Shown here: positions 1-64,000 of the stretch, piece after piece
Layout of the letters: the number at the start of each line of letters is the position of its first letter
How positions within the stretch are numbered: the stretch's first letter is position 1
Source: Andalucia godoyi And28
Lineage: Eukaryota > Protista > Jakobida
Length of the DNA: 64,000 nt
Assembly (NCBI GenBank): GCA_009859145.1
Contig: VRVR01000032.1
Location: forward strand, 202,795 to 266,794
Direction of reading: 5' to 3'
Translations under genes and position numbers: made by a program
The notes under the pieces: generated by a model
What the model saw: the letters and a program-made list of their open reading frames with translations, nothing else
What the model was told of the DNA's origin: nothing
The model's database searches: none

Positions 1-2779
1 ACGCAGAAAAACTATCGGATCTTGCACTGTTCAGCCACGACGCAATCATCAAGGGTGTTGTGCCTCGAAGATTCACAAACACAGAAGAATCACCAATCGC
101 TTCATTCCACGATGCTCCGGGAACACCATGAAAAATAGAGTCGAACAGGTGTCCGTTAGAATCCTCAAGCGGCCGCAGAAGAAGACGAGACACGAATGGA
201 ACACCGTCTGAAGCGACACTGGCAGAAAACCAGGATGCGAATGAAGAAGGGAATCGCTTTTCAAGCACCGGCAGCGCATCGCGGATGTGATACCACTTGT
301 CCGCGTTGCCGAGCCACTCCCCAAACTGTGGTGCATGTGCCTCCAGGGACGCATCAAACTCCTCTGGCCATGCGGCTGGATACGTCCCAGCGCACATACA
401 AGCAAGGAGAACCTCGTCGGAACAAACCGCATCCTTTGAGGTGGAAAAGGCACGAAGAAGCATGTCGGACGACAGAACAAGTCGTGGGATCTCGTGCTTT
501 CCTGACAAGAACGCAAAAGCAAGGCAGTTCTGCAGATATGCATAGTCACAGAGTCCATAGATCGAGCCACTGAGTAAAAGGGAAGCAACCGCGGTGTTGA
601 ACCCAACACGCGCTGCTGCAATAGCCGGGATATCCCCGGAAGAATCCGCCTGCTGAAGAAGCACCAAAGCGCCGTTCGCACACTGTCTGTTGGCGTGCTC
701 AAGCAGCAAGCCAACAATACTGTGGACACTGCTCACTTGATCCGTGGGCACTCTGTCCCACAACACGCAGTGCAGGCAATTCTGATTCTTGGAATTGACA
801 GCAAACACATCGGCGCCATTCTCCAACAGCACCTTGACAACCCCGTAGTACGATTCTGCATCATCTGCAGGATCTCCGTCCATTTTCGAATACCTACTAA
901 CAGTCGATCCACGGGCGCATGCAACCAACAACGGGGGCGATGGAGGGGGTCCATAGCGCATTCGCATTCTGTGATTCCGATTCTCCGATTTGCTCGTCTT
1001 TGCCAGTACTGGAGCCACAAGATTGCGTTTTCCCCGTTTCATCACCAGATTCTCCACTGTCGCCAAACTTCCTTTTGCGCATGCAAGATCGAACATCGAC
1101 ATGTACTCATCTGCGTCCATGGGAGGCTTCATCGGAATGCTGCGGCTCAGTGGAATCTTTTCAAGCATCTCTGCAGTGGCACGCTCGTGCCCTTCTTCAA
1201 TCGAGCACCACAGAGGGTGCAATCCTGCATCATCAGCCAAGAGAGGGTCCGCGCCATGTGCCAACAGCAGCTGAACACACTCGAGGACGTTCTCTTCGAT
1301 CGTGTCCCATTCCTTGTCACCTCCGCAGTGAACTGCGGCAAGCAAGGCTGTCGCTCCTGAGTACAAGTACTCTGAGCTTTCTCCGGAGCATTCATGCAAC
1401 GCAATATGAACGTCAGCGCCAAATTCAAGAAGCACACGGACAACATCGGCACGCGCGGAAAACGCAGCAAGGACCAGCGGAGTCTCTCCGTATCCAGTCT
1501 CGCTGTTCACTGCTGCTTTGCCCTTTTCAATCAACAGTCGCGCAATCTTTCCGTTTGGCGCATTGTGAAGCGGATCATAAAACCCGCAGACGTCCTCTTC
1601 GTCCTCTTCGTCCTCTTCTTCCTCTTCGTCCTCTTCGTCCTCTTCGTCCTCTTCGTCCTCTTCGTCCTCTGCTTCTTCCTCTGCTTCTTCGTTGTCGCCC
1701 TCACCTTCGCCCCCATCACCCTCTTCTTCATTGTGCGGACCTGCCCCAACCTTGGCCTTCTTCCGTGGTCTTCGGCACTTGCGCGGTACAAATGCAGTGG
1801 CGCCCATGTCCAGCAGATAATCGATCCGATCATATTCGTCCTGCGCAATCTCACTGGTGGTGCGAGTATCAAATAAGTCTTCTTCACTTGCCTTAATGGC
1901 TCGAACGTCCACAAATCGAGGCACGGGAATGCTCATTTCTTCGATAATGTAGCGCGAGGTTGTCTTATCTTTCGCATAATCTACCAGCTGGTCGAGAGGG
2001 ACCACGAACTCATCACCCCATCGATTGACTCTTCCTCCGTTTTCTTTTGCAGCCCGCTTCGCGATGGACTCCAATGACCGCCAGTACTCGACCGTGAGTC
2101 CACTGTTCTGCAGCATCCTGAGCATGTCCACACGACCCCACTTCGCCGCATAGTGCAGCATCGAATGGCCAAGTCGCGCACGCTGCTTGACATCCGCGCC
2201 GCCAACATCCACCAGCTTCCTAAACATGACAGGGTCGTTTCGCTGCACAGCCCAAATCAACGGCGACCACATGTCGCTGAACAGCCGAAGTCCGTCGGGA
2301 TCGCTGTCAATGGCGATCTTCTCGCCACGCTTTACCGTATGAAGCAGTCCGCCCCCAGCTCCAGGCACGCAACGAGCGCCAGCATTCAGCAAAACATCAA
2401 TCGCGCTATGGCTGCCACGAGAACACGCTGTCCAAAGAGGCGTTCGCGCATCGCCTGTGGAGCTTCCGCTGCCTGAACTTGTGTACACAAAGCTCTGGTT
2501 CTGCTCATTCAGATCCGCGCCCTTTTGCAACATTTTCAAAACGAGATCGCCGCGATCCGCAGCTGACACCATGCACAGCGTCGTCACGCCACGAGCAGTT
2601 GTTCCGAACTCCACGGCTGGTGAATCCCCCGGAATTGCATCCAACCGACTCTCAAACTCGCTCCAATCCTCGTTCAGTGCAAGCTTTGCCCACTCGGACT
2701 CCACAGTCACTTTCTTTTCTTTGTCCTCAGAACCATGCTTCTCTCCAGCCGCGCTCTTCCGAGATGCACCGCCCTTCAT
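1..2779 (-). CDS. Ankyrin-repeat protein (at least 926 aa, 3' end beyond the window edge) with an acidic E/D tract
   Basis: Manual translation from ATG at 2779 (MKGGASRKS...) stays open to base 1, so it has no stop and is missing from the ORF track. Ankyrin-like repeats include TPLWTACSRG, SMLHYAAKWGRVDML, TPLVLAAFSARADVVRVLLEFGADV and VVKVLLENGADVFAVN. Confidence 0.85.
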   Translation of the reverse strand, partial: MKGGASRKSAAGEKHGSEDKEKKVTVESEWAKLALNEDWSEFESRLDAIPGDSPAVEFGTTARGVTTLCMVSAADRGDLVLKMLQKGADLNEQNQSFVYTSSGSGSSTGDARTPLWTACSRGSHSAIDVLLNAGARCVPGAGGGLLHTVKRGEKIAIDSDPDGLRLFSDMWSPLIWAVQRNDPVMFRKLVDVGGADVKQRARLGHSMLHYAAKWGRVDMLRMLQNSGLTVEYWRSLESIAKRAAKENGGRVNRWGDEFVVPLDQLVDYAKDKTTSRYIIEEMSIPVPRFVDVRAIKASEEDLFDTRTTSEIAQDEYDRIDYLLDMGATAFVPRKCRRPRKKAKVGAGPHNEEEGDGGEGEGDNEEAEEEAEDEEDEEDEEDEEDEEEEEDEEDEEDVCGFYDPLHNAPNGKIARLLIEKGKAAVNSETGYGETPLVLAAFSARADVVRVLLEFGADVHIALHECSGESSEYLYSGATALLAAVHCGGDKEWDTIEENVLECVQLLLAHGADPLLADDAGLHPLWCSIEEGHERATAEMLEKIPLSRSIPMKPPMDADEYMSMFDLACAKGSLATVENLVMKRGKRNLVAPVLAKTSKSENRNHRMRMRYGPPPSPPLLVACARGSTVSRYSKMDGDPADDAESYYGVVKVLLENGADVFAVNSKNQNCLHCVLWDRVPTDQVSSVHSIVGLLLEHANRQCANGALVLLQQADSSGDIPAIAAARVGFNTAVASLLLSGSIYGLCDYAYLQNCLAFAFLSGKHEIPRLVLSSDMLLRAFSTSKDAVCSDEVLLACMCAGTYPAAWPEEFDASLEAHAPQFGEWLGNADKWYHIRDALPVLEKRFPSSFASWFSASVASDGVPFVSRLLLRPLEDSNGHLFDSIFHGVPGASWNEAIGDSSVFVNLRGTTPLMIASWLNSARSDSFSA

Positions 2780-3022
2780 CGCGCACTCTTTCTCAATCTG
2801 CACTAAAAACCCTGCTGAAAACCCACAGGAAAAAGCAAGTCGGAAAATATCCTAAAGCCGGAAGTCGGGAATTGCAGAAGCCAAGAATGGACATCAGGCT
2901 GTGGGCAAAGCTTTTCCCATGCGGAATTTCCCCGCGCCGAATCCCCGACAAATGCAAGTCGTCTCTTTTCTGTTTTCTCCTTTTACAAAGAATGAAATAA
3001 ATACATTTCTCGATGTGTGTGA

Positions 3023-3370
3023 GCCGCTCGTCAAAACATGAAAATCATTATTGATCATCGGCTAAGCTGACACCAAAGACAGATTCAGTTTGGGGCGAGC
3101 ACCAGCTCTTCAATGCAGATTGTTCTGCATCAAAGGGTCATCGCTTCTTCTTGCTCTCCGCCTCCGACGAGAGGGGAATCAACAGGTTTCCTTGGTTCTC
3201 GGTGTCTTCGGGCATGGCCGGGTTTGAGTTTTTTGGGAAAGATCCCTCTCTGGAGCCATGAGATGCTTTGTTTTTGATGAAAAGTGCTGATTGAGGGTTC
3301 AATTAAAAATATTGAAAAACAGAAGATAATAGAAAGAAAGATAAAGAAGTGAAAGAATGAAGACATTCTG
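3023..3370 (-). repeat. Copy A of a ~350-bp dispersed repeat (copy B at 42071-42420, + strand)
   Basis: The reverse complement aligns end to end with 42071-42420 at an estimated 80-85% identity. Shared stretches include AATCTGCATTGAAGAGCTGGTGCTCGCCCC and GATTTTCATGTTTTG. Indels break the reading frame. Confidence 0.9.
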
Positions 3371-3493
3371 AAAAAGACATCTTTCTGCTGGTAAAAATAC
3401 TTCCGGTATGATATGATATTGCTTGATGTTCATGCACAAAACGACCAAGCAAACGAAATAACAATCCGGATTTTTGTTCGCTGAGCAACCCAA

Positions 3494-3687
3494 GGCTCGA
3501 GGCTGTTCAGGTGCTCGGCCGGATTGATCGCGACTGGAATCGTGTGGGCAACAACATTTATCTCAAGAAGGCTGGCAAGGCGTGCTGGGGCCTACCCTCT
3601 TCCCGTCCATGGCGATATGGCCCGGGTTGCAGCATTGATCACGCATGACTAGCGATGGCCATGCATAACTCAGTGTCCAATGTGGGC
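3494..3687 (+). mobile_element. TnpB/Fanzor2-like remnant A: C-terminal zinc-finger/RuvC-III fragment plus putative omegaRNA scaffold
   Basis: Across a frameshift it reads GSRLFRCSA-G / IDRDWN-RVG-NNIYLKKAGKACWGLP. The following ~90-nt tail is homologous to the tails at 19290-19383 and 33230-33310. Confidence 0.75.
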
Positions 3688-3718
3688 ACCTAAGGTGAGT
3701 GCGTATAGCCCGTTAGAG

Positions 3719-3766
3719 TTTACTACTACTACTACTACTACGATTATTATTATTATTATTATTATT
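3719..3766 (+). repeat. (TAC)n(TAT)n trinucleotide microsatellite
   Basis: Directly visible tandem repeat. Confidence 0.9.
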
Positions 3767-3814
3767 ACATCTTAAAGATCAGGAAAGGAATGGGAAGAGG
3801 GTGTGGCTGCAAGG

Positions 3815-4852
3815 CTATCCGAAGAAGCCAAGGCCGACGCAAGAAGGATAGTCGGTGACGGAGAATGGCGCGTCCCAGATGACCTGGGCCGAGTCGATGT
3901 CCAAAGCAACGACATGGCCATCGCCGACCGGAATGAAGTTTCCTACATAGCCGTAAAACACACGGTTGGAAAAGTCAAAGACCATCGAATTGTGCTCAGC
4001 TCCAAAGCTATAGTTGGACAGCAAGTCTCCGACGGCGGTCAAGTTTCCAGTCTTGACATCGACGATCGCGAGACCAATTCCGTTCCAAGACCCAAAGTCG
4101 GTGAACGAAACGACGTTACCGGTCTTTGGATCTACTCCAAGACCAAACGTTCGAACCCACGTGCGGCCGCCCGTGTACTGCCGAGGAGCGGTCAGTGTCA
4201 GCACGCCTTCTGACACGTTTTGCGGAACATTGAATTTGAACACATAGGTGTTCACAGTCATTGCCTGTTGGTCATAGTAGTTGGAAGTTATCAGCATAAC
4301 GTCATCCACCATGGTGCAAGCCATGTCGCGCCAGACCCATCCATAAGGAATCCTGCCGTCGCGCCCCACCTGCTCGGTCACACCCGTCGAAAGATGCGTT
4401 CTGAAAATCTCGAAATACGTAGACGCGACGCCCAGCACCGCATAGATGGAGTTCGAGACCGGATCGATGTGCGCACATTGCACGCCCAGCGGATTGAACT
4501 GCGAAATCGCGTACGAATACGCAACAGTGCCATCAAGCTTGTACCCGATCAGCCGACTGCCGCCCGGACTTGTCTGTGCAAGCGTGTACGCCCAGATGAG
4601 CGACGCCTTGTAGTCCGGCCGCATCGTCGAGACCTTTGCATTGATATACCCAACATTCGCATTGACAACCTTTGCAACAGGAGACCCCGGCCCGGACAGC
4701 GACACGTCAAAACGGCCGATGGTGCCATCACACTCGCAGCATGAGCAGGATGGATTTGAGAAGATGTTGTACAACGACACGGAGCCGGCGTTCGCCAACA
4801 CAGCACTTGTACACAACAAACCCACAAGCGCAAGCAGAACCAAGCAACGCAT
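3815..4852 (-). CDS. Secreted protein, 345 aa, possibly a beta-propeller
   Basis: N-terminal signal peptide MRCLVLLALVGLLCTSAVLA, a Cys cluster (SCSCCEC) and a beta-strand-rich repetitive body. No family recognised. Confidence 0.8.
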   Translation of the reverse strand: MRCLVLLALVGLLCTSAVLANAGSVSLYNIFSNPSCSCCECDGTIGRFDVSLSGPGSPVAKVVNANVGYINAKVSTMRPDYKASLIWAYTLAQTSPGGSRLIGYKLDGTVAYSYAISQFNPLGVQCAHIDPVSNSIYAVLGVASTYFEIFRTHLSTGVTEQVGRDGRIPYGWVWRDMACTMVDDVMLITSNYYDQQAMTVNTYVFKFNVPQNVSEGVLTLTAPRQYTGGRTWVRTFGLGVDPKTGNVVSFTDFGSWNGIGLAIVDVKTGNLTAVGDLLSNYSFGAEHNSMVFDFSNRVFYGYVGNFIPVGDGHVVALDIDSAQVIWDAPFSVTDYPSCVGLGFFG

Positions 4853-5437
4853 CTGCTCTTTCCTTTACGCCTTTTCTCTTTTTGATATTGTTTTTCCTGC
4901 TCTTGTTTTTGAAACAATGTTGCCAGAACTAACGGAAATAAATTCTGCGCACTTACGCTCGTCCAGTTTCCCTCCAGCGAATCGACCAGGCAGCGGCGGA
5001 GTGCGGACTGTCCCAGCTCGGCACCGAAGCCCTGTCGAGCGCCGAAATGCGATCTGGTTTTTCGAACTCCAAAATAGGCAGCCAACGTGTGTAAGAGCTG
5101 GACACCAAATCTGCACGAGCGGACAATACGAACCTCAAGCAAGATTCCGAATTCCCCGATTTCCCGATTTTGGCCGTCTCGGATCCATCATCGACAGACT
5201 CAAGTTTCATTTCCCTCTGAAAAGTCCGACAACCGAATGCCCTGACGAACCCAGAGCACGTGATTTCGTGATTTTGTGATCCATGACGCTGCAATATCCA
5301 GCATATGTTCCAGGACTCCAGCTACGCTTATTGTAGTAATTCATCATCGTACTATACAGAGTGGTTATTGAAGAAATAGAGAGGAGGAGCCGGGGAAGAC
5401 GGGGAAAAAAAAATATACAAGAAGAAAAACACGTAGA

Positions 5438-5968
5438 ATGGGATGCATCGTGACCAAGTTTGCATTTTTGCCACCGACTGCAACCTATGATCACAACTTG
5501 CGAGATTTAGTATATACGAAATCTGCAAATTTCGTCATTCCAATGCAGTATGTGCGTCTTCCAGGATCGATGTATACTGTTATGTATCTTCATGGGAACG
5601 CCGAGGACATCGGTCTCGCAGGCCCGTTTGCAAGCTCGATATCGTCGTATTGCGGCGTCAGCGTTCTGGCTCCCGAGTACCCTGGCTACGGTCTTTCCGG
5701 AAAACTCCCTCCGGGCTCCAAGTCTGCACCAAGCCGGAAAGCCGTCCAGAAAGACACGGCAAATCGCGAATCGTGGTCCGACCAAAGCCTCGTCACGATC
5801 GTCCCAGGTCAGCCACAGCCCCAACCACGACAGATACAGCTACAGTTACAGTCACAACAAGAGTCGCCACAAGAGCCTCACTCGGCGTCTGAATGCGATG
5901 CAGCGCCTATGCAAATGGCAGTGCCTCCAAGAGAATCTGCGCGGAAGCGTGCTGCCTCTTCTGCCTCT

Positions 5969-6027
<59 letters not shown>

Positions 6028-6940
6028 GGTGTATGTTCCTCCAGAACGGAAATCACCGGCGATTTCAGCGAATCAGCATGCAGCGGAGGGGCAGAGGAGC
6101 GGGACTAGCAATTCAGCATCACACACCAGATCTCGATCTGCGGCGCCGCTGATCTCAAGCAAGAAATGCAAGCCGTCGCAGTCCGCAACTTTCGAAGCTG
6201 CAGAGGCTGCGTTGGCGTATCTGGTGTCGGATCTGGGGATCCCGCTGTCAAGGATTATTCTGTATGGACGGTCCCTCGGGTCTGGCCCGGCGTGCTACCT
6301 TGCGTCACGGCATGCCCTTATTGGTGGACTGATTCTGCATGCGCCGATTGAGTCTGCAATCCGAGTGGTCGTGCCGGGGTCTGTTGCCGGATGCATGCGT
6401 CCATGTGATATCTTTGCAAACCACAGACGAGCAAAGGACATTGAGTGTCCGGTGCTTGTCATCCACGGAACCGAAGACGATATTGTGCCTTTCCAGCATG
6501 GCGTCCGACTTTCCAAGCGCATGTCCAATCCAGTCGATCCGTTGTGGTGTGAAGGCGCAAATCATAACGATGTGGAAGTTGTTTCGGGAGACTTGCTTGT
6601 CGGCAGGATCGTTCGATTCATCGACGAGGTCGATCAGCACCACCACGTTGCCAGCGATGTTGTTCTCGTCGACAACACCGCCGCTGCTATCTCCTCCACC
6701 ACTACTACTGCCACCACTGTTACTGCTGCCGCTTCGGCTTTAGCTTCTGCACCACCCGCGCCACCAATGTCGATGGTTACACCGCCAACATCTCCGGAAC
6801 GCCCGTCATTTGTTCGCAAGCAGTCCTACTCTTCCATCACTGCTACGCCAAACAGTGGCAGAAACAGCCCTTCGCGATCTGATCGGCCCACAGACTTTCG
6901 TCGACCCACAGATCCCCCAGTCTTACAGCGCGAGACCTAG
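5438..6940 (+). CDS. ABHD17: ABHD17-like alpha/beta hydrolase (depalmitoylase) with a Ser-rich insertion
   Basis: MGC N-terminus, FAFLPP, YLHGNAEDIG, EYPGYGLS, nucleophile motif GRSLG, VIHGTEDDIV and GANHND. Confidence 0.9.
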
Positions 6941-7032
6941 ATTAACCAACGAACATTAAAGCATTCCCGGTTCCTCTTGTACTGTGCGATGATTAAATAA
7001 TTTATGTTCATGGTGTGCACTGGATGAAGATT

Positions 7033-7710
7033 CTAGGAAACATTTAGCGAGTCCTTGTCCCGAATACCGTTTTCTGCAAAGGTCCGCATCACATTCACAG
7101 CGCGAGGCGGCACGCCTGGGATTCTGACTGCCACTGTGCCCAGAACGTCCGCAACAACGCAATCTGCAGTGACTACCATGTCAATCGTCTTTCCATCCGC
7201 ATACCGAACTCGAATGGACAACTTTGGGGGTGGCATTGCGGCTGATGCTGATGATCCTGCTGATGCTGCCGACAACTGCGTCCCGAGCGTCGAGACCTTT
7301 GAATCAATCGTATCTTGAAGTTCCGAATGAATCTGGTCGTTCCACAGCCGCAGATTTGCAATGTCGAATCCTGCGCATTCTCGCCACAGTTCGCCCGTCG
7401 TGCTCCTGAACAGCCGAACAAAAGGAAGCACCGACGGCTGCGCAAGTCTGTCCTGTGTTGTCGAACTACCAGGACTGCTGTACGCTGTCCTGAGATCGCT
7501 CGATTCAATCAGAAACACGTTCGCGACAGGCAGTATTGAATCGCGGAGATAGGACTCGTATGGTAATGGCATCTCCACGCGCTTGGCGCACGGGTCAAGG
7601 AACCCTGGCGTCACTACCGCCTCGGTCGCAGCAGCACAGATGTGGATAACCAGAAAGTACTGCTTGGTCGCCAATTCACGAGCCTCTGCGTACGTATGCA
7701 CTTTCTGCAT
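7033..7710 (-). CDS. Thioredoxin-like plus UBX/ubiquitin-like domain protein, 225 aa
   Basis: N-terminal thioredoxin-like fold (LPFVRLFRS..GE). C-terminal LSIRVRYADGKTI...TFAENGI resembles UBX/UBL. Confidence 0.6.
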   Translation of the reverse strand: MQKVHTYAEARELATKQYFLVIHICAAATEAVVTPGFLDPCAKRVEMPLPYESYLRDSILPVANVFLIESSDLRTAYSSPGSSTTQDRLAQPSVLPFVRLFRSTTGELWRECAGFDIANLRLWNDQIHSELQDTIDSKVSTLGTQLSAASAGSSASAAMPPPKLSIRVRYADGKTIDMVVTADCVVADVLGTVAVRIPGVPPRAVNVMRTFAENGIRDKDSLNVS

Positions 7711-8248
7711 TTTTGCTTTCTTTCTCTTTCTCTTTCTCTTTCTCTTCCTCTCTCCCTCTCCCTCTCCCTCTCCCTCTCTTTCAGCTTATTCTCTTCCGCA
7801 CTTCTCTGTTCGATTGGACGCAGCTCACACAATACGAGTTCTGCAAGGTGCCTGGTTCTGCAAGCAGTACGTGCTGGTTCTTTGAGTCGTTTGAGAAACG
7901 CATACAGTAGTTTCGTGCAAGAGGAATGCAACCCTCCAAGCCCAATCGTCTGTGAAAACATCATCGGACAGTATGGCTGAAGGGGTGCAGGTCGAGGCCC
8001 AATGAGAGACTCTGTCGAATATTGACAACCGATTCCTTGTAGTCGATGATGGGCGCGGATGCGGATTGTAAAAGCCACTTTTTACGCCAAAAACATCTTT
8101 CTGAAGCGCAGCACGCGAGCCAAATGTTTGGAGAGGTTTGGGTTGGATGATAGTACCGACAAGATGAAGGGTAGGAGACGCGCGTATTCCGTAGTGGTGC
8201 TTTTTTTACAAGAGGGGAGAAACTGTATTTATTATTAGGCAGAGATGG

Positions 8249-9505
8249 TTAGTATGGAAGAGGTGCGGTGATGCAGACGGATGCAACGAGTCCGTTTCGC
8301 ATGACTTCAAAGACGATGCCGTCGAACGCATAGAACCGGGTTTCTCCAAACGGATTCCGGGCACTTGTCGTCCCGTGCACCAACGGGCGTCCACCGATGT
8401 CTGCCTCTCTCTCCCTTCCCCTGTCCTTTTCTCGATCTCGCTCTCCGTGGGGCTCCGTGTCGGACAGCAGTGTCTGCACCTTTGCCCAGGAAGCATCGCC
8501 CGGGATGACGACTCCGTGAGCCCAGAGGACCTCGAACGGGCACTTGTGGTACCGATGAAACGCCGTGTGCATCGGCAAGTTTGCATGTGCAATGATCTTT
8601 CGCAGCACATAGCCCCCGCTCCCCGCCCCCGACGATGAAAACACAAGATCAAGACCGCGAGAATAGTAGTTGCAGACAAGATCGTGGGAGAAGACCGGCG
8701 CTCCGCGCGCGTGAATTTGCAGCTTATCAAACCCTTTCAGCAGGACATCGTCAGGCGGACCCATGCACTGCGGCTCCACAACCTGTTGCATCCCCCATCC
8801 AAACTGCGCAACGCCTGCAATCCCCACAAACAGCCGCAGACTCCACAAAGGCGCGGTGGAGAGGTATGGAAGCGCGCCGAGGTCGTCTGGTCGCGGAAGG
8901 ATCGCAAGCGACACTGCGCGCGGCGTCGTGCCATCCGGAAGTTCCAAGTCGCCGCGAAACGACCCTGCGTACTGTGACGGAACCTCGAACACCACTTGCA
9001 GCCCAGGCCATTCCAGCACGTACGAAGCACACGTGGCCGTAGCGGCGGAAGCAGCCGATGATGACGATGATGACGATGATGACGAGGAAAAAGAGCCGGG
9101 ATAAGTGGGCCCAAGGGCGGCGTAGAGTGAGGCGAGGGTCAGAGGCGTTGCGAGAAATCGCCCGGCGTACAGAAGTCTTTGCTTTGCGGGATTGGTCACG
9201 TCGATGCGGGTTGTGCGCTGCGACCGCGGATCCACGTGCACAACGAGCCCATCACCCGGCGCATGCAGCACATACGGATGCTCCAGCGGCGCACTCGGCT
9301 CATACACAAACTCCAGCGCACTCCCACCCCCACCCCCACCCCCGCCCCCGCCCCCGCTCCCACTCCCAAGCGCAGTCGTAGTCGACAGTGGACTTGGACT
9401 CGAGATCGAGCATAGGCGCAAAAGCAACGACAGCGTCGGGTTCAGCGGCGCATGCAGAGAAATCGGACCAAGCGATACTCCCGGTCTCAGTTCAAGCTGT
9501 AACAT
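8249..9505 (-). CDS. PHAF1: PHAF1/UPF0183 (C16orf70-like) protein
   Basis: Motifs MLQLELRPGVSLGP, CNYYSRGLDLVF, KIIAHANLPMH..F..Y.KCPF, NPFGETRFY and FEVMRNG..ASV. Confidence 0.85.
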   Translation of the reverse strand: MLQLELRPGVSLGPISLHAPLNPTLSLLLRLCSISSPSPLSTTTALGSGSGGGGGGGGGGGSALEFVYEPSAPLEHPYVLHAPGDGLVVHVDPRSQRTTRIDVTNPAKQRLLYAGRFLATPLTLASLYAALGPTYPGSFSSSSSSSSSSSAASAATATCASYVLEWPGLQVVFEVPSQYAGSFRGDLELPDGTTPRAVSLAILPRPDDLGALPYLSTAPLWSLRLFVGIAGVAQFGWGMQQVVEPQCMGPPDDVLLKGFDKLQIHARGAPVFSHDLVCNYYSRGLDLVFSSSGAGSGGYVLRKIIAHANLPMHTAFHRYHKCPFEVLWAHGVVIPGDASWAKVQTLLSDTEPHGERDREKDRGREREADIGGRPLVHGTTSARNPFGETRFYAFDGIVFEVMRNGLVASVCITAPLPY

Positions 9506-9993
9506 ACCCAGAAGAGAAAAAAAAGAAAAAAACCCAACTACCTTGGCAGACCCTCTCTTCGTGACTCTTCTTTTGTTGCAATAATATTTTTTAAAAAGTA
9601 ATAATAATACACTGATGGAGAAGCCCCCAAAGCGTCCTGAGTCGAATTAACCCTATTGAAACTTTAAAAGGGAAAACTGGCTTCAAGACGATTCGGTCTT
9701 CAAACAGCGGGCGGAAATTGCCCGATCGGAACTCTTTTGCCAAAAAAATAAATAAAATAAAAAACTGGCTGTAGACCGTAGTCGTCCTCTCGTTTCCCAA
9801 CCGTTTTCTCTTGCAGCAATCCTTTCTCCTAATCACGGTTCCACAGCCAGCATCAAAATGTCCAACAAAGCGTCAGAAGCAAAAATACAAAACAAACCAA
9901 AAGAAGAAGAAGAAGAAAAGAAAAAAAAAGCTCATAACATTAATCCTAGTCTGAGGTGAGGAAGTTCCACGTTTTTTTGCACGTTGAAAAAAA

Positions 9994-10887
9994 ATGGCAG
10001 CTGCGATTGATGGAGGGAATAGCAATAATGATGGTGGAGGTAGTAATGGTGGAGATGCAGGAGTGCTTCCGCGGCCGCCGGTTGTGAGTCGTCAGCAGCG
10101 TCCCAAGCGCACGCGTCCGCCCGTGAGCCGAGAGCCCTCGACTACGGCTGTTCCGCTCGTTGAGAAGAAGAAGAGCAGCAGTCGCGACGAGAGCAGCATG
10201 GAGGAGGAAGAGACGCCGGTGTCGACTCCTGCATCAACCCTGCCCATCCTTGCACCCACATTGTCTTCTCCAAGGCCAGTGCCAACGTCAGTGCCAACTG
10301 CGACTGCGAAGCCGACACCGGGCGAAGTGGCAACGGCAGTAGACGGAGAAGAACAAGAAGGAGAAGGAGCAGGCGCAGGACGGCTACAGCGGATGCTGGC
10401 TCCTGTGGTGCTTCTGCACTTCGGGATTTTAATGGTGTTTCCTGTTCTGGCGTTCGGCACTGGACCGGAGTTTTCACAGCCATCAACGTCGACGTCAACG
10501 TCGCCATATACGTCCATGGTGGTGTATGTGGGATCGGCGCTGCTGACGGTTCTGCTGGCCTTTGTGGCTTTCGCGTCGCGGTCCCGCCGGACTTGCATCG
10601 TCGACATTGTTGCTACAGCGGCTGTGCTCTCGTTTCACATTGTGATTGTGAGCATGCTGATGGCCAACGACCCCGATCTGTCCTCCTCCGCAAGCGACGC
10701 AGAGTTTGAACTGCCTTCCTCGTCTGCTTCCAGTCGACTCGTGCTGGTCGACGGGTATGCTGCGCTTGGCGTCGTCTGGGCCGAAATCGCCCTCTTGGGT
10801 GTCCATGTCTGCCTCTCCACTGCACATATGCTGGGCCCCCGCACCACCCCGTCTTTCAAACGAGTTGCATTCTCTCAAGTTGTCTAG
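9994..10887 (+). CDS. Membrane protein with about 4 TM helices and a disordered N-terminus
   Basis: 297-aa ATG ORF with four hydrophobic segments in the C-terminal half. Confidence 0.7.
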   Translation: MAAAIDGGNSNNDGGGSNGGDAGVLPRPPVVSRQQRPKRTRPPVSREPSTTAVPLVEKKKSSSRDESSMEEEETPVSTPASTLPILAPTLSSPRPVPTSVPTATAKPTPGEVATAVDGEEQEGEGAGAGRLQRMLAPVVLLHFGILMVFPVLAFGTGPEFSQPSTSTSTSPYTSMVVYVGSALLTVLLAFVAFASRSRRTCIVDIVATAAVLSFHIVIVSMLMANDPDLSSSASDAEFELPSSSASSRLVLVDGYAALGVVWAEIALLGVHVCLSTAHMLGPRTTPSFKRVAFSQVV

Positions 10888-11046
10888 TCATCAGTGTCAG
10901 TATCAGCGGCTTCGTGGGCGCATTGCTTCTTCTACCTTTTCTTTTTCTTCTTTGCTTTTTTACTTTTTTAATATTTGTACATAGTATGATTGTCGTTGCT
11001 GATGCTGATGCTGATGCCACTGTTGTTGGATGGCAGCGAATAAAAA

Positions 11047-11406
11047 TTAGACAGATGCCAGGACGCACAAAGGGTTTGCAAAAGAGTCTGCGACTGAGCT
11101 TGCGGGCTCCACAGTGGACGGACCAATGTCGATGTTGACGCCGTACGTGCAAGTCTCGATGCGCAGGACAAGGACAGCAAGATTCTTGAGTCCAAGATCG
11201 CGGACAGGGATCGAGACGTTCAGCGCACGCACTACTCTCCCGTCGATGCGCTCTCGAAGCGAAAACAACTGCGACTTTGATATCCCAAAGTGGTCGCGCA
11301 GTCGCGGGAAAACATGTGTGAGACCATGCGAATCATCCGGAATCTCAACGAGTATCGGCCTCGTCGTCGCCGTCGAATGCTCCAGCACAAACTTGAACAC
11401 TTTCAT
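11047..11406 (-). CDS. Small ubiquitin-like/beta-grasp protein (~119 aa)
   Basis: First plausible ATG after the (AG)n tract gives MKVFKFVLEH...LRDHFGISKSQLFSL...DLGLKNLAVLVL, a UBL-like pattern. The upstream part of the track ORF is translated microsatellite. Confidence 0.55.
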   Translation of the reverse strand: MKVFKFVLEHSTATTRPILVEIPDDSHGLTHVFPRLRDHFGISKSQLFSLRERIDGRVVRALNVSIPVRDLGLKNLAVLVLRIETCTYGVNIDIGPSTVEPASSVADSFANPLCVLASV

Positions 11407-11436
11407 GCTCTTCAGCGTCCACGGCGTTCCCTTTTG

Positions 11437-11440
<4 letters not shown>

Positions 11441-11520
<80 letters not shown>
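11441..11520 (+). repeat. (CT)n microsatellite
   Basis: Directly visible. Confidence 0.95.
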
Positions 11521-11523
<3 letters not shown>

Positions 11524-11854
11524 GCTTCTTTCCTTGCTTCCTTGCTTCCTTCCTTTCTTCCTTTCTTTATTTATTTCCCCTCTTCTCAACTCTTTTCACG
11601 ATAACGATAATCCAGCAGCAACGCGCCAAGGTGGACGAGACAAAGGGTCGGGAAAGAAAAGGAGAAACGGGCTGGGAGAAGATTCAGAGTGAGAAACACC
11701 AGAAAGTGAAAACTCCGCCAGTCGATGTCTTTCCGAGTTTTCCCGAGTTTCCGAGTTCCCGAAAGGAAAAAATAAAAGGAAGCTGTCAAAGAAACAGACA
11801 TGACGTGGAAGCAGACCAAAAGGAGTGCGGCAAAAGGTGATGGACAAGCCAAGG

Positions 11855-13216
11855 TCATCCGACAAGGAAACGTCTTCCCCGTCTGGCCATCCAGAAGAAT
11901 GTGTTCCGATCGCGGCCTTCCGCCCAGTCGACGATCGGTGAGTAACCGAGTTCCTTGCACACTCGATCCTGCGAAAACCAGTGCTCGACGCCAATTTTCA
12001 AAACTTCATGTCGAGTAAGCAGCGGAGTCATGTTCAGCCTGCGACAAATGTGCTCCATGCACAGGCCGCCGAAATAGGCGACAGAGACCGGAATTCGCGA
12101 CCAGGAAGGGGGAAACGAATGCCCGCATGCTAGCGTAACCGGTTTAAAGAAGGAGAAATTGTTATCTGGATGCGACTCGGACACAAAGTACGCATTCCAG
12201 CTGCTTTTCTTACTGCCATTGTTGGTCCTGCGGGAAAACAAGTGGCAAATCGCAAGCGCGTGTGCGTGTGCAAGGTTGTCAACGTGTACAAACTCGCACT
12301 TTGCATCCGGACTCCCAACAAGAAACTTGAACACACCGCGCTCAACGGTATCCAGGAATCTCGCAAAGTGACGCTCTTCGCCTTCTCCGTAAATGCCAGC
12401 AGACCGCAAGCAGATCACGTTGAACAGTGCGCTGTTCTCGCAATGCGTATCGCAGCCGTTCTCCGCTGTCGGGTACGGCCACGAATCGCATTCAAGCTGC
12501 CAAGACTCGGCGACGTGCGCACAGGCGGCAATCGAAGTCCATTGATTTGCAAGATTTCGCATCCGCTGGACGATATCGCGTGGTTGCTGACCGGTCTTTG
12601 CCTCGTTGGCAACCTTCCAGAGCAGCACCTCGGCAATTGTCTTTGTGCGTGAGTACGGATCGAGAGGCGATTCCTTCCCGATGCAGTTCCATTTCCCAAA
12701 GTCGTCTCCCGCAATGGCGCTGGAGTGAAACACGACATTCGTAGTTGACGTGTACACCAGCGGGATTTCCCGAAGTAAACACTCATTTGCAATATGCAAC
12801 GTTCCCAGCACATTCACACGGAGTATGCGATTCTCATCAAACTGCTCGCGCCCGCTCATTCCAAACGACGCAATATGGATCACAGCAACCTTGTCAAACG
12901 CGCTCCTGCTCGGCGCCGAGGAGAAAAACCGCGATACGTCCTCTGCAGACGCAATGCTTCCCACATGCAACGAAATGCGCCCCTTTTCCAGCAAGGACGA
13001 GAACTCATCGTCGTACGCGAGCGTCGGACGCCTCAGCTTCGATGCGTCATACGCACCAATGTCAAGCAAATGAACACGCGCGCCACTACGAGCAAGAAAC
13101 ACAGACAGTCGGCGACCCAGAAACCCAAGACCCCCCGTCACCAATACCAGCGAGTCCGCAACTGCATACCGCGGAATCTCCGGAACCGTCCGGAACACAT
13201 CACACGGCGAATACAT
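11855..13216 (-). CDS. SDR42E1: 3-beta-hydroxysteroid dehydrogenase/NSDHL/SDR42E1-family extended SDR
   Basis: VTGGLGFLG NAD motif, HIASFGMSGREQ, YTSTTNVVF, catalytic YSRTK, LRSAGIYGEGEERH and FVHVDNLAHAH. First ATG at 13216. Confidence 0.88.
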   Translation of the reverse strand: MYSPCDVFRTVPEIPRYAVADSLVLVTGGLGFLGRRLSVFLARSGARVHLLDIGAYDASKLRRPTLAYDDEFSSLLEKGRISLHVGSIASAEDVSRFFSSAPSRSAFDKVAVIHIASFGMSGREQFDENRILRVNVLGTLHIANECLLREIPLVYTSTTNVVFHSSAIAGDDFGKWNCIGKESPLDPYSRTKTIAEVLLWKVANEAKTGQQPRDIVQRMRNLANQWTSIAACAHVAESWQLECDSWPYPTAENGCDTHCENSALFNVICLRSAGIYGEGEERHFARFLDTVERGVFKFLVGSPDAKCEFVHVDNLAHAHALAICHLFSRRTNNGSKKSSWNAYFVSESHPDNNFSFFKPVTLACGHSFPPSWSRIPVSVAYFGGLCMEHICRRLNMTPLLTRHEVLKIGVEHWFSQDRVCKELGYSPIVDWAEGRDRNTFFWMARRGRRFLVG

Positions 13217-13488
13217 CAGCTTTTTCTTTTCCAATCCCGTCTTTCTACCTACCCCTCCCCCTATATGCTCAACTACTCTAACTGCTAAAGAAGAAACAAC
13301 AACAAGAAAAATGCGCACAAATAACAATCTGGCGTTGAAAATCGTCGAGCGTCGACTCAGCGGCTGTATTACGAATAATTTTTAGAAAAAAGCAGAGCCT
13401 TTTAATTAGTAGGTAGATGCTGTGAGAATGTGCAGTATATGTAGTATTTGGGTGTAGATTAGTAAATGAGTGGGTGGCATGAGATGAT

Positions 13489-14592
13489 ATGAGTACGGAC
13501 GCTGAGCTTCGATTTAAAGTGTGTGCACAGGGGACCCGACTAGCTTCGCTTGGTCGCAAGCCCCGTGGCCAGTCTCGTGCGCCACCGCTGTCGACGCGAG
13601 ACGATTCTCGGCATCTGGTTCTTCATAAGGACGATGGTGAGACTGGGGATGACATATCCCAGGTGACGTTTGCAACGGTTCCGTACGTGTCGTGGGACGT
13701 GATTCCACAGTGTCGACTAAAGCGGGTTCTGGAGACGGTCTTCCAGTTCCGATCGTTTGCATCAACGACAACGACAACAACAACGACAACGACAACGACG
13801 AGGCAAGAAGAGGAAGAAGAGGCGGAAAGAAAGAAAAAGAAAAGGATCATTGAGATGCTGGTAAAAGGGAGGAACCTGCTCTTGTTTGGAAGAACAGGCG
13901 GGGGGAAGTCGCGGCTTGCGTATGCACTCGCGCATGGACTGACAACCCCATCGTCGGAGCGTGCGAGCATTGGAGAAGGAATGGCACTTCTCATACGCCC
14001 AAGCGATGTCTATTCGCCGTATCTTGGTGAAAGCGAGGCGCGGATTCGCAGAATCTTCAGCATGCTTCGAGCATCATTGGTTCGATCCGTCGACGACGAG
14101 CAGAAGGAGGAGAATTTCGTGGAGCAGGAGAGCGAGACAGGAGGACGTGTTGACGAAGATGATGATGTAGAGTTGGCGAGCACAATGGCTTGTTTGTCGG
14201 TGAGTGGGCGCTCGACCTACAAGGAACCGCACAGATCAGAGCAGAGCAGGAACAGGAGAAGGAGAAGGAGGAGGTACAGTGTGCTGATTATCGATGATTT
14301 GGATCTGTTGACTCCTGTTCGCGGATCGGATTCGCATGTCGATGACGGCGGTGTTCGTGACCGCATTGTTGCAACGTTTTTGAATGAACTGGACGGCATT
14401 GGAAACCGACAGGCCGGCCTCAGAGCCAGCAGTGTGCGTAATGACCAGGATGCGAACGGGGATGGCGGGCAAGACGAGGGACGGTTGGTGGTGATTGGAT
14501 GTACAAATCGCATGGATCTTGTGGACGAAGCGATGCTCCGGAGGTTGGAATGGAAGGAAGAAGTCTGGTTTGACGAATGGAACACCCCGTAA
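13489..14592 (+). CDS. Single-domain AAA+ ATPase (CDC48/AFG2-like module)
   Basis: Walker A GRTGGGKS, YLGESEARIRRIF, Walker B LIIDDLD, FLNELDGI and second region of homology GCTNRMDLVDEAMLRR. Confidence 0.85.
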   Translation: MSTDAELRFKVCAQGTRLASLGRKPRGQSRAPPLSTRDDSRHLVLHKDDGETGDDISQVTFATVPYVSWDVIPQCRLKRVLETVFQFRSFASTTTTTTTTTTTTRQEEEEEAERKKKKRIIEMLVKGRNLLLFGRTGGGKSRLAYALAHGLTTPSSERASIGEGMALLIRPSDVYSPYLGESEARIRRIFSMLRASLVRSVDDEQKEENFVEQESETGGRVDEDDDVELASTMACLSVSGRSTYKEPHRSEQSRNRRRRRRRYSVLIIDDLDLLTPVRGSDSHVDDGGVRDRIVATFLNELDGIGNRQAGLRASSVRNDQDANGDGGQDEGRLVVIGCTNRMDLVDEAMLRRLEWKEEVWFDEWNTP

Positions 14593-15099
14593 CAAGCTTT
14601 ACTTTCTGAACCTGTGCACGCCGCATTCCTCCCCATGCATCATCCGTGCCGCCCAGCGATCTTTACCACGAGTGCGTCGACTCTCCACCCTCTTACCTGT
14701 CCACTGTCTACTGTTCACGAAGGAACCCCCCATACTTCTCTTTGCCGTGCGTTGCTCCACCATGCAGACGTGACCTGTAAAAATTATCGTTTTTGGAATA
14801 CTGTAGTGCTTTGCTGTTTACATGGAAGAAGGAAGGTCGAACCGTGTCGAGGCAGACTGTAAAACATCTTCAATCGGAAACGCAGGAGACACACTTGTCC
14901 GACGCACAGAGGAACACAACGACAACACAACAACACCAAACCCAGTCCGTCTGGCGATGTCTCTCCAGTCTCTATCACCCGTGGAGAATTGAGAAGAGTA
15001 CGCGTTGTGTGCTTGTGTCGTGGTGTTGTGGTCGCATTTGAAACATAATAAACGTCGAGCGTTTTGTCCGCAAGGTGTACCGTGCTGTGATGCAGTGGA

Positions 15100-16071
15100 A
15101 TGGATCCAGAAGATTCAGCGGAGAACATTACTGGGCTTTGTTCAGCCGCTGTGCTCGAACGAGTGGTGGAGTGGCTGCGTGACCAGTCGCGGTATGATCT
15201 CGTCACCCGGCTGCCGCTAGTCGTGGGCGCTGCTGACCCTGCGGTTCCTAATGGTCCGGATGCGTGTTTCGAAGCGGATGGAAACGGAACGGAACCGCCC
15301 CTGAAGAAGAATCGGCTGGCCGTCGAAGACGAACGCGTTCCGCGCGGACTCAAGATCTCGACGCTCTCCGAGTTCAAGTGCATCTTGGTGCAATCGCTTG
15401 AGAATCCAATAGCATCACTCGGCGGGGCACCGATGAGCACGGGCGTCGATCAACCAGGCCTGCGAACGACAAGTTCGGACGCTGCAAGGGCAAAGCTGCA
15501 AAAATGGACGGGAAACGAAGAGTGCAAGCAGCATCGGAACCCCAGAAGGGAGGGCTCGCGGCTCACAATCGTGTCTGCTCTTCTGCCCATCTGGCTGACT
15601 CCGCTGCTGACAGCCACCCGTCTGTACAACATTGCCGCAACCCTCGAGGCATGGATATGCAGTGCACACAAAAACGTGATTGGAAATTCCGTGCGTGCGA
15701 ACTCGCCGTATGATGTGTCCGTGGCGCGTGTTGCGAAACATCTGCAACATCGGTCGGTGTTGTGGGACATGGTCACCTCGCAGACGATATCGCAAGAAGT
15801 CTTTGAAGAAATGATTGTTGGGAAAAAGGACTTTCCAGGCGTGTCCGACGAGATCGATCTTCGAAACGACGCGATACGAAAAGAAGCATTGCGGCAAGCA
15901 ATCCGAAATGTGTTTGAAGTTGAGAGGGAGGGCGAGGGCAAAGGCATCTTTACGTGTAGAAAATGCAAGGGCGAGCGGACTGTATGGAGACAGGTGCAGC
16001 TCAACAGCGGTGACGAGCCAATGACGGTGTTTGTAACATGTTTGGACTGTGGTGCCGTCACGCGAGATTAG
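15100..16071 (+). CDS. TFIIS-like protein (central domain plus C-terminal zinc ribbon)
   Basis: C-terminus FTCRKCK...QVQLNSGDEPMTVFVTCLDCG keeps the acidic DE hairpin. Confidence 0.85.
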   Translation: MDPEDSAENITGLCSAAVLERVVEWLRDQSRYDLVTRLPLVVGAADPAVPNGPDACFEADGNGTEPPLKKNRLAVEDERVPRGLKISTLSEFKCILVQSLENPIASLGGAPMSTGVDQPGLRTTSSDAARAKLQKWTGNEECKQHRNPRREGSRLTIVSALLPIWLTPLLTATRLYNIAATLEAWICSAHKNVIGNSVRANSPYDVSVARVAKHLQHRSVLWDMVTSQTISQEVFEEMIVGKKDFPGVSDEIDLRNDAIRKEALRQAIRNVFEVEREGEGKGIFTCRKCKGERTVWRQVQLNSGDEPMTVFVTCLDCGAVTRD

Positions 16072-16631
16072 ACTTCGTTCCTTTCTCCTGCTCTCCTTCC
16101 TCCCTCGTTCTTTTGTTGTTGTTGTTGTTGTTGTTTTATATATTATTTTTAATATCAAATACCAATGTTCTGCAGAATGTGAAGTGTACTTACAGCGATA
16201 ATTGGAATGTATGGTAAAGGTAAAAGTAGAGAATTTGTGGTTTGTTCTTGTGTGCTGGGCCACGAGCGCAGCGAGCTGAAACATGCTGGTTGTGAAACAT
16301 ACGGAGCCGTTCAACCCACGGGGTCCAGAGCGCAAAAGATCTGCAGACGAGATGTGCGCAAGCAGAAAGCAGCAGCCGCTGCTGCTGCACGTTATGCATT
16401 CTCGTGTGCTCCAGCTGTTCCCGGTCCACACTGCAAACGCAATAAGTCAGCAATTAATCCGGGGAGGAATCCTCCCAGTCGTACATCTGACGAATCTGAC
16501 GATTTCTTGGAAATGGAGGGCTCGCATGTCCAATTTGGAAGGGCGGAGCAGATCGGACGTGTGCGTTGTGAAAAAGCAGTCGCGGGAAAGCAGTCGCGGA
16601 CGAACGGCAACCGGAGCCCGCAGAGAGAGAA

Positions 16632-17921
16632 ATGGCAAGGTTGGCGCAGCGGATGTGTGCGGCGGTGAAACCGTACGTGCACTTATCTCGGATGGACAAA
16701 CCAATCGGGACTTATCTGCTGCTTGTTCCCACAATATGGGGTTACGCAGCCACAGCCCCATATGCAGACGCTACGGTTTCCTCGGAACTCGTATCCGCTG
16801 CTGTCACGGTTTCAGCAATGGCTCCTGCTTCCGCATCATCAGGAGCAGCAGCATCGGAAATGATCATGATGCCATCGACTCCGTGTATCTGCGATATTCC
16901 ATCGCCAGTGTCCGTTCCGGGGTCGTCGACTGCTACGACGAGTGTGCTCGATCTGTGCATCGCGTGTGTCGAGACGACTCCGCTGACGCATCCAGTATGG
17001 ACCACAACGGCTGCGCTGTGTGTTGGTGCGTTCGTGATGCGCGGTGCGGGCTGTACCTTGAATGATATTTGGGATCGAAGGCTGGATGCCAAGGTCGAGC
17101 GAACTGCAAGCCGGCCGCTTGCTTCAGGAGCCGTTTCGCTGCATGCTGCGTTGACGTGGTTTTCAGCCCAAGTTGCAACTGCTGGCGCGGTTGTGTTGCC
17201 GGCGCTGCCTCCAGTTTCTGCACTTTTGGCAGCTGCGTCGCTGCCTCTTGTTGTTCTGTACCCATTGATGAAGCGTGTCACCAGCTTTCCTCAGGCTGTT
17301 CTTGGAGCGACGTTTAATTGGGGAGTGCTCGTAGGAGGGTCGATCGGCGCGATCCAATCGGGCGCGATCTCTGCGAACCCGAATGCACTTCTTGGTCCAA
17401 CGAGTTTGATGTGGAGTCCTGTGGAATGGACAAAAGAAGCGCTGCATCTCGTTGCAGAACCAGCGGCTTCGATCCCGCTGCTATTCGCGTCCGTGCCATC
17501 GTTTCTGTATCCTTTGTATGTATCCGGCATTTTCTACACTCTGTACTACGACACAATTTATGCACATCAAGATCGTCGGGATGACGAGTCAGTGGGAATC
17601 AAGTCGACTGCCAGGTGGTCTGCGGATCGAGGACTTGAGCAGCCGTTTCTCATGGCGTCTCTGGCTGGGTTCAACTTGTGTGCTGGGTTGGCAGGCCTAG
17701 AGATGGATGCCTCTGCAGTCTATTACAGCGGACTTGCGGCTTCCACAGCATACGGATACACACTTGCGGCTAGACTTGGTCCGCGGTGCGACAACGGTGC
17801 CGAGTGCGGCCGAGCATTTCGAAAGTCGGTCGGGGTTGCACTTCTTCTTCTCGCTGGAATCACAGGAGATCGTCTTGCAAAGTGCGTGCGCGAGAAGCAG
17901 ACGCTGAAGGACAGATCATGA
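16632..17921 (+). CDS. COQ2: 4-hydroxybenzoate polyprenyltransferase
   Basis: RMDKPIGTYLL, MRGAGCTLNDIWDRRLDAKVERTASRPLASG, YPLMKRVT and YDTIYAHQDRRDD. Confidence 0.95.
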   Translation: MARLAQRMCAAVKPYVHLSRMDKPIGTYLLLVPTIWGYAATAPYADATVSSELVSAAVTVSAMAPASASSGAAASEMIMMPSTPCICDIPSPVSVPGSSTATTSVLDLCIACVETTPLTHPVWTTTAALCVGAFVMRGAGCTLNDIWDRRLDAKVERTASRPLASGAVSLHAALTWFSAQVATAGAVVLPALPPVSALLAAASLPLVVLYPLMKRVTSFPQAVLGATFNWGVLVGGSIGAIQSGAISANPNALLGPTSLMWSPVEWTKEALHLVAEPAASIPLLFASVPSFLYPLYVSGIFYTLYYDTIYAHQDRRDDESVGIKSTARWSADRGLEQPFLMASLAGFNLCAGLAGLEMDASAVYYSGLAASTAYGYTLAARLGPRCDNGAECGRAFRKSVGVALLLLAGITGDRLAKCVREKQTLKDRS

Positions 17922-18161
17922 CCTTTGGCATGCATTGTATAGGGTACTGACTCGAACAGAGAACAATGCCGACGACAGTAATAGACATGATGGTGGTGGT
18001 GATGGTGGTGAGCAATGGAGACGTATAAAGTATTAAAAGGGAAAATGTACAAGGAAGATGCAATCCACTGAAAGGCCCATAAAACAAGCAGTGTCCAAAG
18101 CAACAACAAGAAGGAGAAAACCAGGCGATTCTGTTCATCATCACCATGATCATTGTCGTCG

Positions 18162-18671
18162 TCATCTGACTGGGCTTCTGACAACCCATCGGACAGAACC
18201 ATACGGATCCAGGACGACCTCTCCCTTTGCAGCACTTATCCACGTACACTGACAGCAATACGCCCGAGCGCCCTTCTTCTTGATGAGCTTCTCTGCAAGT
18301 TTGAGCCTGTCCGGCATGTAGTTTCGAAGGAAAAGGTAGTCGACCGACTTGTGCCAGACCGTATCTTCGAAGATCTCAATTCTGAAATCGCACTTTGTGC
18401 AGAACAAGTGAGACTCTGCAGGCACCACAGACGACACAACAGCCATTGCAGGTCCAGACGCATCACACAGGCTGACTGTCCCCGATACAGACTTGTAAGA
18501 ACTCGCAGGTCCTGACGACGACCCCGCAACCGATGCAGCCGACGCAGCCGACGCATCACCGCCACGCCCCTCCAGAGAAGAAGGAACCGAAGACGATCTG
18601 TGAATCGGAGCTGGCTGTACCGCCGCTTCAAGCTCTGCAAGCAAATCATCAAGCTCCTGATGAGTTCCCAT
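18162..18671 (-). CDS. CFAP418: CFAP418/C8orf37-like ciliary protein
   Basis: ELDDLLAELE N-terminus, then CTKCDF, DYLFLRNYMPD..KL and RAYCCQCTW. Confidence 0.85.
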   Translation of the reverse strand: MGTHQELDDLLAELEAAVQPAPIHRSSSVPSSLEGRGGDASAASAASVAGSSSGPASSYKSVSGTVSLCDASGPAMAVVSSVVPAESHLFCTKCDFRIEIFEDTVWHKSVDYLFLRNYMPDRLKLAEKLIKKKGARAYCCQCTWISAAKGEVVLDPYGSVRWVVRSPVR

Positions 18672-18995
18672 TTCGACTCGGATCCAGAAGAAGAAAGAAC
18701 GAAAATCACGATTGACCGTATATCACACGCACTCCCTTTCTCACCCTCTCTCTCTCTCTCTCTCTTTTTCTTTCTTTCTTTCTTTCTTTCTCTTTCACCT
18801 GTATGTATGTGTGTGTAGATATGAGCGTCAATGCGTGCGTCCGCGAGCGAAATGCACCTCATGATGGAAAGAGACCCAAAGAAGGTCCAGTAGTTATGCT
18901 GAGATTAACGTCCTCAGACTACAGCAGACAGCTCGTTTTGATAGACGCTTCTGCCTACAGTCGGGCCTCTTGCATGTGTAGTTGTTTTACTTGCG

Positions 18996-19383
18996 TATGA
19001 CTGCATTCTACTTCCGAAATTCGACAAGTCTCGTACGGTGCGGAGGGAGCCGGCAGAAGGGAAGAAACGCCGCATTGGAGACAAGACCGTGCGCCAGATG
19101 CTGACATGGGGCCACTTCCAATTCCGCCCAGCGACTGCTGCAACAGGCGATGGAGTACGCGGGTCGCGAAGTTCGCATCGCGACGGAAGAGTACACGTCC
19201 AAGACATGTGCAGCAGCGGAGAGGGATCGAGACTTGGAATGGAGCGCACATCTTCTGTTTGAAGAACGCTTCAGCGTACTGGGACTCACCCCCTTCTGAA
19301 TTGAATTCACATTTCCGTTCCGTTGCAAGATTGAATCTGGGCGGTCTGCAGTGATTCGCAACGCCGAAGTGTACAATGTAAGC
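18996..19383 (+). pseudogene. Degenerate TnpB/Fanzor2 nuclease (RuvC-II to RuvC-III) plus putative omegaRNA scaffold, remnant B
   Basis: Joining frames at +1 insertions near 19127 and 19234 gives YDCILLPKFDKSRTVRR...RRIGDKTVRQMLTWGHFQFR-QRLLQQAMEYAGREVRIATEEYTSKTC..(zinc finger largely deleted)..DRD-WNGAHIFCLKN. These are hallmark IS607-TnpB/Fanzor2 motifs. A conserved non-coding tail follows at 19290-19383. Confidence 0.88.
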
Positions 19384-19489
19384 ATTGGGAGAAGAACTGA
19401 TTTGCATGAAGAGGGAGGTTTTTTTTGTGAGCAGGCATGTTGTAATAATCTTATTACCATTCTTGTTTTGTTGCTGTTGAGCATCAGGA

Positions 19490-21529
19490 TTATTGCTGGG
19501 CGCAGTCGGCGGGTTCATCTTGTTTTGATCGCGGGTTTGAACTTGAGCGGATGGATTCAAACGACGATCGTCGATCTGATTCGCGCATCCGGTCTTCTGG
19601 AACACCAGCTGCGCCTTGGCTATGCGAGGATGGGCTTGGGCTTCTTCGATGTCGGGGAGACGCCTCTGAATAGTCTGCATTCTTCGAAGATGCGACCGGA
19701 GCTGCAGCAGAGGTCTCGGCAGGAGAAGCAGGAGAAGTCGCAGAGGACGTCGGAGAAGCCAACTCGCTCAAATTTCCAGGGTGCACAGCAGACGCTGTTG
19801 CATAGTGGGACGGAGACCCCACTACTTCGGCAGCGATTCGTCTCCAGCGCTCGAGCGATTTGATGAAGGAAGGACCCATTTTGGAAAGTGCATCCTCCGA
19901 TGCAGAGGTGGTGTCGATCGAAACATGCATCAACACAAGCTCGTTTCGGACCGAAATACCAACTCCACCTCCAGACATTTCACGTCCAAGCAATGCGCCT
20001 TCTAACAGACGTTCGAAAAGCTGCAGACGCACAGTGGGGTCTTTCGGAAGCATCGTCAGGATAGTGGAGTACAAATGGAGACGCTCCGTAAACGGGTCAA
20101 ACGTCACCAAAACATTAAAGTCTCGATGCACGTTCACCACGCACGTGTAATTGTCGTCGAAATCAGAAGTCTGCTCGGTATACATCTTGGAAAATGCAGC
20201 CAAGTTGGCTTTGGCAATTTCCATGGCCCCTTTTTGAACCTTTTCCTTTTCGCGATCAGCATCTTTCGCACGCGGACTCTTTGACATGGAATTGGAGGCA
20301 GAGTGGAGAGGAGAAGTAGAGACATTTCTCCTCGTGCCATTTCCGAATGCCGAGAATGTGGCCGGAGCCGACGACGAAGTAGGAGACAGCGTTGCATGCA
20401 GTTGCGGTTGCGGTTGCGGATGTGGTTGTGGTTGCGGTTGCGGATGCGATGGCGCAGACGAAATAGACTGCAAAGAAGATTCACCAGAGGCCGCGGAAAT
20501 CGACGGGCGAATCCGCGACGGAGGAATAGAACCAACGGCCCTGACAGTTGTTCCCGAGGGCGATCGATACAGAGGCGGAGTTCCCTGAGCAGCAGCACCA
20601 CCACCACCGTGCATTGACGAATTATTGCTGTTCAACGTGAAGGACGACTGACGAGCGGGAGGTGCAGAGGAAAACAACGGGGCAGAGTGATCTTCTTGAG
20701 AAATCGCAACTTCGTCATGCGCGTGGTCAAATGGAGGTCTGTAAGACCCCGTAGTGGCGCTCGATCGGACCGAAGAATAGTTCCCAGCGCCGCTCGGAGA
20801 AGCGGCGGCTGGAAACACGCTGGCAAGCGACTGCGAACGCGGAGAAACGCTCGAGCCTCCAGCCCCAACAGGCGACAAGCTAGATCGGTGCTGATTGTAC
20901 GCCAAGACCGAGAAGTTGCGTGGCAGAAGTCGAGATTGTCCTGTTGGAGACAGAGTAGACGACGAGTAATACGACGACGACACCGCAGAAGGCGACGGTG
21001 ACGATCCACGCGACGAACTCGACTCGGAATCGTTAAAGAAGGTGTCTCGAGGGTACTTTGAGATCTTCTCGTATCCATCCGAACCTGACGAGATCTTTCC
21101 ATTCTCTGTCGTCTCTTCAGTCTCAGCCAGGCGCTCCTTGGACGACGCATCATGACTACTCTCCGTACGCTTGGCCTCCGTTTGCGCATCGGCATCAGCA
21201 TCAGCATCGGGTCTGGGCATCGGGTTCGGGTTCGTGTTCGGTGTTGAAGACTCGGCACGCTCGATCGGTGCAGACTCGGTCCGTGCGTCGGACTCAGCTT
21301 CGGACACAAGCCGCAGCTCCAGCACTGCGCCGTTCTCCAACGACGGAATGGTCTCGGATGTAACAGGCAGCCCATTATTAAAAATGCTTTGCGCCTCGTA
21401 CGAAATCTGCGCCGCCTTTTCAATGTACCGTTTGATGCGATCCACTCTCAGCTCGGACGGGTCCTGCTTAAACACTATCTTGTACCGCGTCGCAGAAGAT
21501 GTATGAAGCACATATATATGGTTTGACAT
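19490..21529 (-). CDS. Protein with an N-terminal ubiquitin-like domain, a long disordered linker and a CesT/Tir-chaperone-like domain
   Basis: ATG at 21529: MSNHIYV...RYKIVF...IKRYIEK...QSIFNNG...LENGAVLEL (UBL). Near the C-terminus: DFDDNYTCVV...ERLHLYSTIL...LFERLLEGALLGREMSGGGVG...FIKSLERWR (CesT-like). Confidence 0.75.
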   Translation of the reverse strand: MSNHIYVLHTSSATRYKIVFKQDPSELRVDRIKRYIEKAAQISYEAQSIFNNGLPVTSETIPSLENGAVLELRLVSEAESDARTESAPIERAESSTPNTNPNPMPRPDADADADAQTEAKRTESSHDASSKERLAETEETTENGKISSGSDGYEKISKYPRDTFFNDSESSSSRGSSPSPSAVSSSYYSSSTLSPTGQSRLLPRNFSVLAYNQHRSSLSPVGAGGSSVSPRSQSLASVFPAAASPSGAGNYSSVRSSATTGSYRPPFDHAHDEVAISQEDHSAPLFSSAPPARQSSFTLNSNNSSMHGGGGAAAQGTPPLYRSPSGTTVRAVGSIPPSRIRPSISAASGESSLQSISSAPSHPQPQPQPHPQPQPQLHATLSPTSSSAPATFSAFGNGTRRNVSTSPLHSASNSMSKSPRAKDADREKEKVQKGAMEIAKANLAAFSKMYTEQTSDFDDNYTCVVNVHRDFNVLVTFDPFTERLHLYSTILTMLPKDPTVRLQLFERLLEGALLGREMSGGGVGISVRNELVLMHVSIDTTSASEDALSKMGPSFIKSLERWRRIAAEVVGSPSHYATASAVHPGNLSELASPTSSATSPASPAETSAAAPVASSKNADYSEASPRHRRSPSPSSHSQGAAGVPEDRMRESDRRSSFESIRSSSNPRSKQDEPADCAQQ

Positions 21530-21536
21530 TACGCCT

Positions 21537-21540
<4 letters not shown>

Positions 21541-21579
<39 letters not shown>

Positions 21580-21645
21580 GTCTCTGTCTCTGTCTCTGTC
21601 TCTGTCTCTGTCTCACGCACACACACGCACACACACACACACACA
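21541..21645 (+). repeat. Compound (CT)n(CTCTGT)n(CA)n microsatellite
   Basis: Directly visible. Confidence 0.9.
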
Positions 21646-21995
21646 CGCCGTCGCTTACAAAAGTCCGAAATGATTGAAATTTTCTAAATCCAAAAACGCG
21701 TTCAAAAAAGCTTTGATATGACATTAAGTACGCAAAAGCAGTGGGAAAACTCCAGAGTCAGCCGTTTGTCCCCCCGCCTAGTATCAATTCATCAACCCGC
21801 TTGCGGATGCTGCTGTAGAAGCACCGTTCGTACTGTAGTGGGAATACAGAGGACTTCAGCAATGAAAGTAGTAAGCTTTTTTTAATGTAGTTTTCATAGA
21901 AACTAAGTATTTCACGTTCCACAGCTACGAGTTTGGGGGACGGAAAAAGTTTAGGACGCACTTGAGAGGGGGACATACAAGTGGGATAAGGAAGA

Positions 21996-23138
21996 ATGCT
22001 GGCGGATGGAGATGATTTTGACGAGCCGATTGCGCTTGTGATTCCGCCGCTGCAGACGCACTTTCCAGTGTCGTTTCGAGGAGGTCAGACGGTAGTTGAG
22101 ATTGGACCTCAGCGACGGCTTTTGCTACCGATCAGCCATTCGCTAAGCTCGCTGCCGACCGTAAGCGTGTCTTCGGCGTCCGAGAATGACGACGACCAAG
22201 TCATCGAGGAGCTTGTTTCGTCACTTGTGTACTACACTGCAATGCGCGAATCGACCCGCGTCAATGCAAACTTGCTTGATGAACTCGCGAGTTTCCAAAC
22301 AGAGTGTTTCGAAACCGCTATCCAAAAGGAGCTCGAACGGCGAAAGGGCGGAGGCGGAGGGAGTGGCTCGAGCGATGATCATGGGCCGGCAAGAGCTCTT
22401 GCCGCCGCACACTCGGTCGTCCCGAGTGCTGCTGCGGCCAGTAGCGTGAAGGACAAGAGGAAAAAACGGATTCCAAGTGCGTCGGGGGCGTCGGGCTCAG
22501 GGTCAGGGCCGGGTTCAGGCGCTGGGCAGTCGGTGGTGAGCTCCAGTTCGAATAGCGGCGGAGTGACGGCTGGCTCGGAAGGGAAGCGGAGCAAGAGTCC
22601 AGCGGTGTCGAAGAGGTCCGTTTCGACTTCGCGAAAGAAGACTTCGCCGCCAATCACAGTGCCGATCTCGGGCTCTGGACTGGGCTCACCAACCTCGTCG
22701 TTCTCTGCGGCGCACTCATCGGGCTCGTTTTTGAAGGGGCCTTCCATGGACGATCTTAGTGTCGTGGCAGCGTCGCCTCGGTCGTCATCCGTGATAGCGT
22801 CCACTGGCTCGTACGGGTCTGCGGCAGACATGGAGGCCAGCCAGGCGCAAGCTGCCTCCTTGTCGATGAATTCGGGAAGCGGGTCTAGTGGTCCTCTGGG
22901 CTCGCTGAACAACACGGTCGCCACCCCTGGCTTTGCCTCGCCGTACCCATCGCAGGGCGTCGCCGCAGTCCTCAGCGCGACGACAACCACACCAGCGTCC
23001 GGCTCAGGCCTGATGAATGTGGATCCCGTGCTCGAGGCCATCTGCAAGCGACTTGCAGAGCTCTCAGGCTTCGTTCAAGAGACCGTCAAGGCAGAAAAAA
23101 TCAAGGACAAGAAGAGCGGCCGCATGGCAGATGATTGA
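21996..23138 (+). CDS. Hypothetical protein, 380 aa, Ser/Gly-rich
   Basis: Long ATG ORF with an ordered N-terminal ~110 aa, a low-complexity middle and a helical C-terminus. Confidence 0.7.
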   Translation: MLADGDDFDEPIALVIPPLQTHFPVSFRGGQTVVEIGPQRRLLLPISHSLSSLPTVSVSSASENDDDQVIEELVSSLVYYTAMRESTRVNANLLDELASFQTECFETAIQKELERRKGGGGGSGSSDDHGPARALAAAHSVVPSAAAASSVKDKRKKRIPSASGASGSGSGPGSGAGQSVVSSSSNSGGVTAGSEGKRSKSPAVSKRSVSTSRKKTSPPITVPISGSGLGSPTSSFSAAHSSGSFLKGPSMDDLSVVAASPRSSSVIASTGSYGSAADMEASQAQAASLSMNSGSGSSGPLGSLNNTVATPGFASPYPSQGVAAVLSATTTTPASGSGLMNVDPVLEAICKRLAELSGFVQETVKAEKIKDKKSGRMADD

Positions 23139-23436
23139 TTCCCCACAAAGCACTACGCTTGTACATGTACATATTCCTTTTTATCTGATATTTTTTATGT
23201 TGTGCTATCCTTATTCTCTTGCTTTTTTGCATTGCATTGTTCCTCACAGAGGCAGAGGGGACTTGGTAAAATTAGAATAGCAGTAATAATAATAATAAAA
23301 AACCAATAGTGATGATAATAATTAAACAAAAACAAGAAGAGGAACGACGAAACCATTGTCATTCTGCTGCTGCTGTGCACGCGGTAAAGTCGGGGGTGTG
23401 CAGGGGTGGGGGAGCGGCTTAATCATCAGAAAGCCT

Positions 23437-26400
23437 CTATTCTACCTTCAGAATAGTCTTGGCGCGCACCACAAACATCCATTCTTCTTTTGTCAAGTCG
23501 TTCTTGTGCAGCTCCTTCAGCGCATCAATGGACTTTCTGGTGAGATGTGCGTAAATGTCGACGTTCACAAAAGGACTCTTCTTCTTGTCCAGGAACTTCG
23601 TTGATTGGGTCGGATTGCGCGCCACAATCTTGATTGCAACTTGATCTCCTTTCTTCGCCGAGTCCACAGGCTTTCCTTCCTTTTCGATGGAAAGAACCTT
23701 TCCAAGGTCAATCAAGGTTCCGTCGGCTTGCGGAATCGCAACCGGGGTATTCGGCTTCAGCACACAATCCAGAACCTCGACACCAACAACAATCGGTTCC
23801 GTCGAATTGAACACACAGTTGGGAAGAATCTTGAAGCGGCATGGCCAAATGACAGATTCGGAAAGCTCCTTGTTGCGAATCTCCTTGAGTTCTCCAATGT
23901 ACTTGGTAAACATGTCAAACAAGTGGTAGATGATATCTGCTGAAAAGATACGCACCCCAACCTCATCGGCCATCGTCTGGGCCTCAGCGGTGATTTTGAC
24001 ATCGAATGCAAGGATGACCGCGTATTCGCGGGCAGACTCCAGCATGATTGATGCTCGCATAACATCCTTCTTGTAGACAGAGCCAAGGCCAATGGCAGAC
24101 ACCGGAATCTTTGAATCCTTCAAAAAGGACATAAGCGCCTCCAGAGATCCCAACGTAGATGCCTGCACATACACGCCCTTGCCAGTGCGGTCCAACTTGG
24201 ACAGCAGTGTCTGCAGGTCTTCCATGACCTGGTTGCTTGCAGCCTCCAATTCCGCATCGTTTTTGACAACCATCAGTGCCGATCCCGCCACTGCATCCTC
24301 CAGACCCGGAGCAGAGATCTTGATTCCCTGCGCAGCCTCGAGTTCCTTGTGATGGACATATTCTCCTCGCACACGAATTTCCCGCATAGGCTTTGGAGTA
24401 AGCAGTGCTCTGATTGTCGTCACAATAGGACCGCTCAGCCCGCACACAACAATGCGGTCACCTTCTCTCAGGGTTCCGTTGACGAGGATGACATCGATCG
24501 TCGTTCCCAGACCTTCAATGATCTTGACCTCCAGAACCGTGCACTCAAGCTTGTTGGACAGGTACAGCAAACGTTCGGCCATGTGGCGCTGCGTCAGCTG
24601 CAGAATAAGCATCAGCAAATCGGGAATACCTTCTCCAGTGTGTGCGGACGTTGGAACAATCGAAACATTCTGCAAAAAATTGGGATTCTTCCAATACAAG
24701 TGCGTGTTGATAGAAAGCTCCGCAAACTGCGTCTGGACAAACCTCAAACGCTCGTTGAACTCGTGCTCACCGTCTTTGTTGCGATCCAGCGACTCGCGGA
24801 TGGCACCATCGGGAATGGCGTTCCAGCCGTACAAACGATCAACCTTGTTCAACGCGATTACAAACGGCGTCTTGCGCGACCTCAACAGCTCAATGGACTC
24901 TCGAGTCTGGGGCTCCAGCCCGTGCATGAGATCCACAACCACAACCGCAATGTCACACAAAGACGATCCGCGAGACCGGAGATTCGAGAAAGACTCGTGC
25001 CCCGGAGTATCGATGACAAGCAAACCCGGAACTTCCTTCATCAACCGGTCTGCACCCTGAACGCGCGAAATACGCTGCATAAGGTTGGCCAGCGGGAAGT
25101 ATGTCGCACCGATTTGCTGGGTGATACCCCCCGCTTCATTGTCTTGAACGTTCGTACCGCGAATCTTGTCCAGCAACTTGGTTTTGCCCACGTCCACGTG
25201 TCCGAGAATGACGGCAATCGGAGAACGAAGCGTCTTGGGCTTTTCTTTCTTCGAAGACGTCGCAGAAACCGCTGAAGTCGTGTCGGCAGCTGTCTGCGAT
25301 TCTGCTGCTGCTTCTGACTCCTTCTGCTTGGGTACGGGAGCTCCACTGGGCTTCACGGGCTGTTGTTGCACGACTGGAGCTGGATCTTCATCAACTACCT
25401 CCCAACTGTTGTCAGAGCCCTTGCTGTCCGGCTCGTGCTCAGCATCGTCTTCGACATCCGAGTCGGCAAGTTGTTCCCAGTCTTCAACTTCCTCCTCCTC
25501 TTCCACTACCTCGTCCTTCTGCGCATCGAGAGACATCGCACCCATCCGTTCACGAACAGCATTCTCTAAAGATTCGCGTTCTTTGCGCAATCTCTCTTCT
25601 TCTTTTGCCTTCTCGCGATTCTCACGTTCGATCGCAAGCAGCCGATCGCGCTCTTTCTGCTCCGCTTCGAGTTTCGCAATAACATCCTCTTTCTTCGGCT
25701 TCTTTGGCTGATGTGGCAGCTTCTTGTCTTCCTTCTTTTTCTTCTCTTCCGCAGATGACTGAGACGGTACTGGTGCTTGTGTTGCTGATTGCGCCTTTGA
25801 CTCGTTCTCGTCGTCCGACTCATCGTGTGCACTGCCGGGAAGTTGAGCATCTGCCGGAATCAATCCCATCTTCTTCATTTGCTCGAGACGGATAAGTTCG
25901 AGTGCACGCTTCTTCTTCTGGCCTTCAGTCAGAAGCTTTCCCTCTTTTCGCAACTGCTCACGCTTCGCAGCGCGCTCCTCTGCCTTGCGCTTCTTCTCGG
26001 CTTCCTTTCTCTCGGCTTCCTCCACTCGCCGGCGCTCTTCCTCTTCCTCCTTTCGCACTCGTTCTTCCTCTTCACGCTTCAGACGTTCAATCTCCTCCAA
26101 TTGCTTGCGCTTCATCTCAAGAATCTTGGATGCTGCGGCACTTGGCTTCTTTGCAGGCTCCTCCTTCTTCTTGGTATCTTTTTTCTTGTCCTCCTTCTTT
26201 GCGCCCGGATCTTCCTTCTTTTCCTCGGAAACATCTGCGCCCTGAGTTGGCAAGACTGCTGCGGAAGCAGAGATGGTCGCAGCACTTGGCTCTTGGCCTG
26301 CAGCATCCAGTTCGTTTGCAGCATCCGTCTTCGCCTTTGGCCCTCTCTTTCTCTTCTTCTTGTCCTCTTCTGCGGTCTTTTCACTTGCGCCGGGTCCAAG

Positions 26401-27246
26401 AATATCTTCAAGAACGTCATCAAAGTCATTACCCTTCTTCTTTCCTTTGTTCTTATCGTCCTTCGCCTTCTCGGTCTGTGTCTTTGGTGCAGTCTGTTCT
26501 TTTGCAGGTTGCGCCTCCTTCTTTGGAGCATCCTTTTTCACAGAAGGGACCGGCTGTTTCTTCTTTTGTGGCTTCTTTGAGTCGACCTTCGCCTCCTCCT
26601 CCTCCTCCTCAGAATCTTCTTCTTCCTCCTCCTTCTCAGCATCGTCATCATCGCCGTGATCAAGCATCGAAAACGCCGAAAACATGGACGATTTTCCAGC
26701 CTTGGAAGCCGGCTTCGATTGCGCAGGCTTCGCAGACAGTGCAGCAACAATCCCAGCACCCTCTTCACCCTCACTCTCAGCACTGCCATCGTCGTCGTCG
26801 CTTCCAGATTCAGACTTCTTTTTGCTCACAATCTTCTGGTTCTTGGATATTGCAGATATCCGTTCTTCTTCACTTTCCGAGTCCGATTCCTCTGCACTCT
26901 TCTTTCGAGTTGCAGGCTGTTGTTTGGATGCATTCTTTGCTGCTGCTTGTTGACTCTTTTTGGGCTTTGCAGACACAAACTCGTCTTCCGAATCCGCATT
27001 TGACGGCGCGTCGACTGGTTTTTCGTCCGTTTCGTCTTGCCGTCCTTTGTTTTTCTGGTTCTTCTTGTTTGTGGGGGCCTTTCCTCTGGATCCAGCATCG
27101 TTCTCATGGTCTACATCGTCGTTCTGTGCTTCAGGAGCCTTGGACTTTCCCTTGTTTGCAGGCTTTTTGGACGCTTCCGGAACTTCGTCCACATCATTCA
27201 GCATCTGGGACAAGAGGTCGTCCTGTGCATTCTTCTTTTTTCCCAT
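23437..27246 (-). CDS. EIF5B: Translation initiation factor eIF5B
   Basis: LRSPIAVILGHVDVGKTKLLDKIR, GGITQQIGATYFP, IDTPGHESFSNLRSRGSSLCD, YVQASTLGSLEAL and a charged N-terminal extension. Confidence 0.98.
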   Translation of the reverse strand: MGKKKNAQDDLLSQMLNDVDEVPEASKKPANKGKSKAPEAQNDDVDHENDAGSRGKAPTNKKNQKNKGRQDETDEKPVDAPSNADSEDEFVSAKPKKSQQAAAKNASKQQPATRKKSAEESDSESEEERISAISKNQKIVSKKKSESGSDDDDGSAESEGEEGAGIVAALSAKPAQSKPASKAGKSSMFSAFSMLDHGDDDDAEKEEEEEDSEEEEEEAKVDSKKPQKKKQPVPSVKKDAPKKEAQPAKEQTAPKTQTEKAKDDKNKGKKKGNDFDDVLEDILGPGASEKTAEEDKKKRKRGPKAKTDAANELDAAGQEPSAATISASAAVLPTQGADVSEEKKEDPGAKKEDKKKDTKKKEEPAKKPSAAASKILEMKRKQLEEIERLKREEEERVRKEEEEERRRVEEAERKEAEKKRKAEERAAKREQLRKEGKLLTEGQKKKRALELIRLEQMKKMGLIPADAQLPGSAHDESDDENESKAQSATQAPVPSQSSAEEKKKKEDKKLPHQPKKPKKEDVIAKLEAEQKERDRLLAIERENREKAKEEERLRKERESLENAVRERMGAMSLDAQKDEVVEEEEEVEDWEQLADSDVEDDAEHEPDSKGSDNSWEVVDEDPAPVVQQQPVKPSGAPVPKQKESEAAAESQTAADTTSAVSATSSKKEKPKTLRSPIAVILGHVDVGKTKLLDKIRGTNVQDNEAGGITQQIGATYFPLANLMQRISRVQGADRLMKEVPGLLVIDTPGHESFSNLRSRGSSLCDIAVVVVDLMHGLEPQTRESIELLRSRKTPFVIALNKVDRLYGWNAIPDGAIRESLDRNKDGEHEFNERLRFVQTQFAELSINTHLYWKNPNFLQNVSIVPTSAHTGEGIPDLLMLILQLTQRHMAERLLYLSNKLECTVLEVKIIEGLGTTIDVILVNGTLREGDRIVVCGLSGPIVTTIRALLTPKPMREIRVRGEYVHHKELEAAQGIKISAPGLEDAVAGSALMVVKNDAELEAASNQVMEDLQTLLSKLDRTGKGVYVQASTLGSLEALMSFLKDSKIPVSAIGLGSVYKKDVMRASIMLESAREYAVILAFDVKITAEAQTMADEVGVRIFSADIIYHLFDMFTKYIGELKEIRNKELSESVIWPCRFKILPNCVFNSTEPIVVGVEVLDCVLKPNTPVAIPQADGTLIDLGKVLSIEKEGKPVDSAKKGDQVAIKIVARNPTQSTKFLDKKKSPFVNVDIYAHLTRKSIDALKELHKNDLTKEEWMFVVRAKTILKVE

Positions 27247-27744
27247 TTCTAAAACAAAAATACAGCACTAAGAAGAAGAAATCCTAACAAGAAAGATGAA
27301 ATCCTAATAAGAAAGATGAAATCCAAAACCCAAAAACGCAAAAGAAAAGAAAGAGAGGCAATAGGATTCTTGTGTTTTGAAGCCAGATTGAAGGGTTGAA
27401 GCGCGATGGACAGCGGACTGGGGCTCAGACGTGATGCTTGATTCTGCATTTTCTGATCGTATCAAACATTGTTATCAACCTGTCACGAAGGTTGACGTCG
27501 GAAATTTCCAGAACAGGAATCCAAAAGAAAACCCGACATTTGGGGCAAATCAGTTTTCAAGGTTCAAACGTGTTGCGTTCCGCTCTCTCTGTTTCTTGTA
27601 TTTCATTGTTGTTGTTGTTTTGTTATGTTAAACAATTTTTTAATTTAAAAAAAAAAGGCAAGACTTGTTGGATGAGCTGCGGCCGTGAAGTGCCGTGTTA
27701 ACGATTGAAAGAACTTTTCATCAGCAGGACGAGGACATCTACGA

Positions 27745-27746
27745 CG

Positions 27747-27786
<40 letters not shown>

Positions 27787-27835
27787 GAACAAGAAGAAGA
27801 AGAAGAAGGAGAAGGAGAAGGAGAAGAAGGAGAGG
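27745..27835 (+). repeat. (CAA)n(GAA/GGA)n microsatellite
   Basis: Directly visible, just upstream of the ATG at 27860. Confidence 0.9.
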
Positions 27836-27859
27836 TAGAAGGAAGAGCGTGTTTTTGCT

Positions 27860-29563
27860 ATGGGTTGTGGAAACTCCAAATCCAAGCACCCAAAGAGGCC
27901 CAAAAGTAACTCGATCGCCCCTCTGACATCATCAGAGACTCCACTATCGTCTGATGACGCCCCGCGATACAAGGTGGTTCTTGTTGGCGAGCCAAACAGT
28001 GGGAAATCATGCGTGTTTACTCGGCTGACAAAATCAAAGTTCTCTGCAAACGACGCGTATGTACCTTCTCAGCGAGCTGCAATCGGCATCAAGTCGTTCC
28101 AGTTCCCGCTTCCCCCGACTGTCGCCGCGGCCGTCGCCGAGAAGAAGTCAGCAAAGACAAGAGACAGAAGCAAGAACAAGAACAAGAGCAAGAGTAAGGA
28201 CAAGAATAAGGACGACGAGGATGTCAGTCCGCCACAGACAGTCCATTTGCAGCTTTGGGACACGCCGGGAAAGGCGATTGTGGATGTGAAGAGCGTGACG
28301 TACAAGAATGCAGATGCAGTGGTCGTTGTGATCGATGCTTCAAGAACGCAGCCAGAAGACCTTGAACGGAAGATCTCAAAGTACGTTGCGGAGGTGATCA
28401 ATGTTGTTGCGAAGGAGAACGCTGCCACGGAAATGCAGCAGTCACAGTCCGTGAACAGCAATGGAAATGGAGTGGAGAATGAAATCCAGATCATCATTCC
28501 GCAGCCGGGAATCCGCATGCCTCTGATCGCGGTGTGTCTGACAAAGATGGACTTGCCTGTCTTTGTGCGCGCAGAGACGTTTTCGAAGAGATTGAGAAAT
28601 ATTCTTAGAGTGCAGAAGGTGTTTGAAACGAGCGCGTTGGCGGATCAAGGGGTCCATCAGTCGTTTCGAACGCTTTCGCGATCCTTGTTGATGAGAGATC
28701 CGAGGTACGTAAGGATCTTCGCAACGGCTGCGAGGACGCCGTCTGGGCATTTCCTTCCGCCTTCAAGACCAGCCTCCACGACTCTCGGGCCGCGAAAGAT
28801 GTTCGGTGTTGCGTTGTCCTCGCTCATCTTTGAGGAAAATCGACACCGACTGATTCCTGAATTGGTCGACGTCTCTGTTTCGTTCCTGCGCAGGTATGGG
28901 ACCGCTTGTTCAAACATTTTTGTCGATACAGAACGAGAAAGAACTGGGGAGGTGTCTATCCAGGATTGGAAGAATAGAATCGAGACGGCGGGCTCATGTG
29001 CTGTCTTGTGGGAGTGCAACGACGCGTGGATCGTTGCTGCCATTTTGAAACAATTTCTGGCGAACCTCCCCGATCAAGTGATCCCCTCCTCTTTGCATGA
29101 TCAGTACCTCGCGACTGCGAATACGGATATTCCGTTGGATCAGAGGCTTTTCAAATTGAGGGAACTCTGGGGACAGCTGGACAAGGCTCCGCGGTATCTG
29201 GTGCGTTCCATCATGCGATTACTGAACTTCCTCTCGTCCTTCAGCGAAAAGACAAATATTTCGTCTCAGTCTCTGGGCGTTGCGATCTCTCCCTGCATTG
29301 TGCGCGTTACTGTCAGTTCAGAAATCGCAAGCGGCACCGGTCTTGTTCAACAGCTCCGCAGCTGGCATGCGGTGTGTGAAATGATGATCCGACACGCACC
29401 GTTCATCTTCAATTCCTCGCACAAGGACACCTCCACACCCTCCGAGACAAACCCTTCCGAGTACGAAGATTTGGACTTCCGAGATGGAGAATCGGATCGG
29501 AACACCGATCGGGACGCCCACACCGAAAGTCTCGCCACCAACTCGGAGCATTCTGCGGACTAG
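27860..29563 (+). CDS. N-acylated small-GTPase plus RhoGAP-like fusion protein
   Basis: MGCGNS acylation motif; G1 GEPNSGKS, G3 WDTPG, G4 TKMD, G5 ETSA; then MFGVAL...IPELV...VAAILKQFLANLPDQVIP...N.SSQSLGVAISPCI (RhoGAP). Confidence 0.85.
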   Translation: MGCGNSKSKHPKRPKSNSIAPLTSSETPLSSDDAPRYKVVLVGEPNSGKSCVFTRLTKSKFSANDAYVPSQRAAIGIKSFQFPLPPTVAAAVAEKKSAKTRDRSKNKNKSKSKDKNKDDEDVSPPQTVHLQLWDTPGKAIVDVKSVTYKNADAVVVVIDASRTQPEDLERKISKYVAEVINVVAKENAATEMQQSQSVNSNGNGVENEIQIIIPQPGIRMPLIAVCLTKMDLPVFVRAETFSKRLRNILRVQKVFETSALADQGVHQSFRTLSRSLLMRDPRYVRIFATAARTPSGHFLPPSRPASTTLGPRKMFGVALSSLIFEENRHRLIPELVDVSVSFLRRYGTACSNIFVDTERERTGEVSIQDWKNRIETAGSCAVLWECNDAWIVAAILKQFLANLPDQVIPSSLHDQYLATANTDIPLDQRLFKLRELWGQLDKAPRYLVRSIMRLLNFLSSFSEKTNISSQSLGVAISPCIVRVTVSSEIASGTGLVQQLRSWHAVCEMMIRHAPFIFNSSHKDTSTPSETNPSEYEDLDFRDGESDRNTDRDAHTESLATNSEHSAD

Positions 29564-29946
29564 CACTTTGGTATTTATTGTTTTTTCTTTCACTTTCACC
29601 TTCTTTTTTTTCCCCCTCCCTTCAAATTTTGTCATCCTTATACAGATTGGCGTTGGCATTGTACCATATTCGTAACACTCACACGAGAAGAAGAAGACAA
29701 TCATAAAATAGTCGTTGTCGTCCGGAGCAATTTTTTTTTGTTTGGTCCATTGCGCGCAGCGTTATTCTCAACGCGGATCAAAGCCATCCTTTTTTTTTGG
29801 GTTTCAAATCGAGCTCGCCACTCAACATGATTCACTGGGGCTCTCTCGAGGCTTGAACAGAAGACGGCTCGCTGATGCATGGTCAGAACGAGCGTTTGCG
29901 CACCCACACGAACGCGAACGTCCATGCGTGCATCGTCACCCGACGA

Positions 29947-31084
29947 CTACCCTTCAATTTCTCGAATTGCACGCTCCGTGTGATCCAGTTCTGCAACCAA
30001 TTTTCCGTATTCTGCAACCAGCGAATTGAACGTTCGCCCAAGACCTTCAAACTGCGACAGACGTCCTTTGCTCATCTCGAGTTCTTTGGAGAGTTCTGCC
30101 ATCCTTGCACTCAGCTCAGCTTTGCAAGCCTTCACCGCATCAATCGACCCCTGCTTGCCATAAACATCCATCAACATCTGGTACTTCACAACACTCAATT
30201 TCAAAACAAGCGCCTCTGCTCGGGCTTGCAGATAAAGCGACGAGGTCTGAATATGCTTCGGTGTCACTTCTAGGTCGCTCTGTATACCAGAATCCAGAGT
30301 ATTCGTTGCTTGATCCAATGTCTAGAAAACCAAAACGGCGTGAGTACGATCCCAGAGTGAACGGTAAACAACAACTAACATACCCTTGTCGAGTCTTTGA
30401 GCACGGAACAGACGTGAAAATTCACAGCCGCTGCATCATCACTTAACTTGCCGATTTCCGAACGAAGTTCCTTCACTCTGGACGCCAGGATCGCAGGATT
30501 CATACGGGCAGACACCGTGCTTAGAATAGATGATACACGCGATGCCAGCACGTCCACACGGTCTTCAATCTCGGCCACCAACGCATCTCCAACTCTGCGA
30601 CTTCCGTCCGTGCTCGAACTGGGCTTCTCGGCACTCATCAACGTCCCAATCAATTCACTCTCCTGCACATCAAAACCACATTCAAAACGTTAACTCAACC
30701 GAACCGAACTGAGATGCACTGGGGCTGGAAGGACAGGGGGAAAACATACAATGGGAATCAGTTCTTGGACATTTCGCATAAGGAATGACGACACGAGGAA
30801 GTTTGCACGTTCTCGCAGCATCTTTTGTGAAGCCTGTAGATTCCCCTCAAAAAAATGATAGAAAAGAAATGAGAAAAATAACAATGAGTGTCAAAACAAA
30901 ACGATACAATACAAGCGGAAATAAGGATACGGCCAGTCGATAGTGGTACACATACGATCTGCAAGTCTTCGGACAGTGATGCATCCGAGGCATCTTTGCC
31001 AATCTTTGCTTCCAAGCTCGTCAGCAATGTTTGGAACTGCGGGAACTGCGGGAACTGCTCCACTGGATTCACAATCACAGACAT
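29947..31084 (-). CDS. HAUS4: HAUS4 (augmin subunit 4)-like, 4 exons: 31084-30956, 30845-30750, 30662-30384, 30321-29947 (~292 aa)
   Basis: Three GTATGT...AG introns, all phase 0, join four ORF pieces in frame. The C-terminus FEGLGRTFNSLVAEYGKLVAELDHTERAIREIE resembles the HAUS4 tail. Confidence 0.75.
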
Positions 31085-31243
31085 GCCTTCTTCTCCCTGT
31101 CTCTCTCTCTCTCTGTCTCTGTCTGTCTGTCTGTCTGTCTGTCTTTCTTGGCCACAAACACCAAAAAACAACAGGCGGAAGTGGGCTCCCGGCTTTTTAA
31201 CGTTCAATCCGAGTCCCGGTTTTGTTTATTCGGAGGCTTGATT

Positions 31244-31268
31244 GCCCTAACCCTAAATTCCTAACCCT
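31244..31268 (+). repeat. Short interstitial CCCTAA (telomere-like/telo-box) motifs
   Basis: CCCTAACCCTAAATTCCTAACCCT lies between the divergent HAUS4-like and Dre2 genes. Confidence 0.45.
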
Positions 31269-31481
31269 GGCTATCACGATAAAAAAAATCCCCGATTCCC
31301 GTTCTATTTTCTATCTCCTGCCATTCTTCATTCGACTTTTGATGTGTTTGTGAGGAGTGTTGTTTGATCTGTTGTCTTTTTTTAATCTTTTTGTTTACCA
31401 TTGACCGTTCATAAAGCCGAGACGTCTTCTTTTCTTCTTTTGTATATTTTTTGTTTTTTTTAAATTTAAAAGAAAGAGGGG

Positions 31482-32006
31482 ATGAGCCGAGAGCTGAAAG
31501 CGTCTGAGAGTCTTGGTGACCTCTTCTCGAATCTGGAGTCCGGGCAAACAGCGACTGTTCCTGCTTCTCGCAATCTGAGTGCGTCAGATGTGATCTACAG
31601 TGGATTTGTGCTGGTGGAGACTACGACAGCCGGGGATCTGGTGATTCAGAAGCCGACATACGACAGCTCTGCGACATATGCACTGAATTTGCAGCCGGAC
31701 GATTTGGTGGACGAAGACTCGCTTTTGGATCCTGCGACGTTCCAGAATAAGCCAGTGTATGATTGCGGCGCGGATGACTCTGGAAAGAGGAAGGCTTGCA
31801 AGAACTGCTCGTGTGGGCTTGCGGAGGAGTTGAAAAAGGGCGAGCAACAACAACAGCAGCAGTCTGCGCTGCCAAAGTCTTCATGCGGAAATTGCGCACT
31901 TGGGGACGCCTTCCGGTGTGCATCGTGCCCGTATCTTGGAATGCCTGCTTTCAAGCCAGGCGAAAAAGTCCAACTTGCTGGTGCATTTGCATCGGATGAT
32001 ATTTAA
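31482..32006 (+). CDS. DRE2: Anamorsin/Dre2 (short form)
   Basis: LVDEDSLL, C..x8..[11 protein letters not shown] and [32 protein letters not shown]. Confidence 0.95.
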
Positions 32007-32142
32007 TTTATGTTTATTCGCTTTGTTCTTCATCGAGATAAATGAACTATATGGACTCCTTTTTTAAATAATGATAATTATTTTAAAATGGAGGGATGTT
32101 ACGACCTACAAAGACACACAAAGAAGCGAGCAAGTACCGACA

Positions 32143-32955
32143 TTATCCGAATTGAAATCCGGAGACTTGGATGGCAGGAAGCCCCTGCATAATCTGCGAG
32201 CAATCGTTAAACACCCGTACACCTGGATCCTGCAGTGCGGCACCGGCCACAACAAACAGCGGTACAAGGTGGTCTTCTTGTGGATGAGCAATGCGAGCAC
32301 CAGGTGCCTTCTCCCACATGACGAGTTTGTCGTGTCGGACATGCGAGTCGGACGATGCACAGCAAGCATCCACGAGATACTCGTCGAATGCCTTGGATGC
32401 AACCGTCGAATTCGGCGGAAAATTCAAGTTGTGGAACGAGTATCCTGAGCCAATGATCAAGACGCCCTCATCTCGAAGTGGCGCAAGTGCTTCTCCAACC
32501 TGCAAGTGAAGCTTTGGATCATACGACTTGTGGATGCTGAGCATCACAACCGGAATGTCTGCGGCGGGAAAGCTCACAGCGAGAGGAACAAACACCCCGT
32601 GGTCAAACCCACGCTTTGCATCTTCCTTGCAAGCGATTTCGGAGTCCCGGAGAAGCGCCCGGACTCTCGCTGCAATCTGCGGATTCCCCGGGGCTGCATA
32701 CTGGATCTTATAGGTGTGCGCAGGAAAGCCGCCGTAGTCGTACACCATTCCCGGACGTGCGCTGGTGGACACCGTCACCGCCGACTCTTCCCAATGCGCA
32801 CTCACAATCAGAATCGACTTCACCTCGTTCATGGGCAGCTGCTTTGGAAGGTCCGTCAAGTACTCTTTCAGCTTTGCAAATCCATTTCGTGCACCAAAAT
32901 CCATCCACGGCCAAGGGCCGCCTCCGTGAGAAATAAACAATACTGGCAAACGCAT
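32143..32955 (-). CDS. LigB-family extradiol dioxygenase (DODA/YgiD-like)
   Basis: LFISHGGGP, SAHWE, MVYDYGGFP, RGFDHGVFVPL, GSGYSFHNL and AHPQEDHLVPL. Confidence 0.93.
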   Translation of the reverse strand: MRLPVLFISHGGGPWPWMDFGARNGFAKLKEYLTDLPKQLPMNEVKSILIVSAHWEESAVTVSTSARPGMVYDYGGFPAHTYKIQYAAPGNPQIAARVRALLRDSEIACKEDAKRGFDHGVFVPLAVSFPAADIPVVMLSIHKSYDPKLHLQVGEALAPLRDEGVLIIGSGYSFHNLNFPPNSTVASKAFDEYLVDACCASSDSHVRHDKLVMWEKAPGARIAHPQEDHLVPLFVVAGAALQDPGVRVFNDCSQIMQGLPAIQVSGFQFG

Positions 32956-33229
32956 CCTCGGTGTGTGCGTGTGTGTGTATGTGCGTGTGTGCTCCTGCTT
33001 AATAAAGCCTTGAACAGTGAAAATCGAAGAGAAAAGAAAAGAAAGGAAAAGAACAGCTAAAAACTATTATCGTCCGTTAAGCGTCCCGTGGAATAACGTG
33101 GACGTTGTGCGCAGCGCGGCGTTTCAGAGCGGCGATATAAAATCAATTTTTCTTTTTGAAAAGTCGGGAGTTTCTGTCGGGGCTTGAGAGCCTCAATCGG
33201 GAAGTTTCTGTCGGGAATATGTCATATTC

Positions 33230-33541
33230 GCTTACCATTATACACTGAGCATGCATATCTACGAATAGACATGCATATTCAATCCTTGCATCCCGTTGCC
33301 GGGAAGGGGATAGGCCCCCACAGGCTTTGCTGGCGTTCTTCAGATAAATGCTCCGCGCTCCGTTCCCAATCTCGATCAATCGGTGAGCCACTTTCTCAGC
33401 GTGGCACGTTGTTCCTGAGAAGGGTGCATTTTTGATTCTGACAGCCCTAGCAGTAGGTGTAGTGACACGTGGTCTCTTAGGAGGTCTGCGGGACCTAGGA
33501 GGCCCTGTATCGAGCGGCGTAGGCGTAGGCGAATGCGTCAT
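33230..33541 (-). mobile_element. Internally deleted TnpB/Fanzor2 derivative, remnant C (N-terminus fused to RuvC-III) plus putative omegaRNA scaffold
   Basis: From ATG at 33541: MTHSPTPTPLDTGPPRSRRPPKRPRVTTPTARAVRIK/(fs)MHPSQEQRATLRKWLT, joined directly to IDRDW/(fs)NGARSIYLKNASKACGGL. The tail carries GCAA and UUCG tetraloop hairpins. Confidence 0.85.
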
Positions 33542-33899
33542 CGCAGCGCGCTCACGCCCATATTTGAATAAAAAGTGAAACCAACGAATGATAGAATAGA
33601 TGGCTACGGATGCTGCGTTAAAGAGTGTCGAAAATACAGAGCCTGTGTCACCGGCTGAATTTTGGCCGAGCGTGCGTAAGCACGAGTTCCCCTGTGAAAC
33701 GAACGTGCTAGTGTCGGCCAGTGTCGACTGTGTCTGATTATGATACTTCCGTATGCATGACAATGACGGGTTATTATTCAACGGTTTCGGTTTTCTACAT
33801 GATAATTGATAGATTGCAGGGAAAGAAGGAGGTCAGTGTAGCTGTAGTATTATTATAGAAGGGTTTTCTTTTTTGTTGTTGTTATTCTGTTTGGGAGCT

Positions 33900-34124
33900 A
33901 TGAATTCTGCGCCGAGGTTGTCGACGACGAGTGCTGCTGCGAGAACGAAGTTCCAAGTGCGACACGTCACCACTGGAGTCACACCGCCGCTGTCGCTGTC
34001 ACAGTCGAATTCGAATTCGAATTCGAATTCAATGCTCAAGCCAACGACCGGTCAAGCGACCCCAAGACTGGAGAATGACATTTCTGTGTCCACTGCGGTT
34101 CCAGCGCCGAAATTATCAGTCCAT

Positions 34125-34171
<47 letters not shown>

Positions 34172-35534
34172 AAGTGTGCCGCCGTCCGTGTCGAACACTG
34201 CGAATCACTCATCAATGGCTATCAAATCAACACAGCAAGTCCCAACGCAGACACAGACGCAGAAGGATGCACATGGTGCAGATCAGTCAAAGATCAAGGA
34301 TCTTGAGGAGGAACTTTCGATTGCGAAAATGAAGATCAAATCGCTCACGAGTGCGCTTTCGGAGCGGGAGAGCGCAGCAGTCGACGCCGCAAAGGAAACG
34401 AAGGATTTGGTGCGAAAACTTGCCGAGTCGGAGGAAAAGACGAGAGTGCTGAGTAAGAAGCTGTTATCCGTTCCTGCAGTGTCGCAGCAAGCAACGACGC
34501 CTGGAGTCGCCCTTGGGACCGCTTCGTTGCAGAGCATGCCGACGCCTCGCAGCATAATCCCGGCGGCCATTGCAAAGCCAGCTTCAACCGCCATCGAGTG
34601 CTCGACCCAGACGGTTCCAATGATCCGAAGTTGCACCGTTCAAACAGAGAACGAAGAGGCGAGGGCGGTAGAGATGGTGCAGGTGCAAACAGACGAGTGT
34701 CCACAGTCTGACGTTTCGTTGCAGACAGAAACAGAAACAGAAACAGAAACAGAAACAGAAGTTGTACTGAAAGCAGTAGAAAAGGAAATAGTAGAAGACG
34801 GTGATGGCTGTGGAACGCAGTTTGCAACATGCGAATGCCAGACGGATCCTATGCAGGAGCCCAAGGCAGCGGCGACAAGTGCGTGCCTGCCCCCGACGGC
34901 TGACGAGCTTGGGCATCTGAAGCGCAAGATCGAGTTGCTGAAGGACGAGCATGCTACGATGACTAGGAAAGCAATGGAGAATTACGAAAAGTATGAAGCT
35001 GCCAATCGGATGGCTGCCGAAAACATCGAGAAGTTTGAGCGGGCGCGGAGAGAACTGAAATCACTCCAAGCTTCGTTTGACGAAATCGCGACGCAAATGC
35101 AAATGGACAAGGCGGTTCTGGAGCAGACGATTGGGGTTCTCAATTCTGAAATTCACCAGCTGCGAGAATACGCAACCAACCAGCTGGAGAGTGCCCACAT
35201 CTCATCGGAATACTACAAGCTGCGGGACCAATACTATGACAAGGTTTCTGGATTGGAGCAAGAACTTCGAGTGTTCAAGGCCGCGAAAGACGGTTCAGAT
35301 TTCCAGGAAGTCATGTTGCAAGAGCTATCCACAATGCGCAGTGCATATGAAAAGAAGATTTCTGACATGCGTCTGGAAATATCAGAGATGCAACGAAACC
35401 ATTTTTCAACAGTCTCTGCCATGCAAGATACGTTTAGAGCAGAGCGGCGGTGTCTGGAAAACAGAGTCCGCCAGTACAAGACTCGCATTGAGCAACTTGA
35501 TTCGCAGGAAGCTAGTGCGGCTGCTGTCCGTTAG
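33900..35534 (+). CDS. Coiled-coil protein (~544 aa)
   Basis: Long ORF with heptad E/K-rich segments plus GQ and TE repeats. First ATG at 33900. Confidence 0.8.
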
Positions 35535-35571
35535 CATCGCCTCCATCCCCATGCGCATTACGCACGCACAT

Positions 35572-35635
35572 AAGCACATAATCACATAAGGACATAAGGA
35601 CATAATCACATAATGACATAAGGACATAAGAACAT
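35572..35635 (+). repeat. Degenerate 9-bp tandem repeat (GGACATAA-type units)
   Basis: Repeated ACATAA units between two convergent genes. Confidence 0.7.
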
Positions 35636-35745
35636 GCGCTTAGCGACGAAGAAAACAAGAGAAACCCTTTTCTAATTGTAAATAAAAAGTACTGTACATT
35701 GCGCGCGAACGAAGGGAGAGAATCATCAGACGGACATCGCACCAC

Positions 35746-37056
35746 CTAAAGGACAGTTGCAGAGTCCTGGAGAAGCTGTACAGTGTCGCTTTGTTCTGCC
35801 AGGGCCGCGACAACAGGATCCCGTTGCGATTCTAAACGGTCGGCAGACGGCATTCGAGACTTGAAGAGAAGGAATACAAGCAACCAGATCGCTGCGAACG
35901 TTCCTAGCGCGAACGCAACGCCTTCGAAAATCACCGAGAGTGACGTGCTTGTCGAGACAGTTACTACTTGAATAACAGACTGGATCCCGAGAGCGATGAT
36001 TGTGGATAGCAGAATCATTAGCGATGGCTCGTTTTCCGCTTCCTGGCCCAACTGTACAAGAGAAACGCAGTTCAAGGCTGTGAACAAGGCATGGTAGATG
36101 GCCATTGTCGCGCAGAGCCCCCAAAAGTTGCCGGAGCGGGAAAGCAAGAACAAAACAAGTGCCGACACCAGACACATGATCCCGCACAAGTTGACGGCTG
36201 CTCTGCGATGAGCAGGAGGCGCGTACCTCGCAAGATAGGCAGAAAATGTCGACGCAGAATACGCAACAGCAACGACCACCCCGTTCCGTCTCCAGTCGAT
36301 CGGCTCAGCGAGAGCTTGCCAAAATGTGAGGACCCAAGAGTGGATCGCAGTGGACACCGCGACCATGGAAGCCCAGAACAGCAGCCGTCTCGACCATCGT
36401 ATTCTCTTGAACGCGTCCCCCAATTCCCCAATCCAGTTCCTGCTGTTGTACACCTTGCCATCTGCAGTTCTCGTTCCAGCAGCCGACGGCGAATTCCCGC
36501 AGATGCTTCGAGGCAGAAAAATGACCACTGCTACAAATAGCGTCGAACAAACCACAAATGACAGCAAGATAACGTCGGACAACGGAATGGCGCTCGTTGC
36601 GATCATTGCGAACCCAAGAAGGGCAGAGGACACAAGCGCAGCAAAATACGTGGATCTCGCAGTGGCCATTGCCTTGTGGGGTTTCTCGGGAAACAACACT
36701 AGCAGATAACCCCACAAAGACGGAAACGTAGCAAACGACGCCCCAGAGCAGCACTCCAGCACAATATCCATAGTTTCTGACTTCGACATGAACAGCAAAA
36801 ACAACGTGAGGCTCCTTAGCAATCCTCCGACATATATGATATACCGATCAAAAAATCTGTGGTTCGCTCGAAACGTGTACAACAACAGCAGCAAGCACAT
36901 TGACATTAAATAGGCGTACGTAAACCACGGCAATACATTGCTTACAACGCGGTCAACCGATGATCGGGAGGCGAGAATGTGCACCACATATGAATCAGAG
37001 AATGAGAACGCTGCTTGGAAAGCGCTGAGCGATGCGCGCACTAACGCATACTTCAT
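35746..37056 (-). CDS. SLC19/reduced-folate-carrier-family MFS transporter
   Basis: About 12 TM segments; VLPWFTYAYL and NGVVVAVAY resemble SLC19 motifs. First ATG at 37056. Confidence 0.7.
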   Translation of the reverse strand: MKYALVRASLSAFQAAFSFSDSYVVHILASRSSVDRVVSNVLPWFTYAYLMSMCLLLLLYTFRANHRFFDRYIIYVGGLLRSLTLFLLFMSKSETMDIVLECCSGASFATFPSLWGYLLVLFPEKPHKAMATARSTYFAALVSSALLGFAMIATSAIPLSDVILLSFVVCSTLFVAVVIFLPRSICGNSPSAAGTRTADGKVYNSRNWIGELGDAFKRIRWSRRLLFWASMVAVSTAIHSWVLTFWQALAEPIDWRRNGVVVAVAYSASTFSAYLARYAPPAHRRAAVNLCGIMCLVSALVLFLLSRSGNFWGLCATMAIYHALFTALNCVSLVQLGQEAENEPSLMILLSTIIALGIQSVIQVVTVSTSTSLSVIFEGVAFALGTFAAIWLLVFLLFKSRMPSADRLESQRDPVVAALAEQSDTVQLLQDSATVL

Positions 37057-37275
37057 ATCATCCCAAAAGAACACAGTGTCACTCTTTCTCCCCCCAAAAA
37101 AACAAATGAACAAATGAACAATGCAAAAGCCAACACTGAAAAAAAGACAATAGTACGGTACTTATGAGATTCCTTTTGTGCCCAAACGCGGTTTCATGGA
37201 TACCACAGAAAGCTTTCTGTCAAGAAATCATAATTTGCAAATGGACAAAAGGCTGCAGCCCGTTCGCAGTCGTAG

Positions 37276-37287
37276 TTCCCGCCAAAA
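37276..37287 (+). promoter_or_regulatory. E2F-like site TTCCCGCCAAAA in a divergent promoter
   Basis: Matches the E2F consensus and lies between the divergent SLC19-like and DCAF10-like genes. Confidence 0.3.
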
Positions 37288-37714
37288 TGGATATTAAAAA
37301 AAGACTCGTATTCACTCATTGTTGTATACAAAATAAATAAATAGGAGAAAAAAATGCCAAAACAGTATGTTTTTCATCGTTCTTTAAATATTTCAGCTGT
37401 TAATATTGCTTATAGACTTGTTTTTCTACGTGTGCACAATCATCCAAATCTGTTGCTGTCTCGTTGTTAAATCCACCGCTGACCAACTTTCATTTCAGCT
37501 CAAGAACACAAGTACAAGCTTCACAGACAACCGAAACAATAGAAACAATACGAAGACAGGAAGGGAAAAAGAAATGTTGTCGCTTTAGAGTTTTGTAGAC
37601 GGAACCGTGGAAAACTGGAAAACTGGAAAACTGGAAAACTGGAAAACTGGAAAAGAAAAAGAAAAGGAAGGACAGGCCGAAACAGCACTTACTGCGCAAA
37701 CCACCGGATCCTAC

Positions 37715-39355
37715 ATGATCAATCGTCTTTTGAGCGCGTCGGTATCATCCGCCGTTGGATATCCACGACGAGGGGCACCTAGCGAGCTGTCTTGTTTTTT
37801 ATTCTCTGTTGAGCCAGAGTGTCCGTTTGATCCTATATACCCTCACTACCTTCGAAAGCCAGTCTATGATGTGAAATTCAGTCCTGATGGCAGGCTTCTA
37901 GCATGCAGCTCTGCGTCATCCGGAGGTCTGGTTCTTGTGGATTCGTGCGAACCATCAGTCCGGGTTGCGTCGTTGCAGTCGCCGTTATGCGACTCTGTGA
38001 ACATGTCCACTTGGATATCTGAGTACTTGATTGCGAGTGCTTCAGAACAGGGCGTATTGGGGCTGTGGGACGTCCGGATGCGCCGGTTAATGGCGTGCAT
38101 GTTCCATGGATCAGCGGTCAAGGACGTGTTTTTGCTTCCCAGCGCATCGCCAGGGTCGCTTTCATCAAGAATAATATGCTCGGCAGGGTTCGACGATTGC
38201 GTTCGGATATGGCCGTTGCATGTGTCGGCGTCTGTGCATGACGTGGAGGCGCGCATCAAGACGCACATGAGCACCGGGAGGGAGTCGTGCTGGATGCTGC
38301 AGTCAAATTTTGTGGATTCCAATGTCTGGATCCGAGCTGGAGGACTGTGCCGCACAGTGTACGTGCCAGGTGTTCGTGTGAATCTTGGTGGCGGTGATGA
38401 CGACGACGACAACTACAACTACGGTGGCAGGGATGGTGGTGATACTGATGATAGTGCGAGCAGTTCGATGCCGTTGGAAGCGTCATCGCGAAATCCAAGA
38501 CGACGAGCAAGATCGCTTTCGAAGCGGCAATCTCCAAGACATGGATCGTCCACCAAGGACGAGAAGAGCCGCCGCCGCCGCAGCAGCAAAGAGACACCGG
38601 CTCGTGCAGAAAAGGGTGGATCCATTCTCGCATCGCTGGCAGATTCTTCGTTGGCATTCTTTGACGTTCCCACGCTGCCGTGCTGGACAAAGTTGAAGGA
38701 GCCGCGAAAGGTTTCGTTCCAAATGATGGGAGACGACTGCGTGTCAATGGTTACTGCAATCACCCCATTTACAGCCCCCTCAAATGCATACCGCGACTTG
38801 ACCCAAAAACCGCATCTTTCGTTTATTGCACGTTCGGTCATGCTTCCGCTGGAGAATACCGCTGCTCGGCGCTCTCCAGCTTCTGGTGTTCAATCAACAC
38901 TGATGAAAATGGCGATTACCCAGGATCCACTGTCGGAGCTGCCAGACGTTTCTTCTCTTTCTTTGTCATGCGCTCGCAGCGGGCAGGCATCAGCAACCCG
39001 CAGTTTGTGCGCTGCCACGAATCTTTCTGTTCAATGGTACGCGACGGAGCAGGATCTGAACCCGCAGTATTCAAAGCAGCCGGCTGTGTGTGCACATGGG
39101 CGGTTCCTTTACTCTCCTGCTGGAAAGGCAATTCGTGTTTTTGACCTCGAAAACCCAAACTCGGATCCTTGTTTCCCACGCATCCAGGATGAGGAACTTG
39201 CGCTCTGCGAGGACGCAGTCATGGTTACAGAGAACAAAGTTCTGGCATGCGTGCACGATGCCCCTGTCTTGTGCTGCGATGTCCATCCATACTGGCCAAT
39301 TGTGGCGTCGGGAGCTGCCGATGGGTCGATCCGAACGTATCAACCTCGATTTTGA
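37715..39355 (+). CDS. DCAF10: WD40-repeat protein, DCAF10-like
   Basis: VYDVKFSPDGRLLA, SVNM...LIASASEQG.LGLWDVR and C-terminal HDAPVLCCDVHP...ASG..DGSIRTYQPRF. Confidence 0.75.
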   Translation: MINRLLSASVSSAVGYPRRGAPSELSCFLFSVEPECPFDPIYPHYLRKPVYDVKFSPDGRLLACSSASSGGLVLVDSCEPSVRVASLQSPLCDSVNMSTWISEYLIASASEQGVLGLWDVRMRRLMACMFHGSAVKDVFLLPSASPGSLSSRIICSAGFDDCVRIWPLHVSASVHDVEARIKTHMSTGRESCWMLQSNFVDSNVWIRAGGLCRTVYVPGVRVNLGGGDDDDDNYNYGGRDGGDTDDSASSSMPLEASSRNPRRRARSLSKRQSPRHGSSTKDEKSRRRRSSKETPARAEKGGSILASLADSSLAFFDVPTLPCWTKLKEPRKVSFQMMGDDCVSMVTAITPFTAPSNAYRDLTQKPHLSFIARSVMLPLENTAARRSPASGVQSTLMKMAITQDPLSELPDVSSLSLSCARSGQASATRSLCAATNLSVQWYATEQDLNPQYSKQPAVCAHGRFLYSPAGKAIRVFDLENPNSDPCFPRIQDEELALCEDAVMVTENKVLACVHDAPVLCCDVHPYWPIVASGAADGSIRTYQPRF

Positions 39356-39486
39356 TGATCTGCACCAGTACAGTACCTTTGTGTATCTCCTGCATGGATT
39401 CTTTAGATACAACCATCCGTGTATCCATAATTTCCTTTTCCCCCTCTCCTTTTTGTTGTACATCTCGTTTGGATTGCATGTTCTCG

Positions 39487-41229
39487 TTACAGAAACAGCA
39501 TCATAAATTCGTCCTTGCGGTGCAATCGGCGCTCCTCGGAACTCATCGAACTATCGTTGACTTGATCTTGATTGCTGTTCACATTCAAGCGACCAGCGCT
39601 TTTCTCGTCGCTAGTCCTCCTGCTGTCGTTACCACCACCATCACCGTCACCATTATGGCTGCTGCGATCATGGTCAGCGGGAACTGGAGGAGGCTGTCCG
39701 GTCACAGTCTTTTCTCCAGGCTGACTTCCCAAGCCGTCCGCCGTTGCGAGGCTCTCCTTCGCGCCTTCCCCCACGAGGATCACGACTGAGGAATCAGCAA
39801 CTGAAACTGCGTCCGATTGCGCTGGGCTTGCATCGGCATCGGCATCGGCATCGGCATCGGCGACGGTAGTTGCGGTCGTTTGGGATTCGTCCAGTAAAAG
39901 CTTCTTGGGTTTGACGATACCGCGGACACACAGCAGCTTCACCCAAAAGTAGTCAAATCTGGACAGCTTAAAGCCTCGAGCGTACTTGAATTTGATGTAC
40001 GATCTCTTATAGAACATCCGGATGATCATTGAGATCCAGACAGAAGCATACGCAAGTGCCATCGCGACGATCATTTCCACGATCTCTGGAGCCGGTTCCA
40101 AGAGATGCCACGCATTCGGCGACGTTGCCAACACCCCTACGCCACAGGCCACCGAGCTTGCCGACGAGTACATTGGAGTGTATGCATTGGTGGGAAGATT
40201 GAACAGAATCAGCCCCAGGGAGACGTGAACCAAAAGGAAGTTCACGACTGTGACGATCCATGCGATAATGACTGCGATTCTTTGCACCTTGGAATGAAAG
40301 GTCTTTGTGAGTTTCAGGTGGATAACGGGAATCAAGTGTGCAAGCATCTGTACACCAATCATGGCAATGATCACTGCACAGATGCGATGCGCCGACGTGA
40401 AAATCTCAGCATCTGGGAGCTTGAACGCGAACCCGTCATCTTTCCACAGGAACTTGATGAGTGTTTCCCAGCGGATCCGGCCCGAAACACACACTCCAGG
40501 AACAAACGCATACGCAGAGTCGAAGCCATAACCAGCAATGCCCGCCGGCTGCAGCAGCCCATCTCGAACACGCGTCATATGAGGGGTATCACTCGAATCT
40601 GCATACCGAAACATCGCTCCTATGTTCTCAATAATCTGCGAAGCCACCATCATAAACCACACCACGCATCCAATAAGGAACAACCGCGAAATGTAAAACC
40701 CAAGAACTGCTACAATGTACGCTCGCAATATCTGCCTATCTCGGGTCGAATCCACGTCAATCGGTCCTTTATACAGTCCCGTTTTAGGATCAATCTTGAC
40801 TGTCCTTTTCTTCTTTTTCTTTTTCTTCTTCTTCTTCTCATCCTCATCCTCCTCCTCCTCGTCGTCGTCGTCATTGTTGTTAGCATTACTACTATCTGCA
40901 TTTTGACAGGTTTTCTCCCTTTTTTCAACCCCATTCTCGTTCTCTTTCTCATTCTCGCTATCATTGTCATTGTCATTCTCATAACCACTGTCATTCTCAT
41001 ACCCACTGTCATTGCTCTGTCCTGTGTTTCGATCATCCATTCGGATGTCGTCTTGGTTCCTATCGATGTCGTCGACACGGCCCTCTAGCGCAGTCGGACC
41101 CTGTGCATTCTGTGCTTCTGAAATCGGTTCATCCACAGCTGGTGGCTTGTCCGCCGTCGAGGACTCCGTCTGCTGCGCATCCATAACCACCGAGCTCATA
41201 TCGGACCTGGGCCAACCTCCATCATCCAT
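39487..41229 (-). CDS. Multi-pass membrane protein with an acidic/basic N-terminal tail
   Basis: About 5 hydrophobic segments. The start could be 41229 or 41199. Family not recognised. Confidence 0.75.
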   Translation of the reverse strand: MDDGGWPRSDMSSVVMDAQQTESSTADKPPAVDEPISEAQNAQGPTALEGRVDDIDRNQDDIRMDDRNTGQSNDSGYENDSGYENDNDNDSENEKENENGVEKREKTCQNADSSNANNNDDDDEEEEDEDEKKKKKKKKKKRTVKIDPKTGLYKGPIDVDSTRDRQILRAYIVAVLGFYISRLFLIGCVVWFMMVASQIIENIGAMFRYADSSDTPHMTRVRDGLLQPAGIAGYGFDSAYAFVPGVCVSGRIRWETLIKFLWKDDGFAFKLPDAEIFTSAHRICAVIIAMIGVQMLAHLIPVIHLKLTKTFHSKVQRIAVIIAWIVTVVNFLLVHVSLGLILFNLPTNAYTPMYSSASSVACGVGVLATSPNAWHLLEPAPEIVEMIVAMALAYASVWISMIIRMFYKRSYIKFKYARGFKLSRFDYFWVKLLCVRGIVKPKKLLLDESQTTATTVADADADADADASPAQSDAVSVADSSVVILVGEGAKESLATADGLGSQPGEKTVTGQPPPVPADHDRSSHNGDGDGGGNDSRRTSDEKSAGRLNVNSNQDQVNDSSMSSEERRLHRKDEFMMLFL

Positions 41230-41487
41230 GATCCAACCACCACCGCAAAAAAAAAAAAACACCAAATAAAACAAAAAGCTACAAGAGAGAAAGAAATCTC
41301 ACCTATGCGGTCCGCAGTCGGCAGCACGCGACAGCCGGGGATTTTGTCGGGAGTTTTCCGTTTTCGGTTTTTCTTTCGATTTGATGAGGATTGAACTACG
41401 GCTGATTTGCAATGATATGAAGAATTTTTACGTTGATTATTTTTTACAGTAGGGGAAAAAAACCAACAAAAGACGGCGGAAGAAACT

Positions 41488-41775
41488 CTATTTGGGGATG
41501 TCCTTCTTGAGACGGGCAAGCTCTTCTTCGAGTTCCTTGATCTTGGCCGAGACCTGCGAGCTGGTAGCAGGTGCATGGCTGTCTACGGCAGTTGCAAGTG
41601 CCTGAGCCTTTGCCTTGAGCTTGTCCAGCTGCTGCTTTGCAACCTTGTGGAAATACGACTCCTCAAGCGCACGTTCGCGCTCCTTGAAAGCATCCGCAGA
41701 GAAACGGCGGGTGAACACAGTCGTTGACAATCGTCGGACGGAAGGAAGTGCAATGCGAGTCAAGGTCATCATCAT
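41488..41775 (-). CDS. ATP5IF1: Mitochondrial ATP synthase inhibitor IF1
   Basis: Arg-rich presequence followed by AFKERERALEESYFHK..KQQLDKLK. Confidence 0.85.
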   Translation of the reverse strand: MMMTLTRIALPSVRRLSTTVFTRRFSADAFKERERALEESYFHKVAKQQLDKLKAKAQALATAVDSHAPATSSQVSAKIKELEEELARLKKDIPK

Positions 41776-42070
41776 TACTATTAGTATTATTGAGTTATTT
41801 CTTCTTCTCCTTTCTCCTTTCTCCTTTCTTCTTTCTTCTTTCTTCTTTCTTCTTTTTTCTTTTATTTGTTGATGATTGTGTGAGTACAAGAAACAAAATG
41901 CCGAAAGGAAGAAGAAGAGAAGGAAAACCAGTCCAGTTGAATGGAAGGGAAAAGAGGTGCAAGTGTCAGCCAGGGTGTCAGAGTGACGGGATAAAAATGG
42001 AACGACCTGGACGGCTGACCGTTTTTGTGTATGAGCTATGGGGACGCGATGTTCCTGCCGTAGTCAAGTG

Positions 42071-42420
42071 CAGAATTTCTTTCATTTTTCACTTTTCCCC
42101 CCTTTCTATTATCTCCTGTTTGCTTTTTCCTATCGAGCCCTCAAGAAGCACCTTTCATCAAAGACAAAGACAAAGCATCGCATGGCATCAAAGAGCGGAT
42201 CTTCCCAATAAGCTCAAACCGGCCATGCCAAGAGATACCGAGAACCAAGAAACCCGCTGATCCCCCTCTCGTCGAAGGCCGAGAGCAAGAAGAAGAAGCG
42301 ATGGCCCTTTGATGCAGAGCAATCTGCATTGAAGAGCTGGTGCTCGCCCCCAAATTGGATCTGTCTTTGGAGACAGCTCAGCCGGTGATCAATAGTGATT
42401 TTCATGTTTTGGCGAGCTGC
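42071..42420 (+). repeat. Copy B of the ~350-bp dispersed repeat (copy A at 3023-3370, - strand)
   Basis: See copy A. Contains the hairpin CTTTGATGCAGA-GCAA-TCTGCATTGAAG. Confidence 0.9.
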
Positions 42421-42711
42421 CGTAGCTGTGAAGGGAAAATGCGGATCTTTCCTTTTGCTTCCCCCCCTTTTTTTTGTATTGTGCAACTCAGCTGCGCTAA
42501 CCCTCACGGTTCTGAGTTTGCTACGGGTCACCCTGCAGAACCCGAAATCCGAATGAAGAGCTTGTTTTCTTTCCTCTCTTTGTATTTAAATATATATGTT
42601 ATATGTTATTTATTATATATTGTATATTTGGTGCTTGGCGTACTTTTACCGCGGCTTCCTTTGGGTTTCACATTATCCATTACTTCCGTTCCTCCCACAC
42701 ACGCACATACA

Positions 42712-43845
42712 ATGCACCGCAGCCTGGTTCTTTCTCGGTCTTTTGCGTCTGGAGCGTCGGCTCTGCGAATTACAGTTCCGTCCGCGATTGCGATCCATCG
42801 GCCGGCAAGCATGCCTGCGACAGCTCTTGCGGAGCCGTCGACGACGGTGACGACGTCTCGGGACGAGCTGTTCACGTTCCTTCGCACCATGTCTCTTATT
42901 CGACGCGTGGAGATCGTGTCTGATCAGCAGTACAAGGCTCGTATGATCCGTGGATTTTGCCATTTGTACTCGGGAGAGGAGGCCATCTGCACGGGAATGG
43001 AGGCTGCGCTGGACCAATCGCGCGATGCGATGATCACTGCGTACCGCGATCATGGAAACCACATCGTCCGTGGAGGATCTGCAGAGGAGGTGTTTGCCGA
43101 GCTGTTTGGTCGTGCAACGGGAATGTCCAAGGGTAAGGGAGGCTCCATGCATTTCTACAATGCAAAGAAGCTGTTCTTTGGAGGAAACGGAATTGTTGGT
43201 GCGCAGTGCCCTGTTGGTGCGGGTCTTGCATTCGGTGCACAACGATTGGGAACTGGCGGAGTGAGTGTTTCGTGCTATGGAGATGGAGCCGCCAACCAGG
43301 GGCAGATTTTTGAGGCCATGAACATGGCGGCGCTCTGGAAGCTCCCGGCGATCTTCGTGTGCGAAAACAACCAGTACGGAATGGGAACTTCGACACGCCG
43401 TGGATCCGCCGACGATAACTACTATTCGCGTGGACATTACATTCCGGGAATCAAAGTTGATGGCATGAATGTCTTGGCTGTGAAGGAGGCCACGCGCGTT
43501 GCCCGTGAGTATGCAGTGAACCACGGACCAATTGTCATGGAAATGAGCACGTACAGGTACTCCGGACACTCCATGTCGGATCCTGGTGTGTCTTACCGTA
43601 CCCGCGATGAAGTTCAGAAGGTTCGTGAGGAGCGAGACCCGATCGAAAGACTCAAGGGTATCATGCTGGAGGCAAAGGCTGCAACCGAGGCAGATCTGGA
43701 AGCTGTTGAGAAGGAGATCAAGATTCAGGTCGACGAGGCACTCGCAAAGGCGCTGGCTGCCCCGGAGCCCGAGCCCAGCCAACTGACTGCGGACATTTAT
43801 GTCGGAAAGTACGAGGGAACCATTCGCATGGTCGAGAAGTCCTAA
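42712..43845 (+). CDS. PDHA1: Pyruvate dehydrogenase E1 alpha
   Basis: Presequence, IRGFCHLYSGEEA, GKGGSMHFY, ThDP motif YGDGAANQGQIFEAMNMA and TYRYSGHSMSDPG. Confidence 0.98.
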   Translation: MHRSLVLSRSFASGASALRITVPSAIAIHRPASMPATALAEPSTTVTTSRDELFTFLRTMSLIRRVEIVSDQQYKARMIRGFCHLYSGEEAICTGMEAALDQSRDAMITAYRDHGNHIVRGGSAEEVFAELFGRATGMSKGKGGSMHFYNAKKLFFGGNGIVGAQCPVGAGLAFGAQRLGTGGVSVSCYGDGAANQGQIFEAMNMAALWKLPAIFVCENNQYGMGTSTRRGSADDNYYSRGHYIPGIKVDGMNVLAVKEATRVAREYAVNHGPIVMEMSTYRYSGHSMSDPGVSYRTRDEVQKVREERDPIERLKGIMLEAKAATEADLEAVEKEIKIQVDEALAKALAAPEPEPSQLTADIYVGKYEGTIRMVEKS

Positions 43846-44123
43846 GTATGATCCATGATCCAAGGGGACAATAGCAGAGCAAGAAATTGGCCATGTCCGT
43901 TTCCCTTCCTTCTGCTGGACGTCTTCTTTAACACCGTGATCGTAATTCTATTGTTGCTGTTGTGTGCGTGTTCGTGTGCGTGTGCGTGTGCAGTTCGTTC
44001 GTTCCTTTCCTTTCCTACATGTTATAAAATTTGCAAAACAAGGTTATTTTATTGTGGCTGTAATCGTCGATTCCCCCCTGTCCTTTGGAGCAATCGTCAA
44101 CGTTCAAAAATGTACAAATTTGG

Positions 44124-44936
44124 TCAGCTGTGATATGGCTTTTGCAGGATCTGCGACAGAGGAGGAGGAGCGGCGACAGTTGGAAACGGAGACTGCGCAA
44201 GAGGAGGAGACTGCGCCTGCACTGTTGCATGTGAGTGTGAGTGTGAGTGTGGATGTGAATGCGAGTGCATGCCCGGAGCGAGTGGATGGTGGTGATGCGC
44301 ATGAAGTGCACCAACCGCCGATGCGGATTCCAGAGCCGACATTCTGGAGCCGAGTTCGCTAACCAGCTTCGCAAGTGCCAATCGCTCGGATCGCTCCGCA
44401 GCCAAGTCCTGCTGCAGCCGGCCGATTTCTCGGAAGAGCGCCGATGCCATGTGGTAGTCGTCTGTCGAGGTGTCCAGCGACAGTCCCATCGACGAACCCG
44501 TCTGGGCGAGTTCTGGAACAGCATAGTGCAGATTCCCCACAGACGAAGAGAGCGACGAGGACAAGCTGGAAGACACAAACCCACCAGAGGATGACGTGGT
44601 CGACGTGGACGGCTTTGCAGTCAGCAGCGCGCTGGGACTTGATGAAGGGTAGTTTGACGGAGGAAGCGTCTGCGAAAGCGCAAGATCGATCATCGACTGG
44701 ACTTGCGACTCGGATGGCAGAAGCTGCTGTTCAGAGCCGTCGTAGCTACTGCTGCTGGACGTCCCCGAAAACAAGCTATGATCCGTCGAAAAGTGAGGTG
44801 TAGAAAACGCGTACGAAGGAAGCGGAGGCTGTGGCGGAAATGCGCGACCAAATGGCGCACCGTTATGATTCACGCCACCTTGGCCAGTCGACCGTCGATC
44901 CCGCGTAATCTCGGAATTGTCAATCGAGTAGGACAT
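44124..44936 (-). CDS. Low-complexity protein with a short coiled coil
   Basis: 270-aa ATG ORF, Ser-rich, with LFREIGRLQQDLAAERSERLALAKLVSELGSRM and an HS repeat. Confidence 0.6.
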   Translation of the reverse strand: MSYSIDNSEITRDRRSTGQGGVNHNGAPFGRAFPPQPPLPSYAFSTPHFSTDHSLFSGTSSSSSYDGSEQQLLPSESQVQSMIDLALSQTLPPSNYPSSSPSALLTAKPSTSTTSSSGGFVSSSLSSSLSSSVGNLHYAVPELAQTGSSMGLSLDTSTDDYHMASALFREIGRLQQDLAAERSERLALAKLVSELGSRMSALESASAVGALHAHHHHPLAPGMHSHSHPHSHSHSHATVQAQSPPLAQSPFPTVAAPPPLSQILQKPYHS

Positions 44937-45603
44937 GGGAAATGGAAGAAACCCAAGAAATCGATATGCACTCCCAATCTCTCACTCCCTCGCGATCAAA
45001 ACGATTCCAAATAATAAAGAGGAATTAATTCATTAATTAATTAAATAATTATAATATTTACATAAAAGCCAGAATTTTCAAATGTAGACTGCTGCTTCCC
45101 AACAAGGAAACCATCACCAAATCAAAAAAACACGGCCATTTTCCGTCGACGATTGTCGACAACAGTTTCTTGCTGCTTTTTTCATAATACTCTGTTGAAG
45201 GCGATCGACACTCTGGATGCAAGCAGCTTGGGCTCTGCTTTGGAGAGGATTTTAAGGACCTTTTGAGAAATGGGGAGAGGCTCTTTGCAGCGGTGCTCAG
45301 ACCACTCCGAGCGTCCGTTGAGATTGAGGGGAGGAGGAAAACCTTTTTTTTGAAACGAGCCTGAAGCCAAACCAATGGGAACCGAAACTGCGCCTTTTCT
45401 TTTTCTTTTTCATCATCATTCAGCAATTTTCTGTCCAAAAAAACCCCCCCAAAAAACCGCAAAAAAACACAACAAAACAATCATCAAACGTTTCTTTCTT
45501 CTTCTTTTCTTGCTTTCCGGGGGTTGGTGGCTGCATTATTTGACGTTTCGTTTCTCTCTCGCGTGAAGAGAGATTTGTTGGTTGGGGACGCAAAGACTGG
45601 CAG

Positions 45604-48600
45604 ATGTCGGCGACTCCTATACTTGACCGCTTAGACACGGTGAATGTTCCTTTTTTTCTAGCGCTTGCGAAGCCGCTGATCAATGCTTCGACGGGGCTGG
45701 TCGAGGATAGTCCGTCTGCATTGTATGTGCCGTACACTGTATTGTATGAGCACCACTTCCCGATATCTGTGTATGCGAGGGAAAATGCAAATTCCGAGGC
45801 AGTTTCTCTTAGTGGGAAGGACATTGATCAACGAGCGATATTCACCGCAATGACGGCGGACGCCGATGACCGGTGCCCGATTGTCGCTGTGTTTCTGTCC
45901 AGCTCGTCCGAGGACGAGGCTTCAAAGCCGTCTCTGCATGTAGAGTATTTTTCAGCGTCGTCGCTAAAGGATTTTATGTTCAACCGAAAGACGAAGGGCT
46001 CTGGATCTGGGCTGTTGCAGCGGTTCATTCTGCCTCGAGGAGATCACAACACGATGATACAGCTTGTATGGACGCCTCATATGAATCTTGTTGAACAGAG
46101 AAAAAATCATCATGTAATTTTTGTTCCAAAGGATGAAATGACGAGGACCAGGAACCGGCATATACCGATGGCAGAACGAGCGGCAACGTTTGACGGTCCA
46201 ACGTATCTCTCCGAGCCAGTGATTTGTGCAGACTCGGTCAAAGCACAAGCAGCAAGCCTGATGTCGTTCATCGTGGACCATGTGGAGCGCGTCTGTGGGG
46301 TGACCATCAAGAGAGTCGTCACGCAGTGGAAGCTGTCGAGCAAGAACAAATTGCATTTCCTGTGGTGCTCGTCGTTTCATGCGACACGAGGTTCAAAGCC
46401 AACGGTTCACAGTTCACAAGAATATAAGGGAGTGTCGCTTCAGCTTGTTCCGCCGGATGAATTGGCCGCAACAGCTGGGTCATCTTCGGCCATCTCTCCC
46501 AAACCCGTTCGAAAAGCCACACAGCCTACAGCCAAGCACGGTGCCCATGTCGGCCATGCCGCACCGTCGAATTCTGAATGGTTCTGCGCGGAGTGCTCTG
46601 GTACTGTGCGCTCCTCGGACGTCTTTTTCCTCAACCTCGAGCTGGCTCTGCAGGCATACAACATGTCGGCGCGTAAGATTTGGAATAAGAAGCGCAAGCA
46701 AAGATCTCGAGATGGATATGTATCAATGAGCGATTTTGATGAAGACGACGACGATTTTTGTGCCCAGCCCGCCCAGCCTGCCACACTGTCTCGATCCAGC
46801 AGTCGTCCGCAGATTTCTTTGGATACCACTGCTGCGGTGAACAGCAGAGAAAACAGTATGCATTCTCCTCGTGGAGGATACATCCCATTGTCACCGACAG
46901 CTGATGGCACGCAAAATTCCTCTGGCCGTGCGGCTTCTCCTAATGCAGGAAATGGGCATCCACCTGCAGCAGCAGCAGCTCCTCCTCCTTCTTCTTCTTC
47001 TTCTCATCAATCCAGTGCCTCCATCGACAGTCCGGGGGCTCTGACTCCTGCGTCTGCAAACACGCCGTCCAATGCATCGTCTTCTGTCCCCCCACCAATT
47101 CGCGTGCACTTCGCTTCTGTCCAGGAGAAGATCGACTGCCTTGCACTGGTGCAAGATGCCCTGTATGAAGTGTATTCCAGTTTCTCGACGGCAGCGTCTT
47201 CCGAGGGATCCTGGGCGGACTATCCGCCTGCCAAAGTGTCCGCTCGGCATTGGAAAGGCACCAAGGAGAATCCAGATGTGTTCGTAGTGGAGGAGCTTGA
47301 TTTTGACGGGAAGGCGGTTTGTTTTTCTTTTCCAGACGGCTTGCGGGAAGTTAGCGACAAGATCCATCGTTTCGGCATGCGGCACAATCTCGAGGAGTGG
47401 AGCGTGAGAATGTCGGATGCACCCAAGCGTGTGGTGTTCGTCGCGTCTTCTCGGGACGTTTCCATGTTTACCACAATTACAGCCGAGAATGCAGAGTCCA
47501 ACGTATCGAAGAAGATCCTTGTGGCTCGTTGTTCAAAGATTCCCGTGCGCCGATTGCAGATGATTCTGGAGGAACTTCGAGAGTACATCCGCCAATGGGT
47601 CGAGGATTATTCTGTGTGCCCAAACGAGCCTCCGGTGACCGCCGTCTCTCCCAAGTCGCGTACCCGAAGAAGCGGTTCGACTGCGCATCGTCGCACAGGT
47701 TCTCGTGTGAATCCGGATCCCGATCAGGAGATCACAAGACGTGCTCGAGAACGCCGAAAGCAGGAGCTCCTCAGTCACAGAAGTCACACGTCGACTGCGG
47801 AGAATGGCAATATCGATAGTGCCCGCTCGAATCGGATGCAAGTGAACACGGAGAGAAGTGTTCCTCCAGAAGATCCGGGGTCTCCAGTCAATTATTTCAG
47901 CTCCGCCGCACCGACGGACGTGTCGGTGTCCGTCACGGTAGACGACACTGGTATTCCAAAGAAGATTCTTCACTTCGCACCTCTTTTGGAAAAAAAAATG
48001 CCAGAGGCCTTCCTGAGACTTGACGAAAACCGTTTGAAGTTGACAGATGTGCGCGTGCTGTTGGACGATCTTGTCAAGTGCGGTCCACTGGTGCATACTT
48101 CGATTCAAGAAATTGTATCGCGAGAAGTCGCAAAGGGTTCCATGCCTGTTGCGGATGTCAGTGCCGCAAGCGATCGTTCCGAAGTTTCAGCTGCGCAAGT
48201 AGCCCATGATGCTGATGTGGAGGAAGCGAGGCGGAAGCTCCGCATTCCAATGTGTGCGAATTGTTACGTTGCAGCCACGGAGCCGTTTCATGATGTGTCA
48301 AACACAAGTGCAATTATTGCGAAGCTTCTTCCGTCAATTCAAAGATCGACGAGTCCATCCGGTACTCGCAGACCATATTCTGGATCGACCCGCAGCGGGG
48401 AACGAACCTTGTTTCTTTCGTCGTCCTTGAGCAGACCGTCCACTGCAATGTCATCGCACCCATCGACGACGTATTCCACGAAGCCAAACAGCAGAGCGAC
48501 GAGTCCAGGATCAAAGTCTTCACCTGGGACTCGCCCTGCGACGGCGCAGTCGATCCGGCATACTTCTCCGAAGGGCTCCAACGACGGGGGGTCGCATCTC

Positions 48601-48780
48601 GCTTCCAGACGTGAACGGCCGCAGTCCTCCGCGGCTCCTCGATCTGGAGGCCCCCACTTTGCAAAGTCCTCTGCTTCAAGCAATCCGTTGGGCAAGCCGG
48701 TCCAGCGTCCTCCCAGTGCCCAGTATCGACAAATAAGTCATCAATACAGAGAATGGCCACACAGTCCCAACCAGTCTTAA
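45604..48780 (+). CDS. Uncharacterised 1058-aa protein with an ordered N-terminal domain
   Basis: Long ORF. The block LLQRFILPRGDHNTMIQLVWTP...ERAATFDGP looks like a conserved globular domain; no name assigned. Confidence 0.85.
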   Translation: MSATPILDRLDTVNVPFFLALAKPLINASTGLVEDSPSALYVPYTVLYEHHFPISVYARENANSEAVSLSGKDIDQRAIFTAMTADADDRCPIVAVFLSSSSEDEASKPSLHVEYFSASSLKDFMFNRKTKGSGSGLLQRFILPRGDHNTMIQLVWTPHMNLVEQRKNHHVIFVPKDEMTRTRNRHIPMAERAATFDGPTYLSEPVICADSVKAQAASLMSFIVDHVERVCGVTIKRVVTQWKLSSKNKLHFLWCSSFHATRGSKPTVHSSQEYKGVSLQLVPPDELAATAGSSSAISPKPVRKATQPTAKHGAHVGHAAPSNSEWFCAECSGTVRSSDVFFLNLELALQAYNMSARKIWNKKRKQRSRDGYVSMSDFDEDDDDFCAQPAQPATLSRSSSRPQISLDTTAAVNSRENSMHSPRGGYIPLSPTADGTQNSSGRAASPNAGNGHPPAAAAAPPPSSSSSHQSSASIDSPGALTPASANTPSNASSSVPPPIRVHFASVQEKIDCLALVQDALYEVYSSFSTAASSEGSWADYPPAKVSARHWKGTKENPDVFVVEELDFDGKAVCFSFPDGLREVSDKIHRFGMRHNLEEWSVRMSDAPKRVVFVASSRDVSMFTTITAENAESNVSKKILVARCSKIPVRRLQMILEELREYIRQWVEDYSVCPNEPPVTAVSPKSRTRRSGSTAHRRTGSRVNPDPDQEITRRARERRKQELLSHRSHTSTAENGNIDSARSNRMQVNTERSVPPEDPGSPVNYFSSAAPTDVSVSVTVDDTGIPKKILHFAPLLEKKMPEAFLRLDENRLKLTDVRVLLDDLVKCGPLVHTSIQEIVSREVAKGSMPVADVSAASDRSEVSAAQVAHDADVEEARRKLRIPMCANCYVAATEPFHDVSNTSAIIAKLLPSIQRSTSPSGTRRPYSGSTRSGERTLFLSSSLSRPSTAMSSHPSTTYSTKPNSRATSPGSKSSPGTRPATAQSIRHTSPKGSNDGGSHLASRRERPQSSAAPRSGGPHFAKSSASSNPLGKPVQRPPSAQYRQISHQYREWPHSPNQS

Positions 48781-48923
48781 GCGCGATATCATGCATCGAG
48801 TGCTCCGCTGTGGTGGTGGTTTCTTTTTCCCCCCCCTCTTCTTTTTTCGTGTGTTTGTTTGTGTATGTGTGCGTATGGGTGGGCGAGTGTTTTCCTTCTT
48901 GCAGCTCGATTTTTCTTGCAGAG

Positions 48924-50036
48924 CTAATTGTTTACTGACATGCACTGGTCTGCAAAGGGATTTCCGCCCTTCTTCTTCAGTTCCGCGATGCGAGCCGTCT
49001 CGGCAACCACCCGTGGGTTCATTACGTAGAAATAAACGGGGGGGAAAAGAGAAGCAAGTACCATTCCAGCATAGCCAGTAGGCAACTGTGGTGAGTTTTT
49101 CCAAGATCTGAGGGATTGATAACGGCGACCCGCAAACGCATGGTGATCAGAATGCCGCTGCAGTTTCAGAAGGAACATGTTGGTGACCCGCTCGCCAGCG
49201 TTCCATGAGTGAAATGGCGTGACCTGCTCCGACGGATCCCGACTCAGGCCGTAATGCTCAATGTAGTTCACCAGCTCCAGCAGGGTGAATGCAACGACGC
49301 CCTGCCACACATAAAATTCCATGGATGCCGGAAACACAGAAGTCACGAGAAGCATGAGAAGCACAGTCGCACCCCATAATCCAAGTGTAAGACCGGGCTT
49401 GAGCCTCACTGCGGATGCCAGAGAGCCCGTCACAGTACGCGGCCAGAAAGCATAGAATGACTCACCAAACCGAGCAGATGCAGCGTCCTCCAATGTGGCC
49501 ACTCGTTTGTGATGACCCCACAGATGCTCCACGTAAAAGTGCGGGTACAAAGTGATCATCAGCAGAAGTTGGCCAAGGGCGCGTTCGTACCAATTGGATT
49601 TGTGGATGAGCTCGTGCGCACAGTTGATTCCGAGACCACCCACGATTCCAACTCCGAGGATGAGCCCGACATAAGCGTACTTGCTCATCGCCTCCCCACT
49701 CGCGTCTGCGCTGGCGTTGGCTTGACTTACCAATTGACAGGCCCAGAGCAAGAGTGCAAAGTGACAGGGAACCCACATAAACGTCACGACCCGAAACGAC
49801 GCTTTCTTTTCCAACACCCGCGTTTCTTCCAATGACGGGTTAAAGTCATCCGTCCCCACGACCACGTCGAGAATCGGAATCAGTCCAAACACGAAAAACA
49901 GTGTAAAATACGAAATGCTCCAATGGTAGTCCAGCACGACCATAGGAAACAGAATAAAGCTTGCATAGTACGGCCAAGCAGTTGGAAGCGGCCGCTTGAA
50001 ACCAGGGCTATCTCCTTGATTCTCGGAAGCGCCCAT
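48924..50036 (-). CDS. alkB: Alkane 1-monooxygenase (AlkB-type membrane di-iron enzyme)
   Basis: His boxes HELIHK, EHLWGHH, NYIEHYG and LQRHSDHHA, plus PQLPTGYAGM. First ATG at 50036. Confidence 0.93.
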   Translation of the reverse strand: MGASENQGDSPGFKRPLPTAWPYYASFILFPMVVLDYHWSISYFTLFFVFGLIPILDVVVGTDDFNPSLEETRVLEKKASFRVVTFMWVPCHFALLLWACQLVSQANASADASGEAMSKYAYVGLILGVGIVGGLGINCAHELIHKSNWYERALGQLLLMITLYPHFYVEHLWGHHKRVATLEDAASARFGESFYAFWPRTVTGSLASAVRLKPGLTLGLWGATVLLMLLVTSVFPASMEFYVWQGVVAFTLLELVNYIEHYGLSRDPSEQVTPFHSWNAGERVTNMFLLKLQRHSDHHAFAGRRYQSLRSWKNSPQLPTGYAGMVLASLFPPVYFYVMNPRVVAETARIAELKKKGGNPFADQCMSVNN

Positions 50037-50585
50037 CCTTTTTGTTATCCAGACTGTCGTCCGTTTTTTTTTTCTTCTTATGGCGCAGCCTTGGCAATCG
50101 GTTTCTGAGATAAAGCCCCGTTCTCCAAGTGTTCTTATATAAAATAAAGGATTTGCGTCGAAGCTGAACCAAGAGGCGTTTGACAGCTGTCGAACTTTCC
50201 TCCCGAAATGGCGAAATCCCGATGGGCAAAAATCCCGATGGCGAAAGATCCCAGAAGAGGCGGGCAGTGGGCCCCAAGTTGCTGTCTTTTGTTTCGCCAA
50301 GAGAGTCCATCATCATGAACCGAGCGAAAGCGTAACGTTGCGGTCAGAGGCGTTTTATTTCTCCTTTCTTCCTCTCTCAACAGAATTCAGACCTGTGTAT
50401 TTAATTTTATTTATTTATTTTTGTATGGAATAGCACTACGCAATTGGATGCTTGATGTTTGTGTAGCGCCGCAGCAGCGAATCGGATCGGATCGTTAAAG
50501 GTAATCGCCCCCTCCAAACCCCCCCCCCCCCCCCCAAACAGGAAAAAATAAGAAGAAAGGGAAAAAAAGAAAGGGAAAATCAAAA

Positions 50586-53309
50586 ATGAAATTTGCTCGT
50601 CTGCTTGCGGACTCGATGGTTCCGGAATGGCGGACGCAGTACATGGACTATAAACAACTGAAAAAGGCGATCAAGCGTTGCTTGGTACAGCAGGATGAGG
50701 CGTATCGTGCACAGTGGACGTCGCAGTCGGATAGGTTTCTTCTCCAAGATGATGTGTTGCACAAGTTGAATCCAGCAACTGCGCTTGTCATTAAGAATGC
50801 AATGAGACAATCCGGCTCGCTTTCGTCGATTCCAGAAGCGGCCAAGCGAGACGCTCTTCACCAGCTGCTCGCATTTGGGGACGGTCTGGAGGTCGATCGA
50901 AAAATAGACGATGACTTTCAAAGTCTTTTGGAGGTCCAGTATGCCAAAGTGCAAGCATTCTACGCGTCGCAATTATCCGTATGCGAAAAGCGAATCCGAG
51001 TCATCGAGAAATCCATGATTGCGCTGGCGAGTGCCGCGCAGAAGCCGTCAACCAGGAAGGTTTCTCAGTTGCGGATTGCGTGTCTCGAGTACTATCGCGG
51101 CTTGCAGATGTTGAGAAATTTCGGAGTCGTCAATTTCACGGGGTTTATCAAGATTCTCAAGAAGTTCGACAAGTACTTGCACCACCATCTGTCTCCAATT
51201 TGGAAAGGTCGACTGGAAAATGCACCGTTCAGGCAACTCAAAGAAGTCGATTCCATGATTGAGGAGCTGAAAGAACTGTATGCGATTCACTTTGAAAACG
51301 GCAACAAGAAGCGCGCTGCAGATGCACTCCGTGTCTCTCACAACCTCTTGAGTCCAATTTTCCGCGGCGAAAATCCTGGAGTGTCCTTGTTCATGTTTGG
51401 AGTGTACGTTGGTGTCTCGATCATCCTGCTTTCCATACTTTTTGAAGATCTCATCGTGAAGTACCCTTGGGAAAGTCCGCCCTCCCACGCAGTGTGGACA
51501 TTCAACATCTATCGTGGACTGGGAATGCTGTTGGGTCTTGGAATTGCCGGAGCATGGGGAACGTACGTGTGGACAGAGTATCAGATCAACTATGTGTTCA
51601 TTTTTGATCTGGATGCCCGAGACCATCTGAACACATCACAGTATTTTGAGATTTTCTTTTTTCTTACCGCATTATTTTTAGTGTCCATTGTGGTATTTGT
51701 CAAGACAATTATATGGGAGCATTCAAATGACGCACTCGCCTTGGTTCCTTCCTGGGTGCAGCCCGCGATTCTAGCAGGGGTGCTGTTTCTGTTTTTGTTT
51801 ACTCCAGCGAAAGGACGGTTTATTTGGTGGAGCTCGCGGAGGTGGATGCTGTCCACAGTTGGGCGAATAGTTTGCGCACCGTTTATTGCAGTCGCGTTTC
51901 GTGACTTTTTCATTGCAGATCAGCTGACGTCCATTACATACTTCCTGACGGATGCGCAGTACGCCTTGTGCGTCCTGCAGGGGTCTCCCGACGCTGATGG
52001 AAACGGGCTCTGTTCCGGTTCGCAGAATTACATTCCTATTTACATCGTCTCTGCTCTCCCATCGTGGTGGCGATTGATGCAATGTCTCCGACGCTACCGG
52101 GATTCCAAGGTAATGCATCCTCATTTGACTAACGCCATCAAGTACTGCTCGACAATTATAACGATCTTCTTTGCGGCGTTGGACAGCTATCTTAGTCCCG
52201 CGGATGCGCGGGTGTTTACACCTGTTCGCATCTGTTGGATCATTTCCAACTTGTTTTCTACGTCCATCAAGCTCTATTGGGACTATTGGTGGGATTGGTC
52301 TCTTTTCCCTTGGAAATCCTTGGAAAATCGCAAATTTGCAAAAATTCGCGGCTTCTACGTGTTCATGATTGTAGAAAATTTTATTTTACGCTTTCTCTGG
52401 CTTGCGACGTTTACAATGCGGTTAGGCGCTGTGTACGTTGCTAACTGGGTTGTTGTTCTTGGATTCTGCGAGGTCATTCGACGCGGATTGTGGAATATTG
52501 TGCGAGTTGAAAATGAGCATGTGAACAATGCTGAGCAGTTTCGAGCGGTCAAGGACATCCCGGTTCCATTCATTCAAGATATTGATGGAAATTCGAATGT
52601 TCTGGCAGCGGTCGACAATCTGGACAATGTCGATGCATCCTCTGACCAAACAGATGTCGAACGTCAGAGTTCCCCTCCACGAGGGTTCGTGTCGGCCGTT
52701 CTTGCAGTGCCGGAGGTAGCTGCGGGGGGCCCCACGGCGCTCAAGTCAAACTCCGGGCCGCAGCGCACCTCGTTGAATTCCACGGAAACTCCGCGGAGTT
52801 CCTCCATGCGATTTCGATTTTCAAACAATGGAAGCCGTTTACCAAGCCCCAATCTTTCTATCCATGTTGATGGTGACATGTATAGGAGTGCAAACTCGGA
52901 ATGGAACTCCGCGTTTGTGCAGGTTACCAACGGCGACGTTGCAGAGTCGAGGGATGCATCGACATGCGTGCCTGTGGACTCCGCCGTCCTGTCGACAGAG
53001 ACGGCCAGCAAAGATCTGAGCTTGGTGCAGCATGCCCCAGACACCCAACGCATTGCTCACTCGGCGTCTGCCCCAGCCAGTGGAGCGTTCCATGTTCATG
53101 AGCAGCCCGTCAAGATTTCTGCGGAAAGGCCCCATATCTCTCCTATTCCGTCGTACGCGGCGACAACAGCAAGCCGTCATTCGCACTCTCCGAAGTCCTG
53201 CAGAATGGCTTCCACCTCTTCAGAGCATCCGGCAGACGCCACAGCTTTCCGGTCTGCTCCGGAAATATCATCCCCGCCCATTTCACCAAGTGCAGTGAAC
53301 ATGCAGTGA
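50586..53309 (+). CDS. XPR1: SPX-EXS phosphate exporter (XPR1/SYG1/PHO1 family)
   Basis: MKFA...VPEWRTQYMDYKQLKK, VNFTGFIKILKKFDK, FRDFFIADQLTS and RRGLWNIVRVENEHVNN. Confidence 0.96.
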   Translation: MKFARLLADSMVPEWRTQYMDYKQLKKAIKRCLVQQDEAYRAQWTSQSDRFLLQDDVLHKLNPATALVIKNAMRQSGSLSSIPEAAKRDALHQLLAFGDGLEVDRKIDDDFQSLLEVQYAKVQAFYASQLSVCEKRIRVIEKSMIALASAAQKPSTRKVSQLRIACLEYYRGLQMLRNFGVVNFTGFIKILKKFDKYLHHHLSPIWKGRLENAPFRQLKEVDSMIEELKELYAIHFENGNKKRAADALRVSHNLLSPIFRGENPGVSLFMFGVYVGVSIILLSILFEDLIVKYPWESPPSHAVWTFNIYRGLGMLLGLGIAGAWGTYVWTEYQINYVFIFDLDARDHLNTSQYFEIFFFLTALFLVSIVVFVKTIIWEHSNDALALVPSWVQPAILAGVLFLFLFTPAKGRFIWWSSRRWMLSTVGRIVCAPFIAVAFRDFFIADQLTSITYFLTDAQYALCVLQGSPDADGNGLCSGSQNYIPIYIVSALPSWWRLMQCLRRYRDSKVMHPHLTNAIKYCSTIITIFFAALDSYLSPADARVFTPVRICWIISNLFSTSIKLYWDYWWDWSLFPWKSLENRKFAKIRGFYVFMIVENFILRFLWLATFTMRLGAVYVANWVVVLGFCEVIRRGLWNIVRVENEHVNNAEQFRAVKDIPVPFIQDIDGNSNVLAAVDNLDNVDASSDQTDVERQSSPPRGFVSAVLAVPEVAAGGPTALKSNSGPQRTSLNSTETPRSSSMRFRFSNNGSRLPSPNLSIHVDGDMYRSANSEWNSAFVQVTNGDVAESRDASTCVPVDSAVLSTETASKDLSLVQHAPDTQRIAHSASAPASGAFHVHEQPVKISAERPHISPIPSYAATTASRHSHSPKSCRMASTSSEHPADATAFRSAPEISSPPISPSAVNMQ

Positions 53310-53675
53310 GAACGGAGAGCAAAAGAACTGTACTGTAATTTAAACTCGAAAAAACAATTATGTTTAATAATAATCAAAATCTACCCCTCCAATGTTAAAA
53401 AAAGAAAAAAAAGACTCCATAAAAACCCCTAGCTGCAGCTGCCGTAGTCGGCCGCCGGGAGTTTGTTTTTTCTCGCATTTCACGTCGTCTTTCTTCATCC
53501 TTCCCTTTTGCACGTAATATTTAAATTTAGTATCTTCTTTTTGCGGTGTATCTTCTTTTTGCAGTCTTCCTCCTTGTGTTTTGGTTGTGTATTGAGTGAG
53601 AAGAAGAAGTTGATAGAGTCTGCACATTTTGGAGAAAAAAAAACAAAACAACAACAACAAAAAACAAGGAGGCAA

Positions 53676-54464
53676 ATGTCTACATCTCGACTGCTTCCTG
53701 CTTCGCTGCCGCTGATCTCTCTTACAGGCGCGGCTTCTGCAGGCGCAGTTTCGCTGCCGTCGTCGCTGTTTGCTCTTCCGCGCTCTGACATATTGCATCG
53801 AATGGTTCTTTATCAGCTTCTTCGCCGTCGCCAAGGGACAGCATCGACGCTTACACGCTCTGAAGTGGCGGGTACCACTCGAAAGATTAAGCCACAGAAG
53901 CACAGCGGTGGTGCGCGTCACGGCGACAATCGGTCGAACATTTTTGTGGGAGGTGGTCTTGCAAAGGGTCCGAAGCCTGTTGACTATGCTGGGTCGACTT
54001 CGCTTCCGAAAAAGATCCGTAAACTGGCGCTAAAGATGGCTCTTGGTGCGTGCGTTCTGCAGGATAAACTGCGGTTTGTGGATATTGAAGCGCTGGGCTC
54101 GTCGTTGACTGGGAAGACCTCCGAGGTGAAGTCCCTCCTGGCCTCTTCAGGATTGCAAGAGGTAAAGAAAGTGAAGTTGCGTGCGTTGGAGGACAAGACA
54201 GGCGAGGAGGAGTATCGCAAGCTGGAAGAAAGCGAAGCGGAAAGCAAGCGAGCGCTTGTTGGCGGCTATTCTCGCGTCCTGATGATTTCTGGCGAGGAAA
54301 ACGCTCCGGAACTGCTGGTGCGCGGGGCAGCAAACCTGCCCTCGGTGTCGGTAGTGGGGGTCAGAGCACTCAATGTGTTTGATCTGCTCAAGAGCGACAC
54401 GGTGGTCATGAGTCCAAAGGTTCTTGACTATTGGTCTGCTATCATGGAAAAAACACGAGTGTGA
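53676..54464 (+). CDS. MRPL4: Mitochondrial ribosomal protein uL4m
   Basis: RSDILHRMV.YQ..RRRQGTASTLTRSEVAG..RK.KPQK..GGARHG..RS..FVGGG.A.GPKP. First ATG at 53676. Confidence 0.92.
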   Translation: MSTSRLLPASLPLISLTGAASAGAVSLPSSLFALPRSDILHRMVLYQLLRRRQGTASTLTRSEVAGTTRKIKPQKHSGGARHGDNRSNIFVGGGLAKGPKPVDYAGSTSLPKKIRKLALKMALGACVLQDKLRFVDIEALGSSLTGKTSEVKSLLASSGLQEVKKVKLRALEDKTGEEEYRKLEESEAESKRALVGGYSRVLMISGEENAPELLVRGAANLPSVSVVGVRALNVFDLLKSDTVVMSPKVLDYWSAIMEKTRV

Positions 54465-54849
54465 GATTTCTCCAGTCCCAAGGGAAAACACGAAGCGCAT
54501 GTCTGGATCATTTGGACACTGCCCGATCTGTGTTTAACATGATAGCTAAAGTAAAATGAAAAAACAACCAATAGTAAAAAGAAAAGGAAAAAGACGCCAA
54601 AAAGACCGGAGCTCGTTCAAACACCTTTCCTGCCTGATGTAATTAAATATTATTAAACAGCATCGTGCTGAGACCGACACGATAGGGGCCGGATGACAAA
54701 CTGACACATTGCAGTTTCTACGAGTATTTATTATTTTATTTATCGAAAGGTTTTTTTTGTTTTGCGGCAGTTCCAAGTGACACCGGCAGTTTGTGTGGGA
54801 GGCTTCCAGAATCTGGACTCTCCGCGGTTTCGCTGTTCTCGCAAACAAC

Positions 54850-55968
54850 ATGAAGATACCTGGTGTTATACAGTCTCGACTGCAGATTCTGCGAGATGTG
54901 CATTTTCTTATCATCCAGTCATATGGGCCAACTTCCCACATTCTGTCTTCACGGGACGGCACGGAGAAATTCCGCGTTTCGCTCGGGAGTCCAAGTGCAT
55001 GCTCCTGCGGACTGCCAAAGATAGACAATCTTCCTTGCATCCACATGCTGTTTATACTGATTCGGTTGTTCCGTGTTTCGGAATCTTCGCCCGTACTTGC
55101 TTCGTGTTCGTTTACGGAACGACAGATCGAGGATGTGCTGTCCTACAGGTACTGTGAAGATGAACATTCTGGGAGGACCGAGACGGTTCGTAGTTTTCTG
55201 AAGAAATCTCGGTCTTCTGGGATGTCGGACGGGTCGAAGCGCGTGCGTATGAGAAACCCGAAACAAGTGGAAACGTGCGTTGTGTGCTTGGATAGCATTG
55301 TGGATTGCCCGTATTCCATGCTGACGTTCTGTCGCTCGCAATGCGGGACTCCTGTTCATATTGCGTGCATGCGAGTGTGGTGTGATCACCGAAGGAGTTT
55401 GCGAGAAAATATCACTTGTCCAATGTGCCGAGCTCCCTGGGCGTCGCTGGATCCGCCGAAAATCCGCAAGCAGGAAACGGAGAAGAGCGAAGATCCCGTG
55501 CGACCGGATGACACTGCACAGCATTTCCCTGATTTGTTGGTGACCACGGGGAGCATTACCAAACGATCTGTGTCAGCCGGGTCTGGATCCCGTCGGCCGA
55601 TGAAAGGCAGCTCCTTGGCGAAGCGACAAGAGTCTGCCCATGCAGGTCCCGACAACATGCATCCCGATTTGGCGGTCGACACACGGAGTTGCTTCGACCA
55701 GAAAGTGGATAGAACTGACAGTGCGAGCAGCATCCTCTCGCGATTCACTGTGAGAATGCCTCCCAGGCCTCACGCCTCGAACCAACTTCGTGGAGAGCAG
55801 TCGCTTTCCGAAAAAACGCCACCAGTGCTCGACGATTGTGTGCACACATTCGCTTTGCAGAAGAACAGCGAAGTGTCATCCGCCCGTCGAGGCTCTCTTT
55901 CATCAAAAACTGGAAGACTCGTTTTGGGTCGGGCTTTCGCCTCTGGGGCAGCCTCGTCCATGGACTAG
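54850..55968 (+). CDS. SWIM zinc finger plus RING domain protein (ZSWIM2/MEKK1 N-terminus-like)
   Basis: ACSCG...PCIHMLFIL..LFRV (SWIM) and CVVCLD...CRSQCGTPVHIACMRVW...CPMCR (RING). Confidence 0.88.
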   Translation: MKIPGVIQSRLQILRDVHFLIIQSYGPTSHILSSRDGTEKFRVSLGSPSACSCGLPKIDNLPCIHMLFILIRLFRVSESSPVLASCSFTERQIEDVLSYRYCEDEHSGRTETVRSFLKKSRSSGMSDGSKRVRMRNPKQVETCVVCLDSIVDCPYSMLTFCRSQCGTPVHIACMRVWCDHRRSLRENITCPMCRAPWASLDPPKIRKQETEKSEDPVRPDDTAQHFPDLLVTTGSITKRSVSAGSGSRRPMKGSSLAKRQESAHAGPDNMHPDLAVDTRSCFDQKVDRTDSASSILSRFTVRMPPRPHASNQLRGEQSLSEKTPPVLDDCVHTFALQKNSEVSSARRGSLSSKTGRLVLGRAFASGAASSMD

Positions 55969-56280
55969 TTCTGCTGATTCGCTGCATTTAGTATCCTTCC
56001 ATTCTTTTCCCCCTCATCATTTCTTCCCGATAGTTTCATTTCGTCACTGAAGTATTTTTTTATTTTTATTTTTATTATTTTTATTATTTTTATTTTTGTG
56101 TTTCCCGCCATCGTTCCTGTCTGCCACCAAGACCTTTTTCCCCCGTTGCGTTGCGATGCGTTGCGATGCGATGCGTTGCAAAATGTTTTCGCTCACCACT
56201 TCTGCTCGGGTACCATAACGACATAGTTTATAAAACCGGGGGGAATGAACAGATTGCATAGTATAAATGATAAAAGCAAA

Positions 56281-57783
56281 TCACGTGCAGTAATCCAAGA
56301 AACCAAGTGACGCACCTGCACTCGCCCTCTTAACCGTCTCCATAATCCCAGTCACCGACATCATCACGCAAGACACTGCGAGGACAAAGCAGATGATGAA
56401 AATGATGATACTCGCTCTTTGATACTTTTTCACCAACTTTCCAACAAAAATTGTGCCGATCAAGGACGAGGAAAACCCGACTGCCCAGAGCCAGCCGCCA
56501 TAATCCATTTGCATTGCACCCGCAATGGCAAATTGCGTGCTCGTCGAGGACGCAGTCAGCAGCACCGTGAAAGCGCCGGTGGCGGAAACAACCATTGGAT
56601 TCATTCCAAGCTCCAGCAACAGCGGATTCACGAACATTGCGCCTCCAATCCCGAGCAACGACGTAGCCATCCCTCCAACTGCACATAACACAGGGTACCA
56701 AATGCACGCTTTGGAGTCCCACACAACATCGCCCGGTAAGAATTTGAATCCACATGCCGTCTTTCTGAGGTACTCGTTTCGCACCGTGATGGCAGAATAG
56801 GCGCTCATCGCAGTGACAACAGGAAACACAACAGCAAAGAGAACCCAGAACGCAGCGGAGCACTTTTCGACACCGATGACCGACGATCCATGTCCTCCTC
56901 GGAACATCGCCATTAAGATAACGAAAGACCATGCAGCAAGCAGGAACAACACTCGAGTCCACGGGAAGCGATTATGGGACTGGAGAATGAACTTTTGCAG
57001 CTCAGGGTTAACTTGCTGATTAACGGAGTTGTTGCTCACCGACAGATCCGAAAAGTCCGAGTCCGATTTTTCTTTGGCGAGAAGACTCTTTTTCTCCGTG
57101 TTGATTCCAGAAGATCGTCGAATTTTGGATTCTTGTTTCCAGACGACAACGCCTTTGGTCCATGTCTTCCAGGTTGCCCAGCTGAGGATCACAAACAAGA
57201 GACACACGATCAGCCAGCCCGGAAAGATTGCATTTAACAACACACCAACCATTCCACCCATCAGGATGGACGGCTCCATGACGAAAGCAACGTCGTAGTC
57301 GATGAGTGGCCGCAAATGATCAATTGGGTGTCGTTTTCTCAAGTTCACCAGAAACGACGCAAACGCTGTCCCAAAAGCAGTCGCTTTCGAGAGAGGAATG
57401 GCGGCGTGCGGTCCAAAGGAGAACGTTAGAATGAGGATTGGGACATAGATGCCACCACCACCAACTCCCGCTGCGGCAGACAGCAGGGATGCAACGAAGA
57501 GAACGAGAGTGCCAACACCATCACGCCAGCTGAACGCAGGGAATAGATTTTTGTGATGACACTCACCATCGCTCTGGCATATGTATTCTGGCTGCATGTC
57601 CGTGCACTGCGAATCTGTTTGGCACTTTGAGCAGTGGCCCGAAAGGCAAACATACATGAGCTCACATTGGACAGCTTCATGAACCGTGTCGCATTTGTGA
57701 CCTAGAGTCCCGGAGGCAGCAGAGCATCCACAGTACAAGACAAGGAACGCAAGAACAATCACTAGATGCAAACCGAGTCTCAT
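56281..57783 (-). CDS. TauE/SafE (sulfite exporter)-family transporter with a Cys-rich N-terminal extension
   Basis: AAAGVGGGGIYVP, RPLIDYD...EP..L.G..VGV and LGIGGAMFVNPLLLELGMNP.V.SAT. First ATG at 57783. Confidence 0.9.
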   Translation of the reverse strand: MRLGLHLVIVLAFLVLYCGCSAASGTLGHKCDTVHEAVQCELMYVCLSGHCSKCQTDSQCTDMQPEYICQSDGECHHKNLFPAFSWRDGVGTLVLFVASLLSAAAGVGGGGIYVPILILTFSFGPHAAIPLSKATAFGTAFASFLVNLRKRHPIDHLRPLIDYDVAFVMEPSILMGGMVGVLLNAIFPGWLIVCLLFVILSWATWKTWTKGVVVWKQESKIRRSSGINTEKKSLLAKEKSDSDFSDLSVSNNSVNQQVNPELQKFILQSHNRFPWTRVLFLLAAWSFVILMAMFRGGHGSSVIGVEKCSAAFWVLFAVVFPVVTAMSAYSAITVRNEYLRKTACGFKFLPGDVVWDSKACIWYPVLCAVGGMATSLLGIGGAMFVNPLLLELGMNPMVVSATGAFTVLLTASSTSTQFAIAGAMQMDYGGWLWAVGFSSSLIGTIFVGKLVKKYQRASIIIFIICFVLAVSCVMMSVTGIMETVKRASAGASLGFLDYCT

Positions 57784-58207
57784 AACGGATACCAACGAGA
57801 TCACACACGCGATCAAAAAAACGACAGCAATAATAACGAAAAAGAGCACACACACCAAAACCCGACGCTTTTGTCGATTGAAGTCTGGGACCCGCTCAAA
57901 CAAGCAACGCAAAAACTTTGCTTCCTTGCTGCAAATCCCGCACAGCTTTTTGGCTCCGTTCGTTTCTTATTGGAGTACGTCAGACGGGAGGCCATTCGAT
58001 TCTCCATGTTTCGCAAAGATCGCCAGCGAAGCAAAGGAGATGGGTGGGAAGAGAGAGGGGGGAGGAGACGGGTGATTTTACAAAAAACAAATCGCGGCAA
58101 ACAACTGCAGCTGCTATTTCTAACCATAACGTATACGCAATCCGCAATGCCAGAAAGCGTAATCCTGCAAGCGCAGACCAGCGTTTGCAGCGGAGCTCGT
58201 GGGATTA

Positions 58208-59491
58208 TCAGAGATCCATGTCGTCTTTATCCTGGTCAAAGTCATCATCGTAAAACTCTGAAATGTGGACAACTCTTCGGTCCAGCGATTTTCGAGAGTC
58301 TCGGATGTCTGGATCTTCCTCTTCCGTGTCTTCCAAAAGCATCATGTCTGGAGGGGCGTCTTGCATCATCACGCCAGGCGCGCCTTGCAAACTGCGCATA
58401 TTTTCGTAGATGCGCTGTTTGAGACGATCAAGATAGTCCGGTGTATTTAGGTTTTCCATATTCGACGGAGTCAAGTGCAAACGAAAATCTGGGCCAAAAT
58501 ACTCGAAGAAATCATTGTAAGGCAATTCGTCGGGAATGTCTCTTCCAAGCAACACTGCAGTCTCATACGTCCAACACCGGGCAACATTGCGCACTGTATA
58601 ACCACCGCCGCCCAAAACAAGAGTAGGAAGCCCGAATTTCTTGACGTACTGAACGCAGTCAGCATGGCCTTTGAGCGTCAGATTGAAGCATCCGAGACGG
58701 TCGCCTGCCAAGGAGTCTGCGCCGCACTGCAAGACTACAGCTCCGGGTCTATAGAATTCCATGATCCAGTCAATGACAGGGCGAAAGATATTCTGGTAGT
58801 TCCAGTCATCAATGCCATCCCGCAATGGAAAGTTCACCGAGTAGTTCTTACCCCGACCCGCTCCAACATCGCGAATGTCGCCGGTTCCCGGAAAGTAGTC
58901 TCCAAACTTGTGAAACGACAGCGTCATTACCCGATCTGTTGTGTAAAATGCCTCTTCAACTCCATCTCCATGATGAATGTCAATATCAATGTAAAGAACA
59001 CGAGTGTGGTACTTGAGGAGTTCGAGAATTGCAAGAACAATGTCGTTGATGTAGCAAAACCCCGATGCTTCCGCTTTCTTTGCGTGGTGGAGACCACCCG
59101 CCCAGTTGATCGCAAAATCCGCTTGGTTGTGATTGAGCTTGACTGCACCTTCGATCGATCCACCAGACGAGATCTGGCAAAACTCGAACATCCCGTCGAA
59201 TATCGGACTCTCCTCGCCGACGTTAAATCGCTGCATCTGCGTCTGAAACTCATCCATGTTCTCCGGAGTGATCCTTCGAAGAAAGTCGACATAGTCATGC
59301 GAATGAAACCGCGAGATTTCTGCCTCTGATGCAAGATGAGGTCGGTACACGTCCAAGTGGTTGTATAGACCATAGTTGAGAAGCAGGTTGTGCGTCATCT
59401 TTATTCGATGCGGCTTCATTGGATGTCCCTGGCCATAGTAATAATTTCCTATGTCGTGGTCGAAAAAGTACGCAACCCTTGATTTCGACAT
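58208..59491 (-). CDS. HDAC1: Class I histone deacetylase (HDAC1/RPD3)
   Basis: [54 protein letters not shown] and GGGGYT. ATG at 59491. Confidence 0.98.
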
Positions 59492-59979
59492 CGACAAGAA
59501 CCAGATTCCGCGACGAACAAGTGGAGAACGCTTTCGAAAAGTGTGCAAGATGTTTTTTTAAAATAAAAACTCTATTTCTCCATTTGGGATTGAGCAGTTT
59601 CGAGGCTTCCGGGTCGTTCCGGTGAAAAGGCGGCCGCAAAAAATGGGCAGTGTCACTGCGGTGACACTCTCAGGAAAATGTCAGATGGAAAGATGGACTC
59701 ATCCTCGCCTCCTACATCGCACTGGCATCGCACGCATTCTCAAGGGGGGAGGGGTTTTTTTACGTCAGTTTTCAGAAGGGACGGAGTCATCATGTCGCCC
59801 CATGGCACACAGGCCGCATTTCCTGAAAGCATTTTCGTCCGTGACTAGGGTGAGCTGACCCCGATAGTCATTCCATGGGGCAAGACATGAAATAATGTGC
59901 CACATAAAAAAAATATATTAATGAAGACGACATTTGTTCGCTCATAGTTGATCAAAAAACTTTACAACACCAGCACGAC

Positions 59980-59983
<4 letters not shown>

Positions 59984-60016
<33 letters not shown>
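59984..60016 (+). repeat. (CA)n microsatellite
   Basis: Directly visible. Confidence 0.9.
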
Positions 60017-60018
<2 letters not shown>

Positions 60019-60171
60019 GTACCCATTCCGAATGTCGGGTCCCGAGTGGCGAACGCTGAACATATACACCAACAAGCACGGTACCAGTAGCAGCCGAGTA
60101 TAAATAAAAATTGACAGCAAAGACTGTTCAGCTCAGTGGCTTGTTTGAAAAAGCACCCTCTCAGGCCCTCG

Positions 60172-61671
60172 TCATACAAAATTGTTGTCCGCTCGAGCCA
60201 GAAAAATGTCAGTTGTGATATGCGCGGTTGCACAGATCATGAACCAGTAGAGTTGCCGAGACGACGCAAATTCCTTGAGCGGGCGCGTCACCGGGAAGCC
60301 AGAAAGACGAGACATGCTGATCAAGACGACGGACGCCGCAATACACTCAACTATCAATGCAGCAATGCAAAACAGAAGAAGGAGTTGATACTCGCGACCA
60401 TCGATGGCAGAAAAAAAAGCGAAATGCTTTGAATTGTAGCCATATCGGATGAATGCAAAGGTCGAAATGTAAGCAATGAGGGATTCAAAAGTGATCACCA
60501 ACCGGCAGCAATACTCGACGACCACCATCCATTGATATTCTTTTGAGCTCAATTTTTCAAATGTTCCTTGGTTTGCTCCAGTGCAGAATCCCTGGACCCA
60601 CTCCAGAAACACCTCGGAAAATCGAAAATACAACCTCGTCATGCGAAATGGATACATTAGCATTTCGAGCACAACGTGGCCTATCTGGATGAACACAAAT
60701 GTCTCCACATCGACCAACGACCCAAACAGATTTCGATAAAAAAGAAGGTAAAATGCAAGTCCCACAATCTCACCAGCGTAGCACATGGAAGCGCCCCCGG
60801 TCTTGCCACCGTCCAACACGATGCCAATGATCTTCATGAACGACTTGAGCAAGAAAACGACAATCGCAAATATGAAATACTGCAGGATCTGCTCACTTGC
60901 TGTGTCGGCTGCCGCAAACGCTTCAGCCATAAATTGGCAAAAGAAAAACGAGGCCATGATGCCACACTCGAACGCAAAAGCAAACAACAGCTGCGTGAAA
61001 GCATTACGCTGTTCCGTCAGATCATAAGGAGGGTCAAAGAAAAACACGGCTTGGCTGACACGAATGCGATCGTGCACAGGAGCCGCCTTCGCGACGACTT
61101 CTTCGGGATCATTGTCCACGAGAGGAGACTCAAGAGAGTTTGAATCTTTCGATCTGCTACCGATTCGGAGACCCTTCCTCCTCGCGTCCAATTTTCTGCA
61201 ATAGAGAAAGAAAGTGATGATCAGGAAACACCAGTTCGCAAACGGAGGGGTCACAAAAATGTACGGCTTCTTCTCCCATCCCATATACCAGACAAACACC
61301 ATGAACAACACACAGAACGGTATTCCAACGATCCCTGGGAGCCATCGAAAAACGTTGGGCAGCCCAGGGAGCGCATAGTCAAACGGCAGCATCAACAAGG
61401 GATATCCAATGCAGGTGTACACAACAGTAAAGAAAACAAACAGAGGGTATGAAATGCCGTCTGCTTCAGGAGGGGAGTTGAGTGGAATGGAAACAAGCAG
61501 CATTGTAATCACTATTGGAAAAATCGCCTGCTGAAGCAACGAAGAACACAAGGAAGATAAGGACATCTTTCCCTTGCCAAGACGTGTCTGCAGCTGGGTC
61601 AGCGACAGGGATTCGCCAGCCAGCGGAGCAGATATCAGAACTGCACCCGCAGGAAGTGGTATCAAATCCAT
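60172..61671 (-). CDS. Polytopic membrane protein (~499 aa, about 10 TM)
   Basis: Many hydrophobic helices. First ATG at 61671. Family not recognised. Confidence 0.8.
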   Translation of the reverse strand: MDLIPLPAGAVLISAPLAGESLSLTQLQTRLGKGKMSLSSLCSSLLQQAIFPIVITMLLVSIPLNSPPEADGISYPLFVFFTVVYTCIGYPLLMLPFDYALPGLPNVFRWLPGIVGIPFCVLFMVFVWYMGWEKKPYIFVTPPFANWCFLIITFFLYCRKLDARRKGLRIGSRSKDSNSLESPLVDNDPEEVVAKAAPVHDRIRVSQAVFFFDPPYDLTEQRNAFTQLLFAFAFECGIMASFFFCQFMAEAFAAADTASEQILQYFIFAIVVFLLKSFMKIIGIVLDGGKTGGASMCYAGEIVGLAFYLLFYRNLFGSLVDVETFVFIQIGHVVLEMLMYPFRMTRLYFRFSEVFLEWVQGFCTGANQGTFEKLSSKEYQWMVVVEYCCRLVITFESLIAYISTFAFIRYGYNSKHFAFFSAIDGREYQLLLLFCIAALIVECIAASVVLISMSRLSGFPVTRPLKEFASSRQLYWFMICATAHITTDIFLARADNNFV

Positions 61672-61819
61672 CGTCGTCTCTATCTTTCTGGGGGGCACGA
61701 ACCTCGAAGCTCTCGAAATACTGGACAAACTGAAACGAAGCTCGAAAGCACAGAGCACAGCCTCTGCGGAGATCGGGACGTCGGGGACTTTTGCAGGAAC
61801 ACCTGTCACGTGCTATTTG

Positions 61820-62215
61820 GGTGGGTAGATATTGTACGACAGATCGCAATCTCACGGATGGAAAGTGTTCGTTTATGAGGAAACTGGCGGTGTGCAGCAC
61901 GAACAGACGAAAGCATCCCATCCCTGAACAGTCCAGCGACCTGAAATACACGCTAGGCATCCAAATCCAAATACAGCCATTCATCCAAGCACATGATTTC
62001 TGCGGGACCGAATTGTTCTGCGGTTGTCCTGGCGCGAATGGAATCGATATCCATTTCAGGAAGCGCAACATTTCTGCAAAGGAAACGTCTGTGTACCCAA
62101 AAAACGGATCTCTGTAACGCCATTGAATATGGGCACCTGGTGCTATGCCAGAATGCGAACAAGCACAAATACGGAAAATGGTCCACAGCACTTTTTCTGG
62201 GATAATGCTGGTGAC
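61820..62215 (-). pseudogene. Possible degenerate F-box protein fragment
   Basis: A frameshift join gives IPEKVLWTIF/PYL...RSVFWVHRRFL (F-box-like), followed by an in-frame stop after LDLDA. Confidence 0.3.
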
Positions 62216-63092
62216 TGGTAGAGTCAGGGACGGCGAGCAATCTGGTAAAAGAAATTCTCTTGGTGACGACGCCGTTCAGGAGTTGTACGTGAAATATTAA
62301 TTACCCAATTCCCGACTACAGTCGCTTTTTCTCCTTTAATGTTTTGCTGAATGCGTTACACTGGGATTGTGCTACGGTCTGCCACCGCTGTGTGCTGACG
62401 AGAACCTATGTCCAGCAGTGCCAGTCGTTGGTGCGGCCGTATGGTAGCGAAAGCTCGTGGTAAGAAGGCAGATTCTTTTTTTGCCTGGCCAGGGTTCTGC
62501 AAACCCCTCGTCACCTCATCTTGGTGTGCGTACCCTCGAACAAGGCCGGTGATTTGACCCGAGTCCGGCATGCATTGTTGAGATGAAGGAAATGCAGCGA
62601 GACATTACATCAGCGCGCGGATGGGGGATGGAAAAGATGCGACGTTTTACACAGCAGGGGGTTCAGAAAACACAGAGCATGACAGCCAATCGCATCTGAG
62701 GCCGTAGCAGACGCGACATTCAAAATGTAGTGACCATGATCAGAAGCGATGGCGCACTGTCCGGAACAGGACAGTGCTTGCATAAAAGCAAAGCAAGTCG
62801 CAAGTAAACATACATGCAGCACCAGTGACGCAGAACCAGCGCCTTGGACGTAGAAAACCTGGATGGACGTCCCCATAAACAGTCGAAGCGCGGTCAAGAT
62901 CGCACCCACCTCAATGGACACAGCCTACTGGAAATCCAAGCCCTAATATCTCTAGGTCGCAAAGTATCTGCAGTCCATCCAGAGTATCAAGCGAAACAAC
63001 GCAGGCTTCATGCATGGCACGAAAAGTACGACAACTGTATCGATATCGGCCCGAAAAACGTCGCACTGCTTCTCTGACAAGACAGTTGTCAT

Positions 63093-64000
63093 CTACTCGT
63101 ATAACTCGGGCAGAACACTGCAAAACAGGAACTGCGCGGCGAACAGGGCGCTGACGAAGGATGCATACGGCTTCGCAACGTCCGTGCGCGACCCTGCGAA
63201 ATTCATCACCGCCTTTTGGAACAAGAAGATTGGTTTCTTGGGCTCATTTTCAATCGCCTTGGCGATTCCAACGCCTTCCATCTCGATGGCGCGCAATCTT
63301 CGAGATGCAGTGTCTCTGCGCAGCGCGTCCCAGCCTGCTTTGTTCTGGAGATCCTCCTTGACAAAGTCCACTGCACAGCCAATTGAGCCGGTCAGTGCAT
63401 TGGTCCTGATCGGGATGTCATTCGGGGAAGTGGAACTCGGCATCCTTTTGGCGGCCGCGGAAGCCGCAATGAACGTCGCTATGCCAGAAGATGGATCCTC
63501 GATCTTTGCATTCCACACGCTCACTGTGTTGGAGATCAGTGCTTGGAGATTCGCACCCGGCGCAGAATTCAGGGTGATCCTTTCAATGTCGAATTTCATG
63601 CCTTCGTGCGTCGCCTTGCCTCGTGTCACACTAAACACATCCGTTGCCACAACGACGGTCCCGAAGCCAATGTCGTTGTATCCCGGATACCCGGCACAAA
63701 CACCCGAGACAAGGACGTGCGATGGCTTGAAATGCAGCAGTAACTGGGGCACGACTACCGCAAAATGAACTGATCCTTGGACGTCGCCAAAGTTGATGTG
63801 ATGCAGCCGGTACACATCCGCATTGCCCTGACTCTTGTTTCGGAAAACGTACGTCTGGAACCTCAGAAGATGGTCGTGGTCGTCGGAGAGCTTCGTCCTG
63901 GCCTCAATGCACTCCACAGACACGCGCTTGAAATCCAAAAAGTCAGGCAAGGAAGGATCCTCCTTCCCGCAAAGAGATTCCAAGAGCTGGTTACGACTAT
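63093..64000 (-). CDS. C-terminal PNP/MTA-SAH nucleosidase-like domain of a protein that starts beyond the window
   Basis: The frame is open to base 64000. Motifs VLVSGVCAG, GTVVVATD, ALTGS, AIEMEGVGIA and FQKAVMNFA. Confidence 0.85.
   Translation of the reverse strand, partial: SRNQLLESLCGKEDPSLPDFLDFKRVSVECIEARTKLSDDHDHLLRFQTYVFRNKSQGNADVYRLHHINFGDVQGSVHFAVVVPQLLLHFKPSHVLVSGVCAGYPGYNDIGFGTVVVATDVFSVTRGKATHEGMKFDIERITLNSAPGANLQALISNTVSVWNAKIEDPSSGIATFIAASAAAKRMPSSTSPNDIPIRTNALTGSIGCAVDFVKEDLQNKAGWDALRRDTASRRLRAIEMEGVGIAKAIENEPKKPIFLFQKAVMNFAGSRTDVAKPYASFVSALFAAQFLFCSVLPELYE

Follow-up and report, generated by a model that had tools for sequence, protein, structure and literature searches.

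The window, which is the whole 64-kb stretch of DNA analyzed here, contains three real intergenic loci, A (3523-3688) and B (18945-19384) on the plus strand and C (33541-33229, possibly starting at about 33580) on the minus strand. Each lies between long ORFs, and since most of these ORFs are ordinary cellular genes (including those for eIF5B, LigB dioxygenase, UbiA, PDH-E1, HDAC, and SPX-EXS), the view of an earlier sequence-only reading that this is a gene-dense eukaryotic genome was borne out. The best matches of the eIF5B are only 55-60% identical. That reading had placed all three loci correctly, while their limits had to be revised; B begins about 50 nt earlier, and the limits of A and C were adjusted too. 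The peptide IDRDWNGARNIYLKNA is common to all three. When the window was compared with itself by blastn, A and C matched at 75% over 84 nt (E 1.5e-8) and B and C at 78% over 45 nt (E 1.5e-4), and no further matches to the three loci were found elsewhere in the window. Aligned locally, A and C correspond over 3481-3682 and 33419-33236. All three loci have a GGG(G)-N5-CCC(C)CTTC motif in common, together with a tail of roughly 90-100 nt. The proposed nucleotide homology is thus above chance by blastn, and the opposite outcome, named beforehand, that the tails align no better than chance, was not seen. As had also been claimed, none of the loci holds an intact nuclease ORF; the copies are 170-440 bp long and stand alone, each in its own intergenic region. 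Three copies within 64 kb are suggestive at most of a high copy number.

The strongest protein evidence comes from copy B, where the C-terminal half of a nuclease is encoded at 18945..19212 in two frames (frameshift at 19127/19129), reading ...AYDCILLPKFDKSRTVRR..KRRIGDKTVRQMLTWGHFQFR and then QRLLQQAMEYAGREVRIATEEYTSKTCA. It has a Fanzor-type catalytic signature, that is, LLPKF without the canonical Glu and an alternative Glu in EEYTSKTC, a pattern described as the Ealt signature (PMC10711439). When a profile built from 62 full-length relatives was used in hmmsearch, B matched positions 412-452 with an E-value of 1.3e-14 and positions 453-479 with 6e-8, which disposes of the worry that no significant TnpB/Fanzor HMM match would exist; tblastn gave an E-value of 1e-14, and the match to Pfam PF07282 (E 3.8e-5, 24.2 bits) is below the cut-off of 26.3. 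No close relative of B was found in the protein database search, the best match, P0001, being 51% identical (E 2.7e-10). The best PDB match is the mimivirus L79 TnpB-like protein, with a direct E-value of only 0.06, and I take this protein to be ApmFz2 (Fanzor2). Comparison with relatives revealed a deletion junction and a RuvC-III remnant at 19213..19270: some 25-30 codons belonging to a C4 zinc finger are gone between TSKTC and RDRD, where P0001, P0037, and others carry CxxC...CxxC. DRD at 19225-19233 is followed by a frameshift into WNGAHIFCLKNAS. B is a 5′-truncated copy in which RuvC-II to RuvC-III (some 135 codons from the C-terminal half) are kept, the zinc finger is deleted, the reading frame is shifted, and the RNA scaffold described below is decayed.

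The profile of the whole family has the mimivirus Fanzor2 structure 9b0l as its closest solved structure (E 3.6e-63), followed by TnpBs at 1e-24 or weaker; P0002 alone matches 9b0l with an E-value of 3e-25. The assignment to Fanzor2 and not Fanzor1, made by best matches, is probable. The relatives are 2.0-2.2 kb elements that carry the DPG motif and HTH_OrfB_IS605. Of 84 loci, 57 (among them that of L004, the closest relative) have a serine recombinase or resolvase upstream of the nuclease and in the same orientation; thus, the relatives' family is IS607-type. Within the window, I found neither a TnpA remnant or serine recombinase nor an intact nuclease, both of which the sequence-only reading had suggested looking for more widely, and the three loci reveal no crossover dinucleotide and no feature of a target site. 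Since TnpA remnants are absent from the window and left ends and target-site features were not located, the IS607-type carrier is inferred from the relatives; transposons of other types are also reported to carry Fanzor2 (PMC10530073, PMC10711439). The earlier identification of the loci as degenerate copies of an IS607-type TnpB/Fanzor2 agrees with the profile match of B, the similarity to 9b0l, and the resolvase in the related loci.

Copies A and C have no significant protein-profile match on their own (E 23 for A; E 1.6-2.3 for C), and it is through their homology to B, P0037, and the RNA model described below that they are assigned. The remnant of the nuclease C-terminus in A (3523..3648, plus strand) reads IDRDWNRVGNNIYLKKAGKACWGLPSSRPWRYGPGCSIDHA up to a stop codon at 3646-3648. 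The peptide beginning with GRIDRDWNRVGNNIYLKKAGKACWGLPSS lies in a single frame, as originally given, while the strings given for B (DRD/WNGAHIFCLKN) and C (IDRDW/NGARSIYLKNASKACGGL) each require one frameshift that had not been mentioned. The RuvC-III motif DRDxN..NI in A is disturbed by an insertion. The A peptide corresponds weakly to family-profile positions 502-520, and it is linked to P0037 by blastp (E 9e-5) as well as to C by the blastn match above.

Copy C has an N-terminal piece of the nuclease at 33385..33541 (minus strand), starting with an ATG at 33539-33541. It contains an NLS-like PPKRPRV followed by the start of a WED domain, (R)IKMHPSQEQRATLRKWL (33435-33385), and its frame shifts once, within a run of A. 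Relatives such as P0118 and P0041 have similar N-termini. This piece corresponds to profile positions 140-156 (irlyptkeqkkvLkkwf; E 1.6 for the whole window) and ranked fourth among 2346 six-frame pieces, with a rough local estimate of p ~0.004. Directly downstream on the same strand, it abuts the RuvC-III remnant IDRDW/NGARSIYLKNASKAC (33329..33380, one frameshift, profile positions 508-521), so that positions 157-501 are missing. C matched P0037 by blastp with an E-value of 2.8e-6. Judging from this arrangement, C is a mini-element of some 310-350 bp formed by internal deletion, in which the N-terminal piece is joined to the RuvC-III codons. A tentative left-end motif, TTTCACTTTTTATTCAAATA, was noticed at 33561..33580 (minus strand); it resembles the left ends of three relatives (L013, L014, and L021), (C)CACC(C)TTTTTRC, with roughly p 0.02 at this position. 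This is weak evidence, since the window contains 24 matches to a relaxed version of the motif.

A covariance model (R1) was built from 15 metagenomic 3′ tails of the relatives, with the window sequences left out. Its top three matches in the window, in a search of 128 kb of sequence, are C (19.9 bits, E 0.007, full length), A (18.4 bits, E 0.016, full length), and B (12.3 bits, E 0.45, with a misaligned 3′ end), E-values that are modest and roughly calibrated. In about 640 kb of control loci, each R1 match followed the nuclease match and had the same orientation as the coding sequence. The relatives' tails show an omegaRNA architecture including a pseudoknot with covariation. In the model-fitted alignment of 35 distinct sequences, both partners vary in 6/6 pseudoknot pairs, and 94% of cells show pairing. 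Covariation scored 0.356, whereas shuffles scored 0.123 (none of 500 reached the observed value) and slid controls did not exceed 0.094. The same helix was picked when RNAalifold was run on a plain MAFFT alignment. The predicted pseudoknot is to be regarded as real, and it agrees with that described for the reRNA of IS607 TnpB and Fanzor2 (PMC10711439). The right end of the element is well defined: homology among multi-copy relatives ends 0-2 nt past the R1 end, and two contigs stop exactly there. On these comparisons, the tails of A, B, and C are homologues of an omegaRNA scaffold that begins within the 3′ end of the ORF and continues beyond it, as the sequence-only reading had proposed.

The scaffold homologue of C (33229..33328, minus strand) is the best preserved. 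It has SL1 (33319-33306) with the loop CCUAU, SL2 (33303-33292), a UGCA motif, SL3 (33283-33244) with a 12-bp inner stem (fold z = -4.26; 0/200 shuffles equally stable), and the pseudoknot partner GUAAG (33235-33231), which forms 4/5 pairs, or 6/7 if extended, before the right end at 33229. In A (3577..3688), SL1 at 3587-3599 has the loop CCUAC at 3591-3595, SL3 at 3632-3676 has a fold z of -1.66, and the partner GUGGG at 3682-3686 forms 5/5 pairs, one being G-U; the right end is at 3688. The decayed scaffold of B (19271..19384), aligned with A, C, and L004, has SL1 GGGACUCACCCCC at 19281-19293 and the UGCA motif, with a poorly formed SL3 (fold z = +0.95); its partner GUAAG at 19378-19382 forms 4/5 pairs, and the right end is at 19384. 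A and B terminate in GCA, while the family has GCG. If an RNA were made from A, the flank CCTAAGGTGAGTGCGTATAG (3689..3708) directly 3′ of the scaffold end would be a putative guide, by analogy with the reRNA of TnpB/Fanzor2 (PMC10711439). The corresponding flank of C, AATATGACATATTCCCGACA (33209..33228, minus strand), would be a putative guide by its position. The earlier term "right-end modules" suits A, which is a bare right-end fragment consisting of RuvC-III codons and scaffold, but it fits neither C with its N-terminal piece nor B with its C-terminal half.

With a probability of roughly 90%, A, B, and C go back to separate insertions, all old and now inactive, of a single IS607-type Fanzor2 (eukaryotic TnpB) family. 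Intact relatives, 2.0-2.2 kb in length, encode the serine recombinase (TnpA) and then, downstream, the Fanzor2 RuvC nuclease, whose last codons overlap an omegaRNA (reRNA) scaffold of about 110 nt ending exactly at the right end. By analogy with characterized IS607/IS605 TnpB and ApmFz2, TnpA would cut and paste the element, and the nuclease, guided by a right-end RNA that extends at its 3′ side into the flank, would cut matching empty sites, which may cause the element to be copied back. For the three copies to be active today, the genome would have to contain an intact copy somewhere else.

It is unlikely, if the most likely of the alternatives, that the remnants, chiefly C, are, as the sequence-only reading had suggested they could be, still-working non-autonomous modules that supply omegaRNAs to a Fanzor2 encoded elsewhere, are mobilized in trans by TnpA, or both. 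C keeps SL1, SL2, a perfect 12-bp SL3, and most pseudoknot pairs, and A keeps all five; moreover, the scaffold stems of A, C, and L004 differ yet pair, while the overlapping codons are frameshifted, which fits selection on RNA or DNA structure and not on coding. Extra stand-alone guide-RNA copies have been reported for Chlamydomonas Fanzor1 (PMC10530073). However, the window has no intact nuclease or TnpA, the best database match of B is distant, the B scaffold is decayed, B and C have one pseudoknot mismatch each, and A and B deviate from the terminal GCG. A deletion junction shared by A and C would prove a copied mini-element, but the sharing is not significant (p ~0.15).

Somewhat less probable still is a Fanzor2 lineage carried by another transposon (a TIR and TSD type, Helitron, or hAT). 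The missing TnpA remnant and left ends would suit it, and descriptions exist of Fanzor2s that have TSDs and TIRs or are linked to Helitron or hAT (PMC10711439, PMC10530073). Nevertheless, a resolvase lies directly upstream in the loci that are nearest in protein and tail (L004/P0037 and 56 others), and the scaffold stops at the boundary of the element, just as it does in IS607 relatives. That the loci are scars of giant-virus DNA once integrated into the host genome is very improbable: Fanzor2 is enriched in such viruses, relatives are found on giant-virus contigs (27-39% identity), and two viral loci (L087 and L094) have a matching tail, but the neighbors are ordinary cellular genes with no viral hallmark genes seen among them, the copies are small and scattered over separate intergenic regions, and metagenomic relatives of non-viral origin show higher identity, up to 47%. 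Chance or low-complexity similarity, which the shortness of the motifs and the insignificant profile matches of A and C might suggest, is practically refuted by the blastn E-value of 1.5e-8, the B profile match of 1e-14, and the independently built R1, which picks exactly these three loci first.

The insertions of this IS607-type Fanzor2 family are a real but ordinary example of a well-described class of mobile elements. ApmFz2 (Acanthamoeba polyphaga mimivirus, L79, PDB 9b0l) shares its domain order with the family and its element type, recombinase plus nuclease, with the relatives; sequence identity is low, and the window copies differ in being broken and in a cellular genome. A conserved 3′ non-coding RNA likewise reaches the right end in ApmFz2 (PMC10530073), whereas viral relatives mostly have no R1 tail match (5 matches among 80 loci). 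The right-end RNA of bacterial IS607 TnpBs such as that of ISXfa1 has stem-loops and a required pseudoknot, in which an apical loop pairs with the 5 nt adjoining the guide (PMC10711439). The serine-recombinase partner, the right-end RNA, and the alternative-glutamate RuvC signature are common to these TnpBs and the present family, the last marking the clade that gave rise to Fanzors (PMC10711439). Unlike the bacterial elements, the relatives look eukaryotic, with NLS-like N-termini, the DPG motif, and, in L013 and L014, a spliceosomal-type intron, and the window copies have no TnpA or intact ORF. Non-autonomous or truncated Fanzor/TnpB derivatives are known as the 5′-truncated CRe elements and TE-N2_CMe, the latter being of unclassified type and matching the 5′ portion of a Fanzor1 element (PMC3627910); Chlamydomonas has some 20 additional copies of a guide RNA (PMC10530073). 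Like the window copies, these derivatives are short, keep the RNA-bearing end or both ends, have lost the nuclease gene, and occur in several copies per genome; they are Fanzor1 or bacterial elements, whereas the derivative in the window is probably of an IS607-type Fanzor2.

The three loci that the sequence-only reading had picked out were all found in the sequence, as copy A (3523-3688, plus strand), copy B (18945-19384, plus strand) and copy C (about 33541-33229, minus strand). The peptide quoted for copy A, GRIDRDWNRVGNNIYLKKAGKACWGLPSS..., lies in a single open frame, whereas those quoted for copies B and C can be read only across one frameshift each. When the window was compared with itself by blastn, copies A and C matched at 75% over 84 nt (E 1.5e-8) and copies B and C at 78% over 45 nt (E 1.5e-4), and the local alignment of A and C spans about 200 nt. 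No further copies were found in the 64-kb window by blastn, by a protein profile of the family or by an RNA model of its 3′ tail. The long ORFs flanking the copies are mostly ordinary cellular genes (eIF5B, LigB dioxygenase, UbiA, 3-beta-HSD, PDH-E1, a desaturase, SPX-EXS, ribosomal protein L4 and histone deacetylase). Thus, the host is a gene-dense eukaryote whose ORFs are long and uninterrupted. For eIF5B (23437-27246, minus strand), the GTPase region has its best database matches at 55-60% identity, scattered over plants, fungi and unnamed metagenomes. From the database comparisons, the host lineage seems to be poorly represented in public protein sets. A 744-aa ORF adjoining copy B (19490-21724, minus strand) has a Pfam CesT match at residues 522-628 (E 2.9e-11); CesT is a bacterial type III secretion chaperone family and is unusual for a eukaryotic gene. 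Microsatellites, (TAC)6 and (ATT)9, directly follow copy A (3721-3770), and a 553-aa ORF adjoining copy C (33873-35534, plus strand) has long (GQ)n, (NS)n and (TE)n runs.

What is left of the nuclease in these copies? The copy B protein, joined across its frameshifts before the Pfam and PDB searches, matched PF07282 (Cas12f1-like TNB) with E 3.8e-5 and 24.2 bits, just missing the curated cut-off of 26.3. Its best PDB match was 9b0l, which is protein L79 of mimivirus and, as I identify it, the Fanzor2 ApmFz2. One word-sharing relative of copy B was found in a large protein collection (P0001, a related nuclease protein; 51% identity, E 2.7e-10), and an exhaustive HMMER search seeded with P0001 yielded 5162 representative relatives, with lengths of 450-700 aa for many. 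All pieces of the six-frame translation of the window were searched with a profile of 62 full-length relatives. Copy B matched this profile at 18945-19127 (plus strand; profile positions 412-452, E 1.3e-14) and at 19129-19212 (plus strand; positions 453-479, E 6e-8). Two minus-strand pieces of copy C were among those ranked next, namely SKMHPSQEQRATLRKWL at positions 140-156, which is the start of the WED/HTH region, and NGARSIYLKNASKA at positions 508-521. The copy A piece, RIDRDWN..NNIYLKK (plus strand; positions 502-520), is not significant alone.

The RuvC-III motif, (D)RDxN(G/A)AxNI close to the C-terminus, is present in all three copies (IDRDWN..NNI in A, DRD/WNGAHI in B and IDRDW/NGARSI in C, with the slash at the frameshift) and is disrupted in each, by an insertion in A and by one frameshift each in B and C. 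The [TS][TS]xxC motif with the preceding catalytic Glu, in the PF07282 region, occurs in copy B only, as EEYTSKTC in the piece with profile E 6e-8. The C4 zinc finger, present in all relatives, is absent from A and C and deleted in B, where 5 residues lie between TSKTC and RD versus about 30 in the relatives, a loss of 25-30 codons. Neither the RuvC-I aspartate, which lies in ALDPGVRTF in the relatives, nor an intact ORF was found in the window, where no piece matches the profile before position 412 except positions 140-156 in copy C. Thus, the profile matches make copy B a 5′-truncated copy, copy C an internal-deletion derivative and copy A a right-end fragment. In copy C, a stretch with an ATG, an NLS-like PPKRPRV and the WED start is joined straight onto IDRDWNGARSIYLKN. 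As judged from sequence, the window copies are remnants and not functional members of the TnpB/Fanzor superfamily.

A stop-free frame runs across all of copy C and beyond (212 codons, 33143-33781, minus strand; 229 codons between stops), and it includes 130 codons from the ATG of the element at 33541. I rejected the 212-aa ORF as a host gene, openness being its sole support; the frame may be open by chance or may be a transcribed chimeric ORF.

The family to which the remnants belong was assigned by a best-match test, not by phylogeny, in which a profile of 25 family sequences matched 9b0l with E 3.6e-63 and TnpBs came far behind, at 1e-24 or weaker. P0002, the closest full-length relative tested, matched 9b0l over nearly its whole length (E 3e-25). 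No chain named Fanzor1 was among the 21 PDB matches listed, several of which are labelled just "Transposase". The Fanzor signature consists of DPG in RuvC-I and an alternative Glu that replaces the canonical one (PMC10711439). Copy B keeps the Fanzor-type ILLPKF, as ILLPKFDKS without the canonical Glu, together with the alternative Glu in EEYTSKTC, while DPG was seen in the relatives only. The relatives also carry an HTH_OrfB_IS605 domain, of which the window holds a 17-residue start of the region in copy C alone. A scan of viral contigs with P0037, the nearest relative, as a single protein gave no match, although an alignment-based scan did give matches.

A resolvase-type serine recombinase lies just upstream of the nuclease and on the same strand in 57 of the 84 related loci, among them L004, the metagenomic locus of P0037 (Pfam Resolvase E 3.8e-18). 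In the window, no remnant of the TnpA serine recombinase was found (tblastn best E 0.6), and thus the carrier type is taken from the relatives. Taken together, the Fanzor2 matches and the DPG, HTH_OrfB_IS605 domain, upstream resolvase and element limits of the relatives place the family in IS607-type Fanzor2, which bears out the assignment made from the sequence alone, with the carrier supplied by the relatives. Pairs of multi-copy relatives in differing flanks gave an element length of 2.0-2.2 kb. No target-site duplication was seen in the relatives, and the boundaries are good to a few nucleotides only. The right ends lie at 3688 in copy A, 19384 in copy B and 33229 in copy C. A left-end motif, (C)CACC(C)TTTTTRC, was found at three metagenomic loci (L013, L014 and L021), and a look-alike exists upstream of copy C. 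The left end of copy C is tentative, because the window has 24 occurrences of the loose pattern. Some metagenomic contigs break exactly at the element ends (L004 at 2029 and L009 at 2007, while L023 starts at the left end), as expected where assembly is halted by a multi-copy repeat, and these breaks mark the boundaries independently.

The tails of the relatives and of copies A, B and C share one architecture, namely SL1, SL2, (U)UGCA, SL3, a 3′ pentamer and the end, where SL1-SL3 are the stem-loops of the omegaRNA (reRNA) scaffold. SL1 has the form yUGGGrCCUAnCCCC, SL2 is variable, SL3 is long and variable, and the element ends at (C/A/U)G right after the pentamer. Among the relatives, SL1 lies in differing reading frames or beyond the stop codon; thus, SL1 is a nucleic-acid signal and not a peptide. 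Its 5-nt loop and the 3′ pentamer are complementary and change together, the loop/pentamer pairs including CCUAC/GUAGG, CUACA/UGUAG, CCUAG/CUAGG, CUUAG/CUAAG, CCUGG/CCAGG, CUUGA/UCAAG and CUUGC/GCAAG, among others. Given a plain MAFFT alignment with 15 relatives, RNAalifold picked this long-range helix. On an alignment fitted to the model (35 distinct sequences), the pseudoknot has double changes in 6/6 pairs and 94% of cells paired, and its covariation score on the model-fitted alignment is 0.356; shuffles gave 0.123 (none of 500 reached the observed score) and slid controls no more than 0.094. It is the pseudoknot linking an apical loop with the 5 nt that adjoin the guide, which has been reported as essential for IS607 TnpB and is a prediction for Fanzor2 reRNAs (PMC10711439, section 26).

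A covariance model built from 15 metagenomic 3′ tails of relatives, with no window sequence in it, was run unfiltered on the window, both strands included. The three best matches were copy C (19.9 bits, E 0.007), copy A (18.4 bits, E 0.016) and copy B (12.3 bits, E 0.45), with noise beginning at 10.2 bits. The matches are full-length and end at the element boundary in the relatives and in copies A and C, as fits an omegaRNA, a conserved structured region overlapping the 3′ end of the ORF. Across related loci totalling about 640 kb, each of the 45 matches was on the coding strand and downstream of the nuclease match. The pseudoknot pairing is kept at 5/5 in copy A (one G-U) and at 4/5 in each of B and C. 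SL3 is a perfect 12-bp stem in copy C (fold z = -4.26), weaker in copy A (z = -1.66) and decayed in copy B (z = +0.95); its outer stem, AUUGA/UCAGU in A and C versus ACGCU/AGCGU in L004, is a compensatory change. The whole-tail stability is unconvincing (z = +0.59 for A and -1.37 for B); the structural argument rests on covariation and not on energy. No Rfam family matched anywhere in the window at gathering thresholds.

By analogy with characterised systems, TnpA would move the element, the right-end RNA would be bound by the nuclease and read the flank with its 3′ extension, and the nuclease would cut matching empty sites, where repair would restore the element. The contents of the window are incapable of this cycle now. 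The remnants are unlikely still to supply guides or to be mobilisable as mini-elements. The best candidate is copy C, a mini-element of about 0.3 kb made up of a left end (tentative), an ORF stub, a complete omegaRNA scaffold and a right end. A deletion junction shared by A and C would be a sign of a copied deleted form. The local alignment does continue beyond IDRDWN for about 40 nt on the upstream side, but the junction is not significant: p was about 0.15 in an anchored-extension test, with shuffles and random segments of the window as controls, and the upstream-only alignment is no better than shuffles. Also unlikely is the idea that C-like mini-elements form a MITE-like eukaryotic family borrowing the TnpA and Fanzor2 of a master copy, or are orphan guides co-opted to host sites; a literature search for mini-Fanzor or MITE reports gave generic MITE papers only, and if the MITE-like reading were true, each insertion would supply its own guide for RNA-guided homing.

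The three copies as decayed remnants of IS607-type Fanzor2 elements are in line with the sequence-only reading, whose observation was good and whose interpretation was mostly right, its supply of guides to an intact copy being doubtful. Fanzor2 in IS607-like elements, with multiple copies per genome and conserved 3′ RNAs, has already been described, as have truncated or non-autonomous derivatives and stand-alone guide-RNA copies (PMC3627910, PMC10530073, PMC10711439). The present copies bring a further eukaryotic lineage, one without a close relative in the databases searched, into the range of hosts of IS607-type Fanzor2 and show a decay pattern in which the RNA-bearing right end outlasts the gene. 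A by-product is the covariance model of the guide-RNA scaffold in this Fanzor2 clade, together with its covarying pseudoknot; with these, gene-less remnants can be found in genomes.

In related loci, outside the window, Fanzor2 is read in the +1 frame relative to the tnpA upstream of it. The Fanzor2 frame is stop-free over the whole recombinase match (486-663 nt) in 27 of 34 loci, and the mean number of stops across this match in the 34 loci is 0.47 versus 8.3 in the third frame. Examples of the overlap are L021:424-1029, L077:547-1088 and L004:63-608. Thus, the "conserved" N-terminal motifs PFWN..KLWLP..SWFS are conserved TnpA motifs read in the +1 frame. From the reading frames, the long extension with which these Fanzor2 ORFs begin appears to be overprinted on tnpA, and no description of this arrangement was found in a limited literature search. 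If the overlapping stretch is translated, overprinting gave these eukaryotic nucleases their long N-terminal extension. In two of the related loci (L013, about 815-890, and L014, about 600-680), a short AT-rich insert of the form GT...TACTAAC...TAG lies inside tnpA. The insert resembles a spliceosomal intron with a consensus branch point, and its removal restores the recombinase frame (VVVTRK/DRLCRFG, with the slash at the junction). This intron-like insert suggests a eukaryotic host for the IS607-type elements of L013 and L014.
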